From the NCBI GenBank assembly GCA_963741095.1, contig CAVUGN010000005.1, positions 1 through 64,000 on the forward strand: DNA of 64,000 bases. The letters are read 5' to 3'. Each line of letters begins with the position of its first letter. Position 1 is the first letter of the stretch. This stretch comes from an uncultured Candidatus Micrarchaeota archaeon. GTDB taxonomy: Archaea > Micrarchaeota > Micrarchaeia > Micrarchaeales > Micrarchaeaceae. The notes under the pieces were generated by a model. That model saw nothing but the letters and a program-made list of their open reading frames with translations. It ran no database searches and was not told the DNA's origin. The translations under genes and the position numbers were made by a program. Shown here in pieces: positions 1-64,000 of this stretch.

Positions 1-537
1 CAACGATTCCATCAACTAACCCACTTACCACTACTCGAAAATGAGAATGTGTTAAGAGAAGCTATCGCAGTAGGCATTCAAAGAAAGATTTTTGTTGTGT
101 GTTACGGCGAAGAAAAAGAAATTTGAGAAAGTAGTTTACGAAGAATCAACGCTAGGAAATGATATAAAATCTTAGTGAACTGATGGCTCTTACGAAGAAG
201 CCAAGCAGAGGGCTTACTTCCTAAAGAAGAAATTTCAACAGCTATATCAAGTCAAGAGCCACAAGAGGCACTAATTTCAGAAATGCAGACTTTAAAATCA
301 AAAGGTACACCAAAAGTACAAAGTGTGGAGATACAAGCTACGCTTGACTGGAGGCGCTGGCAGGAATTTTATGATGGAGTGATTGAACCTCTAATAAGCG
401 AAGGCGGAGCTAAAGTTGAGATTCAACTGAACATAAAAGCTAATTCTGTAGAGGGCATTTCAAAGGATTTGATAGAGTCAACGATAAAGGAAAACCTTAG
501 TACTTTGCGGATAAATAGTAAGGTTGAGAGTAAATGA
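1..537 (+). pseudogene. Frameshifted 3' remnant resembling a DUF499 ATPase C-terminus
   Basis: Fragments LPLLENENVLREAIAVG and WQEFYDGVIEPL...KVEIQLNIKA...TIKENLSTL resemble DUF499 C-termini as recalled; stops and frameshifts lie between them; AT-rich. Confidence 0.45.
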
Positions 538-594
538 ATAGATTGACCGTATAGACGCGCCTAAAGTAGAGTAGCAGCCATTAAAAGGCTGGAT

Positions 595-627
595 CGCTAA
601 ATGTTGAGCAGACTATCCTAGAATTTC
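595..627. repeat. ~33-bp direct repeat, copy 1 (copy 2 at 1610-1643)
   Basis: CGCTAAA(A)TGTTGAGCAGACTATnnnAGAATTTC at 595 and 1610; partial AGAATTTCTA at 1126. Confidence 0.8.
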
Positions 628-651
628 CATGATACTGTTATAGTTGATCTC

Positions 652-1116
652 ATGCGCATAACCAACAAGCCCCGAATCAGCAACTGGATCGGCGGAAGCT
701 ACATCGGCATGGCCATCTTCATCGCGCTTCTCTTCGCTTCCATAGCTTTCCTGACTGGCAGGCTGGCCTCTTCCTTGGCATAGGCGTGCTCGTGTTCGTC
801 ATACTGGGCATCACTGCATATTGCTTCTACAGGACAGTGTACGTCATCGAAGACGGTTTCCTCTCTTCCTGGTCGCCGTTTGCAACCATCAAGCTTAAGA
901 TAAGCGATATCAGGAAGCATTGAGAGGACGAGAGTACCTATGTATCTTAGGGTCGGAGCGAGCTTTTATTCGGGGCGATTCTACATAGCTGGAGCGGGAT
1001 GGACAAAGACGATAATGACGAACATGGTCGATGGCGTTCTGATAACCGACAAGAACGGAAAGCATTACCTGATCACTCCATCGAATCCAGACAAGTTCAT
1101 AAAATTGCTGAAATGA
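652..1116 (+). pseudogene. Membrane bacterial-PH-domain protein with two frameshifts
   Basis: Joined frames read MRITNKPRIS..(two TM segments)..YRTVYVIEDG..IKLKISDIRK/IERTR..KHYLITPSNPDKFIKLLK*. Confidence 0.55.
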
Positions 1117-1609
1117 GATTCTTTTAGAATTTCTATAATATTGTTGGAATGGTGATTAATCGGCGAACTCTTAGGAAAATGATAAATTGGTCAGAATGGT
1201 AGCAAATTTACGAGCAAGAAAATTTATGCATTGACATAATTTGTAAACTTAGAAGTGGGTGTATACCAAAAAAGGTGCATCGGAGTCATTAAATAGCACG
1301 GCATTGGCAAAGATGACGTGGCATACTTATGATTGGTCAAATCAAATACAAACTTAAGCACCGGCTCGAATGCTTCATCAGCGCCGCAACTAATGAAAAT
1401 GCTCACATACTGAGGGTTTAAGATTTAACAACTAGTAATGGGGAACCATTTACCCTGTAGAAAAACTTACGGCTTTAGAGTTTATGGATACGTAATGATA
1501 AGCTTAGAAGCAAAAGTAGAGGTCAGGATGAGCAATTGAAGAGTTTACCAAAGATAGGTACTTAGAGTTACCACCTCATTAATAATTCAGGGGGAGTAGA
1601 AGACTAGCC

Positions 1610-1643
1610 CGCTAAAATGTTGAGCAGACTATGTCAGAATTTC
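1610..1643. repeat. ~33-bp direct repeat, copy 2
   Basis: Matches 595-627. Confidence 0.8.
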
Positions 1644-2233
1644 TAAATGAGTTCCAACAAATATGGCAATACGGAATTCTAGGATTACTACAACAGTGTT
1701 GCTATTGCTGCTCCACAGAAACAAGCCCGCTTTCAGCGCGTTTGGCGGGCTTTCTCAGAGCTTAGCGCCAATTATATATGCCTAGAAACAGGCGCAACGT
1801 GCGCAAACGTGGCGCAAGTTTGAAAGTCCCATATCTTCGGAACGGTTTTGCAAATGCCACGTTTCTGGCATGAAAATACGTTCTTTGTAAAAGCATAATC
1901 TCCACATTTATGGTAAACCGGCCCTATTGGCGAAGACCCCGCGATTATGCGCCAAACAGGCATTAAAAAAGCGGATTTGTTCGTGAGGCTATTTTTCGGC
2001 TCATTTCTATGGAATAATTTTACAGGATACCATAATCATGGCGACGTATTTGTACCGGTATTCTTTTTCGCCGTTAACCGAGCCTCGACGACAAACTTTG
2101 CGTTCTTTTGCGCTGTGCGGGGCGATTGAAAACGTGTTGATAATTTATCCGCGAGAGCCTTCACGCGGAATAGAAGCATCTGTTGAAACAATCAATCTAC
2201 ACGAAGAAAGTGTTGGAAAATCTAACACTTATT

Positions 2234-2872
2234 TTACTGGGATTCGGTTCTTGGCTTTATCGCTACAGAGCTGGCTTTCATGCCCATCATAGCAACATGC
2301 GCTATACTGTCCAACAGCTTTATTGTAGTTGCGATGATGGGAGCTTCCGTCATACTCGCATTCTGCAGGTCTTGTATATAGAACGTTCTCAGTCGATCAG
2401 CAACTTTGAACAGTATTTCCAATTTTTCGGCTGTCGATCGCTCTTTAATCCCCACATTCAAGAACGAGATGAAAGACTCGTCGGTCTTCGATATATCTAT
2501 CGCAAGGTGATTAGTTGAAGGCCGGTCATAAAAACGAAACTCTAAATTTGGCCGCACGCTTAGCCAATCATACTCCACACTATCTACTTTCTTCTGCGTC
2601 CCAACAATAGCATTAACATATTGATCAACGTCCGGCGGATTGCGATTTATTAGTTCTATAACTAATCCAGGCACAGCTTTGTGATCGTTGGAATTTGGTA
2701 TAAATTCTATGCCAAACCTCATACTCCGATAATCCGTACTGCCATGCCATACCTCTTTATAGATGATGTTCAGCCTGTCCGCATCGAATCCGGTCGAATT
2801 TTTTATATTTTTCATAGCTTCGACCAAATGAGTTACTTCAGATTTCGCTTCAACAAATTTTGAGTCTGTCAT
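2234..2872 (-). CDS. Hypothetical protein
   Basis: ~212-aa ORF between palindromes, with a motif promoter at 2904-2943. Confidence 0.75.
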   Translation of the reverse strand: MTDSKFVEAKSEVTHLVEAMKNIKNSTGFDADRLNIIYKEVWHGSTDYRSMRFGIEFIPNSNDHKAVPGLVIELINRNPPDVDQYVNAIVGTQKKVDSVEYDWLSVRPNLEFRFYDRPSTNHLAIDISKTDESFISFLNVGIKERSTAEKLEILFKVADRLRTFYIQDLQNASMTEAPIIATTIKLLDSIAHVAMMGMKASSVAIKPRTESQ

Positions 2873-2903
2873 ATTAATCACATACATATTCCAATGTAAT
2901 TCA

Positions 2904-2943
2904 GGAGATACTTATGCTTTGCTTCCAGCTTAGCCAATTGACG
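2904..2943 (-). promoter_or_regulatory. Conserved 40-bp promoter module
   Basis: Minus strand: CGTCAATTGGCT-AAGCTGGAAGCAAAG-CATAAGTATCTCC. Confidence 0.8.
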
Positions 2944-3000
2944 TTCTAGAGCAACAATCCATTCATGCGAAGAGAGTGTTGGAAAATCTAACACAGTTAG

Positions 3001-3351
3001 TCATCCACTCAGATCGGTCCGCATATCCACCTGTTTCGGGACCAATGCGGCGAACACCTCGCCCCTTAGCTTTTCGGGCATGCTGATGCTATTCAGTTGC
3101 TGATCGGTGAGCTTGAACGCGACTGCGGCTTTCACTGCCTCGTTTTCCCTGTTGTTCTCCAGAAGATGCTTCACGCCCTTCAATGCCGCCTTGATTATCT
3201 GCTCTGCGTTCATCCTGTGCGCCGGCGACCTCGCGTCATCCAAAGCGGCATCGAGATCGCCTTTCTTCAGGTGTATCTCTATTCTCTGCATGCCGATGTC
3301 GCTGACTATGACCCTGTGGATATCAAGCCCGGTCATCTTCGTGGTGGGCAT
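3001..3351 (-). CDS. Hypothetical alpha-helical repeat protein
   Basis: 116 aa; EAVKAAVAFKLTDQQL resembles the repeats of 4645-5190. Confidence 0.7.
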   Translation of the reverse strand: MPTTKMTGLDIHRVIVSDIGMQRIEIHLKKGDLDAALDDARSPAHRMNAEQIIKAALKGVKHLLENNRENEAVKAAVAFKLTDQQLNSISMPEKLRGEVFAALVPKQVDMRTDLSG

Positions 3352-3457
3352 TTCAGCACATCATAGAATACGATTCAGAATGTATTTACGCTTTGTGTAA
3401 TCAATCAACGCTTCTAGCTTGTTTCGAAAAGTGTGTTGGAAAATCCAAAACAATCTT

Positions 3458-3715
3458 TCACAAACTGTCGTAAACCTTTTTCCTGTGCCCTATCCTTATA
3501 ACAAGTATCATTCTTTTGTTGAGATCTAAGTTAAGGATGAGTCGGTAATTCCCAACCCTAAGGCTAAAAAGCGGCACTCCCTCCAATCTCTTCAGATAAG
3601 GCAACGGATTTGGTGCGGCCATCTCGAGTCTCTTGACCATCCTGCTGGATGTGGTCTTGTCCAATCTCTTTAGGGTTCGCCTTGCTTCCTCAGATAGAAT
3701 GACTTGATAGGTCAT
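3458..3715 (-). CDS. RelE/ParE family toxin
   Basis: YQVILSEEARRTL...LRVGNYRLI...IGHRKKVY; overlaps the antitoxin stop. Confidence 0.9.
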   Translation of the reverse strand: MTYQVILSEEARRTLKRLDKTTSSRMVKRLEMAAPNPLPYLKRLEGVPLFSLRVGNYRLILNLDLNKRMILVIRIGHRKKVYDSL

Positions 3716-3954
3716 TTGATCCCGAGCTCCTTCTTGACGCTTTCGAGTGTGTGTATCCTTCCTGCCTCTATATCCTTAAGCCCTTTCTTTATGCCTGTTA
3801 TATCCTCCTCTGACAAAGGCTCTTCATCTACGGCCATGTTCGTCAACCTCTCTATCACGGAGTCCAGGGGCTCCCTTTCAAATAGTTTCAGCTTGTCGAG
3901 TCTCTTTCGGGTGACTTTACTTATCTGTATCGTCGTTTGTCCTATAGCTTCCAT
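3712..3954 (-). CDS. Antitoxin with RHH-like N-terminus
   Basis: TTIQISKVTRKRL N-terminus and EPLSEE...DIEAGR C-terminus; upstream of RelE. Confidence 0.85.
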   Translation of the reverse strand: MEAIGQTTIQISKVTRKRLDKLKLFEREPLDSVIERLTNMAVDEEPLSEEDITGIKKGLKDIEAGRIHTLESVKKELGIK

Positions 3955-4036
3955 AGTATATTATAAGGACTTATAGGTATTTATAAGTTTCGGCAGATCC
4001 AGGAAGCACTTGTACTTTGCGAATGTGTTGGAAAAG

Positions 4037-4534
4037 CTAACAGATTACGGATTTAATGTTTCTGGGCAGGAAATACTCCTCCTTGCAATAATTTAGCCTA
4101 GCAGGCAGGCCCACAACCTCAATCGGTTGGTTCTCAACAAGACTTCCGACGAGAGCCTTTCTATGGGTGACGAGCGTGTGCGGTACAGTTGCGGTCACAA
4201 CCGCCATGTGCTCGACGTATATGGAGCTGCCAAGATCAAAAGTCCATGCAACTAAACATCCAAGCCTGGGGCTCTCGATTTTTTGAAGCTTCTTCAGGAC
4301 TGACGAGTACACCGTCCTCGGATTGACGTATTTATCCTTGTTTATCTCTCCCGTGATGAACAATGCCGTGCTTACGCAATTAGGCCCTGTTTTCACCCTT
4401 TCCTGAATCGTGGTCTCCTTGCAAAGCAGTATCTTTTGGAGCGTCTCCTTGCTCAATCCTTCTTCGGCTTTGGGATCTTGCCGCAGCGCTATGCCTTCCG
4501 CACCGGCTGTTTGAGCTTTTTGAGCAAGCGCCAT
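4037..4534 (-). CDS. Hypothetical protein, possible papain/NlpC-P60-like Cys-His enzyme
   Basis: GPNCVSTAL...VEHMAVV; start MALAQK lies downstream of the promoter at 4561. Confidence 0.6.
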   Translation of the reverse strand: MALAQKAQTAGAEGIALRQDPKAEEGLSKETLQKILLCKETTIQERVKTGPNCVSTALFITGEINKDKYVNPRTVYSSVLKKLQKIESPRLGCLVAWTFDLGSSIYVEHMAVVTATVPHTLVTHRKALVGSLVENQPIEVVGLPARLNYCKEEYFLPRNIKSVIC

Positions 4535-4560
4535 CTTATCACAATATAGATTACGGCTTA

Positions 4561-4600
4561 GGAGATACTTATACCTTGTTTCTGGCTTCGTCAATCAACG
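4561..4600 (-). promoter_or_regulatory. Conserved 40-bp promoter module
   Basis: CGTTGATTGACG-AAGCCAGAAACAAGG-TATAAGTATCTCC. Confidence 0.85.
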
Positions 4601-4644
4601 CTCTGAGCTCGTTCCAGAAAGAGTGTTGGAAAAACTAACACTGT

Positions 4645-5190
4645 CTACCCTTTCGATATTGTTGCAGCAGAATGCACCTCTATGTCTGTGAGACCATACT
4701 TCTTTACTATCGATTTCGCAGTGATATCTACCATATCTTCGCGGATGTTACCATCTGCAATTCTTTTTTCAAGCGCCTTGATTACGGCAGAATGCACCTC
4801 TTCTGCTGTGAGTTTGAAGTTCTTCGCTATACTTGTTGCAAGTTCAAAGGAATTTTCCGCAACTTGAGATATAAATCCATTTATTGCAGGTTTGTGTATC
4901 TCTTCGTCTTTTAGACCATACCGCTTTGCTATTTTTACTGCAGATTCTACTGCCACTCCACTACCCTTAAATATGCCGTATTCGTATGGGGCATAACTAA
5001 TAATGTCTTCAAACGCCTTGATTGCAGCCGTGTGTATCTCTTTGTTTGTAAGCATAGACGTTTTCTCGGACAACTCTCTACTCTGGAAGGGTGCCGAGTA
5101 CTTCGGGTCGAAAGCCATTGCGCTAATTAAGCCAGCAACTTCGCTTATAATCGCAGCATGTTTGTTATTATTTACTGTTTGTTGTACCAT
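4645..5190 (-). CDS. Alpha-helical repeat protein
   Basis: Repeated IA(K/R)x(Y/F)xLxxEE(I/V)HxA unit, three to four times. Confidence 0.8.
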   Translation of the reverse strand: MVQQTVNNNKHAAIISEVAGLISAMAFDPKYSAPFQSRELSEKTSMLTNKEIHTAAIKAFEDIISYAPYEYGIFKGSGVAVESAVKIAKRYGLKDEEIHKPAINGFISQVAENSFELATSIAKNFKLTAEEVHSAVIKALEKRIADGNIREDMVDITAKSIVKKYGLTDIEVHSAATISKG

Positions 5191-5224
5191 CCAATCACAT
5201 TATAATACACAACATAGGAGATAT

Positions 5225-5890
5225 TTACGCATTGCTTCGTGATTGGACGTTTGACGTTCCGCGCGTGCATGCCTGCAGGTTCAAGAAGAAGGTGGAAGGC
5301 CGCGACATCTCCTCGAAGCCGAACTCCCCCACAAGTCTTTGCATCTCCGGAGTTATGGCGTAGCAGTAGATCGAAGATGCGCCTTCTGTCGCGCAATCGC
5401 TCCTGATGAGCTTCAGCAATGCGCTGCCAACACCCCTGTTCTTGTATTCGTTGTACCTTTCGCTGACTATCCCGAAGGGATAGAAGTCGGACAGCAGCAC
5501 CACGCGTGCATGCTCCGGAGTTATCTTTTCCAGGTATGCCCCGAGCACGATATCGTTGCGCGCCACTTCCGCGATGCTGGTATAGAATATGATTGCGGAT
5601 CCCGTCCGCGTGTATGTTGCCTTGTCCAAAGCCCCGTAGCTGGCCCGCAGAAGAGCATGATATTCGATGGTCTTGTTCTGCCAGTCAGGTGCCTCGTAGC
5701 CTATCCAATTATCCGTCTCCACTCTCCTGATGGTGGGTCTTTCTGCAACGACGATCCTTAATGTGCCTGCATCGGTCTCAATTGCCTTCGGCTGCTCTTT
5801 TCTCAGAACAAAAGGCGTAGTTATATCAGAAAGGCTGAAATCGCCTCCAGAACCGGCGTTAGCACTTTTCGTCTGCGTTTGTCCCCCCAT
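5225..5890 (-). CDS. GNAT-family acetyltransferase with N-terminal extension
   Basis: YKNRGVGSALL acetyl-CoA motif A; ...FGFEE. Confidence 0.7.
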   Translation of the reverse strand: MGGQTQTKSANAGSGGDFSLSDITTPFVLRKEQPKAIETDAGTLRIVVAERPTIRRVETDNWIGYEAPDWQNKTIEYHALLRASYGALDKATYTRTGSAIIFYTSIAEVARNDIVLGAYLEKITPEHARVVLLSDFYPFGIVSERYNEYKNRGVGSALLKLIRSDCATEGASSIYCYAITPEMQRLVGEFGFEEMSRPSTFFLNLQACTRGTSNVQSRSNA

Positions 5891-5947
5891 TTTATCCGCT
5901 ATTGATGCGCCACAGTCTGCATCTAAGCGTTGCTTGTGATTGAAGGA

Positions 5948-7669
5948 TCATCCGGTGTTGCAAGTGCCGGAATAGACCGCAGTGAAGGTCACGGGGCTCG
6001 AAGCTGTGAAGTTCCTCTTCGGATTGGTGCTGTTCGTGTCCTTCCAGTGGCTGAATAGGCACTTGGCGTAGTTCTCGACAAGCACGCTGTACGCCTTGCC
6101 GGTCACGGTCTTGAAGGTGACGGGCGTGAATCCGGTGGCGTTCTGCTTGCTGCCCAGATAAAGCACCGCGTAATACCCTGTTATCGTGTTGCCCACGATG
6201 TTGATCGTCTTCACGGTCACGTTCGACTTGCCGCCGTTGACTATGGTTGTGGTGGCGACCGTCGATGTAGTTGTCGAAGTGGTGGTCTTCACCGTAGAAG
6301 TTGTCGAGCTTGTGGTCGGAACGGTGGTGCTAGTTGTCGATATCGAGGTGGTCGGAACCGTTGTAGTACTGACAGTCGAAGTTGTCGGGATGGTGGTGCT
6401 AGTTGTTGGGATTGAGGTTGTCGGAATAGTTGTGGAGTTAACGGTCGAAGTTGTTGAAACCATTGTTGAAGTTGTTGCAATTGACGTTGAAGTTGTCGGA
6501 ACCGAGGTTGACGTAGAGCTTGTCGGCACAGAGGTCGAAGACGTGCTGGATGTGGTCACGGACGTCGATACAGAAGTCGAGACGCTTGTGGATGTCGAAG
6601 TCGTTGTGCAGGTGCTGGTCGTGGTCGTAGTGGTCTGTGGTGAATCGATAACAGAGTACACGTCTCCGCCGTACAGCCCCACCGTTGATGGAGTCATTGC
6701 CACCAGCGCGTTAGCGGAGTTGTAGACCTCGATGTAAGCGTTGACTGGGAAGCCGTACTCTGCGACCTCCAACGAGGCGCTGCCGCCGTTGACCGGTGCA
6801 TTCGCCAGCGTGATACCTGACGGTCCGACCAACTTTACTGTACCCGGAGTCAAGACGTTGCTGACAGTTACGTACTCGCTCGTCGTGAGGTAGTAGTTCT
6901 TGAACGTAGTGTAAAGCATCTTGTTCATCGACGTCTCCGGTTCAAGGAAGAACTGGTACGGTCCAGGTATGTTGAGCTTGAGCGTGTTGCTAGAATAGAC
7001 GACGTTGCTTCCGAGATAGACCTTGAGATAATTGTTCCCGTTCGTTATTATCGTGCAGTTCTCGGTAAGCGGCATGGCCGACGAGTTGCTCTGCCACAGT
7101 TCGGTGTAGTTGGTAGCCTCGTTGTCGTTGCCTGTTGCGTACTCAACAAGCCAGATCGTGCCGGCCGAATAAGTCAGAGAGGTGCAGGCGATATAGTTTA
7201 TCTTGCCGTTATAAGTCTGCGTGTATATCCCGCTCTCGTAAGACTGGGTTGCAAGGACGTTGACCGGATCCGTTATCGTAGCGTGGAACAGGGTGGCATT
7301 CGTCCCCTTTACGGGCGACTCCGCAAAATATCCCGCCCATGTGCCTGCTTTTGGCGCATTGACGCCTATCTGCATGCCCGTCGAGTTCTCAAAGAAGGCG
7401 TAGGGTGCCTTCTCGTCCCAAGCCGAGCCGTTGTAGACCCAATAGGTGTGGTTGGAAAGAAGCTGCTGCTGCGTCAATGTCTTATTGAGGGAATCCGAGA
7501 AGACGAGCCCGGACTTTGTCTTCACCACCGAAAGGATTGTTCCGTTGGTGACGTTGGTCATTGTGACTGCGCCATTGGATGCCGCGTACAACGTTATTCC
7601 CGCCAGCAACTGCAGAACAAATGCAATCAGAACAATCTGAATTACCATTCCCTTTCGCATGATAAACAC
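5948..7669 (-). CDS. Secreted Thr/Ser-rich surface glycoprotein
   Basis: Hydrophobic signal peptide, NxT sequons, long Thr-rich linker. Confidence 0.85.
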   Translation of the reverse strand: MFIMRKGMVIQIVLIAFVLQLLAGITLYAASNGAVTMTNVTNGTILSVVKTKSGLVFSDSLNKTLTQQQLLSNHTYWVYNGSAWDEKAPYAFFENSTGMQIGVNAPKAGTWAGYFAESPVKGTNATLFHATITDPVNVLATQSYESGIYTQTYNGKINYIACTSLTYSAGTIWLVEYATGNDNEATNYTELWQSNSSAMPLTENCTIITNGNNYLKVYLGSNVVYSSNTLKLNIPGPYQFFLEPETSMNKMLYTTFKNYYLTTSEYVTVSNVLTPGTVKLVGPSGITLANAPVNGGSASLEVAEYGFPVNAYIEVYNSANALVAMTPSTVGLYGGDVYSVIDSPQTTTTTTSTCTTTSTSTSVSTSVSTSVTTSSTSSTSVPTSSTSTSVPTTSTSIATTSTMVSTTSTVNSTTIPTTSIPTTSTTIPTTSTVSTTTVPTTSISTTSTTVPTTSSTTSTVKTTTSTTTSTVATTTIVNGGKSNVTVKTINIVGNTITGYYAVLYLGSKQNATGFTPVTFKTVTGKAYSVLVENYAKCLFSHWKDTNSTNPKRNFTASSPVTFTAVYSGTCNTG

Positions 7670-7723
7670 CTTGTGTATAGCAAAGATTTATCAGCTATTT
7701 ATACCTATCTGTGCGCCGCTCTT

Positions 7724-7954
7724 TCACTTCTTTATCATTGACAGATTTATCTTGACCGGATAGATGCCCAGCGCGCCTTTGTCTCCCGGCTCGCCCTGGA
7801 TTAAGCTCTTGGCAATGGCGCTCGTCTTGTTCGGCCCCAGTTCCATCATGCCCATGAACATCAGCGACATCGTCATGTTGGCATTGATGTTGTTTATGCT
7901 CACCTTAGATTCCAATTGTTGCTGCTTGAAGTCCAGCCTGAGCAGCCTCATCAT
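7724..7954 (-). CDS. Small hypothetical protein
   Basis: 76-aa ORF filling the gap, co-oriented with neighbours. Confidence 0.4.
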   Translation of the reverse strand: MMRLLRLDFKQQQLESKVSINNINANMTMSLMFMGMMELGPNKTSAIAKSLIQGEPGDKGALGIYPVKINLSMIKK

Positions 7955-7979
7955 TTTCTACACTGTGGATTGCATTAGG

Positions 7980-9038
7980 TCATATCCACTCTTCGATCGC
8001 TGCTCTTGCCTTCTCCAGGCGGTTGAATTCTGCCTTCGTGATTGATTGTATTTCTGGAATCACTGCCGTGTAGCCGATTCTGAGCACTTCTAGGGTATCT
8101 TTTATGCTGTAATCCGTGGCGGCAAAACTCAGCAGCGCTACCATCCTTCCCAGGTAATGCGACGTGATAGAGAGCTTGTCGTCTTCGCTGCCCCTTTTTT
8201 CGAGGCCATAATTCGATACCATGCGTGCAAAATCCACTGCATTGGAGATGTTGCCGCGCTTTATGCAGTCAAATATTATCGGCAATTTCATGCTGTGCAT
8301 GTCCACACCGTCATTAAGGGTCAATCCCCCCACCATGTACTCCTTGATGTAGTGGATAAGATCCTCGTTGGGTACTGCCTTGCCGAACATTGATGCGTTG
8401 ATTAGGTTGCCAACTTGCGGTAGTCTGCTATGGGTCATATAACCCCTAGAATCCCATCCCTTCTCGATTCCAACGAATTGCTTGAAAGGGGGAGTGCCTA
8501 TATGATCTGGAAATGCGGTGCAGTCCGATCCCCAATGTCTCGGAAGGTACCTTGTGCTGCGGAACGCGGAATCGAAGAAGTATGCCAAAGCTTCGGACAA
8601 TGCGCTGCCGAATACCACAACATCCGTCCGATCCATCTTTTTTAGAATTTGCAAGTATTCCTCATAATATCCGATGGCAATTGCTTTCATAAGTTTGTCC
8701 TTATCTTTGCCTGCAATCGAGCCCTTGAGCATGTAAAGGGCGGAGTCGTAGAAGTTTATGTCATTCTGCAAGAGGTGCCCAAACTCGTGTGGGATCGCGA
8801 AAGTGCTGTCGCCGTATATCCGGATATGTCCGCCTATTGCTTGGCCGTACGTTATCAGGCATTTTCCGGCTTTCTTCGGCATGAAAACGACATTCGGCTT
8901 GATGCTCGACAGTTCCTCTCTGCGCATCAGACCCGAGCCTAGACAATCGTAGGTGGCTCTGAGATATGAGGCGGCCTCACGCTTAAGCGTGGGGCTAGGG
9001 TTCGTCTCCATTACCATAATTCTCTCGATTGCTGACAT
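7980..9038 (-). CDS. Zincin-like metallopeptidase
   Basis: PHEFGH with downstream SEALAYFF (gluzincin-type third ligand). Confidence 0.7.
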   Translation of the reverse strand: MSAIERIMVMETNPSPTLKREAASYLRATYDCLGSGLMRREELSSIKPNVVFMPKKAGKCLITYGQAIGGHIRIYGDSTFAIPHEFGHLLQNDINFYDSALYMLKGSIAGKDKDKLMKAIAIGYYEEYLQILKKMDRTDVVVFGSALSEALAYFFDSAFRSTRYLPRHWGSDCTAFPDHIGTPPFKQFVGIEKGWDSRGYMTHSRLPQVGNLINASMFGKAVPNEDLIHYIKEYMVGGLTLNDGVDMHSMKLPIIFDCIKRGNISNAVDFARMVSNYGLEKRGSEDDKLSITSHYLGRMVALLSFAATDYSIKDTLEVLRIGYTAVIPEIQSITKAEFNRLEKARAAIEEWI

Positions 9039-9116
9039 TCAATACGCCGATATCAGGCATTCAGGAAATACTTATGTCTTGCTCTCGGCTTTTATGATTA
9101 ACGTTTGCGGCATTCT

Positions 9117-9542
9117 TCAGGAATAATTTATGATATTGTAGGACTCGGGATCCTTCCGCATCTCGACGGCAGCGCCGCTCTTTTTCCTGCCGGGTGCAAA
9201 CTCTTTCATTATTCGCGCTGAGATTACGCTCACGTGATTTCTCGCCGCGCGCATCTGATCTGCATCTGCCGCCTGCCCCTCCTTCCTGAAGGCAAGGTCC
9301 ACGTACACCTTCACAACGATGTTCGTCGCGCCTCCCGTGTCCGTGTCCACAGAGATGCTTCTCCTGAAGCCGCGCATTTCGTAGTCTGCAGTGGCATTGT
9401 ACACTGCTATGTGGGCAATGGACGGAGACCTGTTCGCTGCTATCGTCGAATAGTAGTAGGGCTTGTTCCTGTCGAAATTATAATACACTATGGGCTTCTG
9501 TGCCTCTTCCTTCGCCACCGAAGCCTTACCTTTCATTGCCAT
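9117..9542 (-). CDS. Hypothetical protein
   Basis: ~141-aa co-oriented ORF. Confidence 0.65.
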   Translation of the reverse strand: MAMKGKASVAKEEAQKPIVYYNFDRNKPYYYSTIAANRSPSIAHIAVYNATADYEMRGFRRSISVDTDTGGATNIVVKVYVDLAFRKEGQAADADQMRAARNHVSVISARIMKEFAPGRKKSGAAVEMRKDPESYNIINYS

Positions 9543-9584
9543 TTTCACAACCGTTCTCGATAGTATCTTTCATTGCCCTTCGTT

Positions 9585-10097
9585 TCAGTTTTTCTGCCTA
9601 GTGGCCGCGTGCGTTGCGCTGGCTTCCTTGATTAAGCTTATCGCCTGGTCCAGCGTGTTGTAAACCCTGCCCCCTGACACCGCTATCGCGGCTTCAACCT
9701 GCAGGTTCACCTTCAGGTCTATGCTGTCCCCCGAGAGCCTGAAATCGGTCCTGTAGCCCGCTATCAGCTTGCCAGCCTTGCAGGCGTAGCCTATCTCGAT
9801 GCACGTGCCGCTGTCTGGATCTGTGCCGTTCAGGTTCGCAAGAACCATATCCGCCTTGTCTATCATCGCGAAGTTGCTCCTGCCGAGCTGTATGGCAGTG
9901 TCTCTTCGCAGCGTCAGCGCCGCGTCTACGAGCTGCTCGTTGCTCAACGGCAGTATGCCGCCCCACGGGTCAAGGAGCTCCAGATTCGCGATGCCGCCCA
10001 GTTTGGGGAGCAGAACCTCCTTTATGTAGAGCCTTCCCTCCTCGCTGAAGCCCAGCGGGCTCGCAAGGTATATCTTGAACGTTTCACCGTTCTCCAT
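9585..10097 (-). CDS. Nucleoside 2-deoxyribosyltransferase family protein
   Basis: YLASP, DSGTCIEIGYA, NLQV motifs. Confidence 0.9.
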   Translation of the reverse strand: MENGETFKIYLASPLGFSEEGRLYIKEVLLPKLGGIANLELLDPWGGILPLSNEQLVDAALTLRRDTAIQLGRSNFAMIDKADMVLANLNGTDPDSGTCIEIGYACKAGKLIAGYRTDFRLSGDSIDLKVNLQVEAAIAVSGGRVYNTLDQAISLIKEASATHAATRQKN

Positions 10098-10166
10098 GCT
10101 ACTGCTGACCTTTTTATAATACTTAAAGCTTTCTCGAGGCCGTTTTGCACCGCGCTCGTAGTGGGG

Positions 10167-10715
10167 TTACTTCCTCAGCGCGTCGGTCCACGCGGGCCCT
10201 TTCCGCTCCACCGCGTCATTGAACCTCTTGAAGAAATCGAGCTCGCGGTTCTTCAGCTCCTCAAACATCAATGTCATGAGCGGGTGCACTATTATCTTTT
10301 TCACGTTTGTTGGGAAATCGGTGTCGCCCGCAATCTCCTTTGTGAAAGCCGCGATCTCCTCGACCCACGCTGCCATTGCTGTCTTGAACTCCCTTTCTAT
10401 CGCCGCCGAACCCTTTTCGTACACCTTGTGCATTGGGATGTGCGGTATGTCGCCCTTGGTCTTGTACCAACCTTTCTCGATGCGATCGAGAGTTTCCAGC
10501 ACCCCTTCGAGATCCTCCTTGGACTTGTCGTCCTTGAGGTAAAGCGCATCGTAAAGGACATGGGCTAGCGGCACCTTGTTCCTGATCGATTTTGCCCTGC
10601 ACTCCTTCACTACTTTCACAAGGTTCTCCGCGCTGTACCTGTTGCTTGAAAGCATGAGTGTCTCGATTTTCTGCTCTAGAGCAGCGTACCTCTCGTTTTT
10701 TGCTATGGTTGTCAT
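10167..10715 (-). CDS. Hypothetical protein
   Basis: 182-aa ORF in an operon-like run. Confidence 0.7.
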   Translation of the reverse strand: MTTIAKNERYAALEQKIETLMLSSNRYSAENLVKVVKECRAKSIRNKVPLAHVLYDALYLKDDKSKEDLEGVLETLDRIEKGWYKTKGDIPHIPMHKVYEKGSAAIEREFKTAMAAWVEEIAAFTKEIAGDTDFPTNVKKIIVHPLMTLMFEELKNRELDFFKRFNDAVERKGPAWTDALRK

Positions 10716-10733
10716 CTCTTCGCCCTTGATCCA

Positions 10734-11816
10734 TCAATCCGTGCGTTCCCTTTCTTCCCTTCGCAGGAATCTCCTGTCGTGGTGCCTCAACGACGCAAGC
10801 CGCGCCCCCTCCGCCTTCACATAGAGATCCTGGGCCATGGTCACGCGCAGTTCATTGACCGCGCTCCTCTCCTTGATATCGTCGATGCCGGTTATCAGCC
10901 ACTCCGAGATGCCGCGCAGGTACCTGGAGTGCTTCTCGAAGCCCAGGGGCGACTTCGAAAAGAGGTGCTCGCCCGCGAAAAGGTCCGAATTCCTGCAGGC
11001 CTTAAAGAACTTGTTCGCCTCCTCGTTGTAATTGCCCTTCATGACTATAGAAGGGGTGCCGTCGAACCAGCCAGAGGCGATCATCGGATCGAGCCTGTCC
11101 GCCAAGCTCGTTATCAGGTAGCGCTTTGCCTTGAGCCTGAGGCCGCGGGTCTTCGCCATCTCGCTCTTGAATTTTGCCCATGTGAATGTGTCATCATTCC
11201 CCTCCGTCTTGACGGCTCCGTCCTGCACCAGCTCCATGAGCAGTATCAGGTCCATCATCGGGCCGGATTTTGCGATCAGGTTCTTGATGAGTTCCCTGTT
11301 GTTCGGTGTGCCCTCGTCAGCCGGAAATGATTGGAACTCTTTTCTTATGGTGCGCACCAGCTCGCAGCTTTCGCGTATCAGTTCCACGTTCCGCTGCCCG
11401 GTGCTTATCATGTCAACGTTGTGCAGCAGCATGGAGATGTGATCCATGAGTTTTCTTGTGTTCTCGCCGGGCACGATGTACAATGTTTTGCCGTTGTCCG
11501 TGCCGCTTGCGCACATGTCGACCCCGCTCCTGCCGTACCTCAGGTCGTAGGGAGAGCGTATCCGCACAATCGGCTCTTTTACCGTGCTCGTCGGCTCCGG
11601 TTCGGAACTTGTTGAGGACGGTTTCTGCAACGATCTCCGGAGCTCCACCCTGGTCCTTTCGAACACCCTGGCGGCCCTTTTCGACATCGGCCGAAATTCG
11701 TTCCTAGTCAACTCATTCTTTATTGCAGTCTCTGCCGCGCTCGAGTACTCTCCCCTTATTAGCTTCGTCTCCACTTCCCTGACCGCAATACTCCGCTCTC
11801 TCGTCTGTTCCGCCAT
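10734..11816 (-). CDS. Hypothetical protein
   Basis: 360-aa ORF. Confidence 0.75.
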   Translation of the reverse strand: MAEQTRERSIAVREVETKLIRGEYSSAAETAIKNELTRNEFRPMSKRAARVFERTRVELRRSLQKPSSTSSEPEPTSTVKEPIVRIRSPYDLRYGRSGVDMCASGTDNGKTLYIVPGENTRKLMDHISMLLHNVDMISTGQRNVELIRESCELVRTIRKEFQSFPADEGTPNNRELIKNLIAKSGPMMDLILLMELVQDGAVKTEGNDDTFTWAKFKSEMAKTRGLRLKAKRYLITSLADRLDPMIASGWFDGTPSIVMKGNYNEEANKFFKACRNSDLFAGEHLFSKSPLGFEKHSRYLRGISEWLITGIDDIKERSAVNELRVTMAQDLYVKAEGARLASLRHHDRRFLRREERERTD

Positions 11817-11856
11817 ATCATCATTTTGTAGTGTAATTTCCCTTTTCAGGATATAT

Positions 11857-12492
11857 CTATACCTTACTTCGCCTTGTTGCGATTAGTTCCTCGCGCAGCA
11901 GCGGGCTGAGTGAAGACACACCCTGCTGCTTGGTGTACTCCGAAAGCTCTTCGTTGTTGTTCAGGAAGTCCACGCAGATGTTCCTATGGCCCATGCCCCT
12001 CAAGCCAGCCTCAAGAGGCATCACATGCACCGCACCGGTCAGCACCAGTGCAAGGTCGACGTCGTTCTCCTCGATGTGCGAGTCGATGGCGTGCGACATG
12101 TAAGCATCACGAACCAGCCTGTAGAAGTATGCTTCCTCCATCCTGTGCTGCCTCCTGTCGGGCAGGTCAATCGGCACGACAGGAATCCCTTCTGCCTTGA
12201 AAGCCTCGAGCCTTGTCTTCAGCTGTGCCGGCCATCTGCTTGTGACCGCCAGCTTACTTATGTTGCCCTCCTGCAGGTCCGCGAGCAGGTTCCTGTTGTG
12301 CGGTCTGTCTATGATCTCAATGAATAGAACGGGATTCCGGCTCTTGAAGGCGTCGAGGCTCTCTCTCAGCATCGGCTTCAGCGTTTCTATGTCCTTCGTG
12401 CTGTTGTGCGACTCGCCGAAGAGCAGTATCCTGCAATTTCCGTCAGCCCGATGGGCATTCTTTGCAGTTTGAGACGGTTGTTCATGCATCAT
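11857..12492 (-). CDS. EreA/ChaN/TraB-like superfamily protein
   Basis: LLFGESH..LFIE..PID..RDAYM..LTGAVH motif order. Confidence 0.7.
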   Translation of the reverse strand: MMHEQPSQTAKNAHRADGNCRILLFGESHNSTKDIETLKPMLRESLDAFKSRNPVLFIEIIDRPHNRNLLADLQEGNISKLAVTSRWPAQLKTRLEAFKAEGIPVVPIDLPDRRQHRMEEAYFYRLVRDAYMSHAIDSHIEENDVDLALVLTGAVHVMPLEAGLRGMGHRNICVDFLNNNEELSEYTKQQGVSSLSPLLREELIATRRSKV

Positions 12493-12945
12493 TCATATCC
12501 CGTTTGAGCATCCTTTTGTCATGAAGTTTGATATCAGCGTTGCTGTGAGGGTTGCCGCGGCCAGGATTTCGTAGGTAAGCGCTCCGGCAGTTACGGTCCC
12601 GATCGCGTTGAGATAGCCATGAGGCACGAACGGCATGATCTCTGCCGAAGAGTATCCCCCAATCTTAATCGCTATTTCCGTCATCCGCTTGCCCAACGAC
12701 ATCGCGGCGGGCGTGCCCATGACAAGAACCGCCTCCGTTGCAGCCACAGCTAGGCCGTATGTGAGCCCCATCGCGATCATGTTTTTGCTGCTGAATTTGA
12801 AACCCCTGGGCCCGTAAGCGCCCAATCCTGCGCCGTCTCTCCTGATCATGCTGTGGGGCGATCCAGAGTCCTTGCCTCCGGCAAGCGTGCCTTTGCCCTC
12901 TTCGCCCGCCTTTTCAGCCACCGAACGCTCACACTTCTCAGTCAT
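12493..12945 (-). CDS. Hypothetical protein with two hydrophobic segments
   Basis: Start MTEKCERS, downstream of a TATA-like element at ~12993. Confidence 0.6.
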   Translation of the reverse strand: MTEKCERSVAEKAGEEGKGTLAGGKDSGSPHSMIRRDGAGLGAYGPRGFKFSSKNMIAMGLTYGLAVAATEAVLVMGTPAAMSLGKRMTEIAIKIGGYSSAEIMPFVPHGYLNAIGTVTAGALTYEILAAATLTATLISNFMTKGCSNGI

Positions 12946-13011
12946 GACAAACACTAATAATGAACATCGAATCAGAAGTTTATCCAATGCATGAGATACT
13001 TATACCTTGTT

Positions 13012-14058
13012 TTACTGAGTCCCCTGCCTTTTTGCGGCCTTCTCCAGCAGTTCCCGCATCTCCTTTGTTTTGGCGTAGTCGATTGCCTTCAACCCTTTGT
13101 TATTTTTTATACCCACCTTCGCGCCACCATTTACCAGTGTCTTTATGATTGCGTTATGCTTCTCCATCGCAGCCGCAAGCAGCGCCGTGTTGCCATCCTT
13201 ATCCTGAAAGTTAGGGTTGGCTCCATAGTCAATCAACTTCTTTACAATCTCGTTCGAACCACCCCACGAGGCGTACATCAGCGGGGTGTTGCCGCTGGCG
13301 TTGTTCCTTATATTTGTATCCGCGCCGTAGTTCAACAGCACTACGACCGCATCGCCTGCTCCGGCAGACGATGCCCTAATCAGCGCGGTGTCGCCGTTCT
13401 CGTCCCGCTCATCCACATTGGCGCCGTGTGTCATCAGCGTGTCCGCGATAAGGTAGTGGTTGTAGAAGGCCGCCCACATCAAAGCAGTATCGCCCTTGTC
13501 TGACTGCACGTTCACATCGCCACCGGCACGTATCAGCATCTCAACAATCTCAGTGTTGCCTTGCGCAGAAGCTAACATGATCGCGTTCGAGCCTATGCGG
13601 CTTACCTCATTGGGGCTTGCCCCGTAGTCCAGCAGCACTTTGACGACCTCCTTGCAATCATTTTTCGAGGCCCACATGAGGGCAGTCCAGCCGGGTTCTT
13701 CCTTTGTTTCGAGCTGAGCGCCGCTTTTCAGAAGCAGGTCGACAACCCCTTTGTAGCCAGCTGCCGATGCGGCAATCAGTGCCGTCCTGCCCGTGTCATC
13801 ACACATGTTGACGTCCACGCCGTAGGATATGAGCGTTCCGATCCTGTCCAGGTCAACCGCGCCTATCTTGCCCGATTCTGCAACCAATTCGCGCCCCAAC
13901 GAATCCAGCATTGCCTTGTCGAAAACGGGGGTTCCCAGATCCTTGATCCTTTTGCCAATATCGTTGCAGGGATTGGATTCGGCCTGCCGGACGAACGCCT
14001 TTATCGCATCCGCTCTGTCAGTCGTCATCTTTCCGCTCTTGTTTGCGCTATTTTCCAT
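13012..14058 (-). CDS. Ankyrin repeat protein
   Basis: Multiple GxTAL/TPL..A...G repeats; leader GKMTTDRADAIKAFVRQ. Confidence 0.95.
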   Translation of the reverse strand: MENSANKSGKMTTDRADAIKAFVRQAESNPCNDIGKRIKDLGTPVFDKAMLDSLGRELVAESGKIGAVDLDRIGTLISYGVDVNMCDDTGRTALIAASAAGYKGVVDLLLKSGAQLETKEEPGWTALMWASKNDCKEVVKVLLDYGASPNEVSRIGSNAIMLASAQGNTEIVEMLIRAGGDVNVQSDKGDTALMWAAFYNHYLIADTLMTHGANVDERDENGDTALIRASSAGAGDAVVVLLNYGADTNIRNNASGNTPLMYASWGGSNEIVKKLIDYGANPNFQDKDGNTALLAAAMEKHNAIIKTLVNGGAKVGIKNNKGLKAIDYAKTKEMRELLEKAAKRQGTQ

Positions 14059-15429
14059 CCTCCTCAAACCTAGCGGCCCGCTTTATCTGTATCTTTATAT
14101 TCTTGTTGTCCGTGCAATCCATGGCTGTCTTGCCTTCGTCGTTCTTGCAGTCTAGGTCCACACGCCAGCTCAGCAGTGTCTCAACCGCGTCCCCGTGATT
14201 GTTCGCGGCTGCACGCATCAGTGCAGTGCAGCCGTCCTTGCCTCTGAAGTTTCCGTCGGCGCCAGACCGCATCAACAACTCCACGATGATCGCGTTGCCC
14301 TTCTCCGCAGCCACGATAAGCGGTGTTTTGCCTTCTACACTCTTGTGGTTCAAATCGACTGCATGGGTTTTCAGCAGCATCTCTGCAATCTCGAAGCTGT
14401 CGACCTCGGCTGCGAACATCAGCGCGGTCTCACCATGGTTGATCTGGATGTCCGGTTTGGCTCCTCTATCGATTAGAATCTTGGCAATCTCGCTGCCACC
14501 AGCTATTGCAGCGCAGATCAGCGCAGTGCAGCCTTGATCGTCCTGCAGGTTCACGTCTGCACCGTTGTCCAGCATCAGCTTGACAACCCCTTTGTAGCCA
14601 GCTGCCGATGCGGCAATCAGTGCCGTCCTGCCCGTGTCATCACACATGTTGACGTCCACGCCGTAGGATATGAGCGTTCCGATCCTGTCCAGGTCAACCG
14701 CGCCTATCTTGCCCGATTCTGCAACCAATTCGCGCCCCAACGAATCCAGCATTGCCTTGTCGAAAACGGGGGTTCCCAGATCCTTGATCCTTTTGCCAAT
14801 ATCGTTGCAGGGATTGGATTCGGCCTGCCGGACGAACGCCTTTATCGCATCCGCTCTGTCAGTCGTCATCTTTCCGCTCTTGTTTGCGCTATTTTCCATC
14901 CTCCTCAAACCTAGCGGCCCGCTTTATCTGTATCTTTATATTCTTGTTGTCCGTGCAATCCATGGCTGTCTTGCCTTCGTCGTTCTTGCAGTCTAGGTCC
15001 ACACGCCAGCTCAGCAGTGTCTCAACCGCGTCCCCGTGATTGTTCGCGGCTGCACGCATCAGTGCAGTGCAGCCGTCCTTGCCTCTGAAGTTTCCGTCGG
15101 CGCCAGACCGCATCAACAACTCCACGATGATCGCGTTGCCCTTCTCCGCAGCCACGATAAGCGGTGTTTTGCCTTCTACACTCTTGTGGTTCAAATCGAC
15201 TGCATGGGTTTTCAGCAGCATCTCTGCAATCTCGAAGCTGTCGACCTCGGCTGCGAACATCAGCGCGGTCTCACCATGGTTGATCTGGATGTCCGGTTTG
15301 GCTCCTCTATCGATTAGAATCTTGGCAATCTCGCTGCCACCAGCTATTGCAGCGCAGATCAGCGCAGTGCAGCCTTGATCGTCCTGCAGGTTCACGTCTG
15401 CACCGTTGTCCAGCATCAGCTTGACAACC
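13741..15429. repeat. 841-bp tandem duplication
   Basis: 13741-14588 matches 14582-15429; GACAACC at 13741, 14582 and 15423. Confidence 0.95.
14048..14899 (-). CDS. Chimeric ankyrin repeat protein
   Basis: N-half identical to the 13012 gene, C-half identical to the 14889 gene. Confidence 0.85.
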   Translation of the reverse strand: MENSANKSGKMTTDRADAIKAFVRQAESNPCNDIGKRIKDLGTPVFDKAMLDSLGRELVAESGKIGAVDLDRIGTLISYGVDVNMCDDTGRTALIAASAAGYKGVVKLMLDNGADVNLQDDQGCTALICAAIAGGSEIAKILIDRGAKPDIQINHGETALMFAAEVDSFEIAEMLLKTHAVDLNHKSVEGKTPLIVAAEKGNAIIVELLMRSGADGNFRGKDGCTALMRAAANNHGDAVETLLSWRVDLDCKNDEGKTAMDCTDNKNIKIQIKRAARFEEDGK

Positions 15430-15830
15430 TCGGTGTATTTCCGCAACGAAGCCATCGTCAGCGCCTTGATCCCGCGCTCGTTCTGCACGTTCAAGTCCGC
15501 GCCGCTCTTCAGTAGCAGTTCGGCGATCTCCAGATTGCCGCTGACGCAAGCGTAGATCAGCGAGGTGTTTCCCTCCGGATCCCTCGCGTTCAGATCCGCC
15601 CCGTTGCTTATCAGCTCCTTCACCCTGAAGAGGTTTGGATGCTCCAGCTTCGATTCCTCGATTATCATTGCCCCGTATTTTAATGCATGATCTTTGTCCA
15701 CTGTGCCCAGTCGGGCCGCTTCCCTGTTTATCGCATCGCCTGGCGCCGAGTCGACCTGTCGGATGAACGCCCTGATCGCGTCCGCCTTGTCGATCGTCAT
15801 TCTGCCGTTCTGGTTCGAATTGATCTCCAT
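14889..15830 (-). CDS. Ankyrin repeat protein
   Basis: Ankyrin repeats; leader GRMTIDKADAIRAFIRQ. Confidence 0.95.
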   Translation of the reverse strand: MEINSNQNGRMTIDKADAIRAFIRQVDSAPGDAINREAARLGTVDKDHALKYGAMIIEESKLEHPNLFRVKELISNGADLNARDPEGNTSLIYACVSGNLEIAELLLKSGADLNVQNERGIKALTMASLRKYTEVVKLMLDNGADVNLQDDQGCTALICAAIAGGSEIAKILIDRGAKPDIQINHGETALMFAAEVDSFEIAEMLLKTHAVDLNHKSVEGKTPLIVAAEKGNAIIVELLMRSGADGNFRGKDGCTALMRAAANNHGDAVETLLSWRVDLDCKNDEGKTAMDCTDNKNIKIQIKRAARFEEDGK

Positions 15831-15831
15831 C

Positions 15832-16755
15832 TCACCTAACCTTTGATGCTTTTCTCAGCATTCTCTTTATGTTTTCATTATCGGTGCATTTCATCGCATT
15901 GTAGCCGTACCTGTCCTTCATTCCCTTTTTGGCGCCGTTGTCCAACAGCAGGCGTACGATATCCTCGAATCCACCCTCCGCAGCACGCATCAGCGCAGTC
16001 TTTTCTTCCCAGTCCCTGAGGTTCACCTCGGCACCTTTGTTCAGCAGCGCCGCAACGGCATCTTTTTCGCCGGTGCGTGAAGCCTCTATCAGCGGCGTGG
16101 AGCGATGGCTGGCATCCGCGTTCACCGATGCACCGCGATCCATCAGCATCTTCATGATAATCTTGTTGCCGTGATGCGATGCTGCCATTAGTGCGGTCAT
16201 GCCGTCGACGTCCGTGATCTCGATGTCCGCGCCTTTCTCCAGCATCGCTTCGACAATCTCTGCGTAGCCCTTTTCTGCGGCCAAAACCAGCGGAGGAATT
16301 TCCCTTTTGGTTTTTATGTTGGCGTCCGCATCGTGACTCATCAATATCCTGACCACGTCGATTTTGTTGTCTCCGGTGGCCCACATGAGCGCCGTCCTGC
16401 CGCTGTTGTCTTTCAGGTTCACGTCGGCGCCGTTGTCGATCAGAAGCTTGACTAGTTTATCATTGCCCTTTTTCGAAGCACCCATCAGCGCAGTCCACCC
16501 GAACGTGTTCTGGGCATTCAGATTGGCGCCTTTGACTATCAGCATTTCGATTGTTCCGATGTCTGCGTCATCTTTCCAGGCTGCCTTGACCATGTCAGCC
16601 CCTCTTGTCGCAGCCATTTCTTCACTGACCCTTGCCACTATGAGTCTCTTGTTGGTTGCATCGCTCAGCGCAGGTTCGGTATCCCTGACGAACGCCTTCA
16701 GAACGTCCAACCTGTTAAGGGTCATCCTTCCGTCTTTTTGTACGCTATCGCCCAT
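15832..16755 (-). CDS. Ankyrin repeat protein
   Basis: Ankyrin repeats; leader GRMTLNRLDVLKAFVRD. Confidence 0.95.
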   Translation of the reverse strand: MGDSVQKDGRMTLNRLDVLKAFVRDTEPALSDATNKRLIVARVSEEMAATRGADMVKAAWKDDADIGTIEMLIVKGANLNAQNTFGWTALMGASKKGNDKLVKLLIDNGADVNLKDNSGRTALMWATGDNKIDVVRILMSHDADANIKTKREIPPLVLAAEKGYAEIVEAMLEKGADIEITDVDGMTALMAASHHGNKIIMKMLMDRGASVNADASHRSTPLIEASRTGEKDAVAALLNKGAEVNLRDWEEKTALMRAAEGGFEDIVRLLLDNGAKKGMKDRYGYNAMKCTDNENIKRMLRKASKVR

Positions 16756-16783
16756 CAAAAAGCCTTAATATAGACGCAGTTGA

Positions 16784-16823
16784 GGAGATATTTATGCCCT
16801 GTTTTTGAGTTCGTCTATTGACG
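16784..16823 (-). promoter_or_regulatory. Conserved 40-bp promoter module (ankyrin operon)
   Basis: CGTCAATAGACG-AACTCAAAAACAGGG-CATAAATATCTCC. Confidence 0.85.
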
Positions 16824-16881
16824 TCTAGTGGGATTTTCTGTGCGCACTTAGGAAAGGCGTTATTTGGAAAAAGCGTTACTT

Positions 16882-17229
16882 TCAGGTAGGGTTCATCTGG
16901 TTCCTTTCCAGGTTCAGGATCTTGTAATCAAAAAAGAGTGTCTTCTCGCTCGCTATCTTGAACTTCTTTGACGGCCCTTCGCCGTACTGGATGAGGAAGT
17001 CGCTGGATTGCCCGCTGACCAAGCTTCCGTTCGCCATTACCTTTGGGTCCACGTAGAACTGCTTGTCCATCCTCACCGCATAGACCTTCTCGTCGGTCTT
17101 GCAGTCTATGGCCAGGTACCTGGCAGCCTGCTCGGGCAAAAACAATCGGTCCTTATCGGACATCCGCGGCGCGAATGTCGGGGATATGTCGACATTGCTG
17201 ACATTGACCGCTTTGTCCTTCGTCACCAT
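16882..17229 (-). CDS. Hypothetical protein
   Basis: 115 aa; CATAAATATCTCC box upstream. Confidence 0.7.
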   Translation of the reverse strand: MVTKDKAVNVSNVDISPTFAPRMSDKDRLFLPEQAARYLAIDCKTDEKVYAVRMDKQFYVDPKVMANGSLVSGQSSDFLIQYGEGPSKKFKIASEKTLFFDYKILNLERNQMNPT

Positions 17230-17314
17230 TGGATCACGTTAGGAACAATTCATTCGAGGAGATATTTATGCCTTGCTCTCTGCTTTTTTCGGTCAAAGGA
17301 TCAGGGAATTCCAG

Positions 17315-17575
17315 TTACTTCGGCTTGTCGGCCTTGGACGGCAGCATGTACTGCTTTATCTTCCCGTAGAGCACGAAGGTCACGCCGTTGTTCCTCTGTG
17401 CCACATCCTTGAGGTGGTTCTTGTAGAACTCGAGCGCCTCCCTGTTGCCCTTCTCTATCTCGCGCTTGTACACGCCGCACACGCTGCAGGTGTGCGGTTT
17501 CTTCTCCTCGGAGGTTTTTCTGTCGAATATCTTGATTATCACTTTCTTCGAATCCGGGTCGAGTATGCGCGCCAT
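17315..17575 (-). CDS. Small hypothetical protein (HxCxxC)
   Basis: 86 aa; motif promoter at 17661-17700. Confidence 0.6.
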   Translation of the reverse strand: MARILDPDSKKVIIKIFDRKTSEEKKPHTCSVCGVYKREIEKGNREALEFYKNHLKDVAQRNNGVTFVLYGKIKQYMLPSKADKPK

Positions 17576-17794
17576 ATCAACAGCTTTTCATCTTGCAATA
17601 AACATCCTGTTTGCCTTTCAGCCGTCTCAATCGCTCCTGTGCAGTATAAGGTACGCTTCATGAGATACTTATAGCTTCTATCCTAGTCCGTCAAGTGTCG
17701 ATAAATCCGGCAGGATCGATGTGCTCTCCTGACCGCTCCACGCAAAGCTATTTATGAATAAACAGCCCTTTCCTCTCAAGCGAGTGATGGTTTC

Positions 17795-18475
17795 ATGGAT
17801 TATCTGGACGGAGTTGCTGTAGTCGACCTGGAGGCCACTAGCCTCAACACGAGGAAGGGAGCGATAGCATCGATAGGCATGGTGACGTTCAGGAACGGCG
17901 AGCTCAGGAGGTATTACCGCGTCTTCAGGCCGTTCAAAGGAGCGAGGATAGACAAATCCGCGCTCGCAGTCTGCGGCTTCACGCTGAAGGAATTGAATAA
18001 GAGGTGCGACTGCAGCGGCGGGGAAGAGAATTGCAGTGTTCCCGAGCACGCGCACTCGCCCGAGAAAGTGTGTCTCTACGTGTCAAAATTCATGCGCGAG
18101 AACCGCTGCCACACGATAGCCGGGCAGAACCCCGCCTTCGATACGGGCTATCTGCACGCGTACTTCGAGAGATACAAGAAATTCGATTTCATCTCGCACA
18201 GGACCATAGATCTGCATTCCATAGGTTACGGGCAGCTCGCCGCAAAGGGCATGAGGGTGCCGACCGACATGGTGAGGGATGGCAGGATATCCTACGTGCG
18301 GAACGATTTCTCAGCGACAAAATTGTACCACATGATCGGCATGCCCACCGAACCGAAGCCGCACAACGCGTTGACCGGTGCGGTGTTCGAGTTCGAGGCC
18401 CTGTGCAGGCTGGTGTACAAGAAGCCGGTGCTGGAGGAGTTCCAGAAGTATTCGCTTGGATCGGATGGCCTGTAA
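17795..18475 (+). CDS. DEDDh 3'-5' exonuclease
   Basis: VVDLEATSL, GQNPAFD, IDLHS, HNAL motifs. Confidence 0.9.
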   Translation: MDYLDGVAVVDLEATSLNTRKGAIASIGMVTFRNGELRRYYRVFRPFKGARIDKSALAVCGFTLKELNKRCDCSGGEENCSVPEHAHSPEKVCLYVSKFMRENRCHTIAGQNPAFDTGYLHAYFERYKKFDFISHRTIDLHSIGYGQLAAKGMRVPTDMVRDGRISYVRNDFSATKLYHMIGMPTEPKPHNALTGAVFEFEALCRLVYKKPVLEEFQKYSLGSDGL

Positions 18476-18501
18476 GATGTCTTGTTTTAAGAGGTCTAAA
18501 A

Positions 18502-18541
18502 CGTCAATAGGCGAAGTTGAGGATAGCTTATAAGTATCTCC
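18502..18541 (+). promoter_or_regulatory. Conserved 40-bp promoter module
   Basis: CGTCAATAGGCG-AAGTTGAGGATAGCT-TATAAGTATCTCC. Confidence 0.85.
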
Positions 18542-18641
18542 TGGACCGCTATCAATAGTGCGATAGAATAACAGCGTCAGAAAGCGCAGCAACAAATACT
18601 GACAGGTGCTCTGACAGAACCGATCAAGGGCAAACGATGAG

Positions 18642-19292
18642 ATGGAGGGCAACTTTAACAACAGCGGAAAAATGACCACTGAGAGAGCGGACGCGATAAA
18701 GACGTTCCTCCGGAACGTTGAGACAACGCCCGGGTATGCTGCTGATCTGAGGACGAGAGTAGGAAACTACTCGAACATGTTCGATGGCCGCATACCGCAG
18801 ATCACGGACAACGAACTCGCGGCGTTGTATGGAAGGATAAAACCGGTGGTCAGGGGAGTTACCATCAGAGAGGATTGCGCCGCAGAAAAGCTCGATGAAT
18901 TTATCGGCAGGTGGGCCAAAGAGAGCAGTATCGAGGGGCCTGCGCTGGATGCATTGAAGAATGAAGCGCCACAAACACTGTTTTGGATAAAGGATGTGGA
19001 TCCCAGGCAGATAAATTTCATGAGTTCGCCGATGCCCGCAGGCATTGCCTCTGGATTGAAGAGGATAGGCATCATCACGACGTACCACGAACCGAATTAC
19101 TCCGCATGGGGCCACAGGCTTTTTGCGCCGTCGGTTGCTGAAGTGCTTTCGCAGATCCCGGAAGTTCTCCGGGGCATAGTGTCCGCTTTTGAAACGCAGC
19201 GCATGTTCGAGCAGGATGATAAGAGGTACCTAAAAGCGGAAACGGCCGTGTACGTCTTGGAGGATGGAGTTGTAAAGAAGCTGCTGGATTAA
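18642..19292 (+). CDS. Non-ankyrin hypothetical protein carrying the ankyrin-family leader
   Basis: SGKMTTERADAIKTFLRN followed by an unrelated domain. Confidence 0.8.
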   Translation: MEGNFNNSGKMTTERADAIKTFLRNVETTPGYAADLRTRVGNYSNMFDGRIPQITDNELAALYGRIKPVVRGVTIREDCAAEKLDEFIGRWAKESSIEGPALDALKNEAPQTLFWIKDVDPRQINFMSSPMPAGIASGLKRIGIITTYHEPNYSAWGHRLFAPSVAEVLSQIPEVLRGIVSAFETQRMFEQDDKRYLKAETAVYVLEDGVVKKLLD

Positions 19293-19300
19293 GCAACCTT

Positions 19301-20344
19301 TCACAGCCAGCAGACCTCAGGGTCGCCGTGGAGCTCCATGAAGTCCGCGGTCATGGCCTCCAGGACCATCCCCACCTTCTTCTCCACGTCCGCGCTCTTG
19401 CTGTCCGTCCTGACAAAAACGTCGTCGACGCTTATCTTCGACTTTATCAGGTTGGCAGCCTCCTTCTCTTTTTGCGTCACCAGCAGCATCGATATGAGCG
19501 GGACGCCCAGGCGCCTCAGCGCTATCTGGTTCTCCCTCAGGTACTGCTCGACGAACTTTGCGTACTTCTTGTTCGTCTCGTAGTGCAAGAACTCTCGCCC
19601 GTCGCCCTCGGCCTGGTACCTCCGGACGCCGTCGCTCGCATACATGAAGACAAAGAACAAAGACCGCTTGTGGCTCTTCACGGCGTTGAGGTAGTACTTG
19701 TCCAGCTTGTTTTTCACCAGGTCGTAGATGCCCTGGTCGATGAACAGCTCGTTGTCCTTGCCCGCGACAGGTATCGCTATCCTTGCGGACAGGGTCCTGA
19801 GCAGTGAGCTGTCGATCACCGCGTACTTGTAGCCGCTCTCGAAGGCCTTGTACGCCTTCTCCAAAGCGAATATGTTGACGCACATGTAGAACAACAGGCC
19901 GATCGCGATGTTGTCGTTGTAGTCGGCGACGGCCATCTTGTATATCCTCGGCAGCTCGAACATCTCGTAGAACATGTTCACCGCCTGGTTGTCTATCGGC
20001 ATCGCACCGAGCTTCTCGCTCAGCGGCACGGTGAGGCTCGTTTTCCCGACCGCGTCGGCGCCCTCGATTATTATTAACCTTGCGCTCATCTTCTGGAATG
20101 CGCCAAGGTACCATCGGTAGGTTGCGAAGAACTTGTGCCGCCTGAGGAAGCCGTGCACCGTCTTTATGTCGATCTTCATGCTGCGGTTTGGCTTCATCTC
20201 CTTCCCGAACTTGATTAGCGCCTCCTTTATCTCCGGATTGTCGACCTTGCTTTCATCTGGAAAACTGGAGTTGTTAAGCAGTATGGCCCTCAGCTCATTC
20301 AGCATTGGCACTAAACTTGGTTTATTCAGCGATCTCACCAACAA
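19301..20344 (-). CDS. Thymidylate/deoxynucleoside kinase-like P-loop protein with N-terminal extension
   Basis: IIIEGADAVGKTS, VIDSS. Confidence 0.7.
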   Translation of the reverse strand: MLVRSLNKPSLVPMLNELRAILLNNSSFPDESKVDNPEIKEALIKFGKEMKPNRSMKIDIKTVHGFLRRHKFFATYRWYLGAFQKMSARLIIIEGADAVGKTSLTVPLSEKLGAMPIDNQAVNMFYEMFELPRIYKMAVADYNDNIAIGLLFYMCVNIFALEKAYKAFESGYKYAVIDSSLLRTLSARIAIPVAGKDNELFIDQGIYDLVKNKLDKYYLNAVKSHKRSLFFVFMYASDGVRRYQAEGDGREFLHYETNKKYAKFVEQYLRENQIALRRLGVPLISMLLVTQKEKEAANLIKSKISVDDVFVRTDSKSADVEKKVGMVLEAMTADFMELHGDPEVCWL

Positions 20345-20347
20345 TTC

Positions 20348-20659
20348 TTAAAATTCGACGAAGATGTCGTCCCCGACGATCGAGGTCTTGTAGGTCGGTT
20401 CGTCCGGGAGCTCGACAGAGAACTCGACAAGCTTGCCGGTCTTGATGTCCCACTTCGACCCGTGCCAAGGGCACGTTATCACGCTGCCTTCGAGCTTTCC
20501 CTTGCCCAGCGGCCCGCCCCGGTGGTTGCACACGCCGCGCATGGCGTAGATCTTACCTTTTACATTAGCAATCGCGACGTCATCCCTTCCGTCGACCTTG
20601 ACCTGCCTAAGAGTCCCGTCAGGCATCTCAGAAAGCTTGGCGACCTTTACGCTCACCAT
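20348..20659 (-). CDS. Rieske-type ferredoxin
   Basis: CNHRG...CPWHG. Confidence 0.92.
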   Translation of the reverse strand: MVSVKVAKLSEMPDGTLRQVKVDGRDDVAIANVKGKIYAMRGVCNHRGGPLGKGKLEGSVITCPWHGSKWDIKTGKLVEFSVELPDEPTYKTSIVGDDIFVEF

Positions 20660-20703
20660 GCATACCTTAGATATTGAGTTGGAAAGGTATATATTTGCGA
20701 TGC

Positions 20704-21663
20704 TCATGCCGATGGCGCGGTCGCATCTATGAGTATGTTCGCGGCCTTGTCCTCCGAAGCCGCTATCGACTCTATCCTGCGGGCCAGCTCGTTTGCCTTT
20801 TCGGAGCCCATCCCACCTATCGTTCCGATTATCTCGTCTGGGCTCGATGTCAGCGTCTTGAACGCGGCCTTTATGTCGTAGTTGTTAGCCGCAAGAACTA
20901 GAAGCGCTATGGCCTGCCCCAGATTGGTGCTCGATTCCCCGATCATGTGCTCCTCATCGATCGCCTCCTTTCTTATGCTGTATATGCTCAGGTCTGCAAT
21001 GCCGACTAACTCGTTCCTGCCTGTGAGCTGCTGGCGCTCCATGCGACCGTGAACCGCGCTGATTAGCCTGAAACCGCTGACCTGCGAGAAGGACTCGCAC
21101 AGCCCGGTTACGAGCGCGTCGGTCATTTCCTTGTCCGGATGATCAAGCTGCGGCGAATGCCTGTACAGGAACGTGTTCTCGAACAGGTAAGCCGCGGCTT
21201 CCATCATCGAGTAGCGCACAATCGTCATCTTCACCTCCTCGCCCGGATGCGATTTAGTCTCCCGGTCGTAGAAATCCTTCAGCCTGTCGGAGAATTGGTC
21301 CCTGAACTGCCAGAAGTGTATCGACTCGTGTGGCACGACGTGCGTCACGCCCATCAGGGCATCGACGTCTATGTACGGGCTGCCGGATTTGCAGTCGCCC
21401 GCCACACCCTCTCTGGCTATCAGCCTTATGATCGGCCTCTCGGTTATGCGCCTTTCGGGAGGTATGAGCGTTTCCAGGAATTCGAACGTCTCTTTGAGCA
21501 CGCTGTGGCTCGTGCGCATTTGGCTGTTGTCATCGTAATTTGTCTTGCTTGCAATCTTGTTCTGCTCCGCCTGCACGGCCAATTCGTTGCCAGGTATGTT
21601 AGGAGAAGCGTGAGTCTTGCCGCCGGGCTCCCATTCGTTCTTGCTTGTAGAGTACACCCACAC
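20704..21663 (-). CDS. Zincin-like metallopeptidase (paralog of 7980)
   Basis: PHESIH, MEAAAYLF, ALLVLAANNYDIK. Confidence 0.7.
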   Translation of the reverse strand: MWVYSTSKNEWEPGGKTHASPNIPGNELAVQAEQNKIASKTNYDDNSQMRTSHSVLKETFEFLETLIPPERRITERPIIRLIAREGVAGDCKSGSPYIDVDALMGVTHVVPHESIHFWQFRDQFSDRLKDFYDRETKSHPGEEVKMTIVRYSMMEAAAYLFENTFLYRHSPQLDHPDKEMTDALVTGLCESFSQVSGFRLISAVHGRMERQQLTGRNELVGIADLSIYSIRKEAIDEEHMIGESSTNLGQAIALLVLAANNYDIKAAFKTLTSSPDEIIGTIGGMGSEKANELARRIESIAASEDKAANILIDATAPSA

Positions 21664-21687
21664 ACCGGATTAATCAGTGTCTAAACG

Positions 21688-22557
21688 TCAATTTAGCTTT
21701 ATCTGTGCTTCCGCTTCTGCCGGCTTTTCGGTCTCGTCCGACCGCATGAGGCCGCGAAGCACGCCCAGGTTGTTCATTATCCTCTCCAGATCGCTGATCC
21801 TGCCGTTGCCCTTGACCGCTTCCACCATGTTAAGTATCGGCATGACCCTCTGGCGGATCCTGTCGTCGTTCTTGTTCGGGAACGTCCTGAGCCACAGGTC
21901 CATGCTCTGGGGCCCGAAGAGCTTTGCCAAATCGTCAGCGACAGCCACCCAGGCGACGTCCTGCTCGTCCCTGTAATCGCTCCTTATGATCTTGCGCATC
22001 AGCATCTCTCCGTCGCTCTCCAGGTTCAGTTCGTTGACAACCAGCTTATTGTTGTGCCCCTGGTAGAACTTTGCAGTCGTGAATATCGGAGCCAGATAGA
22101 TTCTTGAATTGTTTGCCTCAGTATAAAGGAACTCCTGCTTCACCACGGTCGGTATCGTGACCTTCTCGCCGTCTGCTGCCCGGTAGGTAATCGAAAAGTA
22201 GTTCAGGACGTCGTCACGGATCCATCCGGCGCGCTGCACGGCCTCCATAACCTTATCCTCGTCCTTTGAGGGTACGGTTATCTCTATGACATTGGTGACC
22301 GGCCTCACGTCCTTGTAGACATCGGGCACCTTTATCCTGGTGCCGAGAGCCCCGCTGCCCAGAACGCCGTACTCGGCTATGCCAGCCGTTCCAAGATCGT
22401 AGTACAGCTTCTCCATTATCGGTATCTGGTTCCTCATCGTCGTGGAGCCCAGCTCGTGCTTCTTGTTCACGACGTGCAACACCTTCTCTCCGCCGGCCGG
22501 AGCGGCCTGCACGCTAGTGGCCTGAACATTAGTAGGATTCTTTGATTCTGTTACCAT
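21688..22557 (-). CDS. Hypothetical protein, degenerate nucleotidyltransferase-like
   Basis: YGVLGSGAL...RPVTNVIEITV...RDEQD. Confidence 0.5.
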   Translation of the reverse strand: MVTESKNPTNVQATSVQAAPAGGEKVLHVVNKKHELGSTTMRNQIPIMEKLYYDLGTAGIAEYGVLGSGALGTRIKVPDVYKDVRPVTNVIEITVPSKDEDKVMEAVQRAGWIRDDVLNYFSITYRAADGEKVTIPTVVKQEFLYTEANNSRIYLAPIFTTAKFYQGHNNKLVVNELNLESDGEMLMRKIIRSDYRDEQDVAWVAVADDLAKLFGPQSMDLWLRTFPNKNDDRIRQRVMPILNMVEAVKGNGRISDLERIMNNLGVLRGLMRSDETEKPAEAEAQIKLN

Positions 22558-22580
22558 TCTATCGGTAATATTGCGGCTTA

Positions 22581-22620
22581 GGAGATATTTATAGCTTGTT
22601 CGGCACATCGTCTATTGACG
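22581..22620 (-). promoter_or_regulatory. Conserved 40-bp promoter module
   Basis: CGTCAATAGACG-ATGTGCCGAACAAGC-TATAAATATCTCC. Confidence 0.85.
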
Positions 22621-22629
22621 ATACGGTCG

Positions 22630-23466
22630 TTATTCGCCCCTCAGCCAGCCGAGCCAGGTGTCCGGGTCGTTCACGTACGTCGATAGCCTTTTTGCGAACT
22701 CCTGCAGCCTCTTCACCTCGTAATCCAGCGCCTTCTTCGGGTCGTAGTCGAAGCGCATCGCGTCGGCTAGCGCGAATATCTTTCCGTAATAAGCGGTCTT
22801 GTAGTCGATCGACATATCGTCGGGGTCGGCGTTGTTCGCCCTTGCCTCGCTGCAGAAGTCCTTGTACAGCGTGTCTTGCCATCCCTCCCCCATCAGGCCC
22901 TTGACGTCCAGCAGGTCGTTCCTCCTCAGCATATCGGTCAGCTCGTTCGCCATGGCTGAGACTATGTTGACGGAGCGCATGGTGTTGAGGCGGAGCGCGT
23001 ACATCTCGGTGCCAAAGCAGTTGTTGTCTCCCAGGTACTTGCGCGAGTAGAGCGCCTCGAACTGGTGGGCTGGAGCTTCCGCAATGCCCCCTATGACCAG
23101 CCGCGAAGGCGACCTGTTGACGGCGATGAGCGCGTTGTCGAATCCGGCACCGCCGCTATCCTTGAAAGAATTCAAATATTCCCATATCTGGCTGCCGAGC
23201 CCCGATTGGTAGAGGATGGATTGCGCCACAGAATTCGCCACCACCTTCTCGAAAAGCAATGGGTCGTTGACCAGGCTCTCATTAACCCGTATCACGCTGG
23301 GATGCATGAGCAGCGCATCCGCCCCGCAGCATCCGCCGAACTCCACTCTCGGAGTTGCGCGCGGCTTCAGGCCGGTTGCGTCTGAGAATTTGTTGGTCAG
23401 TTCTACAACCAGAGGTTCGATGTTCTGCTCGGAGACCCTGTGATTCGTTACTGCAGTAGCTACCAT
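22630..23466 (-). CDS. Hypothetical protein, probable inactive zincin paralog
   Basis: IAEAPAHQFE and YGKIFALA..FDYDPK align with 7980/20704; HExxH absent. Confidence 0.6.
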   Translation of the reverse strand: MVATAVTNHRVSEQNIEPLVVELTNKFSDATGLKPRATPRVEFGGCCGADALLMHPSVIRVNESLVNDPLLFEKVVANSVAQSILYQSGLGSQIWEYLNSFKDSGGAGFDNALIAVNRSPSRLVIGGIAEAPAHQFEALYSRKYLGDNNCFGTEMYALRLNTMRSVNIVSAMANELTDMLRRNDLLDVKGLMGEGWQDTLYKDFCSEARANNADPDDMSIDYKTAYYGKIFALADAMRFDYDPKKALDYEVKRLQEFAKRLSTYVNDPDTWLGWLRGE

Positions 23467-23647
23467 GCTGATCGCCCTACACTTCCATCCAGAAATATTT
23501 TTGCCCATCAGGTATTTATAGCCTACTCTGGCGTACGTCGTTTGCGTACGTCACCGATTCGTTTGTCTGACGCGTTTTTGACGAAAATCCCTACAGATAT
23601 GCATAAATATCTCGAAATTTTAAGGGTATGACTGTTGATGTGATTCT

Positions 23648-24661
23648 ATGGTTGGAACTCAGGCAAAGCAATCGTTTGAAACGGGCAGCAAAGTGGAACA
23701 CAACCTGCTCATCTACGGCGGTCTTGGAGATCTCGTTAACAAGAAGGTGCTTCCGGCATTGGAGCCGCTGCGCAGGGAATTCAACATCAAGTACGCGCTG
23801 GTCGACACGGCCGATGTAGGGCCGGACACGTACTACTGCTACGGAACAGAGCCGATCAAGAGCTACAACGCAGCGGTGATTGCGGTCCCGAACTATCTTC
23901 ACGAAGAGGTTGCGATGAAGGCGATGAACAACGGGCTCAACCTGTTGTGCGAAAAGCCGATCGCCCACACGCTGGAGTCTGCCAAGAGGATAGTGATCGC
24001 CTCGAGAAGGCATCCGGAGCTGACGTGCATGATGTCCGATCATTTCATCTACAAGCCCGCGGTGCGCTTCGCGATGGACAACTGGGAGGAGCTGCACGAC
24101 CAGATCGGCGAGATAAAATCGGTGACAGCAAGGATACTCGAACATGATTGGGTGACCGGACGCTTTTGGCTGTTCATCGAGAAACTGGCCGGAGGCGGCA
24201 TAGGCATAGACACTGGCATACATCTGGTGGCGATTATGGGCAAGCTGTTCGGGTACCAGGATCTCAAGCCCGTTCAGGCGGAGATGGACAAGTATCCGAA
24301 TTCCCCGGGGGATGCCGAAACGCACATGACGATATGCCTGAAAACGAAAAACGAGAAGATCACGATAACAGTGGAGGTGGGCAAGTACTATCCCGGCGAG
24401 AACCAGAAGAGCATAACGATAAACGGCAGCGATGCGACGCTCGAGATCAATGTCGGGAACGGGTCGGTCATGCTCAATGGCAAATTCGAGAAGCAGCCGA
24501 CAAGCGACACTGCGTACATCGAGGTGTACAGGGAGTTCTTCTCGGCAATGGAGGAGGGCAGGAAGCCTTTCACAACATTGGAGGAGGGGTACAGGACACT
24601 GCGCATAATCAAGAATGCTTACAAGGTCGCGGCGCCGCTCAGGACGGATAATGCTCAGTGA
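23648..24661 (+). CDS. Gfo/Idh/MocA oxidoreductase
   Basis: IAVPNYLH, CEKP, GGG..IDTGIH. Confidence 0.9.
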   Translation: MVGTQAKQSFETGSKVEHNLLIYGGLGDLVNKKVLPALEPLRREFNIKYALVDTADVGPDTYYCYGTEPIKSYNAAVIAVPNYLHEEVAMKAMNNGLNLLCEKPIAHTLESAKRIVIASRRHPELTCMMSDHFIYKPAVRFAMDNWEELHDQIGEIKSVTARILEHDWVTGRFWLFIEKLAGGGIGIDTGIHLVAIMGKLFGYQDLKPVQAEMDKYPNSPGDAETHMTICLKTKNEKITITVEVGKYYPGENQKSITINGSDATLEINVGNGSVMLNGKFEKQPTSDTAYIEVYREFFSAMEEGRKPFTTLEEGYRTLRIIKNAYKVAAPLRTDNAQ

Positions 24662-24673
24662 CTAGGCGATTCG

Positions 24674-25768
24674 ATGGCAACAAAACAGGTGCAGGGCAAT
24701 TCAGATTCGAATGCAACAGCGGCAAGACTGGCAAGTTTGGGCCCGGAATGCGGCCGCAGCATCCAGATAATAAGCAACAGAATTGACGGACTCATGTCCG
24801 GGGAGATCGTAAGGAACGTGGAAATCTTAGCGGATTCGCATCCGACCGATGCGAGGATGATACTGCTCTCGACCGCCGACCTGCTCACGAAGCTAGAAGA
24901 CAGTGGGAACAGGACAAAGGTCGCGTACCAGATAAGGCCGGAGACGCCGCCGACCTATGCATCGTACAAGATGTTCTTCCTTTCGCAGATGGTCACCGAC
25001 ACCGTCGCCACACCAAGGCTTATGAAAGAGGTGCTAGGCGCCCTGAAGGGTTTGGACAGCAGCGAGAAGGATAAGGCGATGCTTGCGGACAACATCTTCC
25101 ACTCCATCCTTCAGATACAGAGAGGATACGGGTTGACGGTAACGGTCAGCCGCAACGAGATCACCAGCGAGAGCATAAGGCAGATAGGCGCGGTGACAAA
25201 GGCGCACCTGATGGACAGGGAGGCACAGGAAAGGACCGGGCTTTACAGCATAGCGAGGTACCCGCCGCTGATATTCAACAGGGGCAACGGCATGGAAACC
25301 TTCTCGGTCGAGTACGCGAAGGCTACAATCAACAACAACGGCATATCAAGAACCATCGATGATTTCAAGGACCCGATGCTGCAGGTATCGGCATCCTGGA
25401 ATCTAATAAGGCTGGACAAGTACATGACGCAGATGAAGCTCACAGACGCTACGAAAAAGAGCGTGATGCGCAGGGTTGCCACGCACGCGTCGACATCCAT
25501 GGAAAGGAATGAGCAGGAGGCGGAGAAAGGCATGTGGCTGATGGCGAGCATAGCCAAGACGCAGAACAATGCGGCCTTGCAGACGGCGAACCTGCTCTGG
25601 GGTTCCTTGAAGAAGAACGCGTCGATGGAGGTCATAGCGCGCTACTTCACTAGAATACTTACTTATGAGACGAACCCGAACGGGCTGAATGAGATACTGT
25701 CCGTCCTGAAGGACTCGAACGATCAGGAAAGGGCTGCTTACGACATCAAGGCACGGTTGGAAAGTTGA
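24674..25768 (+). CDS. Hypothetical protein
   Basis: 364-aa ORF directly after the oxidoreductase. Confidence 0.75.
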   Translation: MATKQVQGNSDSNATAARLASLGPECGRSIQIISNRIDGLMSGEIVRNVEILADSHPTDARMILLSTADLLTKLEDSGNRTKVAYQIRPETPPTYASYKMFFLSQMVTDTVATPRLMKEVLGALKGLDSSEKDKAMLADNIFHSILQIQRGYGLTVTVSRNEITSESIRQIGAVTKAHLMDREAQERTGLYSIARYPPLIFNRGNGMETFSVEYAKATINNNGISRTIDDFKDPMLQVSASWNLIRLDKYMTQMKLTDATKKSVMRRVATHASTSMERNEQEAEKGMWLMASIAKTQNNAALQTANLLWGSLKKNASMEVIARYFTRILTYETNPNGLNEILSVLKDSNDQERAAYDIKARLES

Positions 25769-25910
25769 TGGTCCGGCGGTTGTGGGCGAAAGTCGATTAA
25801 GGCCATATACTTCCATAAATTCGGAATTAGATAAGGTATTTAAGCCTTGATGTTACAACTATGTTAGTCCTTCTTGGTTAGAAGTACTGCTTTTTGTTTT
25901 TGGTGAGCTA

Positions 25911-26138
25911 TTGGTCCCCCCGCTTGAGCTCATACCGGAGCATTCAATTCTTAGCGAGAGCGAGGCGAAGAAGGTGCTAGCGAAGTACGCGATACCCGCA
26001 AAGAAGCTGCCGAAGATACTCGACATAGACCCACAGGCGAAGCTGCTTGGGGCGAAGGCCGGGGACATGATCGCGATAAGCAGGAAGGATCCGACAGGAG
26101 GAAAGTACACGTACTACAGGATTGTGGTGAAGGGCTGA
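25911..26138 (+). CDS. rpoH: RNA polymerase subunit H (Rpo5)
   Basis: LIPEH..LPKI...DP...GD...I.R..PT.G...YYR.V. Confidence 0.95.
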   Translation: MVPPLELIPEHSILSESEAKKVLAKYAIPAKKLPKILDIDPQAKLLGAKAGDMIAISRKDPTGGKYTYYRIVVKG

Positions 26139-26145
26139 TTATTGC

Positions 26146-27609
26146 ATGGAAAACGATCACTTGGTATTGGAGTCTTACCTGACATCTAATTCGATAGTTC
26201 AGCAGCAGGTCGAGAGCTACAACCGATTCATACGTATGGGCATAAACAAGGTGCTAGAGAGCAACAACCTCGTCGAGCCCGAAGTGACGAATTTCGCGAT
26301 CAAGTTCACGGGCATAAGGCTGGAGAAGCCCATGATCATAGAATCAGACAGCTCCACTAAGAAGGTGATGCCCAACGAGGCGATAGCGAGGAATCTCACC
26401 TATGCCGCGCCGATGTACATTACATATGTACCGGTAGTGAGCGGCATAGAGAAGAAGGATGCTGCAGGAGAGGCCTTCATCGGAGAGATGCCGGTGATGA
26501 TTAAGAGCGACTTGTGCTACACGAAGAACATGACCAGGGATCAGCTCATAGGAGAGGGAGAGGATCCGGACGACCCTGGCGGATACTTCATCATAAAGGG
26601 AACTGAGCGTGTGCTTGTCGGAATCGAGGATCTGGCGCCCAACAGGATAATGACAACGAAGGAGAAGAGCGGCATAGTCAGCAAGGTCTTCTCGACGGTT
26701 GTCAATTTCAGGGCGAGGTGCAGCGTCACCCGCGACGAATACGGCATTTACACCGTGCTGTTCCCGACGGTATCGAAGGGCATGGACCTCATACTCATAC
26801 TGAAGGCTCTGGGCATGCAGACGAAGGACCTGACATCATCACTGTTGGAGGTCAGGAACGACCTGTTGCTCAACACCGACCTGAGCGTCGCCAAGGACAT
26901 ATCGCAAAAGGATGCGGTGATGGAGCTGGGGAGGATGGCGGCGCCGAGCCAGACCAAGGAGTACCAGGAGAAGAGGGCCGAGGTACAGCTTGACACTTAT
27001 ATACTTCCGCATCTGGGATCGAAGCCCGCGGACCGGATCGAGAAGGCAAGATACCTCCTGCACATGGCGGAGAGGTGCTCGCTCGTGGCGTTCAAGCACG
27101 TCAAGCAGGACGACAAGGACCACTATGCGAACAAGCGCATAAAGCTTGCCGGCGATCTGATGGAAGAGCTGTTCAACAACGCGATGAAGTTCTTCATAAA
27201 GGACATAAAGTACCACATCGAAAGAACGACTGCAAGGGGAAGGAAGCTCACCGTCCGCACGAACATCAACCCGGACACGCTGACCGAGAAGATATTGTAT
27301 TCAATGGGAACCGGATCGTGGCCAGCAGGCCAGACCGGAGTCTCGCAAGTATTGGAGAGGACGAACCTCATCAGCTCTCTTGCGCACCTGAGGAGGGTGA
27401 AGTCACCGCTTTCGAAGAAGCACCCGCACTTCAAGGCAAGAGACGTTCATGGCACTTATCTCGGAAAGATCTGCGCGAGCGAGACCCCCGAAGGTACGGA
27501 CGTAGGCCTTACCAAGTATCTCGCCCTGATGGCGAAGATAACGGTAGGCGCAGAGACGAAGCAGCTTGAAGAGAAGCTGAAGGAGCTCAAGCTGGTGGAA
27601 GAGTCGTAA
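26146..27609 (+). CDS. rpoB2: RNA polymerase subunit B'' (Rpo2N)
   Basis: DPGGYFIIKGTERV, DDKDHYANKR, ETPEG. Confidence 0.97.
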   Translation: MENDHLVLESYLTSNSIVQQQVESYNRFIRMGINKVLESNNLVEPEVTNFAIKFTGIRLEKPMIIESDSSTKKVMPNEAIARNLTYAAPMYITYVPVVSGIEKKDAAGEAFIGEMPVMIKSDLCYTKNMTRDQLIGEGEDPDDPGGYFIIKGTERVLVGIEDLAPNRIMTTKEKSGIVSKVFSTVVNFRARCSVTRDEYGIYTVLFPTVSKGMDLILILKALGMQTKDLTSSLLEVRNDLLLNTDLSVAKDISQKDAVMELGRMAAPSQTKEYQEKRAEVQLDTYILPHLGSKPADRIEKARYLLHMAERCSLVAFKHVKQDDKDHYANKRIKLAGDLMEELFNNAMKFFIKDIKYHIERTTARGRKLTVRTNINPDTLTEKILYSMGTGSWPAGQTGVSQVLERTNLISSLAHLRRVKSPLSKKHPHFKARDVHGTYLGKICASETPEGTDVGLTKYLALMAKITVGAETKQLEEKLKELKLVEES

Positions 27610-29447
27610 TGGTGTTTGATTTGGCAGAAGAAAAAAGAGGAACCGTGTATCTCGAAGGCAAGCTCATCGGCTACGTCAAGTCAGGCAAGGCACTGGCAGA
27701 GGAGATAAGGAAGAACAGAAGGGCAGGAATACTGTCCGGAGAGATCAACGTTCTGTACATAAAGAGGCTCAACGAGGTCCATATAAACGCCGACAGGGGC
27801 AGGGCCAGAAAGCCCTACATCATAGTCGAGGCGGGGAAGAGCAAGCTCACGCAGGAACTGATTGAAAGATTGAAGACGAAGGAGGTGGATTTCAACTACT
27901 TGATAAGGCACGGCGTGATCGAATACCTCGACGCGGACGAGGAGGAGAATGCCTATGTCGCGCTCACCGAGAAGGAGATAACCAACAGGACCACTCATCT
28001 GGAGATAGACCCGGCATCGATGCTGGGGCTCACCATGAACATAAGCGTCTTCCCGGAGTACAACTCGATAGGAAGGCACCCGGTCACGAGCAACTTCCTG
28101 AAGCAGAGCCAGGGACTTTATTCGGTCAACTTCAACAGAAGGTACGACCCCCGTGCATTCATACTTTACTACCCGCAGATGCCGATAGTAAATAGCCTTG
28201 CGTACAGGGCGCTGAACATGAAGATGCACCCGACGGGGCAGAACCTCATCGTCGCGACGACAACTTATTACGGATACAACATGAAGGACGCCATCATACT
28301 CAACAAGGCAGCGGTGGACAGGGGCCTTGGAAGGAGCGTCTTCTACAGGTCCTACACGGACGAGGAGCGAAGATATCCGGGAAGCCAGCAAGACCATTTC
28401 AGGATACCGAGCCCGACCACGGACGGCTATCTGGGAGAGCACGCGTACGCGAAGCTCAGCGAAGACGGGATAGTCGAGAGCGAGATGGATCTCAAGGAAG
28501 CGGATGTAATAGTCGGAAAGGTCTCGCCGCCGAGATTCCTCGAAGAGCAGACAGGATTCGGGGTAGGAGAGGAGAAGAACAGGGACAACTCCGTCACGGT
28601 CAGGGGTGGAGAAGAGGGAGTCGTGGACAGTGTTATGCTTAGTGAAACTACAGGAGCAACAAGGATCGCGAAGATAAGGACGAGAAGCATCAAGATCCCG
28701 GAAGTGGGAGACAAGTTTGCAAGCAGGCACGGACAGAAGGGAGTCATAGCGCTTATAGTGGATCCGAACGACATGCCGTTCACGAAGGACGGAATCGTGC
28801 CGGACCTTTTGCTGAACCCGCACAGCCTTCCAAGCAGAATGACATTCGGCCACATGCTCGAGACTCTGGGAGCGAAGGCCGGTTCTCTCAAGGGGATGCA
28901 GTTCGACGGGACGCCGTTCGCCACTGAGGGAAGGACAAACGTCGACAAGTATGGAAAGATTCTCGAAGAGTATGGCTTCAACAAGTTCGGCAACGAGCCG
29001 ATGTACGACGGAAGGACTGGAAGAAAGTTCGACGCACAGGTCTTCACCGGAGTAATCTATTATCAAAGATTGTGGCACATGGTCAGCCTGAAACTGCAGG
29101 TCAGAAGCAGGGGTCCTGTGCAGATACTCACAAGGCAGCCGACAGAGGGACGTCCAAGGAGAGGAGGTCTCAAGTTCGGAGAAATGGAACGTGATGCGCT
29201 GGTCGGACATGGCGCAAGTCTCTTGCTCAAGGAGCGTATGTTGGACCAGAGCGACAAGGCCGAGATCTGGGTCTGCAGCGACTGCGGTGACGTCGGCTAT
29301 TATGATTACGTGAAGAACACGCCGGTCTGCCAGACCTGCGGAGGAAAGAGCCTCGAGATGGTGGAGATAAGCTACGCGTTCAAGCTGCTGCTTGACGAAG
29401 TGAAGTCCCTGCACATACTGCCGAGGATAAAGATGAAGAGTGAATAA
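27609..29447 (+). CDS. rpoB1: RNA polymerase subunit B' (Rpo2C)
   Basis: GDKFASRHGQKG, NPHSLPSRMT, GLKFGEMERD. Confidence 0.97.
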   Translation: MVFDLAEEKRGTVYLEGKLIGYVKSGKALAEEIRKNRRAGILSGEINVLYIKRLNEVHINADRGRARKPYIIVEAGKSKLTQELIERLKTKEVDFNYLIRHGVIEYLDADEEENAYVALTEKEITNRTTHLEIDPASMLGLTMNISVFPEYNSIGRHPVTSNFLKQSQGLYSVNFNRRYDPRAFILYYPQMPIVNSLAYRALNMKMHPTGQNLIVATTTYYGYNMKDAIILNKAAVDRGLGRSVFYRSYTDEERRYPGSQQDHFRIPSPTTDGYLGEHAYAKLSEDGIVESEMDLKEADVIVGKVSPPRFLEEQTGFGVGEEKNRDNSVTVRGGEEGVVDSVMLSETTGATRIAKIRTRSIKIPEVGDKFASRHGQKGVIALIVDPNDMPFTKDGIVPDLLLNPHSLPSRMTFGHMLETLGAKAGSLKGMQFDGTPFATEGRTNVDKYGKILEEYGFNKFGNEPMYDGRTGRKFDAQVFTGVIYYQRLWHMVSLKLQVRSRGPVQILTRQPTEGRPRRGGLKFGEMERDALVGHGASLLLKERMLDQSDKAEIWVCSDCGDVGYYDYVKNTPVCQTCGGKSLEMVEISYAFKLLLDEVKSLHILPRIKMKSE

Positions 29448-29448
29448 G

Positions 29449-33041
<3,593 letters not shown>

Positions 33042-33137
33042 GCGCTATTCCTTTCGCATCGGCACCGACGGCCAGCCGGGGCGATGACGCCGAGTGAAAG
33101 ATATAAAAATGTGCATTTGATTACTATTGATGATAAC

Positions 33138-33371
33138 ATGCCAATTCAGCAACAGGAACGGCCTTTTGATTTGTTGAACAGGGTTATAGGCCAACAGGTG
33201 CTTGTCAGGCTCAAGAACAATGTGAGCGTCAGGGGCAAGATAACCTCGTTCGATGCGCACATGAACCTGGTCATGGAGAGCGCCGAGGAGCTCAACGACG
33301 GCGAGCTCAAGGCCAAGCTCGGAACGATACTCCTTCGCGGCGGCAACATAATCTTCGTCTCACCAGTGTAG
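33138..33371 (+). CDS. Lsm/Sm-like archaeal protein
   Basis: RPFDLL..FDAHMNLV..LLRGGNI. Confidence 0.95.
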   Translation: MPIQQQERPFDLLNRVIGQQVLVRLKNNVSVRGKITSFDAHMNLVMESAEELNDGELKAKLGTILLRGGNIIFVSPV

Positions 33372-33376
33372 GTGCG

Positions 33377-34057
33377 ATGGACAGCGTTCAGGCAATAAGC
33401 TCGATCAGTGCTATTTACGACAGATTCCTCGTTACCCGGAATCTCAGGAGGCACATGTTCAGGGTGGCGTCCGTCGCGGAGATGGTCTGCGACAACTGGA
33501 AGGGCGCGCCGCTTGACAAGGACGACGTTGTCGCGGCGTGCTTGCTGCACGACATCGGCAACATAGTGAAGTTCGATTTCTCGAAGGAGAGCACTATCAA
33601 GATGCTTGGGGAAGACGGGAAGAGCATCGCCTTCTGGCAGAAGGTCAAGGACGACATCGTTGCGAGGTACGGAAAGGTCGACAACGAGGTGAACCACAAC
33701 ATGGTCGCGGAATTGGGGATCGATGCCCGTGTACTCTTCCTCGTCGACCACATGGGCGGCATCTTCGAGAACAAGAAGAGAGGCGACGACCGCGAGCTGA
33801 TGGTATGCAGCTACGCGGATTTCAGGGTCGAGCCCATGGGGATCTCAAGCGTGACTGACAGGTTCATGGATTTCGCGAGGCGGTGCAAGGACAGCAGGAG
33901 CCCCGAGATGCGGGCGAGGGGCCTCTTCGTCATCAAGGAGCTGCCGATGGCGCTGGAGATAGAGAGGCAGATATTCGCGAACGTGTCGATCAGGCCGGAA
34001 GGGATCAATGACAAAAGCATTAAGCCTTATCTTGACAAATACATGAAGAATGATTGA
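33377..34057 (+). CDS. HD-domain protein
   Basis: RHMFRV..LLHDIG..YAD. Confidence 0.85.
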   Translation: MDSVQAISSISAIYDRFLVTRNLRRHMFRVASVAEMVCDNWKGAPLDKDDVVAACLLHDIGNIVKFDFSKESTIKMLGEDGKSIAFWQKVKDDIVARYGKVDNEVNHNMVAELGIDARVLFLVDHMGGIFENKKRGDDRELMVCSYADFRVEPMGISSVTDRFMDFARRCKDSRSPEMRARGLFVIKELPMALEIERQIFANVSIRPEGINDKSIKPYLDKYMKND

Positions 34058-34061
34058 TTCT

Positions 34062-34133
34062 GGGCTCGTGGCGTAACGGTAGCGCGCCTGCATGGCATGT
34101 AGGAGGTTGCGGGTTCAAATCCCGCCGAGTCCA
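34062..34133 (+). tRNA. tRNA-Ala(GGC)
   Basis: Acceptor GGGCTCG/CGAGTCC with G3-U70, anticodon loop ATGGCAT, GGTTCAAATCC. Confidence 0.95.
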
Positions 34134-35212
34134 CTTTTACGTTTATAACTGCAAGAATTAGCAGATTTTATCTTGCTTTTGCCTAAAAGGTTGGATATCG
34201 CATTCGACCTGGATTTACAAAGACACGGGATTGACAGGTCTAGCTGCTTCTCTCGCCTGTTCTATGCGAAGCAGTCTGCCCATACTCTCTATATCTTTGA
34301 CAGCGATCTCAAGGCTCTCCAATGCCTCGACCTTCAATCCGTAGTCCTTGACAATTTTGAGAAGAATTGGCGACGCGTCCGCATTGCCGTGCAGTCTCTC
34401 TGCGGCCCGCCCTGCAGCGGTGTTGATCTGTTCCTTGCTCAGCCCCTTCGACATTCTCGTGGCCTCCTTGAATGCACCGAAAGCCAGACATTCCGTGACT
34501 GCCAGCATCCTGTCTTCAGTTTTTGTCAGCAAGCGCTCCAGCTCTTTTGCCTCTTTCCGGTAAATAGCAAGGTTACTGCCGCTGACATAATATGCGAGCA
34601 TCTTTGCCGCATTGGACATCACTTTTTCGGCGCCGAGATTGTGTTCGCTAGCTATGTTAAACAGGCATCGGTAATCGTATAGCCCTACATTTTTTCCGGA
34701 ATTGATTTCGTCATCCATCATGATGAGCTTTGTCGCGTATGCCTTCTCGGCGGCTGAGATCTCCTGCTCTCTGCTGAGGTACAGTTTGGCTACATCCAAA
34801 GCATGCAGAAGATACGATAACGGAGTGATTCGACGGTTGTCGCCAGGTTCCAACGTGCTCAGATCCTGGTTATAAACTTTCAAAGCGATCGCTTGCTTCT
34901 CCTCGGTTGTGAGACTGCCCCCGAGAATCTTGGAGTCGTTAAGCATAATCCCACCTCCCCTAATGCACGTTTCGAATTTCTCTAGCAGTTCCGCATGAAC
35001 CGAATTAGCTACCTGCGCATTGCCCTTCGAACCATCCGAGCCGGTTTTTTGCTGCATCATCATATCACTTAAACGCGATTAAGAGGTGAGCAAAAGAGAT
35101 ATTTAAGTGTCGTGTCTGGCTTCGACAATCGACGATTTCTTAAGAGCTTCTTAAAGATCACACCATATCTTACCATTAGATAATTTAAGGACAAAATGTC
35201 GCCGAGTCCACT
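34123..35212. mobile_element. Single-gene micro-island at the tRNA-Ala 3' end
   Basis: CGCCGAGTCCACT at 34123-34135 and 35200-35212. Confidence 0.65.
34215..35063 (-). CDS. Hypothetical helical-repeat protein
   Basis: 282 aa; GLSKEQINTAA and IVKDYGL resemble the 4645 repeats. Confidence 0.8.
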   Translation of the reverse strand: MMMQQKTGSDGSKGNAQVANSVHAELLEKFETCIRGGGIMLNDSKILGGSLTTEEKQAIALKVYNQDLSTLEPGDNRRITPLSYLLHALDVAKLYLSREQEISAAEKAYATKLIMMDDEINSGKNVGLYDYRCLFNIASEHNLGAEKVMSNAAKMLAYYVSGSNLAIYRKEAKELERLLTKTEDRMLAVTECLAFGAFKEATRMSKGLSKEQINTAAGRAAERLHGNADASPILLKIVKDYGLKVEALESLEIAVKDIESMGRLLRIEQAREAARPVNPVSL

Positions 35213-35271
35213 CCTGCTCCCTTTATGAAGTCGTCAATTGGCTAATCCGGAAGCAAGCCTTAAATATCTTC
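35095..35271. promoter_or_regulatory. Divergent pair of 40-bp promoter modules
   Basis: Minus 35095-35134 CGTCGATTGTCG-N15-CTTAAATATCTC; plus 35232-35271 CGTCAATTGGCT-N15-CTTAAATATCTTC. Confidence 0.8.
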
Positions 35272-35288
35272 CAAGCCGGTAGTATAAC

Positions 35289-35873
35289 ATGGCAACTATA
35301 GCGGTTTCCCATGGTCAGCAGCTCAATGCACAGGGCCATGAAAGGATGGCGGCTTGGCTTGGCAGTTGCGGGCCGGAGATCAGGAGCCAGCCGGAGGCGC
35401 AGAAAGAGAGGCTCTTCGTCCTGAGCGAGATCAGGCGCGCATGCAAGGACTGCGACTTCAAGGAGAGGGCTATGGCAGTGGAATCTTCGAAAGATGGCAA
35501 GACTTCGGATATCGTTTACCGCTATGACACTTGGGCCTACGGAAAGTTCGAAGTCAGGCTGACATCAGGCGAGCTGTCCGTGGAGATCAAGACGGATTAT
35601 TCGGTCGAGGAATTGACGCTGCATTCGAATTCATATCTGTACAGGAACTACATAAACGCGCTCATACCGGTCAGGCAGCACCTGAACGGCATAGGGATAG
35701 ACCCGGTGTTCTTGGCCAGCGATGGCACGAGGATAGAGAACTTCCCTAGCGCGAAGATAAAGAAGGCTGAAGAGGGCAATGCGCCTTCTAACCACAACGT
35801 GCCTGTTGACGACGAGCACCAGGAGTTCATTCACGATGCCCATTCCGGGAATTGGTATGGCGTGCCGAAATAA
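35289..35873 (+). CDS. Hypothetical protein
   Basis: 194 aa following a motif promoter. Confidence 0.75.
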   Translation: MATIAVSHGQQLNAQGHERMAAWLGSCGPEIRSQPEAQKERLFVLSEIRRACKDCDFKERAMAVESSKDGKTSDIVYRYDTWAYGKFEVRLTSGELSVEIKTDYSVEELTLHSNSYLYRNYINALIPVRQHLNGIGIDPVFLASDGTRIENFPSAKIKKAEEGNAPSNHNVPVDDEHQEFIHDAHSGNWYGVPK

Positions 35874-35909
35874 ATGATGCAAGCACAATCTAATCTATGA
35901 TTGGGATCG

Positions 35910-36344
35910 ATGATTGGGATGAAGGAGTTCTTATCGTACGGGTCCCTGAGGGAGGGCTTCTACAATTTCAACAAATTCAGTGCGGAAGGCGAAGTAAGGA
36001 GGGTGGGGGGAGGGATCGCAAGAGGCGTTGACCTTTATTACAACAAAGAATTCTCCTACCCCGAAGCCTGCAAGGGCCGCGGTTCGGTGGTTGTCGATAT
36101 AATCCGCACGGACGAGACTACGTACAATAGGATGGCGCAGATGGAGATCGAGGCCGGTTATGTCGAGAGTTCTATCTATGTTAATGGAAAGGCGTATCCC
36201 ATCTTCCTGAGCAAGGAGGTGCCCGAATCGCCTTGGAGGATGGTTACTGATATGGAGGTGGCGGATTGGGCGATCGTCGCCAACAAGCTGTTCGAACCGG
36301 GCGAACGCGGGCGGTATCAGAAAAGCAGGCTGAAAAGCGCATAG
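35910..36344 (+). CDS. Gamma-glutamylcyclotransferase (AIG2-like) family protein
   Basis: FLSYGSLREG, YP, E...GY. Confidence 0.75.
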   Translation: MIGMKEFLSYGSLREGFYNFNKFSAEGEVRRVGGGIARGVDLYYNKEFSYPEACKGRGSVVVDIIRTDETTYNRMAQMEIEAGYVESSIYVNGKAYPIFLSKEVPESPWRMVTDMEVADWAIVANKLFEPGERGRYQKSRLKSA

Positions 36345-36367
36345 GAGTAATTGCATGGGTGTAAAGC

Positions 36368-36928
36368 ATGGGTGTAAAAAAGATCGGGGAGAAAGCGGTT
36401 TTCAGGACAAGGAGGTTTACCGTCTTTGACGCTGAATTGGAGATGAACGGCAAGAGGGTGAGCAAACCGTACATAAAGCAAAACGATTGTTCAGAGATAC
36501 TTGCGATAAACGGGAAAGGGAATGTCGTGCTGATAAGGTCCTACAGGCCAGAAATCGATTGCTATGTGTATGAACTCCCCGCGGGCACGCTCAAGGATGG
36601 CGAGGACGCGAAGAGGGGCGCTATAAGGGAGCTTGAGGAGGAAACCGGGTATAGCGCGAGAAAGATTGAGTACCTTTTCGGCGGCTATCCGCTACTGGGC
36701 TATTCTGACTGCAAACTCCATTTCTTCCTTGCGACCGGCCTGAAGAGAAAAAAACAGAAACTCGAGGACGACGAGTCGATAACCGTCAGGGAATTCAGAC
36801 CTGGAGAGGTCCTGAAGATGATCAGGAAGGGCAGGATAAAGGACATGTGCGTCCTTACGGCAATGCAGCACTACTTCTATGTGCTTGATCAGGGCAGGAA
36901 GAGCGTCATGTACGCCGATCCCGATTGA
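36368..36928 (+). CDS. NUDIX hydrolase (ADP-ribose pyrophosphatase-like)
   Basis: ELPAGTLKDGE..GAIRELEEETGY. Confidence 0.92.
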   Translation: MGVKKIGEKAVFRTRRFTVFDAELEMNGKRVSKPYIKQNDCSEILAINGKGNVVLIRSYRPEIDCYVYELPAGTLKDGEDAKRGAIRELEEETGYSARKIEYLFGGYPLLGYSDCKLHFFLATGLKRKKQKLEDDESITVREFRPGEVLKMIRKGRIKDMCVLTAMQHYFYVLDQGRKSVMYADPD

Positions 36929-36930
36929 CC

Positions 36931-37428
36931 TTACGCGGTCTGCTTGGCCCCGCAGGTCGGGCAGAAGGCGAAGTTGTGCGCGACCTTCGAGCCGCACTTT
37001 GTGCAGTAGGTGTAGTCCTCGATGGAGCCGAAATTTTCCGGGGCGTCCTTCGAGATCTTCTTGTTCAGGAAGCTGGCCAGCTCCTCGGCACCTTTGTGGT
37101 AAAGGCCGGAAAACTCTTCCTCGGTCCGATTGTCGGATACGGGTGCCTGGTCCGCAACGCCGATGACATGAAGGTGTATGGTCGATGAGAACACGCCGCG
37201 CTCCAGCCGCACGGTGGTCAACTTGACATAAGGGATGATCTCGATGGTCTTCTTGAGGCCCAGCTGCTCCTTGTACAGCACTATCAGCCGCATGTTCGTG
37301 GCTATCAGTTGCGTGGGGGTGAATGCGGCCCCGCCGGGGCCGAAGTGGCGCTGCCTCACGGTCATCTGCACAGTCTCGTTAGGCAGCAGTTGGGTCCTTA
37401 TGTACCCAACCACGTTGTGATCGATCAT
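36931..37428 (-). CDS. Bacterial PH domain plus zinc-ribbon protein
   Basis: LIATNMRLI..; CTKCG..FCPTCG. Confidence 0.85.
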   Translation of the reverse strand: MIDHNVVGYIRTQLLPNETVQMTVRQRHFGPGGAAFTPTQLIATNMRLIVLYKEQLGLKKTIEIIPYVKLTTVRLERGVFSSTIHLHVIGVADQAPVSDNRTEEEFSGLYHKGAEELASFLNKKISKDAPENFGSIEDYTYCTKCGSKVAHNFAFCPTCGAKQTA

Positions 37429-37608
37429 TCAAGCACGCTTGCGATGTGAGGATATTGCTTCGCGCGCATCTAAATAACCTATAGTTTTTGCAGATGCCGC
37501 TTGCAGGGCAGGGCAATCTCGATGTGAAAATCAGGATTTTGGAGGGAAATGCCAGCGATCTGCACCCTTGGCGCCCCATGCGGACTCATGCCCCGCAGCA
37601 TCAGCGCC

Positions 37609-38277
37609 TCACTGCCTGAGCAGGTGGTCCGAGGCCACAGCAAACGTCCTGAAATCCTTTATGACGTTGTGCACCAGCATGTCCTTGAGCATCTTGGCTG
37701 GGATCATGTGGACCTCCATCAGTGTCTCCTCGTACTCCAGCCTTTGCTCGCCCTTCGTCAGCTGCGTCGCAGCCACCACGGTCTCGCTCTGGTCGAACCG
37801 GAACGGGGCAAAACTCATGTCTCTCATTATGATGTCCAGGCTGCCTGCCCTGTAGCCGGTCTCTTCCTCAAGCTCCCTTGCCGCAGCCTGCGTGACGGTC
37901 TCGAGGACCTTCATGCCGTTGAGATTGATCTGCTTTGCGCCGCCCGATGGGAATTCCAGGACCCATCCCCTTATTGCAGGGTGCGGCTTGAATACGAAAA
38001 CCAGGTACTGCTCGTTGTTGACATCGAGCACGGGTTTTACGGTAACTCCGGCTCCGGATTTGATTACTGCCCACTCGCCGGATATCCTGCCCTTCGGCGA
38101 TATCGCGGTGTACGCCCTGCCCGAGATCGTTATCCTTTGGCCGGGCCCGGAGCTTTCCCATCTATCGTTTGTCACTTCCACCCTGTAGCCGGTCTCCCTG
38201 CCCCTCAGCATGTTGTCGACCAGCGCTACGCTTGCGGCAACCTGCTGATCAAAAGCCTTGCTTGCTGATTCCGTCAT
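37609..38277 (-). CDS. NUDIX hydrolase with N-terminal extension
   Basis: EFPSGG...AARELEEETGY; motif promoter at 38305-38344. Confidence 0.85.
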   Translation of the reverse strand: MTESASKAFDQQVAASVALVDNMLRGRETGYRVEVTNDRWESSGPGQRITISGRAYTAISPKGRISGEWAVIKSGAGVTVKPVLDVNNEQYLVFVFKPHPAIRGWVLEFPSGGAKQINLNGMKVLETVTQAAARELEEETGYRAGSLDIIMRDMSFAPFRFDQSETVVAATQLTKGEQRLEYEETLMEVHMIPAKMLKDMLVHNVIKDFRTFAVASDHLLRQ

Positions 38278-38421
38278 CTGCTCCCGTCATAAGTATGGCG
38301 GTCATGAGATATTTATGCGTCGTGTCGGGCTTCGGCAATCGTCGTTAATGATATGGGAAAAGGCATGGCTGGCGCTGGAGCGTTGCAAAAGAAAAAAGAA
38401 GAAAGGAAGTAAGGGAAGCCC

Positions 38422-38805
38422 TTACTTCATCATTGCCATGCCCATGCCGAACCAGCCGATCACGAATCCGATCACGGTCAGCCACATGTTCATCGACCAG
38501 CCCGCTCCGCCCGTTATTGCAGCCCAGGCAAGTATCGCGAGGGACGTCGCCATCATGGTCTTCTTTATGCCCATCATCGGCATGTCGGAGCTCATGAAGT
38601 AGCCCACCAGGCTCGAGAAGAACAGGGTTATGGATCCCAGCACCGCGACCGCGTAAAGCAGGGGCGCCCATATCCCGTATCCCAGTCCGTTTCCTAGGTT
38701 CGGCGCCGCTGCAGACAGTGGCCCGAATACCACATACAGGAAGATCAAACTGGCTAGGAACATCAGTGTCGTAGCCATCGTCTTGTTCTGTTGTTTTGCC
38801 GCCAT
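38422..38805 (-). CDS. Four-TM membrane protein
   Basis: Four hydrophobic segments. Confidence 0.75.
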   Translation of the reverse strand: MAAKQQNKTMATTLMFLASLIFLYVVFGPLSAAAPNLGNGLGYGIWAPLLYAVAVLGSITLFFSSLVGYFMSSDMPMMGIKKTMMATSLAILAWAAITGGAGWSMNMWLTVIGFVIGWFGMGMAMMK

Positions 38806-38906
38806 TCCATCACGGTATTACAAAACAGGATAGCTTTTTAAAGCTTTCTATGGAGTACGTCAATTTGTTCACGGAGGAGAAGCTGCAGGCGTTGTTCCGC
38901 TATTCT

Positions 38907-39290
38907 TCAGATTATTATGGATTCGAGCCTTCTCGCTATCGCCTGCGCGGTCTTCCTGGTCACGGTGTAGTTCTTCTCCGTCTTCTTCATCTCGCTAAGC
39001 TTTATGAAGAACCAGCTCTCGCCGTTCATGCGCCATGCGATGAAGGTCTGCATGCCGCTGTTCCGCTCCCATTCGTACAGGGATTCGTACTTGTCCTGCT
39101 CTATGGAGACGCTCGAGCTCTCCCACGCCTTGCACTCGAACGCAAGGCCCTGGCCGTTCTTTATCGCTATTATGTCCGGGCTTATCGAGTTGACTCCCGA
39201 GCCGGCCGACCTCATGACGGAGTATCTCTTCTCGTAGAGGGTGTTCAGCAGTTCCCTCTCGCTCCTGGCGCCCTTGGAGTATCTCTGCAC
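38907..39290 (-). CDS. hjc: Holliday junction resolvase Hjc
   Basis: KGARSEREL, RSAGSG, PDIIA, ECK. Confidence 0.92.
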   Translation of the reverse strand: MQRYSKGARSERELLNTLYEKRYSVMRSAGSGVNSISPDIIAIKNGQGLAFECKAWESSSVSIEQDKYESLYEWERNSGMQTFIAWRMNGESWFFIKLSEMKKTEKNYTVTRKTAQAIARRLESIII

Positions 39291-39379
39291 GGAATCACAC
39301 TAGTATAGCGCAGAAAAGTTTATAGCAGTGAACCATGAAAATGCGCAACTTATATATCGCTGTGCATCGATGGTATACC

Positions 39380-39649
39380 ATGCCGAAATCAAATAATAAC
39401 GCGCAAAAATCGGACATGTGCTGCGGAGGGATGGTCGGGATGATGGTCGCATCGGTGCTCATACCTGCGATACTCCTGGTGGGATCGCTCGTCTGGGTGG
39501 CGTTCTACGCGAGCGGCTACAGCCTCTTCCAGAAGGTGGTGATAGTCATCATAGCTATGATTGTCATATGCGTCGCCGAATCGCTGCTATGGATGGTCTG
39601 GGCCGGCAAGAAGGGGATGGGGTACTGGATGCAGCACAAGCAGAAGTAG
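39380..39649 (+). CDS. Small two-TM membrane protein
   Basis: Two hydrophobic helices; YSLFQK. Confidence 0.7.
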   Translation: MPKSNNNAQKSDMCCGGMVGMMVASVLIPAILLVGSLVWVAFYASGYSLFQKVVIVIIAMIVICVAESLLWMVWAGKKGMGYWMQHKQK

Positions 39650-39673
39650 CCGCACCTGCGCCGTCACTTCGCC

Positions 39674-41236
39674 TCACTTGAGGGTGGTCTGGCCCGCGCC
39701 GGTCTTTTCGCCCAAAGCGGCGGCTATGCCTAGCCTGTTCTTTACCATCATGACGAGGTCGCGCATGCGCTTCTCGCGCATTCTTGATATCATCAGGTAG
39801 GTCTCGTCCTTAGTCCCTTTTGTTACCAGGATGACCACCTGGCCGAACTTCATTCTCCCCGCCCTGCCCCTGCGCTGTATGTTCCTTATCTCGTTCGGTA
39901 TCGGCTCGTAGAATATGACGGTATCGACGCTCGGGATGTCCAGGCCCTCCTCCCCTATCGAGGTTGCGACAAGGACCTTGAACTTCCCGTCCCGGAAGTC
40001 CTTTATCGTGTCCTGCTGCTGCGCCTGCGTCACCCCTTCCTTCTTGCCCACGAAGGCCTTGGATGCCACGCCTGCCTTCTCTATCACCTCTGCAAGCTTC
40101 TTTATCGTGGACCTGAACTGCGCGAATATTATCACGGTCTGGCCTTTCAGCTCGTTGTTCAGCAGCTTCGCCACCAGCGCCATCTTCGGGTGCTCCTCGC
40201 CCTTGTCAAGTGCATCCTTGGCAATCTTCTGGGCGCGCATGACAGCCGCGTTGGAGAGTATGCTGCGCACCGCCCTGCTCTTCTCCTCGCGCTTCTCTAG
40301 CGCGTTCATGTAGCTCACGAAGGGGTAGAGCCCCTCGGAGCTCACGAGGTCGTGGGCGTGCACCAGGTCAAGCACGTACGTGTAGTCGTAGAGCGCCATA
40401 AACTTGTAGTTGCTCGCGCTTATCTTCGATATCGTGTCGCCGAGGTCGAGCAGCCTCCCTTTCGGCATGTTCTCGAACTTCTTGAATGGGCTGAGGCCGT
40501 GCGAGTACATGTTGCCCAGATGGTCGTCTATGACCGGCTTGAGGAAAGAGGTTATCTCGTTTATCGTGGCGCTCTTCTCGACGTACATGGTCGCTATGTC
40601 CTTCCTCATCACGTAAGGCTCCACATCGAGATCCGTGGTTATCCTTATCTCTATGTTCGTTATCCCCAAGGTCGTTATGAGGGAGTCTATCTTCTTCCTG
40701 TCGCTCCCGGGCGAGGCGGTGAGGCCGATGAGCTGTATTCCCTTCAGCTTGCACTCGTCGGCTATGTAGGTGTAGGCGTACCTTCCGACAGCCCTGTGGC
40801 ACTCGTCGAATATGACGACCGCGAAGTCTTCGAGCGACAGCCTGCCTTTCTTCAGGTCGTTAGCGACCGTCTGCGGAGTGGCGGCTATGACCTTCACGCT
40901 GTTCTCCAATTCCTCGCGCTTCTTGCCGCTGATGCTTCCGGTCAACAGCAGCAGCATGCTCTGGTCGATGTTGAGCAGCTTCGACAAGGACTCGTAGTGC
41001 TGCTCGCTCAGGGGCTTCGTGGGAGCCAGGAGTATCGCCTTCTTGCCCTCGTGCAGGGCCCTGGCGATCGCGAACACCGCTATGAGCGTCTTTCCCAGGC
41101 CAGTCGGCAGTACCACGAGCGTGTTCATCCCCGAATAGGCGCTCTTTGTTATGTTGATCTGGTAGGCCCTGGGTTCCATCGAACCCATGTTGACAAGCCT
41201 CGTGTACGGGGCCAATTCGTCCCAGGATAATGGCAT
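39674..41236 (-). CDS. Hef/FANCM-like DEAH helicase (helicase part only)
   Basis: LPTGLGKT, DECH, TASPG, EEGLDI, QRRGRAGR; start MPLSW. Confidence 0.92.
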   Translation of the reverse strand: MPLSWDELAPYTRLVNMGSMEPRAYQINITKSAYSGMNTLVVLPTGLGKTLIAVFAIARALHEGKKAILLAPTKPLSEQHYESLSKLLNIDQSMLLLLTGSISGKKREELENSVKVIAATPQTVANDLKKGRLSLEDFAVVIFDECHRAVGRYAYTYIADECKLKGIQLIGLTASPGSDRKKIDSLITTLGITNIEIRITTDLDVEPYVMRKDIATMYVEKSATINEITSFLKPVIDDHLGNMYSHGLSPFKKFENMPKGRLLDLGDTISKISASNYKFMALYDYTYVLDLVHAHDLVSSEGLYPFVSYMNALEKREEKSRAVRSILSNAAVMRAQKIAKDALDKGEEHPKMALVAKLLNNELKGQTVIIFAQFRSTIKKLAEVIEKAGVASKAFVGKKEGVTQAQQQDTIKDFRDGKFKVLVATSIGEEGLDIPSVDTVIFYEPIPNEIRNIQRRGRAGRMKFGQVVILVTKGTKDETYLMISRMREKRMRDLVMMVKNRLGIAAALGEKTGAGQTTLK

Positions 41237-41335
41237 ATGATGAATTCGGAGTATAGGTTTATATCGTATATCGTTAGGGCTACCGATGCCACCCAGTAGC
41301 TTTATATTTGTTTTAGGGCATACGTATAGCGCCGT

Positions 41336-41409
41336 GCCGCAGTAACTCAACCCGGGAGAGTGTTCGCCTGAAGAGCGAAATGTTGCAGGTTCAAATCCTG
41401 CCTGCGGCA
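41336..41409 (+). tRNA. tRNA-Phe(GAA)
   Basis: Acceptor GCCGCAG/CTGCGGC, anticodon arm TTCGC-CTGAAGA-GCGAA, GGTTCAAATCC. Confidence 0.95.
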
Positions 41410-41412
41410 ATC

Positions 41413-41841
41413 CTAATTTGATGACGTGTTCAGTGCCACGGCATCGCGTATGATGGTTTTCAGAGCCTTCTCGTCGATCTTGTCGCCTTCGTGGAAGTCT
41501 ATGGCGCGCCACACCTTGGCCTCGAGGCTGGAATTGAAGAGGCGCGATGGATCCTCAAGCGAGGCGCCCCTTGAGAAGGTCATCTTTACGGAATTCTTGT
41601 AGATCTCGCAGGTGCAGATCTGCCCGTCGTGGGACCAGACCACTGTGCCCAGGGGATTGGTCGGCTTTATCCACTTTACCTCCTCGACTGCGTTGGGGTC
41701 GGCCTGCTTGACCAAGGCGCGGAGGCGGGAGAGCATCTCGCCGCGCCAGTCGCCTCTTAGCTCCTGGAGCCTTGCATCTATCTTTTTCCCCGAGACCTGC
41801 TTTCGTATCTCTCTTTCATACTCGGCTTGCCTCTTGGTCAT
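41413..41841 (-). CDS. DUF1801 (YdhG-like) protein
   Basis: EEVKW..P..VWSHDG.ICT..F.RGASL.DP.RLFNSSL. Confidence 0.88.
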   Translation of the reverse strand: MTKRQAEYEREIRKQVSGKKIDARLQELRGDWRGEMLSRLRALVKQADPNAVEEVKWIKPTNPLGTVVWSHDGQICTCEIYKNSVKMTFSRGASLEDPSRLFNSSLEAKVWRAIDFHEGDKIDEKALKTIIRDAVALNTSSN

Positions 41842-41969
41842 CGCACCACGATAAAATCTTTCTTCCCATCATATTAAAAGTGATTCCGCATCTTCATTGG
41901 AATGGATTGCCGCGTGCGAAACCTCTTATAGACGTTCTGGTGCTATAATAAAAAGATGCGGGAGCTAAA

Positions 41970-43763
41970 ATGAACAACAAGCAGTTCTACGTCCTTCTGT
42001 TCGGGATCCTTGTTCTTGCAGCGGCGTTCAGGTTCTCGTCGATCCGCTTCGCCAATCTGTTCAGCGAGCCGGACGTGTATTATTACTACAGCGTGCTCAC
42101 GCAGGCCCATGGCCTCACTCTTCCGAGCATCTCGATCTACGACGGCGCGCCCCCGTATGAGGCGTACGGCCTCTACCTTTTGGTCCTGATCCCCCATGTG
42201 CTGACCGGCCTGTCCATCTCGACGGTGATGCTTCTGCTGGCCCCCCTCTTCGGGGTAGTAGAGGTCCTCCTAACTTACCTGTTTGCCAGAGAGCTCTTCC
42301 CGGACAGGCGGGTGGCACTCCTGTCGGCCTTCTTTGTGGCGATTCTTCCTGGAGCCCTGAACTATCAGATATCCGGGGCTTTCCGCGGGGATTCCTTCCT
42401 TAGCGTCTTTCTGCTCGTCGCCATGATTTGCCTCATCAGGGGCTACAAGGACACGAAGCGCAAAGTCCAGTACGCGTTTGCAGCGGCGATCGCCCTCTCG
42501 CTTGCGACGGTAACATGGAGCGGCGGTGCAGTTGCAGTCATCATCTTCGCAGGAGCCTCGGTGAGCCTCTCGCTCTATAGCCTCTACCGATTGGAGAGAG
42601 ACTGGCACAGGTATCCCATTTTTACCCTGCCCGCCTGGGTTGTGCTGTTCGCCATAATGAATTGGACGAAGTCGCTGCTGATGAAATATCCGCAGAATGG
42701 GTTTGCTGTGCTTGTTGCCCTGGCTGCGGAGGCGATCAGCCTTGCCGCGTGCTTCATAGGCACCAGGGCGCCGGAGAAGAAGATGCTGACCTGGCTAGGC
42801 ATGGTCTTGGTTGTCTGCGTTGTCGCCCTGCTGGTTCTTGCGTTTCTTGTTCCCTCGGTTTATGGTGTGGTGAGATACGCATTTTCGATCTCGCACTACA
42901 ATCCATCAACAATAAATGTTGCCGAGACGCAGCCGTCGTCGTTGAATTCGATAGTTGACTCGTATGGATTCCTTGGCGTATTGAGCCCTGCGATACTGCT
43001 CGTACTTTACCAATTCCCGCTCATCATAGCCGCAGCTTCGGTGCTGATCTGCTACCTCATCCGGAAGCCGATGGGCGTCTTCGCGATGCCCCTGGCGGTC
43101 TACCTGGCCGTGGCTCTCCTGCTCAACTCTGGGCAGGTGAGGTTTGTCAGCATAGCGATCGTGCCCGTATCGGTGGTCATGGCCTACCTGATATTGCGGA
43201 TAACGGACATCCCTACAACCAAATACGTGGGAGGCATCTTACTCGTCGTTGTGATGCTGCTCACCCTTTACATGGGGGTGTTGTTCATCGGAAGCTTCAA
43301 TCCGGCGTATGAGTACAGATTCATAGGCGCCCTGCAATGGCTTAAGTCTAACACGCCTTCGAACTCGACAGTCCTGGCCTTCTGGTCTGATGGCTCGGAG
43401 ATAGAGGGCGTGGCAAACAGGTTCGCCTACTCAGACAGCGTCGCGATGCAGCTGGATCCCCAGGGCACCTCGCTGTGGCTCACGACCAGCAATGCCAGCC
43501 TCTCGGGCTTCAAGCCGCCAGTCGATTACATACTGCTCCGCGCCGGGCAGTTCGGAGAGGGCGCGTACTTCTGCAACCAGTCTGGACAGCCAAACTCGGT
43601 TTGCAACAACATGGAGAACCCGCAGTACCTGGCCGAGACGCAGCCGAACTTCTACCGCATCTGGTTCGCCTGCAACGTGACTGGTTGCACGCAGAGCCTA
43701 GGCAATGAGACCTTGTCCTTGGTCTATGCCACGACCGACACCAAGATCTTCAAAGTGGACTGA
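41970..43763 (+). CDS. STT3/AglB-like GT-C membrane glycosyltransferase
   Basis: EPDVYYY, many TM segments, VAETQP, ALQWLKSNTP..VLAFWSDG. Confidence 0.75.
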   Translation: MNNKQFYVLLFGILVLAAAFRFSSIRFANLFSEPDVYYYYSVLTQAHGLTLPSISIYDGAPPYEAYGLYLLVLIPHVLTGLSISTVMLLLAPLFGVVEVLLTYLFARELFPDRRVALLSAFFVAILPGALNYQISGAFRGDSFLSVFLLVAMICLIRGYKDTKRKVQYAFAAAIALSLATVTWSGGAVAVIIFAGASVSLSLYSLYRLERDWHRYPIFTLPAWVVLFAIMNWTKSLLMKYPQNGFAVLVALAAEAISLAACFIGTRAPEKKMLTWLGMVLVVCVVALLVLAFLVPSVYGVVRYAFSISHYNPSTINVAETQPSSLNSIVDSYGFLGVLSPAILLVLYQFPLIIAAASVLICYLIRKPMGVFAMPLAVYLAVALLLNSGQVRFVSIAIVPVSVVMAYLILRITDIPTTKYVGGILLVVVMLLTLYMGVLFIGSFNPAYEYRFIGALQWLKSNTPSNSTVLAFWSDGSEIEGVANRFAYSDSVAMQLDPQGTSLWLTTSNASLSGFKPPVDYILLRAGQFGEGAYFCNQSGQPNSVCNNMENPQYLAETQPNFYRIWFACNVTGCTQSLGNETLSLVYATTDTKIFKVD

Positions 43764-43806
43764 TCGTGATCCACAAACCTGCCTGCGGCAGGGTTTGGTT
43801 AGTCCA

Positions 43807-45078
43807 TCACGCGCCGGGCAGGATCCTGCTTAGGAGGCTGGAGAACAGGGATGGCTTGCTCTTTCGCCCTCCGGCCATGAGGATCTGATCCGGTGATGGA
43901 TGAGTGCCGGACCAGTTGTCCGAGACCGGTTCCAATGTGCGCGGTTCCTCCTTCACCTTCCTGGCTTTGAATATCTGCAGGTCGTCCGGATTGACATGAT
44001 GGACTGCCGGTTTTTGATCGCTGCTCGGTGGTGTATTTTTCGCCTGCGCTACGACTGGTGTAACGCTGTTCAGGAGGCTGTGGAACATCGATGATTTGCC
44101 CGCCGGCCTGTCGCCGACTAGGATCTGGTCTGGTGAAGGGTACTCGCCGGACCAGCTCTCCGAGACTAATTCCTGCGCGTGCATCGCTTCCCTAGCCTTC
44201 CTGACCTTGAATATCATCAGGTCTTCGGGGTTGACGGGCTGGGCAACCGTGTCTTGCAGATTCGTGTTCCGCGTGATGAACTCGACGTGCGGCATTGACG
44301 GCGCCTCCACCGTTGTCGGTTCCGTCTTAAACTGCATCCTTGCCGGCTCGCTTGGGGCCATTGACGTAACGGTAGAATGGCTTGGGGAGTTTGTCGCCTG
44401 CACGACCATCATCTCGACCTGGGGCATTGGGGGTATCTCCTCGCTTGGCAGCTCGACCTTAAGCTGCTCGCTCATCATCCCGTTAGGGCTTATCGAGGTG
44501 ACTGTGCGATGGCTTTGGGCGCTTGCCGACCGCGCGTGCTCTATGTTAGTTACATGATGCAGGGCGTTGTGCTTGCGCTCCCAATCAGGCAGAGCCATGC
44601 CAGGTCCGTAGACTATCCTGTTGTTCGCCAGTTCGTGCTGCTGCTTGATCTTTATCTCTTCGTGGGACGGTTCTGCACTTGTCTTCTTGATGTGGGTGTA
44701 GTAGCTTATCGCGTTGGCCACAGCGTTCGTGTCGATCCTGGAGAGCCCTTTTATCTCTCCTTCACCAATTCCGGTGAAGAGGTGCTCCGAATCCGAAGCG
44801 CCCTGCTGCCTTATCACGACCGTGGAGAACACCAAGCTGTGGAAGACCCTGTACGAGACCACGTTGGTGTGCTCTATGAATGTTATGTTCGATTTCAATC
44901 GCATGTACTTGCGGTTCACGATTATGGTCCTCTGGTCGGTGACCATAACGACCGTCGGATTGAACAGCCCGCCGTGAAGCGGACGCTCAGTCGCATACAC
45001 CACAAGTCTTTCGCCCGGAAAGATCAGAGACGATATCGTACTCGCCTCTAGCTTCGAGAATTTTTTTGTTTTCGCCAT
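43807..45078 (-). CDS. Bacterial PH domain protein with C-terminal repeats
   Basis: PTVVMVTDQRTII; two copies of VNPxDLxIFK..WSG..PSPDQIL. Confidence 0.8.
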   Translation of the reverse strand: MAKTKKFSKLEASTISSLIFPGERLVVYATERPLHGGLFNPTVVMVTDQRTIIVNRKYMRLKSNITFIEHTNVVSYRVFHSLVFSTVVIRQQGASDSEHLFTGIGEGEIKGLSRIDTNAVANAISYYTHIKKTSAEPSHEEIKIKQQHELANNRIVYGPGMALPDWERKHNALHHVTNIEHARSASAQSHRTVTSISPNGMMSEQLKVELPSEEIPPMPQVEMMVVQATNSPSHSTVTSMAPSEPARMQFKTEPTTVEAPSMPHVEFITRNTNLQDTVAQPVNPEDLMIFKVRKAREAMHAQELVSESWSGEYPSPDQILVGDRPAGKSSMFHSLLNSVTPVVAQAKNTPPSSDQKPAVHHVNPDDLQIFKARKVKEEPRTLEPVSDNWSGTHPSPDQILMAGGRKSKPSLFSSLLSRILPGA

Positions 45079-45480
45079 GTCGCCCCCCTTTCTCGCATGC
45101 GCATGTCGCCCCCTCAGGCCGCGCACGCTTGAAACAAACTCACGGCTGGACTGAAACTTTCGATTGCCCCAGCCGTCTTCAATTCTGTTTAGTAGGGTTA
45201 GGATACTTAAATTTTGTGTTCAGGTTTTTTCATATCAGTACGGGTGACGTATGCTGTAGAAGGGATTTTAATAATTAGCCATCCATATAGTTGATGGTTA
45301 ATCTAGTGCTCGACATAAGGGCACGGAGTCCAACCATCCGAATCCTGCCTGGTTCATCTGTCTTGGTGAAATGACAATTTAATCCTTGCCCCCTGAACGC
45401 ATCGAACGGCGCATTCCGGCGATTGACGGGCGGATAAAAAACCATAAATATCTCTTAAAGCTTCAACAGTCTAGAGGGAT

Positions 45481-46485
45481 ATGGCGACCACCGCGGAAAG
45501 TCGATTGGAGATTTGCAAGGAAGCGGTCCTAGCCGGAGGCAATGCAATAAAATTCATTCCCCGCGAGGAGCGCGTGACCCAGAGGAAGTTTGACAGTTAT
45601 TTTGGCACCTCCATGGTGGGCGTTGCAGACTACAGATCACAGAAGTCTATTCTTGATGTGATAATGAGGAGGGATCTTGGCGCGTTCTTCATAACAGAAG
45701 AGGCGGTCAACGATCCCGAGTTCAGCAACCATCTGATCAGGTCGCACAACCTTGAGATGCTGAAGGAGCATGGCGCTTATGTGATAGACGAGCTTGACGG
45801 AACGGCAGGCTTCGTGAAGGGCGGGGCGCAGTGGTGCATATCGATAGGCTCCGTAAACGAGCAGCTGAAGCACGAGGCGGGGGCGATATACGCCCCGATG
45901 CTTGGCCTGCTTAACAGGCCGATGGCCAGCACGCTCTTCTATGCGGGAGAGGGAATGGGAAGCCGCATCGACTTCGCCACAAGGATATTCGAAAACGGAA
46001 AGTTGGTCTACGATAGGGTCGAGCATGTTGAAGCGAGGGTCACGAAGGCGAACAGCCTCAAGGAGGCTTACCTTGGATTCGGGATAGACTGCAATCACTC
46101 CAGCTTCAAGATGGACGGCAAGCTGATACCGAACGTCACCAACAAGGCCCTGACGGACATCTGCAGCAGTGTGAGATCATCTGCCACGACCCCGTCGTGC
46201 GCCCTTGGCCTGGGCTACCTTGCGGCCGGAGTCATGGACGTGATAATACAGCCCGTGCAGTCCGTCTGGGACTGGTCGGCAGGCAAGGTCATAGTGGAGC
46301 AGGCGGGAGGCAAGTTCATATTCTACGAGATGGCCGAGAACGGCAAACTGGGACGCATAGACGGCCTTGAGCTCAGGCACTACACCCCGGAAAAGAGGGG
46401 AGTGGGATTCGTCGCAGGGAGCGAGGCAATGGCGGAGCAGGTCATGGAGAAGCTCTTGAGGGTTAATGCAACTCTGTTCCCATGA
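45481..46485 (+). CDS. Inositol monophosphatase family protein
   Basis: ADYRSQ, TEE, IDELDGT, WDWSAG. Confidence 0.88.
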   Translation: MATTAESRLEICKEAVLAGGNAIKFIPREERVTQRKFDSYFGTSMVGVADYRSQKSILDVIMRRDLGAFFITEEAVNDPEFSNHLIRSHNLEMLKEHGAYVIDELDGTAGFVKGGAQWCISIGSVNEQLKHEAGAIYAPMLGLLNRPMASTLFYAGEGMGSRIDFATRIFENGKLVYDRVEHVEARVTKANSLKEAYLGFGIDCNHSSFKMDGKLIPNVTNKALTDICSSVRSSATTPSCALGLGYLAAGVMDVIIQPVQSVWDWSAGKVIVEQAGGKFIFYEMAENGKLGRIDGLELRHYTPEKRGVGFVAGSEAMAEQVMEKLLRVNATLFP

Positions 46486-46530
46486 GCCTTGCGGCTGCAT
46501 TGGGCAGATTAGCTTCCAGGACCAGATTCA

Positions 46531-46767
46531 TCACTTTTCCTTGTGGTTAAATATGCCTCTTATAATGGTCGAGACCTCTTTCGCACCCTCAACCCACAGA
46601 TACACTGCGGGGTGGCTGGATATAAGGTTGTTGGATGTTGTCCCGCCTTCGCTGACATGCTTCATTGCGCGGTACTGCAGCTCAGTCCTTGCCGTGCGCA
46701 GCAGATTTCCGACGCCGCGGCCTTCATGCTTCGCGACTTCCGGGCTCTTATCGACTGTTGCTGCCAT
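46531..46767 (-). CDS. Small hypothetical protein
   Basis: 78-aa ORF in an intergenic gap. Confidence 0.4.
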   Translation of the reverse strand: MAATVDKSPEVAKHEGRGVGNLLRTARTELQYRAMKHVSEGGTTSNNLISSHPAVYLWVEGAKEVSTIIRGIFNHKEK

Positions 46768-46831
46768 CGCGTATACTTCATGCGTTTCCTCCTTTTAAGC
46801 CTTTCTTACGACAACGCTTGGATATTCGCAA

Positions 46832-47710
46832 TCAGAAGTATATCCTTGAAGTCATAAATACCTGGGGCACTACGTGCTTGTAGCAAACCTGCCTCGCGTC
46901 GTCCAGGAAGGAATAGGTAAGGCCTCTCAGCGTGTCTATGATCGCCTTCGTCTTCTCGTCTTTTGCGGATTCCCTTATCTTTATCAGCATCTTGCTCGTG
47001 GCATCGAAGCTGGCTTCTGCCTCATTGAATTGCGAAACAAGGTATTCCATCTTTATGTTCAGTCTTTTCGGATCAGTGCCCACGACTTCGTCGTCCTTTA
47101 TTTCCAACCCTTGAACGTATTTCAATACATCTTCTTTCGGAAAATTCACTATGCCAAGATTGAGATCAGTGTACACATCCACTATGTCATCCGCGATCTG
47201 GATTATATAAGCGCACACGCGCGCAATCTCTGACATGCTTCTTACCGACAGTCGTGGTTTTAACAGAACCAGAAGCCCGTCGGTCCACGGTATTATCTCT
47301 TTTTGCCTGTACTCTTTTATCTCATCGGCGGATTTTAGCTTGTTTACGGACTTCGAGTATCTTATCGTGTTCAAAAGGTGCTTGTTAAGGTGCCAATAGA
47401 CCTGGTAGCGCGTCTTTTCATCGATGTCTCTTCCTTGCAGCAGCGTTATGAACTTGTAGGTGATCTGCTCGAGCCTCGTCTTTGGGTAGACCGTCTTCCC
47501 CATGCGCGCGTCCCACAGGAAGTGGCGCAGCCCGCGCAGCGTCCTCTCGTTGTTCTTGACGTCCCCGATGAAGTCGACGATTGCAAAAAATGCAACGTAG
47601 AATTGGTACAGCCCGTTTGTCTGCTCGTCAAGCTGCCTTGACAGCACCAGGAAGTTCTGTCTCCTTGTCTCGCTGCAGTAGCTGAAATTGCTTATGTCGC
47701 TGTCGCTCAA
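46832..47710 (-). CDS. Class I isoprenoid synthase-like (squalene/phytoene synthase fold) protein
   Basis: IVDFIGD, QIADDIVDVYTDL..G.VNFP. Confidence 0.65.
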   Translation of the reverse strand: MSDSDISNFSYCSETRRQNFLVLSRQLDEQTNGLYQFYVAFFAIVDFIGDVKNNERTLRGLRHFLWDARMGKTVYPKTRLEQITYKFITLLQGRDIDEKTRYQVYWHLNKHLLNTIRYSKSVNKLKSADEIKEYRQKEIIPWTDGLLVLLKPRLSVRSMSEIARVCAYIIQIADDIVDVYTDLNLGIVNFPKEDVLKYVQGLEIKDDEVVGTDPKRLNIKMEYLVSQFNEAEASFDATSKMLIKIRESAKDEKTKAIIDTLRGLTYSFLDDARQVCYKHVVPQVFMTSRIYF

Positions 47711-47758
47711 CTCTATAAATGAGTCTATGTTTACGTCTTTCCCTGTTTGGTCTTTGAT

Positions 47759-48322
47759 CTAATCGCCTAATTGCTGCTTCGCCAATTCTGGATATTTTGC
47801 CTTCAGGTTCTCTTTCGTATCCATGACAAAAATGCATCTTTGTGCGCCCAGCGCCATGCACTCTAATTCCAGCATGTCCACGTCCGTTTTGAACGCGGAT
47901 GACGCGCCGCCGGCCATGAAGCCGCGTATGACATGGTCGCAAGCTGTCTTTACTTTGCCCTTCAGGTTAGTGGTCATGGCCGAACCCTGCACGGCTATCT
48001 TACCTTTCTTGCTTTTGCTGTCAAGGTCAACCCAGGTGGCATTTCCCCAGCCGACCAGGCCGACCAGGTCGACAAAGAATTTTGTCGTATCTATGAATGT
48101 CATGCCGTAACTCTTGCCTATCGAAGTCGTAAATCCCTCCTTGTTGCTCTGCTTCGCAGCGTAGTACAGTTCCGCCACAAGCTTGGGGTCGTCGTTTATC
48201 TCCCCTATGAACAGAGAGAAAAAGTTCGCAGGCGCGAATACCAGAGGCCAGCCCATGAGATCGATGCTTCCGTCCTTGAAAGAGAGTTGCTTCACGAGCA
48301 TCAATTTCTCGAAAAGGCTCAT
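47759..48322 (-). CDS. V4R-domain protein
   Basis: GWG, CDHVIRGF, E.ECMALG..RC.F. Confidence 0.9.
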   Translation of the reverse strand: MSLFEKLMLVKQLSFKDGSIDLMGWPLVFAPANFFSLFIGEINDDPKLVAELYYAAKQSNKEGFTTSIGKSYGMTFIDTTKFFVDLVGLVGWGNATWVDLDSKSKKGKIAVQGSAMTTNLKGKVKTACDHVIRGFMAGGASSAFKTDVDMLELECMALGAQRCIFVMDTKENLKAKYPELAKQQLGD

Positions 48323-48330
48323 GAACTCGC

Positions 48331-49137
48331 CTATAGCTGTTCAGGTGGTTTAACTATGATGCCGTCTTTACTGAATTCAAAGTCATGGATGTACTGGCTG
48401 TGGTTTGTGCTCCTCATCTTAAGTACAGACATGGTTCGTATGCGTTTGATACCGATGGGCTGGTTGTAAAGCTCTATGATGCCGTCGCACGCGTACTCGC
48501 TCACCCCGTCCATCGTAAGTCCTTCGCCGGTGTTCGACTCGCTGGCTATTATGATATTGGTTGTCCCGAGCTTCTCGAGTTCGTCAATTATCATGTACAC
48601 CATGCGCTTTTCGGAGCTGCTCTTGTAGGACACCTTGTTCATCGAGCCGTCTTTTGGGATGGTTCCGTAGCCGCCGTCAACAGTCCGATCTTCGGTGTTT
48701 ATTGACACCGATGATGCTACATTCCCGCTGTACCCCATCGGTATCGACAGCAGGTTCATGTTTATCGCAAACATTGTCAAACCGTCAAAGACTATGCGCT
48801 TCACGCCCATGTCCTTCTTTATCTTGTTTATGTTCTCAAAGAGATTGAATTTGACCCCGCCCAAAGGCACCTTCAACATGTATATTTTTGCCTGTTTTTC
48901 CATTGCATCCAGATCCATGCCGAATTGCTTCGCCTGCTCCTTCAGCATATTGACCGAAGAGTCGAAGGCGACATACATGCCCTTCTCCCCGTTCATCGCA
49001 CCGTTATAGAGGTACTCTAGCGCAAAGATCGTCTTTCCGGTTCCCGGACGCCCGGTTAGCAGAACACTGAATCCTTCGGGTATCCCGCCGCCCACGAGAT
49101 TATCGAACCCGCTAATCCCCGTCTTGACTCTGTTCAT
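48331..49137 (-). CDS. KaiC/RAD55 family ATPase
   Basis: TGISGFD, GRPGTGKT, VLKMR. Confidence 0.93.
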   Translation of the reverse strand: MNRVKTGISGFDNLVGGGIPEGFSVLLTGRPGTGKTIFALEYLYNGAMNGEKGMYVAFDSSVNMLKEQAKQFGMDLDAMEKQAKIYMLKVPLGGVKFNLFENINKIKKDMGVKRIVFDGLTMFAINMNLLSIPMGYSGNVASSVSINTEDRTVDGGYGTIPKDGSMNKVSYKSSSEKRMVYMIIDELEKLGTTNIIIASESNTGEGLTMDGVSEYACDGIIELYNQPIGIKRIRTMSVLKMRSTNHSQYIHDFEFSKDGIIVKPPEQL

Positions 49138-49271
49138 AGCACCCACTTTTCTGTGTAGTATAAACAACGTAAGTCTCTAATAAGTTATCTTCCGTCCGGA
49201 TTCGGTCGTATCCTGTGCTTGAGCAGCATGGAACGGAAGCGTTTATTAGAAGCAGGTGCTTGAGATTGATG

Positions 49272-49700
49272 TTATATTCCAAGAGGGAAGTGTATCACCA
49301 ACAGTAACATACCCCATAAGACGCATAAGATAATGAAGGAAAGGAAATACCACTTGAAGCTGTCCTTGTCAAGCTTGTCGTTGAAGAGGAACAGTTGAAG
49401 GCTGCCTTCAATTAAGCCTAGGCACGCCATTGTCGCAACCACCAGCATTATGTATTTCCCTTTGAACTTGTCCATTCGGACTGACCTGTATGCGACGTAA
49501 TTCAGGATGAAAAACGTGATGAATAACGCTACGCTGATATAGATATACAGATGCGCAACGGTAAATATGTCGCTAAACAGGGGTATCGCAATGGCTATCA
49601 ACTGGCCACCGAGCCACGCTACCCAGAAGTTCTTTTGCTTCGAGAGAGTAAGTGGCGGATTGGGTGCCGCCATCATCTTGTTGAATTTTTGGTCTGCCAT
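49272..49700 (-). CDS. Four-TM membrane protein
   Basis: Hydrophobic; 15 bp downstream of the surface-protein gene. Confidence 0.75.
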   Translation of the reverse strand: MADQKFNKMMAAPNPPLTLSKQKNFWVAWLGGQLIAIAIPLFSDIFTVAHLYIYISVALFITFFILNYVAYRSVRMDKFKGKYIMLVVATMACLGLIEGSLQLFLFNDKLDKDSFKWYFLSFIILCVLWGMLLLVIHFPLGI

Positions 49701-49715
49701 TTTTTCACATTTTGC

Positions 49716-51935
49716 TCAGTTTGGGGATACCGCCACAGTGAATTGCTGCGTTCCTGATGGTGTTGATACACTACCGACATATCCGTTTATGTCAAGCAGT
49801 GAAGGTATTATCGGCAACTCTCCAACATAGGTTACAACTCCCCAGAAATATGAGGCTATTTCCTCCATGGTATCTTGAATGACTGAAGCAACTGCACTGG
49901 GATCTTTAGTTATTGAGCCCATAATATCCGCCAGCGTACTTATATAACCGTTTGGGTCTTTGCCACTCATTTGTAAGAACTGCCCATAGTAACTAAGCAA
50001 TTCCGAATCCAGATTAAGGGCTTGTATTTCTGCAGGCGTTAATGGTGTTGCGCTTGCAGAAGTGCCCATCGTAGTCGATGTGACGGTTACGACCAAAGGT
50101 GCTGCCCCTAAAGGCGGGCTGATAATCACTGTTGCTGAAGCAACATTCTGCACTACAGTCATGGTTGTGCTATCCGTAGACTGCGGGACAAACTGTATTA
50201 TTTGTTTTGCATTTCCAATCAGTTCTATCATTGCGCGCTGTGCCGGAGTCAAGGCTTGTATCTCGGGAGTGATTGGCTGCGCAACCCCATTTTGCTCTAT
50301 TCTTGCTTTTCCGTAGAGTATGTAGTTCCAGTTGTCCATCTGTGTCTCTGAAGTCAGGTAGGGGGTAGTATAGCCTGCGGCTGCAAAATCGTATATTGCA
50401 GGACCCTGCCAGAAACCTGATCCTAGTTTGGTTGTCGCTCCAGATGGAGCCACACTGCCGATGCTTAGGTCATCCTGCAGGTTTATTGCAGGTATAGGTG
50501 CAGATAATGGCTGGGTACGTTGGGTTGGCGGTTGCTGCACAACTGGTGTTGTGGTTGTCGTTGGGAGAGGGGTCGTCGTAGTTGTTGGAGGAGAAGTCGT
50601 GGTTGTTGTCGTGATCGGTGTCGACAAAGTGTACGGGCCTTGCGAATAGTTGCCGCCTATTGCTATGTATCCGTTCTCCTCAGCGGTGACAGTCTGCGTA
50701 TTGAAGATAGAGCCGTTTATTATGATATTCACGTAACACAGTACGGTCCCTACGAGCTGGTTTGCAGGAATTTCCGCAGATTGCATCTGCGCTATTATGA
50801 CGGCCTGCTGTTGGCCCGAACCCATTCCTGACGATGGAAATGTCACTGATATTGTGGGCGGGGTGTAAGTGGTTTTTGTAATTACTACAGGTGTTGTTGT
50901 TACAGGAGGCGGAGTTGTTGTAGTTGTGGTTGGTGTTGAAGTTGTGGTTGTCGGAGTCGTCGTTGTAGGGGTTGTGGTTGAAGTGGTGTAGCTGCCGGAT
51001 TTTATCGCAGTACACTGAGTGGAGGTCAGTGCCTGTATCTCGGGTGTTATAGGCCGCGTTACTCCGCCGTCGATCCTTGCGGTTCCGTAGAGCACATAGT
51101 TCCAGTTGTCCATTTGCGTTTCGGATGTCAGATAAGGCGTTGTGAACCCTGCGGCTACGAAATCGTACACTGCGGGCCCCTGCCATCCTTCCCATGCGGG
51201 TATGGTCTTCGCTCCCGATGGGTTTGTGTCGCCGATTCCAAGATCGTTCGGCAAGTTTACTGAAGGTATCACAACAGGTGTCTTTGTGATTGTAGTGGTT
51301 GTTGGAGTCGTTGTTGGTGTCGTTGTTGGTGTCGTTGTGGTGGTTGAAGTGGTGTAGCTGCCGGATTCTATCGCAGCACATTGCGCCGTAGTCAGTGCCT
51401 GTATCTCGGGTGTTATGGGCCGCGTTACTCCGCTGTCGATCCTTGCGGTTCCGTAGAGCACATAGTTCCAGTTGTCCATCTGCGTTTCGGATGTCAGATA
51501 AGGCGTTGTGAACCCTGCAGCTATGAAATCGTACACTGCGGGCCCCTGCCATCCCCCCCATGCAGGTATGGTCTTCGCTCCTGACGGGGTCGAATCGCCG
51601 ATTCCCAGATCCGCCGCAAGGTTGATTTGCGGTATGCCTACCAGGCTGACCAGCCTAAAGTATTCGTCCTTGTTATTAATTTTTACGTAGTATTCGGTCG
51701 TTGGTGCTGGTTCTGAAATTTTTTCAGTTTTTGGCGTTTCCGCGCAGGCGCCAGCGCCTGCGACTATGGCTGCCGCTAGGACCACCGGCACCACTGTCCT
51801 TTTGACCATGGAGAAGCCCCTCTCCAATGGGCTTAGATTATGCCTTTCCGTTGCCTCTTGTCCTCTTAACAATTCCACGTTTGCCGTCTTTTCCGTTGTC
51901 TTTTCGATTGTCTTTTCGTTTCGCATTGCACCCAC
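49716..51935 (-). CDS. Thr-rich repeat-domain surface protein (possible lipoprotein)
   Basis: Hydrophobic segment ending AGAC; three WQGPA..YLTSETQMDNWN domains. Confidence 0.88.
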   Translation of the reverse strand: MGAMRNEKTIEKTTEKTANVELLRGQEATERHNLSPLERGFSMVKRTVVPVVLAAAIVAGAGACAETPKTEKISEPAPTTEYYVKINNKDEYFRLVSLVGIPQINLAADLGIGDSTPSGAKTIPAWGGWQGPAVYDFIAAGFTTPYLTSETQMDNWNYVLYGTARIDSGVTRPITPEIQALTTAQCAAIESGSYTTSTTTTTPTTTPTTTPTTTTITKTPVVIPSVNLPNDLGIGDTNPSGAKTIPAWEGWQGPAVYDFVAAGFTTPYLTSETQMDNWNYVLYGTARIDGGVTRPITPEIQALTSTQCTAIKSGSYTTSTTTPTTTTPTTTTSTPTTTTTTPPPVTTTPVVITKTTYTPPTISVTFPSSGMGSGQQQAVIIAQMQSAEIPANQLVGTVLCYVNIIINGSIFNTQTVTAEENGYIAIGGNYSQGPYTLSTPITTTTTTSPPTTTTTPLPTTTTTPVVQQPPTQRTQPLSAPIPAINLQDDLSIGSVAPSGATTKLGSGFWQGPAIYDFAAAGYTTPYLTSETQMDNWNYILYGKARIEQNGVAQPITPEIQALTPAQRAMIELIGNAKQIIQFVPQSTDSTTMTVVQNVASATVIISPPLGAAPLVVTVTSTTMGTSASATPLTPAEIQALNLDSELLSYYGQFLQMSGKDPNGYISTLADIMGSITKDPSAVASVIQDTMEEIASYFWGVVTYVGELPIIPSLLDINGYVGSVSTPSGTQQFTVAVSPN

Positions 51936-51941
51936 CCATTT

Positions 51942-52169
51942 TTACACATCATCTGTTGACACGATCATTGGTGTTACCGTTGAATACCTAGACTGCTGCG
52001 GAGAAATCGGCTCTGCTACCAAATTTTTGGTCTTCGTTTCTTTGATAGCATCCAATTCCTTCACGGAAATGCCGCCGCAACTGTCGCACTCCAAGACCAC
52101 GAGCCTGCTGCCTATGGTCCTCTTGCGCTTCAGCCTGCCCTTTCCGCAACGGCCGCACTTCCCTAACAT
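51942..52169 (-). CDS. Small zinc-ribbon protein
   Basis: CGRC...CDSC. Confidence 0.6.
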   Translation of the reverse strand: MLGKCGRCGKGRLKRKRTIGSRLVVLECDSCGGISVKELDAIKETKTKNLVAEPISPQQSRYSTVTPMIVSTDDV

Positions 52170-52272
52170 GGGATCACATGCGGCTTTCTGCTGTTGCTCT
52201 CGCTTGCCTTCGCTAACCCTTTTGTTGACAAATTTCCACCCAGTCTGTTTGCACCCACTTAATATGATCTGA

Positions 52273-52464
52273 TTAACTCCTTGGATTGGCGTCTATCGTT
52301 ACCTGTATGCTACCTACGGAAAACCGCATCATGTCCGATATGTAGCCGCCAATCTCGCTCTCCCTGCAGTACGCCTTGCCCTCAACGCTGTTTGTGCAAA
52401 CATGCACGAGAACGCGCCTATCATCCATCGAAAAAATCTTTTTTATCCTTGCACTTGCGCCCAT
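52273..52464 (-). CDS. 63-aa hypothetical protein (paralog of 58357)
   Basis: Frame conserved in both copies; GGTGG SD-like sequence. Confidence 0.75.
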   Translation of the reverse strand: MGASARIKKIFSMDDRRVLVHVCTNSVEGKAYCRESEIGGYISDMMRFSVGSIQVTIDANPRS

Positions 52465-52583
52465 TCTACCACCCTATTGATCATGAGGGTAGGGGGTTGT
52501 ACCGCGGAAGCATGGTGAGAATGTGGATGAAGAGCTTGCGCTGATCCATGAAAAATTCTTACTTCCACCCCTGTACAACCTAC
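52465..52583 (-). ncRNA. Putative structured 5' leader RNA, copy 1
   Basis: Long hairpin capped AGC-GCAA-GCT; near-identical copy at 58549-58665. Confidence 0.55.
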
Positions 52584-52769
52584 ACACCCGTATGATATTA
52601 TGAATGAGGTTGTATATATTTATGAGCTGAACGTGTGCAACTTTTTGACCAGTCAATGCTTTAAAGATTTATAATTTATTAGTCCTTTAATTAAATTTAT
52701 ATGTGTTATAAAAGTTATATATACTTATTATAGTAAGGTTTAAATATCTTAAAAGTGTTAATATAACAC

Positions 52770-54182
52770 ATGGCAGAAACACCAGATGTGATACTAAACA
52801 CATATAAACGAGTCAGCAACGAGTATCCTTCTTTCATTGCGCTGAAGAGGATAAACGCCAAATACTACCTGTATAGCCAAACCACAAGATACGATAAAAA
52901 AGAAAAAAAGCAGAAAACAGTCTCGAAATACCTGGGTAGGATAACTGCCGAAGGCGTCTTTATAAAAAAATCAAGGACCTCTGAAAAAGACGATTTGGAA
53001 ATCGCAAAGGCGGTGATAGAGGCGCATGGCGGAAAGGTTGTTCTTCCTGAAACGGCTGGCAACAACGTTCAGGTTGCGGCAAAAAACTTTGTCTTGGATG
53101 AAATTGACAATCGGATATTGACTGTTATGAGCATGAACGCCAGGGCAAGCGCTGCTTTCATAGGAGCGCATGTGGCGACTAAACGAAGCGTTGTTGAGAG
53201 TAGGATAAAAAAACTGGAGAAAGAATATGAAATAAAGTATGTGGCCGAAATAAACACAGAAAAGCTTGGTTACTCTAGATTCCTAGCTTTTAGTAAATTT
53301 CTTGGAAAAATACCAATGATTGATACTATAAAAACTGCAATCGAAACAATACCCAATGTACAATTGGTCGCAACGCTTAAAGGAAAATATGACCTACTTG
53401 TTTACATTCTTGCAAAGAATAACGAGGAATTGTCCATCATTCTAACTAATATAGAGCAAGGCCTATCTACGTACAAAATGGAGTGGTACAGCAGTTATCT
53501 TCATGAAACTTACAACTTTGTACCCGTACGAGATGAATTTCTTGAACTTGTAAAAGGAGATCTCAAGCAAAGGGAGTATAATCTTCTGAGAGAATTCAAT
53601 AATAATGGCAATAAAGAATTCGCTAAGATCGACAAGAGATATGCTCAGGAGCATGGGAGGTCATCCTATGCTTATTATGGCCTCATAAATAACGGTTTGT
53701 TAAAGCGCATTACGATAAACATGTGCACAACTCCAATTAAGTATGTTGGAGTGATATATGCTTCTTTCTTAAACAGAGATAAGTTTGATAAAAATAGAGA
53801 GAAATTATTAAAGAACATGATTGAAGAGGTTAAATCACCTGCAACAAAATATATTTTAGTTGGAGATGTAGGCATGCCACGCGGGGTTATACTCTTTGCC
53901 CCAGTTTTCTTGGAGGGAGACCTGGAAAGAGACCAAGAAGAGTTGGAGAGGTTGGAATTGGGCGTTGCATTAGAAACATATATTGTATCCAAGGTAATAG
54001 TCGGCTCTTTTTGCTTTAGAAAATTTGATAATGGACACTCGCGCCAGTACGATATACTGGTTGAAAAATACGGGATTCCGAAGAGGCCATATCTGAATTA
54101 CCATGATACAGGAAGGATGAAAAAAGAAAGCCAGAGAAGGGACATAAGAGGTCTAAAACTGAATGACGCAGAAGAAGTATGA
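52770..54182 (+). CDS. Large Lrp/AsnC-like regulator
   Basis: LDEIDNRIL..NAR..RIKKLE, GKYDL; second degenerate HTH/RAM unit. Confidence 0.85.
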   Translation: MAETPDVILNTYKRVSNEYPSFIALKRINAKYYLYSQTTRYDKKEKKQKTVSKYLGRITAEGVFIKKSRTSEKDDLEIAKAVIEAHGGKVVLPETAGNNVQVAAKNFVLDEIDNRILTVMSMNARASAAFIGAHVATKRSVVESRIKKLEKEYEIKYVAEINTEKLGYSRFLAFSKFLGKIPMIDTIKTAIETIPNVQLVATLKGKYDLLVYILAKNNEELSIILTNIEQGLSTYKMEWYSSYLHETYNFVPVRDEFLELVKGDLKQREYNLLREFNNNGNKEFAKIDKRYAQEHGRSSYAYYGLINNGLLKRITINMCTTPIKYVGVIYASFLNRDKFDKNREKLLKNMIEEVKSPATKYILVGDVGMPRGVILFAPVFLEGDLERDQEELERLELGVALETYIVSKVIVGSFCFRKFDNGHSRQYDILVEKYGIPKRPYLNYHDTGRMKKESQRRDIRGLKLNDAEEV

Positions 54183-54235
54183 TATGCCTTATTGATAAAT
54201 TAATCCGAGAAGTAACCGTATATCAAGAATTTTGT

Positions 54236-54262
54236 TTAGCCAGTCCAGCCTCCGTCTCCCAT
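54236..54262 (-). CDS. Micro-ORF MGDGGWTG
   Basis: GGTGAAACT-ATG; member of a five-copy family. Confidence 0.5.
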   Translation of the reverse strand: MGDGGWTG

Positions 54263-54275
54263 AGTTTCACCTGCA

Positions 54276-54302
54276 TTAGCCGCTTGATCCTCCATCTCCC
54301 AT
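54276..54302 (-). CDS. Micro-ORF MGDGGSSG
   Basis: GTGAGATT-ATG; TTTTTAAG ~30 bp upstream. Confidence 0.5.
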   Translation of the reverse strand: MGDGGSSG

Positions 54303-54428
54303 AATCTCACTGTTCAAACATCTCTGAAAAAGCTTAAAAAGCTTGTGTTCTGGGAACAGCGATTGCTGTTTGGCAGCGCTTTCGCGCTGCAGGAACAGTG
54401 CCGATGCAGGTTAAACTGAAGAAAAGAG

Positions 54429-55220
54429 TTAACCTATCAGCAAACCTTCTATCCTTACCTGGTAGCCGTCCTTTATCTTGTTCATGAAGTTCACCAGGCC
54501 GCTGTGCCTCCATTGGAGCATGCACCTTCTCGGAAGGAACCAATATCTCATGCCGATCTTAAGGTCCATCCTCGAGTCGCGGATTATGCCTTCATAGGCT
54601 TCCGCTATGTAGTAGCCGATGTCCTTGTAGCCCTGGGCTCTTGGCTGCAATGGGCCAGTGACGCACCAGACTATCACTCCCGTCTTGTAGTCAGCCTCCA
54701 TGACAACGCCGCAGTGCGTTATCGGGCAGCCGCATGACATGCCCAACGGCCTTCCAATCATTATGTCTCCCTTCTTTATCCCCATCTTTTCAGTAAGGGC
54801 AGGGTTGTGCGGAAGTATCGTCTCCCTCGGGCCCGGCTCACCCGGGAATGTCTCAAGAACAAAGTCGAACTCACGTGATAGAGTGTCCTTCCAGTTCTTG
54901 CTGTCAGTGCCTATCGCAGCAGACGCGCAGCCTGCGCATCCCGCTGTCGCAACCGTAGCCTCGTTGACCGGCCTTCCTATGACATCGGTCCTAGGCTGGC
55001 CATAAGCTGTCTGGGTCATTCTCTGCTGCGGAGCTGCGCTCGCGACCTTAGGCGCAGACGCACTGTTCCTGCCCAGGTTCGTGCACCTCTTCATCTCGTC
55101 CGCATTGCTTGCGGCCGCTTCTGCCAGATCGCTGCACGACTTGTATCCGCATGCGCCGCAATCAAGCTTGGGCAGCTGTTCCAGTATCTTATCGCTCTCT
55201 TTTGTTGTCTTTTTTGCCAT
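54429..55220 (-). CDS. (Fe-S)-binding protein, copy 1
   Basis: LPKLDCGACGYKSC; protein identical to 60602-61393. Confidence 0.9.
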   Translation of the reverse strand: MAKKTTKESDKILEQLPKLDCGACGYKSCSDLAEAAASNADEMKRCTNLGRNSASAPKVASAAPQQRMTQTAYGQPRTDVIGRPVNEATVATAGCAGCASAAIGTDSKNWKDTLSREFDFVLETFPGEPGPRETILPHNPALTEKMGIKKGDIMIGRPLGMSCGCPITHCGVVMEADYKTGVIVWCVTGPLQPRAQGYKDIGYYIAEAYEGIIRDSRMDLKIGMRYWFLPRRCMLQWRHSGLVNFMNKIKDGYQVRIEGLLIG

Positions 55221-55229
55221 TCGATCACT

Positions 55230-55313
55230 TCATTCTCCTTGATAGAATATGTCGCTGTTGAGCGGCCTCACAACACCGAAGTGCTGCTTCCAGCCAATCT
55301 CCTTCTTGCCCAC
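55230..55313 (-). pseudogene. 3' fragment of the GTP-binding protein gene (duplicated)
   Basis: VGKKEIGWKQHFGVVRPLNSDIFYQGE equals the C-terminus of the 61403 gene. Confidence 0.85.
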
Positions 55314-56077
55314 AAGCAAATTAGGGATGAAAATATGAGTATGAACATGGCAGAACCAAGCATGTGCAAGCTTACACTCATGAAAGCCAGCCCGGATAAA
55401 AGTTCTGGAAACTGGATTATGGCGTCGGCTAGCAATACTAGGACAAAGAAACATGCGATTATCGCGCCGCCGAACAAGGATAAAGCCGTTATTAAGACGC
55501 TTTTTCCTTTGATCCATATCCTGATTGCATGGATAAGCAACACTGTGTTTATGACTGAAAAGAACCCGTATGTGATTACGCTATCCACTTGAAAGAGGGA
55601 TATTCCAGTGAAGTACATCTTAAAAAAATAAAGGATTATGACGGTGGAGTACTGCGATGCTATTGATGATAAAAAGAAGGCTGTGGCCATATGGCTTTTT
55701 GGTTCATGTAGATAATTTTTAATCTTTGTTTTTTTGCCATGCGAATTTTTGTAGTTGTAGAGCACATCGAAAATGAACAGGAATAAAAATGCAAAGAATA
55801 TATCTTCTGTAGTTGCGACCAGATAAGAATGGACGGTGGTATCAGTGGCTGCCTGGGTGGAATTTAAGGAAACCTCTTCAGTATATCCGTTGAATATGTT
55901 GATTGCTAGAAAACTTAATGAAGGAGGTGACGCACGCGGCAGCGTGGCTGAGGTATACCCAGGGTATGTGCTTGCGTAAAAATTGCTAACCAAATAAATT
56001 GGTACGATCATCGCTAGGAATAGGAGAGGGTACAACTTGTACGCCTTTAAACTAGCAACTAATCCCTCGCTGTGCAT
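55268..56077 (-). CDS. Multi-TM membrane protein
   Basis: Several hydrophobic segments; AT-rich; 3' end runs into the duplicated segment. Confidence 0.7.
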   Translation of the reverse strand: MHSEGLVASLKAYKLYPLLFLAMIVPIYLVSNFYASTYPGYTSATLPRASPPSLSFLAINIFNGYTEEVSLNSTQAATDTTVHSYLVATTEDIFFAFLFLFIFDVLYNYKNSHGKKTKIKNYLHEPKSHMATAFFLSSIASQYSTVIILYFFKMYFTGISLFQVDSVITYGFFSVINTVLLIHAIRIWIKGKSVLITALSLFGGAIIACFFVLVLLADAIIQFPELLSGLAFMSVSLHMLGSAMFILIFSSLICLWARRRLAGSSTSVL

Positions 56078-56154
56078 TTCGTCTACAGCATAGTTTAATC
56101 ATAGGCACCTTGATAAATGTGCCGTTGATCCACAATGTTTACATTGGATTTCCT

Positions 56155-58005
56155 TCATGGTAACAATATGACCGGTTCGCCAAGTGTTGCACGCAGGAAA
56201 TTGATTATCGATTGTATCTCCGACTTTTTTTGCTGGACATAATTTGTAGCTGCAGTCTGGTTTCCTTCGAGCATTTGCACAAAATTCCGCATTGAAGAAG
56301 CCAAACCAGGGATGATGACAGGTATTGGGATGGGTATGCCTCCAGATCCGTCTTCGGCAACCAAATCACCGACTAAACCGCTGATATCCCCCTTTGTGAC
56401 TATGCTTATTCCTGTGCTTAGGTCGCCTAGCCAGTTTGAAAGTTCCCCTAAGGCTCCTGCAGTATCACTGCCGTCTAGGAGCTTTGATAAAGCATCGAGT
56501 ATTCCGGAAGTCGCTGCAGCCGCATTGCCAAGTTGATCCGTCAATGCTGATGCGTTGATTGGATTTGTGGGCAGAGTGTATTGCAGTGTAATGGGTATTG
56601 AATTGATGGTAATTGTTTGGGATACGGGATGACTGATCAAATAAGGGGGCTGAGTTATAGTAAGGCCGCTACCTATGATAAGAGCAAGAGTTGGATTGCT
56701 TGTTAGATAGTTATTGGATTTTATCGCCGAGCACTGCGCCGCTGTCAGTGCTTTAATCTCCGGGGTTATCGGCCTTGTTATTCCACTATCTACTCTTGCG
56801 GTTCTGAATAGCACGTAGTTCCAATTGTCCATCTGTGTTTCTGAGGTAAGATACGGTGTCGTGAACCCTGCAGCTGCAAAATTGTACGATGATGGACCTT
56901 GCCAGCCTAACCAAGCAGGCTTACTCGCCGTAGACGCACTAACGCCCATGCCCAAGTCATCCAGCAAATCTACCTCTAATACTTGAGTTGAAGTCTGGAT
57001 TGGAGTGGTGGTTGGAGTTTGGGTAGGTGTTGTAGTCGTAGTAGTGGTTGTTCGTATTGGTGTCGTAGTTGAAGTAGGTGTCGGTATTACAGTCGAATAA
57101 TTTCCAGATTTTATCGCCGAGCACTGCGCCGCAGTCAGAGCCTGTATCTCAGCAGTTACCGGTCTTGTGACTCCGCTGTCAACTCTTGCTGTTCTGAAGA
57201 GCACGAAGTTCCAGTTGTCCATCTGAGTTTCCGTTGTTAGGTAGGGGGTTACGAATCCTGCGGCTGCAAAATTGTACACTGCAGGTCCCTGCCAGCCCTG
57301 ATAGCCGTATATCGTCTTCGCTCCAGACGGAGTCACATCACTGATGCCCAGATCGCCGGGCAGGTTTATTGGCGGTATCGTAGTTGGAGTTACTGTCGTT
57401 GTGGTGGGTGTTGGGGTCGTTGTGGTTGGCGTTGGAGTTGGCGTAGTCGTTGTCGTGGTTGGAACTATCGGGGCCGTGTACGGCACCTGAGAGACGTTGC
57501 CACCAACTTGAATGTACCCATTGCTCAATGCAGTGATGGTGTCCGTGTTATTCAGAATTCCGTTTACGTAAACGTTCGCATAACACAGGATGGTGCCTTG
57601 GGTTTGGTTTGCTGGAACTCCTGCCGATTGCATCTTCGACATTATGTCGCTTATCAGCTGGTTTATGCTTTCCCCTGTATTTGCCATGATCACCGATACG
57701 GTCGGTATATTATCGACCTGGCTTACCAGTCTAAGGTATGAATGCTGATTATCCTCCATCATCTCGTATTTTGCCGCGGTTGCTTGTTTTGGATTGGTGG
57801 TTATACTTTCGGCTTCCACCCTGCCGATGCCTGGGCTTATTGCCAGGACAGTTGCCAATACTACAGGCAACACCATATTTCTGGCTATGGATAGACCCCT
57901 ATTCAATGGATTTGCCTGGTGCCTTTCTGCTGCATCTTGCCCTCTCAGCAATTCCACGTTTGCTGTCTTTTCAGTTGCCTTTTCGATTGTCTTTTCGTTT
58001 CGCAT
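56155..58005 (-). CDS. Thr-rich repeat-domain surface protein (paralog of 49716)
   Basis: Same MRNEKTIEK leader; two WQGP..ETQMDNWN domains. Confidence 0.88.
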   Translation of the reverse strand: MRNEKTIEKATEKTANVELLRGQDAAERHQANPLNRGLSIARNMVLPVVLATVLAISPGIGRVEAESITTNPKQATAAKYEMMEDNQHSYLRLVSQVDNIPTVSVIMANTGESINQLISDIMSKMQSAGVPANQTQGTILCYANVYVNGILNNTDTITALSNGYIQVGGNVSQVPYTAPIVPTTTTTTPTPTPTTTTPTPTTTTVTPTTIPPINLPGDLGISDVTPSGAKTIYGYQGWQGPAVYNFAAAGFVTPYLTTETQMDNWNFVLFRTARVDSGVTRPVTAEIQALTAAQCSAIKSGNYSTVIPTPTSTTTPIRTTTTTTTTPTQTPTTTPIQTSTQVLEVDLLDDLGMGVSASTASKPAWLGWQGPSSYNFAAAGFTTPYLTSETQMDNWNYVLFRTARVDSGITRPITPEIKALTAAQCSAIKSNNYLTSNPTLALIIGSGLTITQPPYLISHPVSQTITINSIPITLQYTLPTNPINASALTDQLGNAAAATSGILDALSKLLDGSDTAGALGELSNWLGDLSTGISIVTKGDISGLVGDLVAEDGSGGIPIPIPVIIPGLASSMRNFVQMLEGNQTAATNYVQQKKSEIQSIINFLRATLGEPVILLP

Positions 58006-58054
58006 GTTTACCCACCCATTTTAAGCATGATATTATCCCGCCATCAGCCCAATC

Positions 58055-58342
58055 TTAGACCATTGCTACGAAGGCCTTGCTGACGCCACGCAATGCCCGT
58101 TCCTTCGCGTCCTTCAGCTCGCTATTGTTCCTGTAAAACCGTATTTCGGCCACGCAGTCGCCATAGCGGTTGTAGATGGGAATGCGCTGCCTGCGCCATA
58201 TGTCCATCAGCCTCTTCGCAAAATCGCTGTTCCCGCCCTTCAGCTGCAGGAAGATCTGCCTGCACGCTTTGCCCTTGCCACTTCCGATTGCTCGCGCTAG
58301 CTTGTTTGTTGACAATTTTCCACCCAGTCTGTTTACACCCAC
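58055..58342 (-). CDS. Small basic hypothetical protein
   Basis: 95 aa; its N-terminus matches a ~31-codon ORF at the equivalent position in module 1. Confidence 0.6.
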   Translation of the reverse strand: MGVNRLGGKLSTNKLARAIGSGKGKACRQIFLQLKGGNSDFAKRLMDIWRRQRIPIYNRYGDCVAEIRFYRNNSELKDAKERALRGVSKAFVAMV

Positions 58343-58356
58343 TTAACGTGATCTGA

Positions 58357-58548
58357 TTAACTCATTGGATTCGCGTCTATCATGACATGCATACTTCCGG
58401 CTGAAAGCCTCATCATATCGGAGATGTAGCTGCCGACTTCTTTCTCCCGGCAGTAAGCTTTGCCTTCTACGCTGTTCGTGCAGACCCGAACGAGAACGCG
58501 CCCATCATCCATCGAAAAAATCTTTTTTATTCTTGCGCTTGCATCCAT
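58357..58548 (-). CDS. 63-aa hypothetical protein (paralog of 52273)
   Basis: Conserved with copy 1. Confidence 0.75.
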   Translation of the reverse strand: MDASARIKKIFSMDDGRVLVRVCTNSVEGKAYCREKEVGSYISDMMRLSAGSMHVMIDANPMS

Positions 58549-58665
58549 TCTACCACTCTATTGATCATGAGGGTAGGGGGTTGCACCGCGGAAGCATGGT
58601 GAGAATGTGGATGAAGAGCTTGCGCTGATCCATAGAAAATTCTTACTTCCACCTCTGTACACCCT
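58549..58665 (-). ncRNA. Putative structured 5' leader RNA, copy 2
   Basis: Same hairpin; one change retains pairing as G-U. Confidence 0.55.
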
Positions 58666-58847
58666 TTCCACCCAATAAGAGATTATGAATTTTATTGTAT
58701 ATATCAATGAGTAGGGTAAAATTGCACAAACGACGGCAAAATGCCAACAATAACCACAGATATTCTTAGGTTTGTTATGTTTTTACATGGGTTATAAGAT
58801 GGTGCATAACAAAAGTTTTAAATATCTTATATGTTGGTATATAACCT

Positions 58848-60269
58848 ATGGATGGTGTACCTAAGAATGTGGTAGCAACATTCAGTAAGCTAAGGAAAGA
58901 ATATTCGTTTTATACCACACTGAAGAGGATAAACGACAAATATTACTTATACCACCAATCCACCATATGGCTGAAAAACGCTAAGAAAACGAAGACAGTT
59001 TCGGAGTATCTCGGCAGGATAAGAGATGATGGTGCGTTCATAAAGAAGATGCATCTGGCAAAAAGCAACCTTGTGGATGCGGAATCTTTGATAACTGCGC
59101 ATGGCGGTGAGGTAATATGGCATGGCGATACCGACAAAGTTGCAAAACCACAAACGGAAAGACATGACTTAGCGTTTACCGAGGTGGAGAACAGGCTTCT
59201 GACTACTCTCAGTATGAACGCAAGAGCCAGCTTGGCGTTTGTGGGTCGGCAGATTGGTTTAACCCCTTCTATAACTTATAATCACGTGAAGCAATTGGAA
59301 AAGAAGTGCGGGATAAGGTACATTGCAGAGATTAACCCAGAGAAGTTAGGCTACCTCAGATTTTTTGTGATGGTAAAGTTTCGAGACAGGATACCAAACG
59401 AACTGGAACTCAAGGCCGTAATCAGCAAGAGCCCGAACGTTCAACTTGCCATGCTGACGAAAGGGAAATACGACCTTATGATTTACGTGCTAGCTACAAG
59501 TAATCTTGACATAATGAGAGTGGTCATAGACATGCGGATGGGACTTGTGGACTATCCATCTGAGTGGTACATAGTCAATTTTTATGAGCATTTCAACTTT
59601 GTGCCGTTGAGGGATGAATTCATAGACGTCCTGAAGGCAAACCTCCTAAATCGAGAGTATTCCGTTTTGAAAGAGCTGAATCAAAGTGGGAACAAAGATT
59701 TTGTTGACATAGATCGAAAATATGGCTTCGATGAGGGTAGATCATCTTACACTTTTTACAGGCTCAAAGAAAAGGGGATAATCGATAGAGTGACGGTGAC
59801 TTTGAGCAATACTGTTGTTAAGTACGTTGGGGTGATATTTTTGAACATCATAGACCGGAAGAAATTCGGGAAAAACAGAGAAAAACTTCTGTCATACACT
59901 ATAAGAGAAAAAGACGCTCCGACGATGAATTATGTGCTTGCTGGGGATGACGGAAACCCGGACGGCATACTTTACTTCGTACCTGTGCTGAATGAAGGTG
60001 ATCTCGAAAGGGAAGCTGAGGGTATGGAAAAGCTGGATTTGGGTGCTAAATTTGATACGGCAATAGTATTGAATACACTGTTGGGTTCATTTTGTTATAG
60101 GAAATTCGATTATGTGTACTCAAAGCAACATATGCGACTTGTCGAGGATTATGGATTGCCGCAAAAAGATCAAAAAAACTATGAAGACACTGGAAGAAAG
60201 TCCTGTCACATCGCAACTGGCAAAAGACGCATCGGCATAAGAGGAGAAGAAATCAGAATAGATAACTAA
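58848..60269 (+). CDS. Large Lrp/AsnC-like regulator (paralog of 52770)
   Basis: Colinear motifs SMNARAS, GKYDL, FNFVPLRDEF. Confidence 0.85.
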   Translation: MDGVPKNVVATFSKLRKEYSFYTTLKRINDKYYLYHQSTIWLKNAKKTKTVSEYLGRIRDDGAFIKKMHLAKSNLVDAESLITAHGGEVIWHGDTDKVAKPQTERHDLAFTEVENRLLTTLSMNARASLAFVGRQIGLTPSITYNHVKQLEKKCGIRYIAEINPEKLGYLRFFVMVKFRDRIPNELELKAVISKSPNVQLAMLTKGKYDLMIYVLATSNLDIMRVVIDMRMGLVDYPSEWYIVNFYEHFNFVPLRDEFIDVLKANLLNREYSVLKELNQSGNKDFVDIDRKYGFDEGRSSYTFYRLKEKGIIDRVTVTLSNTVVKYVGVIFLNIIDRKKFGKNREKLLSYTIREKDAPTMNYVLAGDDGNPDGILYFVPVLNEGDLEREAEGMEKLDLGAKFDTAIVLNTLLGSFCYRKFDYVYSKQHMRLVEDYGLPQKDQKNYEDTGRKSCHIATGKRRIGIRGEEIRIDN

Positions 60270-60316
60270 TAAGAATAGCTAGTGCTTAACCTGAACAGAT
60301 GTTCTATCAAACCGAC

Positions 60317-60476
60317 TTAACCGCCGTTTCCTCCTCCATCCATAGTCTCACTATTAAAGCATCTCTGAAAAGGCTTAAATAGATTGTGTTCAGCCAGTTC
60401 CACCTCCATCCATTGTTTCATCTTCTAGATTGCATTAGCCGTTACCGCCGCCACCGCTTCCTCCATCTCCTTCCAT
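60317..60476 (-). other. Three micro-ORFs: MEGDGGSGGGGNG (60435-60476), MDGGGTG (60390-60413), MDGGGNGG (60317-60343)
   Basis: Each preceded by (G/A)TGA(G/A)AC(T/A); two TTTAAG boxes. Confidence 0.5.
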
Positions 60477-60601
60477 AGTCTCACTGTTCAAACATCTCTG
60501 AGAAGACTTAAAAAGTTTGTGTTTTAAGGACAGAGTTGCTGTTTGGCAGCGCTTTCGCGCTGCAGGAATAGTGCTGATGTAGGTTAAACTAAATAAAAGA
60601 A

Positions 60602-61393
60602 TTAACCTATCAGCAATCCTTCTATCCTTACCTGGTAGCCGTCCTTTATCTTGTTCATGAAGTTCACCAGGCCGCTGTGCCTCCATTGGAGCATGCACCT
60701 CCTCGGAAGGAACCAATATCTCATGCCTATCTTCAGGTCCATCCTTGAGTCGCGGATTATCCCTTCATATGCTTCCGCTATGTAGTAGCCGATGTCCTTG
60801 TAGCCCTGCGCCCTTGGCTGCAACGGACCTGTGACGCACCAGACTATCACTCCCGTCTTGTAGTCGGCTTCCATCACAACGCCGCAGTGCGTTATCGGGC
60901 AGCCGCATGACATGCCCAACGGCCTTCCAATCATTATGTCTCCCTTCTTTATCCCCATCTTTTCAGTAAGGGCAGGGTTGTGCGGAAGTATCGTCTCCCT
61001 CGGGCCCGGCTCACCCGGGAATGTCTCAAGAACAAAGTCGAACTCACGTGATAGAGTGTCCTTCCAGTTCTTGCTGTCAGTGCCTATCGCAGCAGACGCG
61101 CAGCCTGCGCATCCCGCTGTCGCAACCGTAGCCTCGTTGACCGGCCTTCCTATGACATCGGTCCTAGGCTGGCCATAAGCTGTCTGGGTCATTCTCTGCT
61201 GCGGAGCTGCGCTCGCGACCTTAGGCGCAGACGCACTGTTCCTGCCCAGGTTCGTGCACCTCTTCATCTCGTCCGCATTGCTTGCGGCCGCTTCTGCCAG
61301 ATCGCTGCACGACTTGTATCCGCATGCGCCGCAATCAAGCTTGGGCAGCTGTTCCAGTATCTTATCGCTCTCTTTTGTTGTCTTTTTTGCCAT
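60602..61393 (-). CDS. (Fe-S)-binding protein, copy 2
   Basis: CxxCxxxxC FeS domain; third gene of the operon. Confidence 0.92.
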   Translation of the reverse strand: MAKKTTKESDKILEQLPKLDCGACGYKSCSDLAEAAASNADEMKRCTNLGRNSASAPKVASAAPQQRMTQTAYGQPRTDVIGRPVNEATVATAGCAGCASAAIGTDSKNWKDTLSREFDFVLETFPGEPGPRETILPHNPALTEKMGIKKGDIMIGRPLGMSCGCPITHCGVVMEADYKTGVIVWCVTGPLQPRAQGYKDIGYYIAEAYEGIIRDSRMDLKIGMRYWFLPRRCMLQWRHSGLVNFMNKIKDGYQVRIEGLLIG

Positions 61394-61402
61394 TCGATCA
61401 CT

Positions 61403-62104
61403 TCATTCTCCTTGATAGAATATGTCGCTGTTGAGCGGCCTCACAACACCGAAGTGCTGCTTCCAGCCTATCTCCTTCTTGCCCACGCATATGGTGCATG
61501 TTCCTACCGGCGGGTTGCCCCTCAAGAAGAGCGGGAACTTGATGTCATTCGACTTCTCTATCTTGTTCACCAGCGGCTCTATGCCTATGCCGTACAAGGC
61601 GTTAGTCTCGAAGACGTGCGAATCCTTCGCAGCGTCCATTATCCTTGCCCTGAAGACCTCTCTTTCTGCCTGCGATATCATGTCTATCTTTGTTACCACG
61701 ACCATGTCCGCGAGCGAGAGCATCGGACCCACCTTGTTCGGCAGGTTCGCTCCGCTTGTCGCTTCCAACACGACCATGCCCAAAGATGATTCCACATAAG
61801 GCGAGCATCTCAGGCACAGCCCAGCCGTTTCTATGAAAAGCATCTCTGCGCCCTCCTTTGCCGCCCATTCTATCGCGTCCCCTATGACCATCACGTTGCA
61901 GTGATCGGGGCAAAGTTCACCAGAGTAGACCTTCTTCGTGGGTATGTTGAACTCCTTCGCGAATATCTCGTCCTCATCGGCGTACTGCACGTCGATCTTG
62001 ACGTATGCCATCTTCGTGCCCTTCTCTGCAAACTTCTTGACTATCCTTCTCAACACGGTCGTCTTGCCGGTTGTGGGCGGACCCGCGCATATAACCATTT
62101 TCAT
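61403..62104 (-). CDS. HypB/UreG-like GTP-binding protein
   Basis: GPPTTGKT, LCPDHC, ETAGLC, TKID. Confidence 0.9.
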   Translation of the reverse strand: MKMVICAGPPTTGKTTVLRRIVKKFAEKGTKMAYVKIDVQYADEDEIFAKEFNIPTKKVYSGELCPDHCNVMVIGDAIEWAAKEGAEMLFIETAGLCLRCSPYVESSLGMVVLEATSGANLPNKVGPMLSLADMVVVTKIDMISQAEREVFRARIMDAAKDSHVFETNALYGIGIEPLVNKIEKSNDIKFPLFLRGNPPVGTCTICVGKKEIGWKQHFGVVRPLNSDIFYQGE

Positions 62105-62115
62105 CTTATCACCAA

Positions 62116-62913
62116 TCAAATATACCCTAAGGCTTCAAGCCTTTCCTCGATCATGTGCTTCTTTATCGTCTCTCCGTTCCTGATCCTGTCACGGAAGTGC
62201 GATATGACGTCGTCGAGCTTCCTCAGCTCCTCTGCGACCTGCTTCTCCTCGGCTTCCGGCATTATCAGCTTCTGCATTGCGCCGTTCTGCATGACTATCC
62301 TGTAATCGGACAGCAGCGCAATCCTCGGATCATGCGTGACGAAGATGAATATCTTCTTATAGTTCTTGAGCAGCTGCAGCGCCTTCGTCCTGTTTATGCC
62401 GGCGTTCTCTATCTCGTCAAGCAGTATTATCGGGGAATTGCCTATGATCACGGCATCCGCGATCAGCAAGGCTCTAGTCTGCCCCCCAGACAGCTCGGTC
62501 ATGGAGTTGTCCATGTCCAGCGGCTCTCCTGTTAGCTGGTTGGCGAACTCCACAGTTTCCTTGACAACCTCCTTGCTGTCGGATCTTCTTATCTTGGCGT
62601 GTATCTCCAGGAACTTCTTCACTGGAAGGTCTGAAAGGAAGTTTGTGTGCTGCGATATCAACGCCATCGGGTTCTTGTATGGGTCAGAACGCAGCTCTTC
62701 CGGAGGTATCGCTCCGTTGATCAATATCTTTCTCTTCGAAGGCGTGTTCTGGTTCGCGAAGAGCTCTATGTCGTTTATGAAGGTAGTCTTTCCGCAGCCG
62801 GTGGGGCCGACTATGCTCACTATGTCGCCCATCTTCATGTTCACCTCTGTTATGGGCTCCTTTTTCCCGTCCTTTCCGGTACCCCCCATTATCGTGAGTT
62901 TTTTTATCTCCAT
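62116..62913 (-). CDS. ABC-type ATPase (no TM partner in the operon)
   Basis: GPTGCGKT, LSGGQ, LLDE, VTHD; start MEIKK. Confidence 0.92.
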   Translation of the reverse strand: MEIKKLTIMGGTGKDGKKEPITEVNMKMGDIVSIVGPTGCGKTTFINDIELFANQNTPSKRKILINGAIPPEELRSDPYKNPMALISQHTNFLSDLPVKKFLEIHAKIRRSDSKEVVKETVEFANQLTGEPLDMDNSMTELSGGQTRALLIADAVIIGNSPIILLDEIENAGINRTKALQLLKNYKKIFIFVTHDPRIALLSDYRIVMQNGAMQKLIMPEAEEKQVAEELRKLDDVISHFRDRIRNGETIKKHMIEERLEALGYI

Positions 62914-63066
62914 TCCATAGCACCTTTTCCCATTATGTATGTAGTTTAATGTTATAACATTAAGATATAAATAGGTTTGTCTTGCGGCTTGTGGGATACG
63001 TTGGAAAACGTAGATGGACGGCTGCCATAAATATTTGGCAAGCGTAAATGAATCTAGGCGTACTGC

Positions 63067-64000
63067 ATGAGCGAGGAGAAAGGGGCGCAGAAAGCAAATG
63101 ACGGGAGGATGACTTCCGACAGAGCGGACGCGATGAGGGCGTTCGTCAGGCAGGCAGATGGCCAGTCGGGCACAGAGATAAAAAAGCAGACTACGGAACT
63201 GAACAATTTTATAAGGAGGGTCGGTCCCCCCATAAAGAAAAGTGGTGTGGACGAGGAGGAGGCAAGGGAGCTTGGAAGGAAACTCGTCGGGGAATTGAAC
63301 AGAACGAATTATGACGGGATAATGATTGATGCGAATCTGAATAATGTCAGGGATCTGGTACGTGACGGAGCGAAAATATATTCGGAGGCACTGCGTATGG
63401 CTATGGCACATGAACAGGTAGACATTGTCAAATTTCTCATAGAAAATGGAGCGGATGTCAACTGTGGATGGGATAGGGGAGCGACGCCGTTGATGTACGC
63501 TGTACGCGAAGGCAATAAGGAGATTGTCGAACTATTGCTGAACGCAGGCGCGGACATGAATGCCATGGATCGCGAAGGCACAACTGCGCTGATGTCGGCG
63601 TCGTCGAGGGGCTACGCGGATATTGTTGACCTGTTGGTACAAAGGGGCGCCGACGTGGATGTGATTGGTTTTATGGGCAGAAAGGCGGTGAATTTTGCTA
63701 GGGATAACGTCATAAGGCAGATGCTCGAAGGGAAACCGTTTGTTCCAGGAACAAAAGTTGAGACAGTAAAGGAAGTGGATGCTGCAGAGGCGAAGATGTT
63801 GGGTGTGCAGCTGCTTGAGGAAACGATTGAAAGAAAGACCGACTTTGGCAAGGTCAAAGAGTTGATAGATAACGGAGCGGATGTGGACATGAGAGATAAG
63901 AATGGCCTGACGCCGCTGATGTACGCTTCGTTTGGCGGCGACGTCGAAGTTGTTGATTACCTGCTGCGCTGCGGTGCTTACGCGGGATTGCGGGATAACG
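63067..64000 (+). CDS. Ankyrin repeat protein (runs off the window; absent from the ORF track)
   Basis: MSEEKGAQKANDGRMTSDRADAMRAFVRQ...GATPLMYA..GTTALMSA..GLTPLMYA. Confidence 0.92.
   Translation, partial: MSEEKGAQKANDGRMTSDRADAMRAFVRQADGQSGTEIKKQTTELNNFIRRVGPPIKKSGVDEEEARELGRKLVGELNRTNYDGIMIDANLNNVRDLVRDGAKIYSEALRMAMAHEQVDIVKFLIENGADVNCGWDRGATPLMYAVREGNKEIVELLLNAGADMNAMDREGTTALMSASSRGYADIVDLLVQRGADVDVIGFMGRKAVNFARDNVIRQMLEGKPFVPGTKVETVKEVDAAEAKMLGVQLLEETIERKTDFGKVKELIDNGADVDMRDKNGLTPLMYASFGGDVEVVDYLLRCGAYAGLRDN

Follow-up and report, generated by a model that had tools for sequence, protein, structure and literature searches.

A palindrome at a fixed distance from the TATA box as the putative operator of a dispersed set of ankyrin and orphan genes in a Micrarchaeota genome

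In the 1.08-Mb genome (MAG) of a member of the Micrarchaeota, a short dyad placed at a nearly invariant distance upstream of the TATA box marks a dispersed set of genes, most of which code for ankyrin-repeat proteins and fast-evolving orphan proteins. Judged from the sequence, the dyad is probably the operator of one putative dimeric regulator serving about 30–40 promoters, with an activator being likelier than a repressor. An earlier note on a 64,000-nt stretch of this genome (the window) had described a 40-bp promoter module with one dyad at a fixed TATA distance as the mark of a dispersed gene set and had guessed a DPANN origin. Both statements were borne out, and the window is enriched about 7-fold for module sites (odds ratio 7).

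Alignment of 24 sites gave the 14-bp dyad consensus T-CGWC-N4-GWCG-A; CGWC-N4-GWCG is referred to as the refined dyad. Offsets are given as the distance in bp from the near edge of the dyad to the TATA 8-mer ATAARTAT, so that the 15 bp to YATAA of the earlier description correspond to 16 bp here. In the window, the 12-mer CGTCAATTGACG with at most two mismatches occurred 9 times compared with 2.85 ± 1.78 in shuffled sequences (at least 9 in 1 of 100 shuffles), and YATAARTATCTCC with at most two mismatches occurred 22 times compared with 3.48 ± 1.93 (at least 22 in none of 100 shuffles). Genome-wide the 12-mer alone was not over-represented (30 copies versus 38–50 in Markov simulations); 19 of the 30 copies, counted with up to two mismatches, were intergenic and 17 of these 19 had a TATA box at offset 15 or 16. 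The spacing proved to be non-random when 558 TATA-like sites of the whole genome were scanned. CGWC-N4-GWCG with at most one mismatch was found 24 times at offset 16 and four times at offset 15, compared with a total of 48 occurrences and a maximum of five per offset at the 78 other offsets tested. The strict dyad (at most one mismatch) gave 18 and three sites at offsets 16 and 15, respectively, and 0–2 at each of the 78 others. According to our own simple calls of gene and operon boundaries, all 29 strong sites of the genome are intergenic, and a start codon lies 30–130 nt downstream in all 26 cases with a downstream gene that were examined.

Comparison of 335 aligned promoters with 24 aligned modules separated the parts specific to the dyad from the ordinary promoter. 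The former are the palindrome itself, the bases AA(G) flanking it on the TATA side and, immediately behind the TATA box, a CTCC tail, which is strongly associated with the dyad (17/15 versus 13/330, odds ratio 29). The TATA element had been called atypical and CAAG had been counted as part of the module; however, ATAAATAT or ATAAGTAT preceded by AA at −5/−4 is the general TATA/BRE of this genome, and CAAG belongs to its ordinary BRE. Conservation is arranged in blocks (half-sites, flank, TATA box and tail), while the N4 and the greater part of the spacer are variable. The spacer of the copies in the window is mildly conserved (AAGCC..A.CAAG).

All 11 sites originally listed for the window displayed the layout described, and in ten of them the refined dyad was present at the fixed offset with at most two mismatches (Table 1). 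The additional variants fared differently. The one-bp-shorter spacer at 45417 was found as offset 15. The site at 63009, described as having a 5-bp spacer, turned out to be misread, as an ACGT-N6-ACGT dyad, CGTTGGAAAACG, lies at the normal 16 bp from a TATA box at 63027. Near 3381 a degenerate dyad does exist, but only 9 bp from its TATA box; near 23573 only a half-dyad exists, 19 bp from the TATA box, and near 17258 the extended TATA was found, but no dyad.

Table 1. Module sites and related elements in the 64,000-nt window
Feature	Position	Strand	Elements	Downstream gene
Module	2904..2943	-	dyad CGTCAATTGGCT, 16 bp, ATAAGTAT+CTCC; 2 mismatches	orphan gene 2234-2872, without Pfam family
Module	4561..4600	-	CGTTGATTGACG, 1 mismatch, offset 16	orphan gene 4037-4534, without Pfam family
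Module variant	5217..5256	-	CGTCAAACGTCC, TATA GTAAATAT+CTCC	orphan gene 4645-5190, no Pfam match above cut-off
Module, left half-dyad only	9064..9103	-	CGTTAATCATAA	gene 7980-9017 with HEFGH motif
Extended TATA without dyad	12992..13004	-	TATAAGTATCTCA	gene 12493-12921
Module	16784..16823	-	perfect CGTCAATAGACG	four-gene ankyrin operon 13012-16755, Ank Pfam matches
Extended TATA without dyad	17258..17270	-	CATAAATATCTCC	orphan gene 16882-17229
Module	17661..17700	-	CGACACTTGACG	gene 17315-17575, small basic protein
Module	18502..18541	+	CGTCAATAGGCG	gene 18642-19292, 112 nt downstream
Module	22581..22620	-	perfect CGTCAATAGACG	NTase-like gene 21688-22557
Variant	23575..23614	+	half-dyad TTGACG 19 bp from ATAAATAT+CTCG	GFO/IDH/MocA oxidoreductase gene 23648-24661
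Module, divergent with 35232	35095..35134	-	CGTCGATTGTCG	orphan gene 34215-35060, no Pfam match above cut-off
Module, divergent with 35095, own dyad	35232..35271	+	CGTCAATTGGCT	orphan gene 35289-35873, without Pfam family
Module	38305..38344	-	CGACGATTGCCG	Nudix gene 37609-38277, NUDIX Pfam match
Module, offset 15	45417..45455	+	CGGCGATTGACG	inositol-monophosphatase-family gene 45481-46485, Pfam match
Weak module	62999..63038	+	CGTTGGAAAACG, 2 mismatches, offset 16, no CTCC	ankyrin gene 63067-64068, Ank Pfam match

The genes behind the module are enriched for orphans, as had been proposed. No Pfam family was assigned to 29 of 44 module genes compared with five of 20 random controls (p = 0.003). 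The suggested membership of ankyrin genes was confirmed as an enrichment: the dyad heads nine of 14 ankyrin transcription units compared with 23 of the 361 remaining intergenic TATA sites, counts that are not independent as the ankyrin promoters are paralogous. The dyad-headed units hold 21 of the 27 ankyrin genes of the genome. A species-specific family of 33–34 proteins shares an N-terminal domain of about 55 amino acids, which is mostly fused to ankyrin repeats. The product of 18642–19292 carries this domain without the repeats, and a search among 5.8 billion proteins returned no relatives beyond its own cluster. Pfam matches proved the Nudix, IMPase and ankyrin identities given earlier to be correct. 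The reported absence of the module before rpoH and the helicase also held: none was found upstream of rpoH on direct reading, and the scan listed neither a module before the helicase nor one in the region of the RNA polymerase operon.

The operator is kept before orthologous genes while the neighbouring bases change, as seen in a sister species (G001), in Nudix promoters and in a more distant genome (G041). In G001, whose coding DNA is about 70–80% identical, seven pattern matches were found versus none for the control, and the module precedes orthologues with 30–89% protein identity, giving four orthologous promoter pairs. One of them is the orthologue of 17315–17575 (89% identity). The orthologue of 4037–4534 (36% identical) has an extended TATA, with the dyad position lying beyond the contig end, and G001 has a full module before a GFO/IDH/MocA gene. 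Nine genomes from four other genera have the dyad at offset 15/16 before their orthologous Nudix genes, the spacers being unrelated, and the orthologue of 21688–22557 in G041 (genus g38, 45% identity) has dyad, TATA box and CTCC. Outside the genus the pattern showed a modest excess over a reversed-pattern control (28 versus 17 in 59 genomes). A large dyad regulon was seen only in this genus; the cultured Micrarchaeum strain A_DKE displayed no excess (0 exact matches; 4 versus 6 with one mismatch).

This distribution bears on the question whether the module reflects descent only: a promoter cassette would have been duplicated together with genes, or would have moved as a small mobile unit, and its copies would no longer be under common regulation. 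The ankyrin-unit promoters are indeed homologous beyond the module (C5 16779 with C5 167654; C4 74660 with C9 63075), and the mild spacer conservation in the window copies would fit such copying. However, the non-ankyrin module genes share no detectable similarity, conservation is confined to the blocks, and the same-offset dyad with unrelated spacers before orthologues in other genera argues against it, as does the lack of flanking repeats in the sequences read. We therefore consider descent without regulation highly unlikely. A MITE-like repeat or copied cassette was rejected, given that only the blocks are conserved and all 29 strong sites are intergenic.

The 40-bp module is best described as a compound archaeal promoter, in which a generic TATA/BRE is combined with a specific dyad, flank and tail. 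The dyad is most likely bound by one dimeric, sequence-specific transcription factor. If the start site follows the first TATA base by about 30 nt, as in the usual archaeal geometry, the centre of the dyad would lie near −52, and the bound factor may touch TBP or TFB and thereby activate. Activation is favoured over repression because BRE/TATA lie entirely downstream of the site, the distance between them is rigid and the two promoters of a divergent pair do not share a copy.

The TATA boxes of module promoters are closer to consensus than those elsewhere (median 13.1 versus 10.2 bits, p = 9e-4) and their BREs are ordinary, which sets them apart from activator-dependent promoters with weak core elements. 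With these core elements, the module promoters would need no help in recruiting TBP, and the same operator and regulon could thus be controlled by a repressor or dual-function factor that silences strong core promoters until a signal arrives. The CTCC tail by the TATA box could then be a second contact, letting the factor interfere with TFB. In contrast, the dyad overlaps neither BRE, TATA box nor inferred start, the rigid offset and the single dyad per divergent promoter fit contact with the initiation complex, and no second dyad peak suggesting looping appeared among the other offsets tested genome-wide. Repression thus seems rather unlikely, and an activator is the preferred reading.

The activators named earlier as examples, Ptr2 and TFB-RF1, agree with the upstream position of the dyad. 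In the known cases they serve a single promoter or a few of them, whose core elements are weak, whereas about 30 promoters with strong TATA boxes are concerned here. As described in PMC4706686, the sites of Ptr2 (Lrp family, Methanocaldococcus jannaschii) and TFB-RF1 (Pyrococcus furiosus) likewise lie upstream of BRE/TATA; Ptr2 helps to recruit TBP and TFB-RF1 helps TFB to bind. The same source describes TrmBL1/Tgr, which acts on the Thermococcales glycolytic motif TATCAC-N5-GTGATA, activating when bound upstream of BRE/TATA and repressing when bound downstream (PMC4706686). That system likewise combines a palindromic operator, a dispersed regulon and an outcome decided by the position relative to BRE/TATA. 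It differs in that the dyad described here is CGWC-N4-GWCG, with nearly all sites at one upstream offset and none seen downstream of the TATA box, and in that its targets are ankyrin and unknown proteins instead of sugar metabolism. Moreover, the genome yielded no complete TrmB-family protein, the best Pfam TrmB match (23.4 bits) being below cut-off.

Inspection of candidate regulators revealed no dyad upstream of any of 18 HTH-type genes, and none of five candidates had a phyletic profile that agreed with the distribution of the motif. Lrp/AsnC-like proteins were represented only by about ten paralogues of 440–500 amino acids in AT-rich regions, for which no link to the dyad was found. Candidate DNA-binding proteins are few in this genome, so that identifying the regulator by binding assays would be a small task.

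An alternative TBP or TFB had also been proposed as the common factor. Accordingly, the module might be a promoter class read by a combination of basal factors, e.g. a dimer of half-size TBPs, with CTCC and dyad as extended contacts and no separate regulator. The genome contains two unlinked half-size (single-repeat) TBP genes; in other systems, the DNA following the TATA box, where the CTCC tail is located, is contacted by TFB; and two positions of the window (12992 and 17258) as well as another genome (G062) have the extended TATA without a dyad. Nevertheless, only one TFB gene was found, with both TFIIB-repeat matches in one open frame of a genome that is 94% complete, which speaks against an alternative TFB. 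Of 18 family genomes searched, 17 contain the half-size TBP pair, which also occurs throughout the order, including genomes without the module, whereas only this genus has a large dyad regulon. Furthermore, about 25 bp separate the centre of the 14-bp dyad from the TATA box downstream of it, and we know of no TBP/TFB footprint that reaches so far. Taken together, a class defined by basal factors alone is very improbable, and a separate dimeric factor remains the preferred explanation.

The distribution suggests that an old operator, which precedes the orthologous Nudix gene in four further genera of this family, may have spread in this genus to fast-evolving orphan genes; in this species it also heads most units of the 34-member N-terminal-domain family. 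An old Nudix-linked operator would thus have been recruited by a lineage-specific gene expansion.

To our knowledge, no regulon has been described for DPANN archaea, and among the titles and beginnings of abstracts returned by literature searches nothing was found on this motif or on an ankyrin family in Micrarchaeota. The module provides a concrete cis-element of unusually clean geometry with a defined target list, which shows which proteins of unknown function to localise first. Targets of this kind are suspected in host dependence. Ankyrin-repeat proteins are known from bacterial symbionts and intracellular pathogens, where a large lineage-specific family likewise resides in a small host-dependent genome; here, in contrast, the organism is an archaeon and no secretion signal or system was linked to the ankyrins. 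A simple hydropathy scan found no N-terminal hydrophobic segment, signal peptide or membrane segment in most products. In a host-interaction programme, which we regard as quite unlikely, a conserved regulator of an ancestral Nudix target (possibly tied to isoprenoid precursor metabolism) would have been co-opted in the genus and in this species would switch on, upon host contact, an arsenal of 34 mostly ankyrin-repeat proteins together with fast-evolving enzymes (NTase-like and candidate zincin-like), the N-terminal domain would serve as a targeting or transfer tag, and the products would act in or on the host. That the ankyrin proteins are delivered into a host is purely conjectural.

The earlier NTase-like assignment of the 21688–22557 product received weak fold support. 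With its predicted structure (pLDDT 81.6), the best PDB matches were without exception NTases, although the likeness is weak (E 1.4e-3, TM 0.2–0.48). At the NTase motif G[GS]...[DE]x[DE], distant relatives have IDID or IDLD after GGS, and this product has IEIT. For the product of 7980–9017 a weak zinc-protease lead was obtained; the orthologue in G001 (59% identity) has both half-sites, CGTTGATCGACT, at the same offset with two mismatches.

The 12-mer palindrome, allowing up to two mismatches, occurred nine times in the window compared to 2.85 ± 1.78 in shuffled sequences. At the same threshold the 13-mer TATA element was found 22 times, a number reached by no shuffle (3.48 ± 1.93). Across the whole source genome (1,078,454 bp in 11 contigs) the 12-mer was not over-represented, with 30 copies at up to two mismatches versus 38-50 in five Markov simulations. 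Nineteen of the 30 were intergenic and 17 of these were followed by a TATA box at an offset of 15 or 16 bp, counted from the end of the dyad to the TATA 8-mer ATAARTAT. The 15-bp spacer reported in the earlier note corresponds to offset 16, and reading of the sequences confirmed the layout at all 11 sites for which it had been claimed. Fixed spacing was also observed genome-wide. Among 558 TATA-like sites, the strict dyad CGTC-N4-GACG (at most one mismatch in eight positions) was located at offset 16 in 18 cases and at offset 15 in three, while 78 other offsets had zero to two each. Because symmetric T-to-A variants such as CGAC...GTCG exist, the third base of each half was relaxed to W. This led to 24 dyads at offset 16 and four at offset 15, whereas the 78 other offsets shared 48, none of them having more than five. 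The geometry of the module is far beyond chance.

When 335 promoters were aligned by the TATA box that matched best in each, the general promoter turned out to consist of AA at -5/-4 followed by T-ATAAATAT-(C)T, with no conserved bases farther upstream. K-mers enriched ahead of genes were TAAATAT, ATAAATA and TATAAAT. YATAARTAT and the preceding CAAG are therefore the ordinary TATA box and BRE of this organism, and the description of the TATA element as atypical had to be abandoned. The elements specific to the module, as deduced from 24 aligned modules, are T-CGWC-N4-GWCG-A, a dyad of 14 bp whose centre varies, AA(G) flanking the dyad only where it faces the TATA box, and C-T-C-(C) immediately 3' of the TATA box. 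Dyad and CTCH tail were associated at 375 intergenic TATA-like sites (2x2 counts 17/15/13/330; odds ratio 29), with a p value of 4e-13 that is overstated since related promoters are not independent. Each promoter of the divergent pairs at 35095/35232 in the window, 97795/97878 on contig C11 and 33554/33644 on contig C6 has its own dyad.

Gene calls were simple and made for this analysis (1130 genes, 89% coding). Strong sites, defined by at most one mismatch and offsets of 15-17, numbered 29 in the genome, all of them intergenic and eight in the window. A looser scan with the strict dyad and up to two mismatches gave 45 sites, 37 of which were intergenic by our calls and 12 of which lay in the window; paralogous promoters inflate some counts. 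The window makes up 5.9% of the genome and was enriched in modules among intergenic TATA sites, at 11/21 inside versus 24/319 outside (odds ratio 7, p = 3e-5). It carries the rpoH-B''-B'-A'-A'' operon along with two tRNA genes and belongs to the chromosome; taken in full, it is no inserted element. None of the module matches listed in the genome scan preceded this operon.

A Pfam scan covered 44 first genes behind modules or module-like sites, six of the sites being weak or variant. A family above the curated cut-off was assigned to 15 of them: seven ankyrin, NUDIX, inositol monophosphatase (IMPase) family, GFO/IDH/MocA, PQ-loop, AAA_5, PGDYG, pentapeptide and HMG-CoA reductase. In contrast, 15 of 20 random genes with a good TATA box and no module belonged to a family (Fisher p = 0.003). 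The proposed enrichment of orphan genes was thus borne out, as were ankyrins, Nudix and IMPase among the targets. By hand tally, 26 first genes behind the 29 strong sites included 11 with a family, six of them ankyrin. Non-ankyrin module genes had no paralogues within the genome, and most of their products lack a hydrophobic N-terminus or membrane segment. Enzymes or enzyme-like proteins are represented by Nudix, the IMPase family, a GFO/IDH/MocA oxidoreductase, HMG-CoA reductase with its two-mismatch site, a PQ-loop protein, the HEFGH-motif protein 7980-9017 and an NTase-like protein (21688-22557). The structure model of the latter had a pLDDT of 81.6, and its best PDB matches were all NTases, but weak. 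An ESM Atlas search provided leads for 7980-9017 and 21688-22557, and a related-locus search with the window Nudix returned no relative. Altogether, the targets mix few enzymes, many fast-evolving unknown proteins and a private ankyrin family. A putative host-contact or effector role fits this gene content.

Source-genome features related to the module. Bare coordinates are window positions and C-numbers are contigs of the source genome.
Feature	Location	Strand	Remark
Small module gene	17315-17575		sister-species orthologue with module, 89% protein identity
Protein with HEFGH motif	7980-9017		module target; sister-species orthologue with module, 59% protein identity
Gene at C6:33682	C6:33682		sister-species orthologue with module, 79% protein identity
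Gene at C11:97916	C11:97916		sister-species orthologue with module, 30% protein identity
HMG-CoA reductase	C8:15554-16798		behind 2-mismatch dyad
Carrier of ~55-aa N-terminal stretch	13012-16755		30 further carrier genes elsewhere in the genome
Carrier of ~55-aa N-terminal stretch	18642-19292		
Carrier of ~55-aa N-terminal stretch	63067-64068		
Single-repeat TBP gene	C4:23488-23817	+	109 aa
Single-repeat TBP gene	C9:95813-96199	-	128 aa
Membrane-anchored winged-helix protein	C5:167757-169331	-	just upstream of ankyrin-operon module at C5 167670
AsnC-HTH paralogue	52770-54182	+	GC-poor stretch 52-60 kb
AsnC-HTH paralogue	58869-60269	+	GC-poor stretch 52-60 kb
Long TATA-to-start interval	18530-18642		
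Long TATA-to-start interval	C5 167560-167670		
Long TATA-to-start interval	C9 63106-63234		
Long TATA-to-start interval	C5 96490-96561		

The genome encodes 27 ankyrin genes, which form 14 transcription units (same strand, gaps below 60 nt; these operon calls are likewise our own and simple). A dyad at offset 16 with up to two mismatches heads nine of the 14 units, which hold 21 of the 27 genes. The corresponding ratios were 9/5 for ankyrin units versus 23/338 for other intergenic TATA sites, the nine not being independent events because ankyrin promoters are paralogous. Ank_2 matches amounted to 59 in the source genome and zero in the sister species G001, a number to be read with caution at 84% completeness and 140 contigs. 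Five other related genomes (G018, G031, G032, G055 and G057) displayed 8-15 Ank_2 matches each and no match to the dyad pattern. Furthermore, a local HMM search found approx. 55 conserved N-terminal residues (..DG[KR]MT..R.DA.K.F.R..) at the head of 33 proteins, comprising most ankyrin proteins and at least eight others including 18642-19292. A six-frame search gave 34 matches in the source genome and none in 60 other family genomes including G001. Within the limits of word matching and length, a search of 18642-19292 against 5.8 billion proteins returned its own cluster only. Judged by these searches, the ankyrin family appears private to this species. An ATA codon considered as a replaced start of 18642-19292 was dropped, as it is out of frame.

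A search with RpoB' retrieved Candidatus Micrarchaeota/Micrarchaeaceae MAGs, the nearest 96% and the next 78% identical. Across 31 relatives, dyad plus TATA with at most one mismatch occurred 19 times in the source genome (reversed-pattern control: 1), seven times in G001 (control: 0) and zero to one time in each of the others. The exact W-pattern in 61 family genomes gave 13 matches in the source genome and three in the fragmentary G001 (controls: 0 each), and 28 in all others together (control: 17). G050, a genome flagged as unpublished that was included in all searches of the 61 family genomes, contributed two of the 28 and one of the 17, and no individual claim depends on it. Outside this genus, chance may account for approx. 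half of the single sites.

The matched stretches of G001 share approx. 70-80% DNA identity with the window. A dyad (up to two mismatches, offset 16) was present at eight of its 18 TATCTCY sites, and one more site is cut by a contig end. In the pair at C11:97916, dyad with flank and TATA with tail are identical between both species, whereas the spacer differs. Nudix genes for proteins of 170-180 aa have an upstream dyad in four other genera, located at offset 15 or 16 and with neither spacers nor N4 related (G005, G044, G040, G061, G011, G049, G070, G045 with one mismatch, and G066). Among the remaining Nudix loci, one lacked upstream sequence, and no dyad was found ahead of a more distant Nudix paralogue in G042. 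The 21688-22557 orthologue of G041 (genus g38, 45% identity) has dyad, TATA and CTCC upstream, while that of G062 has the extended TATA only. Since the dyad precedes the Nudix orthologues of four genera and the 21688-22557 orthologue of g38, the operator is of long standing in the family, where its targets are few, and it expanded in this genus. The cultured Micrarchaeum A_DKE displayed no pattern excess and therefore is not an obvious test bed.

Homologues of 17315-17575 in other genera showed elements that are related but shifted: in G042 (L274) 23 bp separate the TATA box from a perfect CGTCAGGAGACG, and there is CGTC-N3-GACG far upstream together with a TATATATATCTCCT box in G062 (L271). 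In genera g5 and g11, a gene of the amino-acid-kinase family that may encode isopentenyl phosphate kinase is located just upstream of the dyad-Nudix gene (L159 in G005; L165/L166 in G049 and G011). LytB/IspH lies behind a dyad site in G054 (L194). Together with HMG-CoA reductase, the kinase neighbour and LytB might hint at an isoprenoid theme among the targets, which we regard as a weak lead.

Selection has maintained the dyad, and its rigid distance to the ordinary BRE/TATA downstream of it, in different species and genera. A dimeric protein would bind the dyad, the centre of which would be near -52 if transcription starts some 30 nt downstream of the first base of the TATA box, and would touch TBP or TFB. 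That one regulator serves one regulon is, in our view, quite probable. In the archaeal cases described in PMC4706686, factors activate when bound upstream of BRE/TATA and repress when bound downstream, and the activators Ptr2 and TFB-RF1 act by recruiting TBP and TFB. Simple recruitment of this kind is at odds with the promoters themselves, as their TATA boxes are better than average (13.1 vs 10.2 bits) and their BREs normal. Given these strong TATA boxes and normal BREs, we regard an activator role of the putative factor as just slightly more likely than not. Conjecturally, the CTCC tail could be an additional contact, or could be touched by TFB on the downstream side and make the promoters factor-dependent.

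An alternative TFB, which the earlier note had suggested, is not supported in this genome with its single TFB gene. TBP is encoded by two unlinked single-repeat genes instead of one two-repeat gene. As 17 of 18 family genomes share this pair and single-repeat genes are spread over the order, with few two-repeat frames (G011, G023), the split TBP is a general trait and not regulon-specific. A literature search on split TBP genes found nothing.

Recognisable DNA-binding proteins are few: about ten Lrp/AsnC-like paralogues (two in the window), Csa3-like, XRE-type and PadR-like proteins, two small winged-helix proteins and two membrane-anchored ones. RHH_1 had no match in the genome, and all TrmB matches were below cut-off. 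None of 18 inspected HTH-type genes had a dyad within 160 nt upstream. Three candidates were rejected by their phyletic profiles. The Csa3-like CARF+wHTH protein C6:3589-4185 exists in three of 61 family genomes and is absent from G001. Homologues of 17315-17575, considered as a self-regulated factor, are found in 18 of 61 genomes and in none of three of the dyad-bearing genus g11. The NTase-like 21688-22557 is present in five of 61 genomes only. In the Nudix proteins, the Pfam match spans approx. residues 10-124, and the remaining ~50 residues are probably too short for the C-terminal winged helix of an NrtR-like regulator.

The genes C1:79208-79594 (54 of 61 genomes) and C9:21388-21801 (57 of 61; 99% identical in G001) are neither excluded nor supported as regulator because they are family-wide. 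In G062, C9:21388-21801 is divergent to an Hsp20-like gene, as read from the sequence, and for this reason may be a heat-shock regulator. The single-copy protein C5:167757-169331 combines an ArsR-type winged helix at its N-terminus with a single membrane segment and a large outer part with DUF4382 and many N-x-S/T sequons. In genus g6, shorter relatives directly follow the dyad-Nudix gene. The N-terminus of C5:167757-169331 is present in 43 of 61 genomes irrespective of the motif and is absent from G001. The protein may be a membrane-tethered regulator and is a weak candidate. C5:125930-126217 and C2:140133-140561, the latter with a cytoplasmic N-terminus, also count among the candidate DNA-binding proteins. 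The roughly ten Lrp/AsnC-like paralogues measure 440-500 aa, carry the AsnC-type HTH internally, joined by a RAM-like domain in one of them, and are encoded on C5, C10 and C11. Their upstream regions are AT-rich, and no link to the dyad was found.

A transcription-factor operator upstream of BRE/TATA that defines a regulon is of a known kind in Archaea. The dyad sequence, the rigid geometry, the target set and the occurrence in a DPANN lineage appear to be new. Among the papers listed on Micrarchaeota and ankyrins, none dealt with the module as judged by title or abstract start, and literature on DPANN promoter palindromes and TATA, judged by title, contained nothing relevant.

The median distance from TATA to ATG is approx. 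39 nt. Many module genes of the window display a GTGAT word 5-10 nt before the start codon (e.g. 4537-4545 and 5193-5201), which may be a Shine-Dalgarno-like element or the presumed start site of very short leaders. Several ankyrin and N-terminal-domain genes have TATA-to-start intervals of 70-130 nt compared to ~38 nt in other module genes. The interval at C5 167670 contains a short open frame of approx. 22 codons.

Follow-up and report, generated by a model that had tools for sequence, protein, structure and literature searches.

What does a short N-terminal leader do when it heads proteins that are otherwise unrelated? This question is raised by the window (the whole 64,000-nucleotide stretch of DNA that was analysed), in which six open reading frames (ORFs) begin with the motif ME..AN..G[KR]MT..R.[DE]A[IL][KR]AF[VI]RQ. 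A sequence-only reading had placed these ORFs, and quoted their leader peptides, at 14058, 14899, 15830, 16755, 18642 and 63067, and all of them were found there, the first four on the reverse strand and the other two on the forward strand. It had also suspected a DPANN archaeon, in agreement with the assignment of the genome to Candidatus Micrarchaeota, and had proposed that the leader is a tag for export, translocation or chaperone binding. The source organism is a tiny, soil-dwelling archaeon, and the DPANN group is symbiotic.

Leader genes in the window

The four reverse-strand genes form an operon (Table 1), in which recent unequal recombination is evident from the sequence. Two copies of a 0.86-kb unit (13729-14588 and 14570-15429) were detected, each running from the 3' part of an ankyrin gene across the junction into the leader end of the gene that follows. 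Gene 3 is a chimera that is identical to gene 4 in its 5' part and to gene 2 in its 3' part, and a public-run contig spanning 13741-14574 has a depth of 8.6 versus about 4.7 in its flanks, i.e., about twofold. The leaders at 14058 and 14899, listed as two of the five on ankyrin proteins, are identical because of this tandem duplication and are not independent copies. Gene 2 starts 1 nt past the stop of the upstream gene (TGA-G-ATG).

Table 1. Coordinates of leader genes, TATA-like boxes and associated segments in the window
Feature	Position	Strand	Remarks
4-gene array plus ~7 other ORFs, 8.2 kb	9113..17332		Missing from the syntenic site of G001
Gene 4, leader and ankyrin repeats, 348 aa	13012..14058	-	Leader codons 13984-14058
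Tandem repeat, two ~0.86-kb units	13729..15429		Period 841 nt, 99.5% identical
Gene 3, chimera, 283 aa	14048..14899	-	Leader codons 14825-14899
Gene 2, leader and ankyrin repeats, 313 aa	14889..15830	-	Leader codons 15756-15830
Gene 1, leader, linker and ankyrin repeats, 307 aa	15832..16755	-	Leader codons 16681-16755; matches Ank Pfam and leader profile
TATA-like ATAAATAT box, extended to ATAAATATCTCC	16788..16795	-	About 37 nt 5' of the operon's first start
Promoter and 18642 gene, 849 bp	18451..19299		Missing from the syntenic site of G001
TATA-like ATAAGTAT box, extended to ATAAGTATCTCC	18530..18537	+	112 nt 5' of 18642
Leader, linker and 190-aa non-ankyrin cargo	18642..19292	+	Leader codons 18642-18716
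TATA-like box ATAAATAT, not extended	63027..63034	+	About 40 nt 5' of 63067
Leader and ankyrin repeats	63067..64000	+	Leader codons 63067-63153, 4 extra N-terminal residues

The protein encoded at 18642 had been described as free of ankyrin repeats, and this was borne out: it was unmatched in Pfam (even at E<=1), PHROGs, PADLOC, NCBIfam and Atlas, the databases yielded only one match, a variant that is 99% identical to it, and the other five leader ORFs of the window encode ankyrin proteins. A relic of an ankyrin 3' end (...KGKR-stop-G-ATG) can be read between this gene and the TATA-like box 5' of it, and such relics also precede C5:166934 and C6:35836. At the syntenic site of G001, a genome of the same genus, the genes that flank 18642 are separated by 27 bp. 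The gene at 63067 extends beyond the window end and encodes 333 aa on the contig. A promoter module had been assigned to all three loci, but what they have in common is an ordinary TATA-like box (ATAARTAT, 150 occurrences in the genome). The longer box ATAARTATCTCC is enriched (12 genome copies, 5 of them preceding leader arrays), and this form lies upstream of 16755 and 18642 and is missing before 63067. Nor is the span 13012-64000 a single feature: housekeeping genes, e.g., for RNA polymerase subunits, take up most of it.

Family, constraint and predicted structure of the leader

The sequence-only reading had advocated a profile search for diverse cargo, and such cargo was indeed recovered. 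Out of 13,560 six-frame ORFs of the 1.08-Mb metagenome-assembled genome, 34 matched the leader profile at E<=1e-3 (best 2.9e-19), versus none of the same ORFs when reversed (best E = 2.0). All 34 matches are N-terminal and directly 3' of the start codon. Ankyrin matches above the model cut-offs in Pfam (Ank, Ank_2 and related; tandem 33-residue repeats), which apply to the cargo and not to the leader, were obtained for 25 carriers; one of the nine others is a frameshifted ankyrin copy, leaving 26 ankyrin and eight non-ankyrin carriers. The latter all have intact reading frames of 98-226 codons, and they had no Pfam match even at E<=1 and were assigned to no family. Two of these cargo types also occur leaderless: five paralogues of the C9:108723 cargo lack the leader, as do one paralogue of the C4:72705 cargo in this genome and a homologue of it in G001. 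The leader is therefore modular, as had been claimed. Conversely, every ankyrin protein of the genome except one is tagged. Variation among the repeats of the carriers peaks at the canonical target-binding positions, whereas the leader stays constant, and this variability is the pattern that would be expected of binders with different targets. One carrier is a membrane protein with a truncated leader helix, adjoined by the frameshifted ankyrin copy.

The leader carriers constitute the largest paralogous group of the genome (2.26% of its DNA and about 3% of its proteins) and occupy 12 loci, for the most part in tandem operons with little space between the genes. These arrays are co-directional and near-polycistronic and mix ankyrins with unrelated small proteins. 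Specifically, 19 of the 34 genes are preceded by a family gene at -11 to +39 nt, 13 of them with the same TGA-G-ATG junction. Comparison of the neighbourhoods of the 12 loci revealed no recurring gene and no linked partner, receptor or transport machinery, and neither toxin genes nor recombinases were recognised next to them. The family was not found in any of 40 close relatives or of 400 genomes sampled from the phylum, and a search of 1.84 billion proteins recovered only four foreign representatives, which are 40-45% identical overall yet retain the leader, in one case on a non-ankyrin protein. Among the species searched, the leader family is thus confined to essentially one. The arrays are also missing at three loci compared with G001, which suggests that they are young or unstable.

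The leader is about 25 residues long. It opens with a short polar cap (ME.[SN]AN.[DN]G), and this is followed by an N-capped helix of about 14 residues ([KR]MT..R.[DE]A[IL][KR]AF[VI]RQ.[DE]G). A variable, poorly conserved linker of 20-40 residues separates it from the cargo. Compared in pairs, the leaders are on average 51% identical versus 19% for the following 30 residues, which makes the leader a conservation island relative to the adjoining linker; the remainder of the proteins is 38% identical (best local alignment). Synonymous codons vary at conserved leader residues (four at T12, five at R15, including both CGN and AGR, and five at R24), so that selection acts on the peptide itself. Codon bias was observed as well, with GGA at G9 in 25 of 33 cases and GCG at A18 in 23 of 26, so that shared descent or gene conversion adds to the conservation of the leader.

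AlphaFold2 models addressed whether the helix packs on the repeats, a check that the sequence-only reading had proposed. In ankyrin carriers the leader helix had a pLDDT of 42-56 versus 95-98 for the ankyrin stack, and a separate, well-predicted capping helix sits between the two; in one non-ankyrin cargo the leader was below 50. The helix is thus predicted without confident packing on either kind of cargo, although a low pLDDT is not proof of disorder. An ankyrin N-cap that occurs on ankyrins only, the outcome named beforehand as contrary to a portable leader, does not agree with the modularity, the variable linker and the lack of predicted packing. The leader had also been called an amphipathic helix: the helix was recovered in the models, but its amphipathicity is only moderate (mean hydrophobic moment 0.33, mean hydrophobicity -0.10).

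Likeness to known systems

The leader peptide had no match in Pfam or the PDB. Like Sec, Tat and class III (type IV pilin-like) signal peptides, it is N-terminal and has a positive residue beside a glycine; unlike them, it has no cleavage-site pattern. The absence of a hydrophobic core and of a twin-arginine motif, both noted from the sequence beforehand, was confirmed. No core was detected in 33 of the 34 carriers (12-residue Kyte-Doolittle mean, first 41 residues), which speaks against a Sec signal with its core of about 7-15 residues after a charged N-region, and the sole exception is the leader joined to the membrane protein. The aligned leaders contain neither RR nor a hydrophobic stretch, so that a Tat signal was rejected, as was a class III signal because what follows G-[KR] is a charged, only moderately amphipathic helix instead of a strongly hydrophobic one.

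Encapsulin and microcompartment loading peptides are likewise short amphipathic helices on flexible linkers that bring diverse cargo to one receptor surface. They mark few enzymes, however, whereas the 34 carriers found here are mostly binders. No Linocin_M18 (PF04454) shell gene is present in the genome (94% complete, which sets the scope of the whole-genome domain searches), and bacterial microcompartments are not known to occur in archaea. Ankyrin effectors have expanded in the intracellular bacteria Legionella, Wolbachia, Rickettsia and Orientia, where they are secreted by type IV or type I systems, mostly through C-terminal signals. The large lineage-specific ankyrin expansion, the variable binding surfaces and the small genome of a host-dependent microbe are similar in our case, but the shared element is N-terminal. 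Related secretion machinery in the genome amounts to only three generic pilus-type ATPases.

N-terminal modules are also found on toxins and effectors, MIX and LXG being examples. In the sections of Zhang et al. 2012 (PMC3482391) devoted to such polymorphic systems, a short conserved module precedes many unrelated or diversified C-terminal parts, and the genes are multi-copy, recombination-prone and variable between close relatives, as they are here. The leader differs in having only ~25 residues and no known family, in being attached mainly to ankyrin binders and not to recognised toxins, and in lacking linked secretion genes or immunity partners at its loci. The sole non-family matches of the profile among the 1.84 billion proteins were 'G-[KR]-[ML]-[TS]-x-[ED]-R...' loop-helix motifs (P0032-P0036 and P0038) within what we take, by their look, to be peptidoglycan-binding, helicase-associated and DUF2680-like repeats. 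At the sequence level they share with the leader a turn and an N-capped helix, but there they form repeats inside larger folded domains, and their Pfam models do not match the leader. This likeness is local and probably convergent.

A proposed docking tag and its alternatives

We tentatively favour, as a plausible explanation, that the leader, portable and specific to this lineage, serves as a docking tag recognised by a single shared partner. The flexible linker would tether it to whichever domain follows, the common partner would read the exposed leader as a docking peptide, and the tagged proteins (a diversified library of ankyrin binders and eight orphan proteins) would thereby get one fate. 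Since the leader is predicted not to fold onto its cargo, we infer that it is exposed. The docking tag is favoured because of the abundance and position of the leader, its modularity, the conservation island, protein-level selection, this exposure, the coverage of the ankyrin proteins and the binder-library pattern. On the other hand, no partner or machinery was linked to the 12 loci, the family belongs to one species among those searched, codons are biased at G9 and A18, and the membrane carrier has a truncated helix. The recombination in the window and the ankyrin 3'-end relics also mean that leader-cargo fusions could be accidents. The leading form of this explanation, sorting to or hand-over at a contact with another cell, is a candidate that we regard as doubtful, and the partner organism would probably be another archaeon and not a eukaryote. 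The data that would fit export or transfer also agree with a role inside the cell, and nothing that we computed supports the originally proposed export, translocation or chaperone tag.

It is also possible, if somewhat improbable, that a young, rapidly duplicating family has inherited a common head (promoter, start region and first ~25 codons) that plays no targeting role. This head would be kept for expression, translational coupling or stability and would serve as a homology patch for unequal crossing-over, and deletion or recombination would have joined it to neighbouring genes, yielding the non-ankyrin carriers as by-products. The 19 closely spaced genes with their 13 identical junctions, the chimeric gene produced by the 99.5%-identical duplication, the relics at three genes, the frameshifted copy beside the shortened-helix membrane fusion, the three syntenic sites without arrays and the biased codons all agree with this. 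Moreover, the ankyrin paralogues of the relative G019 have a conserved tail, and not a head, in common, so recent duplication alone can give shared termini. Such a head is, however, difficult to reconcile with a peptide under selection, as indicated by the leader-linker contrast and the varying synonymous codons, with eight intact non-ankyrin frames, or with foreign relatives that keep the leader, even on a non-ankyrin protein.

Less likely still, the arrays could encode immunity-like binders that remain in the cytoplasm and there hold or neutralise proteins of foreign or host origin, in the manner of bacterial ankyrin immunity proteins and polyimmunity loci, the leader being a handle for an internal process such as hub recruitment or turnover by an AAA+ unfoldase. 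Polyimmunity loci, as far as they are covered in the relevant part of Zhang et al. 2012 (PMC3482391), are tight, co-directional tandem arrays that encode small cytoplasmic proteins, both paralogous and unrelated, and vary from one close relative to the next, with ankyrin listed as an immunity fold (Imm-ank). The arrays described here have this layout: their content is unlike that of the same-genus genome, and 33 of 34 carriers have no signal peptide or membrane segment. That part of the source gives usually one polyimmunity locus per organism, compared with 12 loci here, and a common N-terminal leader is not among the features it describes. The lack of recognised toxin genes and recombinases nearby also argues against immunity, as do the PADLOC matches to known anti-phage defence proteins, which were restricted to generic ankyrin regions and absent from non-ankyrin carriers. 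A species-specific ankyrin-AAA+ fusion on contig C7, with no fused counterpart in 40 relatives, fits unfoldase turnover, but a link between the leader and an AAA+ protein is a guess.

A cis-acting element, with the helix serving as an additional N-cap or as an autoinhibitory peptide in its own or a sister ankyrin groove, is very unlikely. Ankyrin grooves often bind peptides and ankyrin proteins make up 26 of the 34 carriers, yet the variable linker and the capping helix intervene, the leader is predicted with far lower confidence than the repeats, it sits on eight non-ankyrin proteins and is also predicted as unpacked there, and a constant leader would face hypervariable binding surfaces. Finally, the segment [SN]-A-N-x-[DN]-G-[KR]-M-T-x-x-R plus helix resembles one EF-hand/dockerin loop-helix segment (N, D/N, G, hydrophobic, T spacing, then a helix ending K-x-F/Y-V/L), but a degenerate calcium-loop or dockerin-like module docking into a cohesin-like scaffold is hardly credible and largely refuted, given S/N and R at acidic ligand positions 1 and 12, one segment instead of two, no Pfam EF-hand or dockerin match of the leader peptides even at E<=10, and no Dockerin_1 or Cohesin (PF00963, E<=0.1) match in the genome.

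We know of no effector proteins, effector route or delivery signals in DPANN archaea. We give only a small chance to the docking tag being their first recognisable sorting tag, by which ~34 proteins would be handed to a host cell with no Sec, Tat or pilin-type signal; if so, it would list the host-directed proteins of the organism straight from sequence. If the leader is only an inherited head, a reduced genome still devotes 2.3% of its DNA to a young gene family, which is missing from a same-genus relative at the three loci compared. If one partner reads it, the complete set of clients could be recognised by the tag in their sequences, and finding that partner would distinguish delivery to the host from gathering at contact sites and from internal management. 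The leader offers a concrete starting point for asking in what way DPANN archaea influence the cells on which they rely.

The leader family and its genome

The window covers the first 64 kb of a contig of 207 kb, part of a genome of 1.08 Mb (11 contigs, 52% GC; hereafter the home genome), and also encodes Hef, an archaeal STT3, and subunits of an archaeal RNA polymerase. Among public genomes, those with the closest RpoA' relatives all bore the label Candidatus Micrarchaeota, so the organism is a DPANN archaeon, as had been guessed from the sequence. In public data the region was matched by four DNA runs, all soil metagenomes of a single study (at least 99% identity), with no RNA run listed; their contigs were fragmentary and none spanned the array. 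All six ORFs named by the sequence-only reading were present with their leader peptides, namely the four-gene ankyrin array on the minus strand (14058, 14899, 15830, and 16755) and genes 18642 and 63067 on the plus strand. Pfam identified ankyrin repeats in five of the six, and the 18642 protein had no family match.

A strict leader pattern matched 12 ORFs of the home genome, and the profile built from them retrieved 34 of 13,560 six-frame ORFs at E<=1e-3. The same 34 were recovered by a second profile made from 33 leaders, against which reversed ORFs gave zero matches (best E 2.0), and a separate whole-genome search likewise yielded 34 leader genes. In every carrier the motif starts 4-23 residues past the start codon, with the consensus ME.[SN]AN.[DN]G[KR]MT..R.[DE]A[IL][KR]AF[VI]RQ.[DE]G. 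The carriers are spread over 12 loci on six contigs and form the largest paralogous group of the genome, making up 2.26% of its DNA and about 3% of its genes (gene-number figures are based on 1,175 genes from crude ORF calling in this analysis). The second-largest group has 30 members, including giant ORFs of 2,400-2,970 codons.

Leader genes are tightly packed: 19 of the 34 start -11 to +39 nt from the end of the preceding family gene, 13 of them through an identical TGA-G-ATG junction. Ankyrin proteins of the arrays end in conserved basic tails (...KGK/RGK-stop), encoded by AGG/GGN codons that lie 5-12 nt upstream of the next ATG; judging by their sequence, these codons may also serve the following array gene as ribosome-binding sites. 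The promoter module proposed for these loci is a TATA-like box that precedes the first gene of an array. With 150 occurrences genome-wide, this box, ATAARTAT, is the ordinary promoter element; its 12-nt extended form has 12 copies, five of them ahead of leader arrays.

Features of the leader loci and of other stretches discussed (window positions, or contig and span in the home genome unless another genome is named)
Feature	Location	Remarks
849-bp stretch, extra relative to same-genus genome G001	window 18451-19299	exactly the 18642 gene and its promoter
8.2-kb stretch, extra relative to G001	window 9113-17332	contains the four-gene array
7.4-kb stretch, extra relative to G001	C5:92375-99805	on the window's contig; holds a seven-gene array; 10 bp in its place in G001
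Segments joined on a single G001 contig	window 20635-19300, 18450-17333, 9112-8558	gaps of 27 and 42 bp
G001 gene at the site of the C9 array (L064)	G001:C103:25200-26600	ORF 262-1023, plus strand; two copies of the C4:72705 cargo domain
Tandem copies	window 13729-14588, 14570-15429	99.5% identical
Examples of ankyrin tails	window 14889-14908, 15830-15835	
Frameshifted leader-ankyrin gene and GTG-started gene (L007)	C6:36811-37925	in the second gene, truncated leader directly joined to membrane protein
Ankyrin-AAA+ ATPase fusion (L050)	C7:3168-4883	minus strand; 572 residues
C9:108723 family (six members)	C2:150262-150861, C4:84427-85143, C5:180498-181205, C9:104488-105294, C9:114916-115491, C9:108723-109364	unknown function
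Examples of giant ORFs, second-largest group	C1:118411-127311, C2:11163-18389	
Duplicated segment with RnfB-like iron-sulfur protein gene	window 54288-55313, 60459-61486	1.03 kb; 96.5% identity; 6 kb apart
Second pair of stretches, near the RnfB-like copies	window 52221-52626, 58305-58711	Lrp-type regulator genes adjoining each RnfB-like copy are part of a 12-member family
Tandem ankyrin genes of relative G019 (L023)	G019:C2:266932-270210	begin at repeat cap (MFRNYLNEKL...)

Cargo and modularity

Pfam matched ankyrin repeats in 25 of the 34 carriers. One of the nine others is an ankyrin gene with a frameshift, and the remaining eight have differing cargos of 98-226 residues after the leader, without a match in Pfam, PHROGs, PADLOC, or NCBIfam. 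An Atlas search with the 18642 cargo gave no usable match, and its sole relative among 5.8 billion clustered proteins was a 99%-identical variant. Two cargo types also occur without the leader. The C4:72705 type has a leaderless paralogue in the home genome and a leaderless homologue in G001, and the C9:108723 type has five leaderless paralogues in the home genome. This six-member family shares the motifs F.PDGKPNPEWKVFYG and KDLDF..KE...W.KGYG, with the leader on one member only; the AlphaFold2 model of C9:108723 was of medium confidence (mean pLDDT 63) and had no Foldseek match in the PDB at E<=0.001. In one further carrier the leader helix is cut short and joined to a membrane protein, for which several transmembrane helices are predicted; this gene, which follows a frameshifted leader-ankyrin gene, looks like a recent fusion.

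Ankyrin matches in the genome all fall within leader genes, apart from the frameshifted copy and the ankyrin-AAA+ ATPase fusion, the only leaderless ankyrin protein. The leader thus occurs with and without ankyrins and is an add-on. This bears out the modularity proposed by the sequence-only reading, now with eight non-ankyrin carriers and leaderless relatives of two cargo types, and goes against the leader being an N-cap exclusive to ankyrins. Among 40 relatives, the fusion protein was matched in its ATPase part alone, in proteins of ~500 residues, and a paralogue of that size in the home genome has an N-terminal part that reads as TPR-like. The fusion was considered as a candidate leader receptor, on the sole ground that it and the leader are each peculiar to this genome.

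Recombination, distribution, and constraint on the peptide

The leader arrays bear signs of ongoing recombination. A tandem duplication within the window has produced a chimeric middle gene and two identical leaders, and a public-run contig covering the duplicated unit is about twice as deep as its flanks. Several "first" genes, 18642 among them, directly follow relics of ankyrin 3' ends. Elsewhere in the window, a segment with an RnfB-like gene is also duplicated.

Comparison with G001 showed that three stretches with leader genes are extra in the home genome (see table). They also bear nucleoside 2-deoxyribosyltransferase-like and ChaN/Tiki-like genes, among other ORFs. At the site of a further, three-gene array on C9, G001 has a different gene, of 253 residues, whose product starts MGTKANQNE..., like the first eight leader residues, without the helix; this likeness may be due to chance or mark a precursor. 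A mobile-element origin of the arrays was considered; the borders of the stretches absent from G001 have no repeats and no integrase, and the GC content of the family (52.4%) is that of the genome (52.1%).

The sequence-only reading had proposed a profile search of the proteome and DPANN genomes for diverse cargo; such cargo was found in the home genome, but the leader was not found in 40 same-order relatives, including G001 (84% complete, fragmented into 140 contigs), or in 400 more genomes sampled across the phylum. Ankyrin proteins are present in about half of the relatives, with expansions in four, and those examined share no leader. In G019, tandem ankyrin paralogues instead share a conserved C-terminal tail of ~45 residues. 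The peptide RADAIKAF gave 127 pattern matches, none related, in one genome per prokaryotic species, and searching a protein word index with a leader close to the consensus returned just two pieces of the gene from which the query came. A degenerate DNA pattern, which recovers 24 sites in the home genome against its 34 leader genes, had 10 metagenome and 2 viral matches elsewhere, which were chance-like and contained no leader by translation. HMMER, run exhaustively against 1.84 billion representative proteins, yielded 37 matches: 27 at least 95% identical to home-genome ORFs, six unrelated proteins in which a similar-looking loop-helix repeat lies internally, and four true foreign members (three ankyrin, one non-ankyrin), 40-45% identical to the nearest home-genome paralogue. 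No report of a shared leader on archaeal ankyrins was found in the texts reached by a full-text literature search.

In pairwise comparison the carriers are on average 51% identical across the 25 residues of the leader, versus 19% over the following 30; best local alignments of the rest average 38%, which is biased upward. Conserved leader residues are written in varied synonymous codons (four at T12; five each at R15 and R24, from both arginine codon families), which points to selection at the protein level. On the other hand, GGA encodes G9 in 25 of 33 leaders and GCG encodes A18 in 23 of 26, a usage far removed from that of the genome, so common descent or gene conversion contributes too. 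An alternative is that a young, recombining gene family shares the leader as its conserved head, which became joined to other genes by accident. This account, favoured by the recombination and the narrow distribution, is the strongest rival but rather unlikely, given the contrast in conservation between leader and linker, the intact ORFs of the non-ankyrin carriers, and the existence of foreign members.

Readings of the leader

Variation among the ankyrin carriers is greatest at the canonical positions for binding, suggestive of a library of binders. Alternatively, the carriers could remain inside the cell as immunity-like binder arrays, similar to the polyimmunity loci and Imm-ank proteins described by Zhang et al. 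2012 (PMC3482391); we regard this alternative as improbable.

As the sequence-only reading had described, the leader lacks a hydrophobic core (in 33 of 34 carriers) and a twin-Arg motif (in all aligned leaders). Its net charge is 0 to +3 in 33 carriers and -1 in one. It had also been asked whether the helix packs on the repeats. In the AlphaFold2 model of a 180-residue ankyrin member, based on a 24-row family alignment, residues 13-28 form a helix at pLDDT 42-56, separated from the ankyrin stack (95-98) by a linker of low confidence and a distinct capping helix that is predicted well. The leader of a non-ankyrin member (residues 1-42) was again helical, at 13-26, with pLDDT below 50. The leader helix being of low confidence in both models, no packing is predicted on either kind of cargo, which makes packing of the leader on its own protein very improbable. 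As to self-association of the leader, complex prediction with two copies of a 36-residue leader alignment (score 0.02, mark 0.42) was uninformative either way. Profile searches gave no meaningful match to the leader in Pfam at E<=10 or among all PDB sequences; with Pfam silent, and neither Dockerin_1 nor Cohesin found in the genome, a dockerin-like leader is scarcely credible. A ribbon-helix-helix fold was rejected, since the ParD match (E=0.32) lacks significance and there is no alternating hydrophobic strand.

The flanks of the leader arrays contain no recurring gene that could be a receptor or machine; the genome encodes three generic pilus-type ATPases, and no encapsulin was found in it. 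These results show that the leader is a portable and, by prediction, exposed N-terminal tag constrained at the protein level. The best explanation, which we put forward tentatively, is a docking peptide that a single shared partner recognises. The most interesting form of this docking-peptide reading, transfer toward a host cell, is unsupported. With docking, a single partner would read the leader on diverse carriers, the putative library of ankyrin binders among them.
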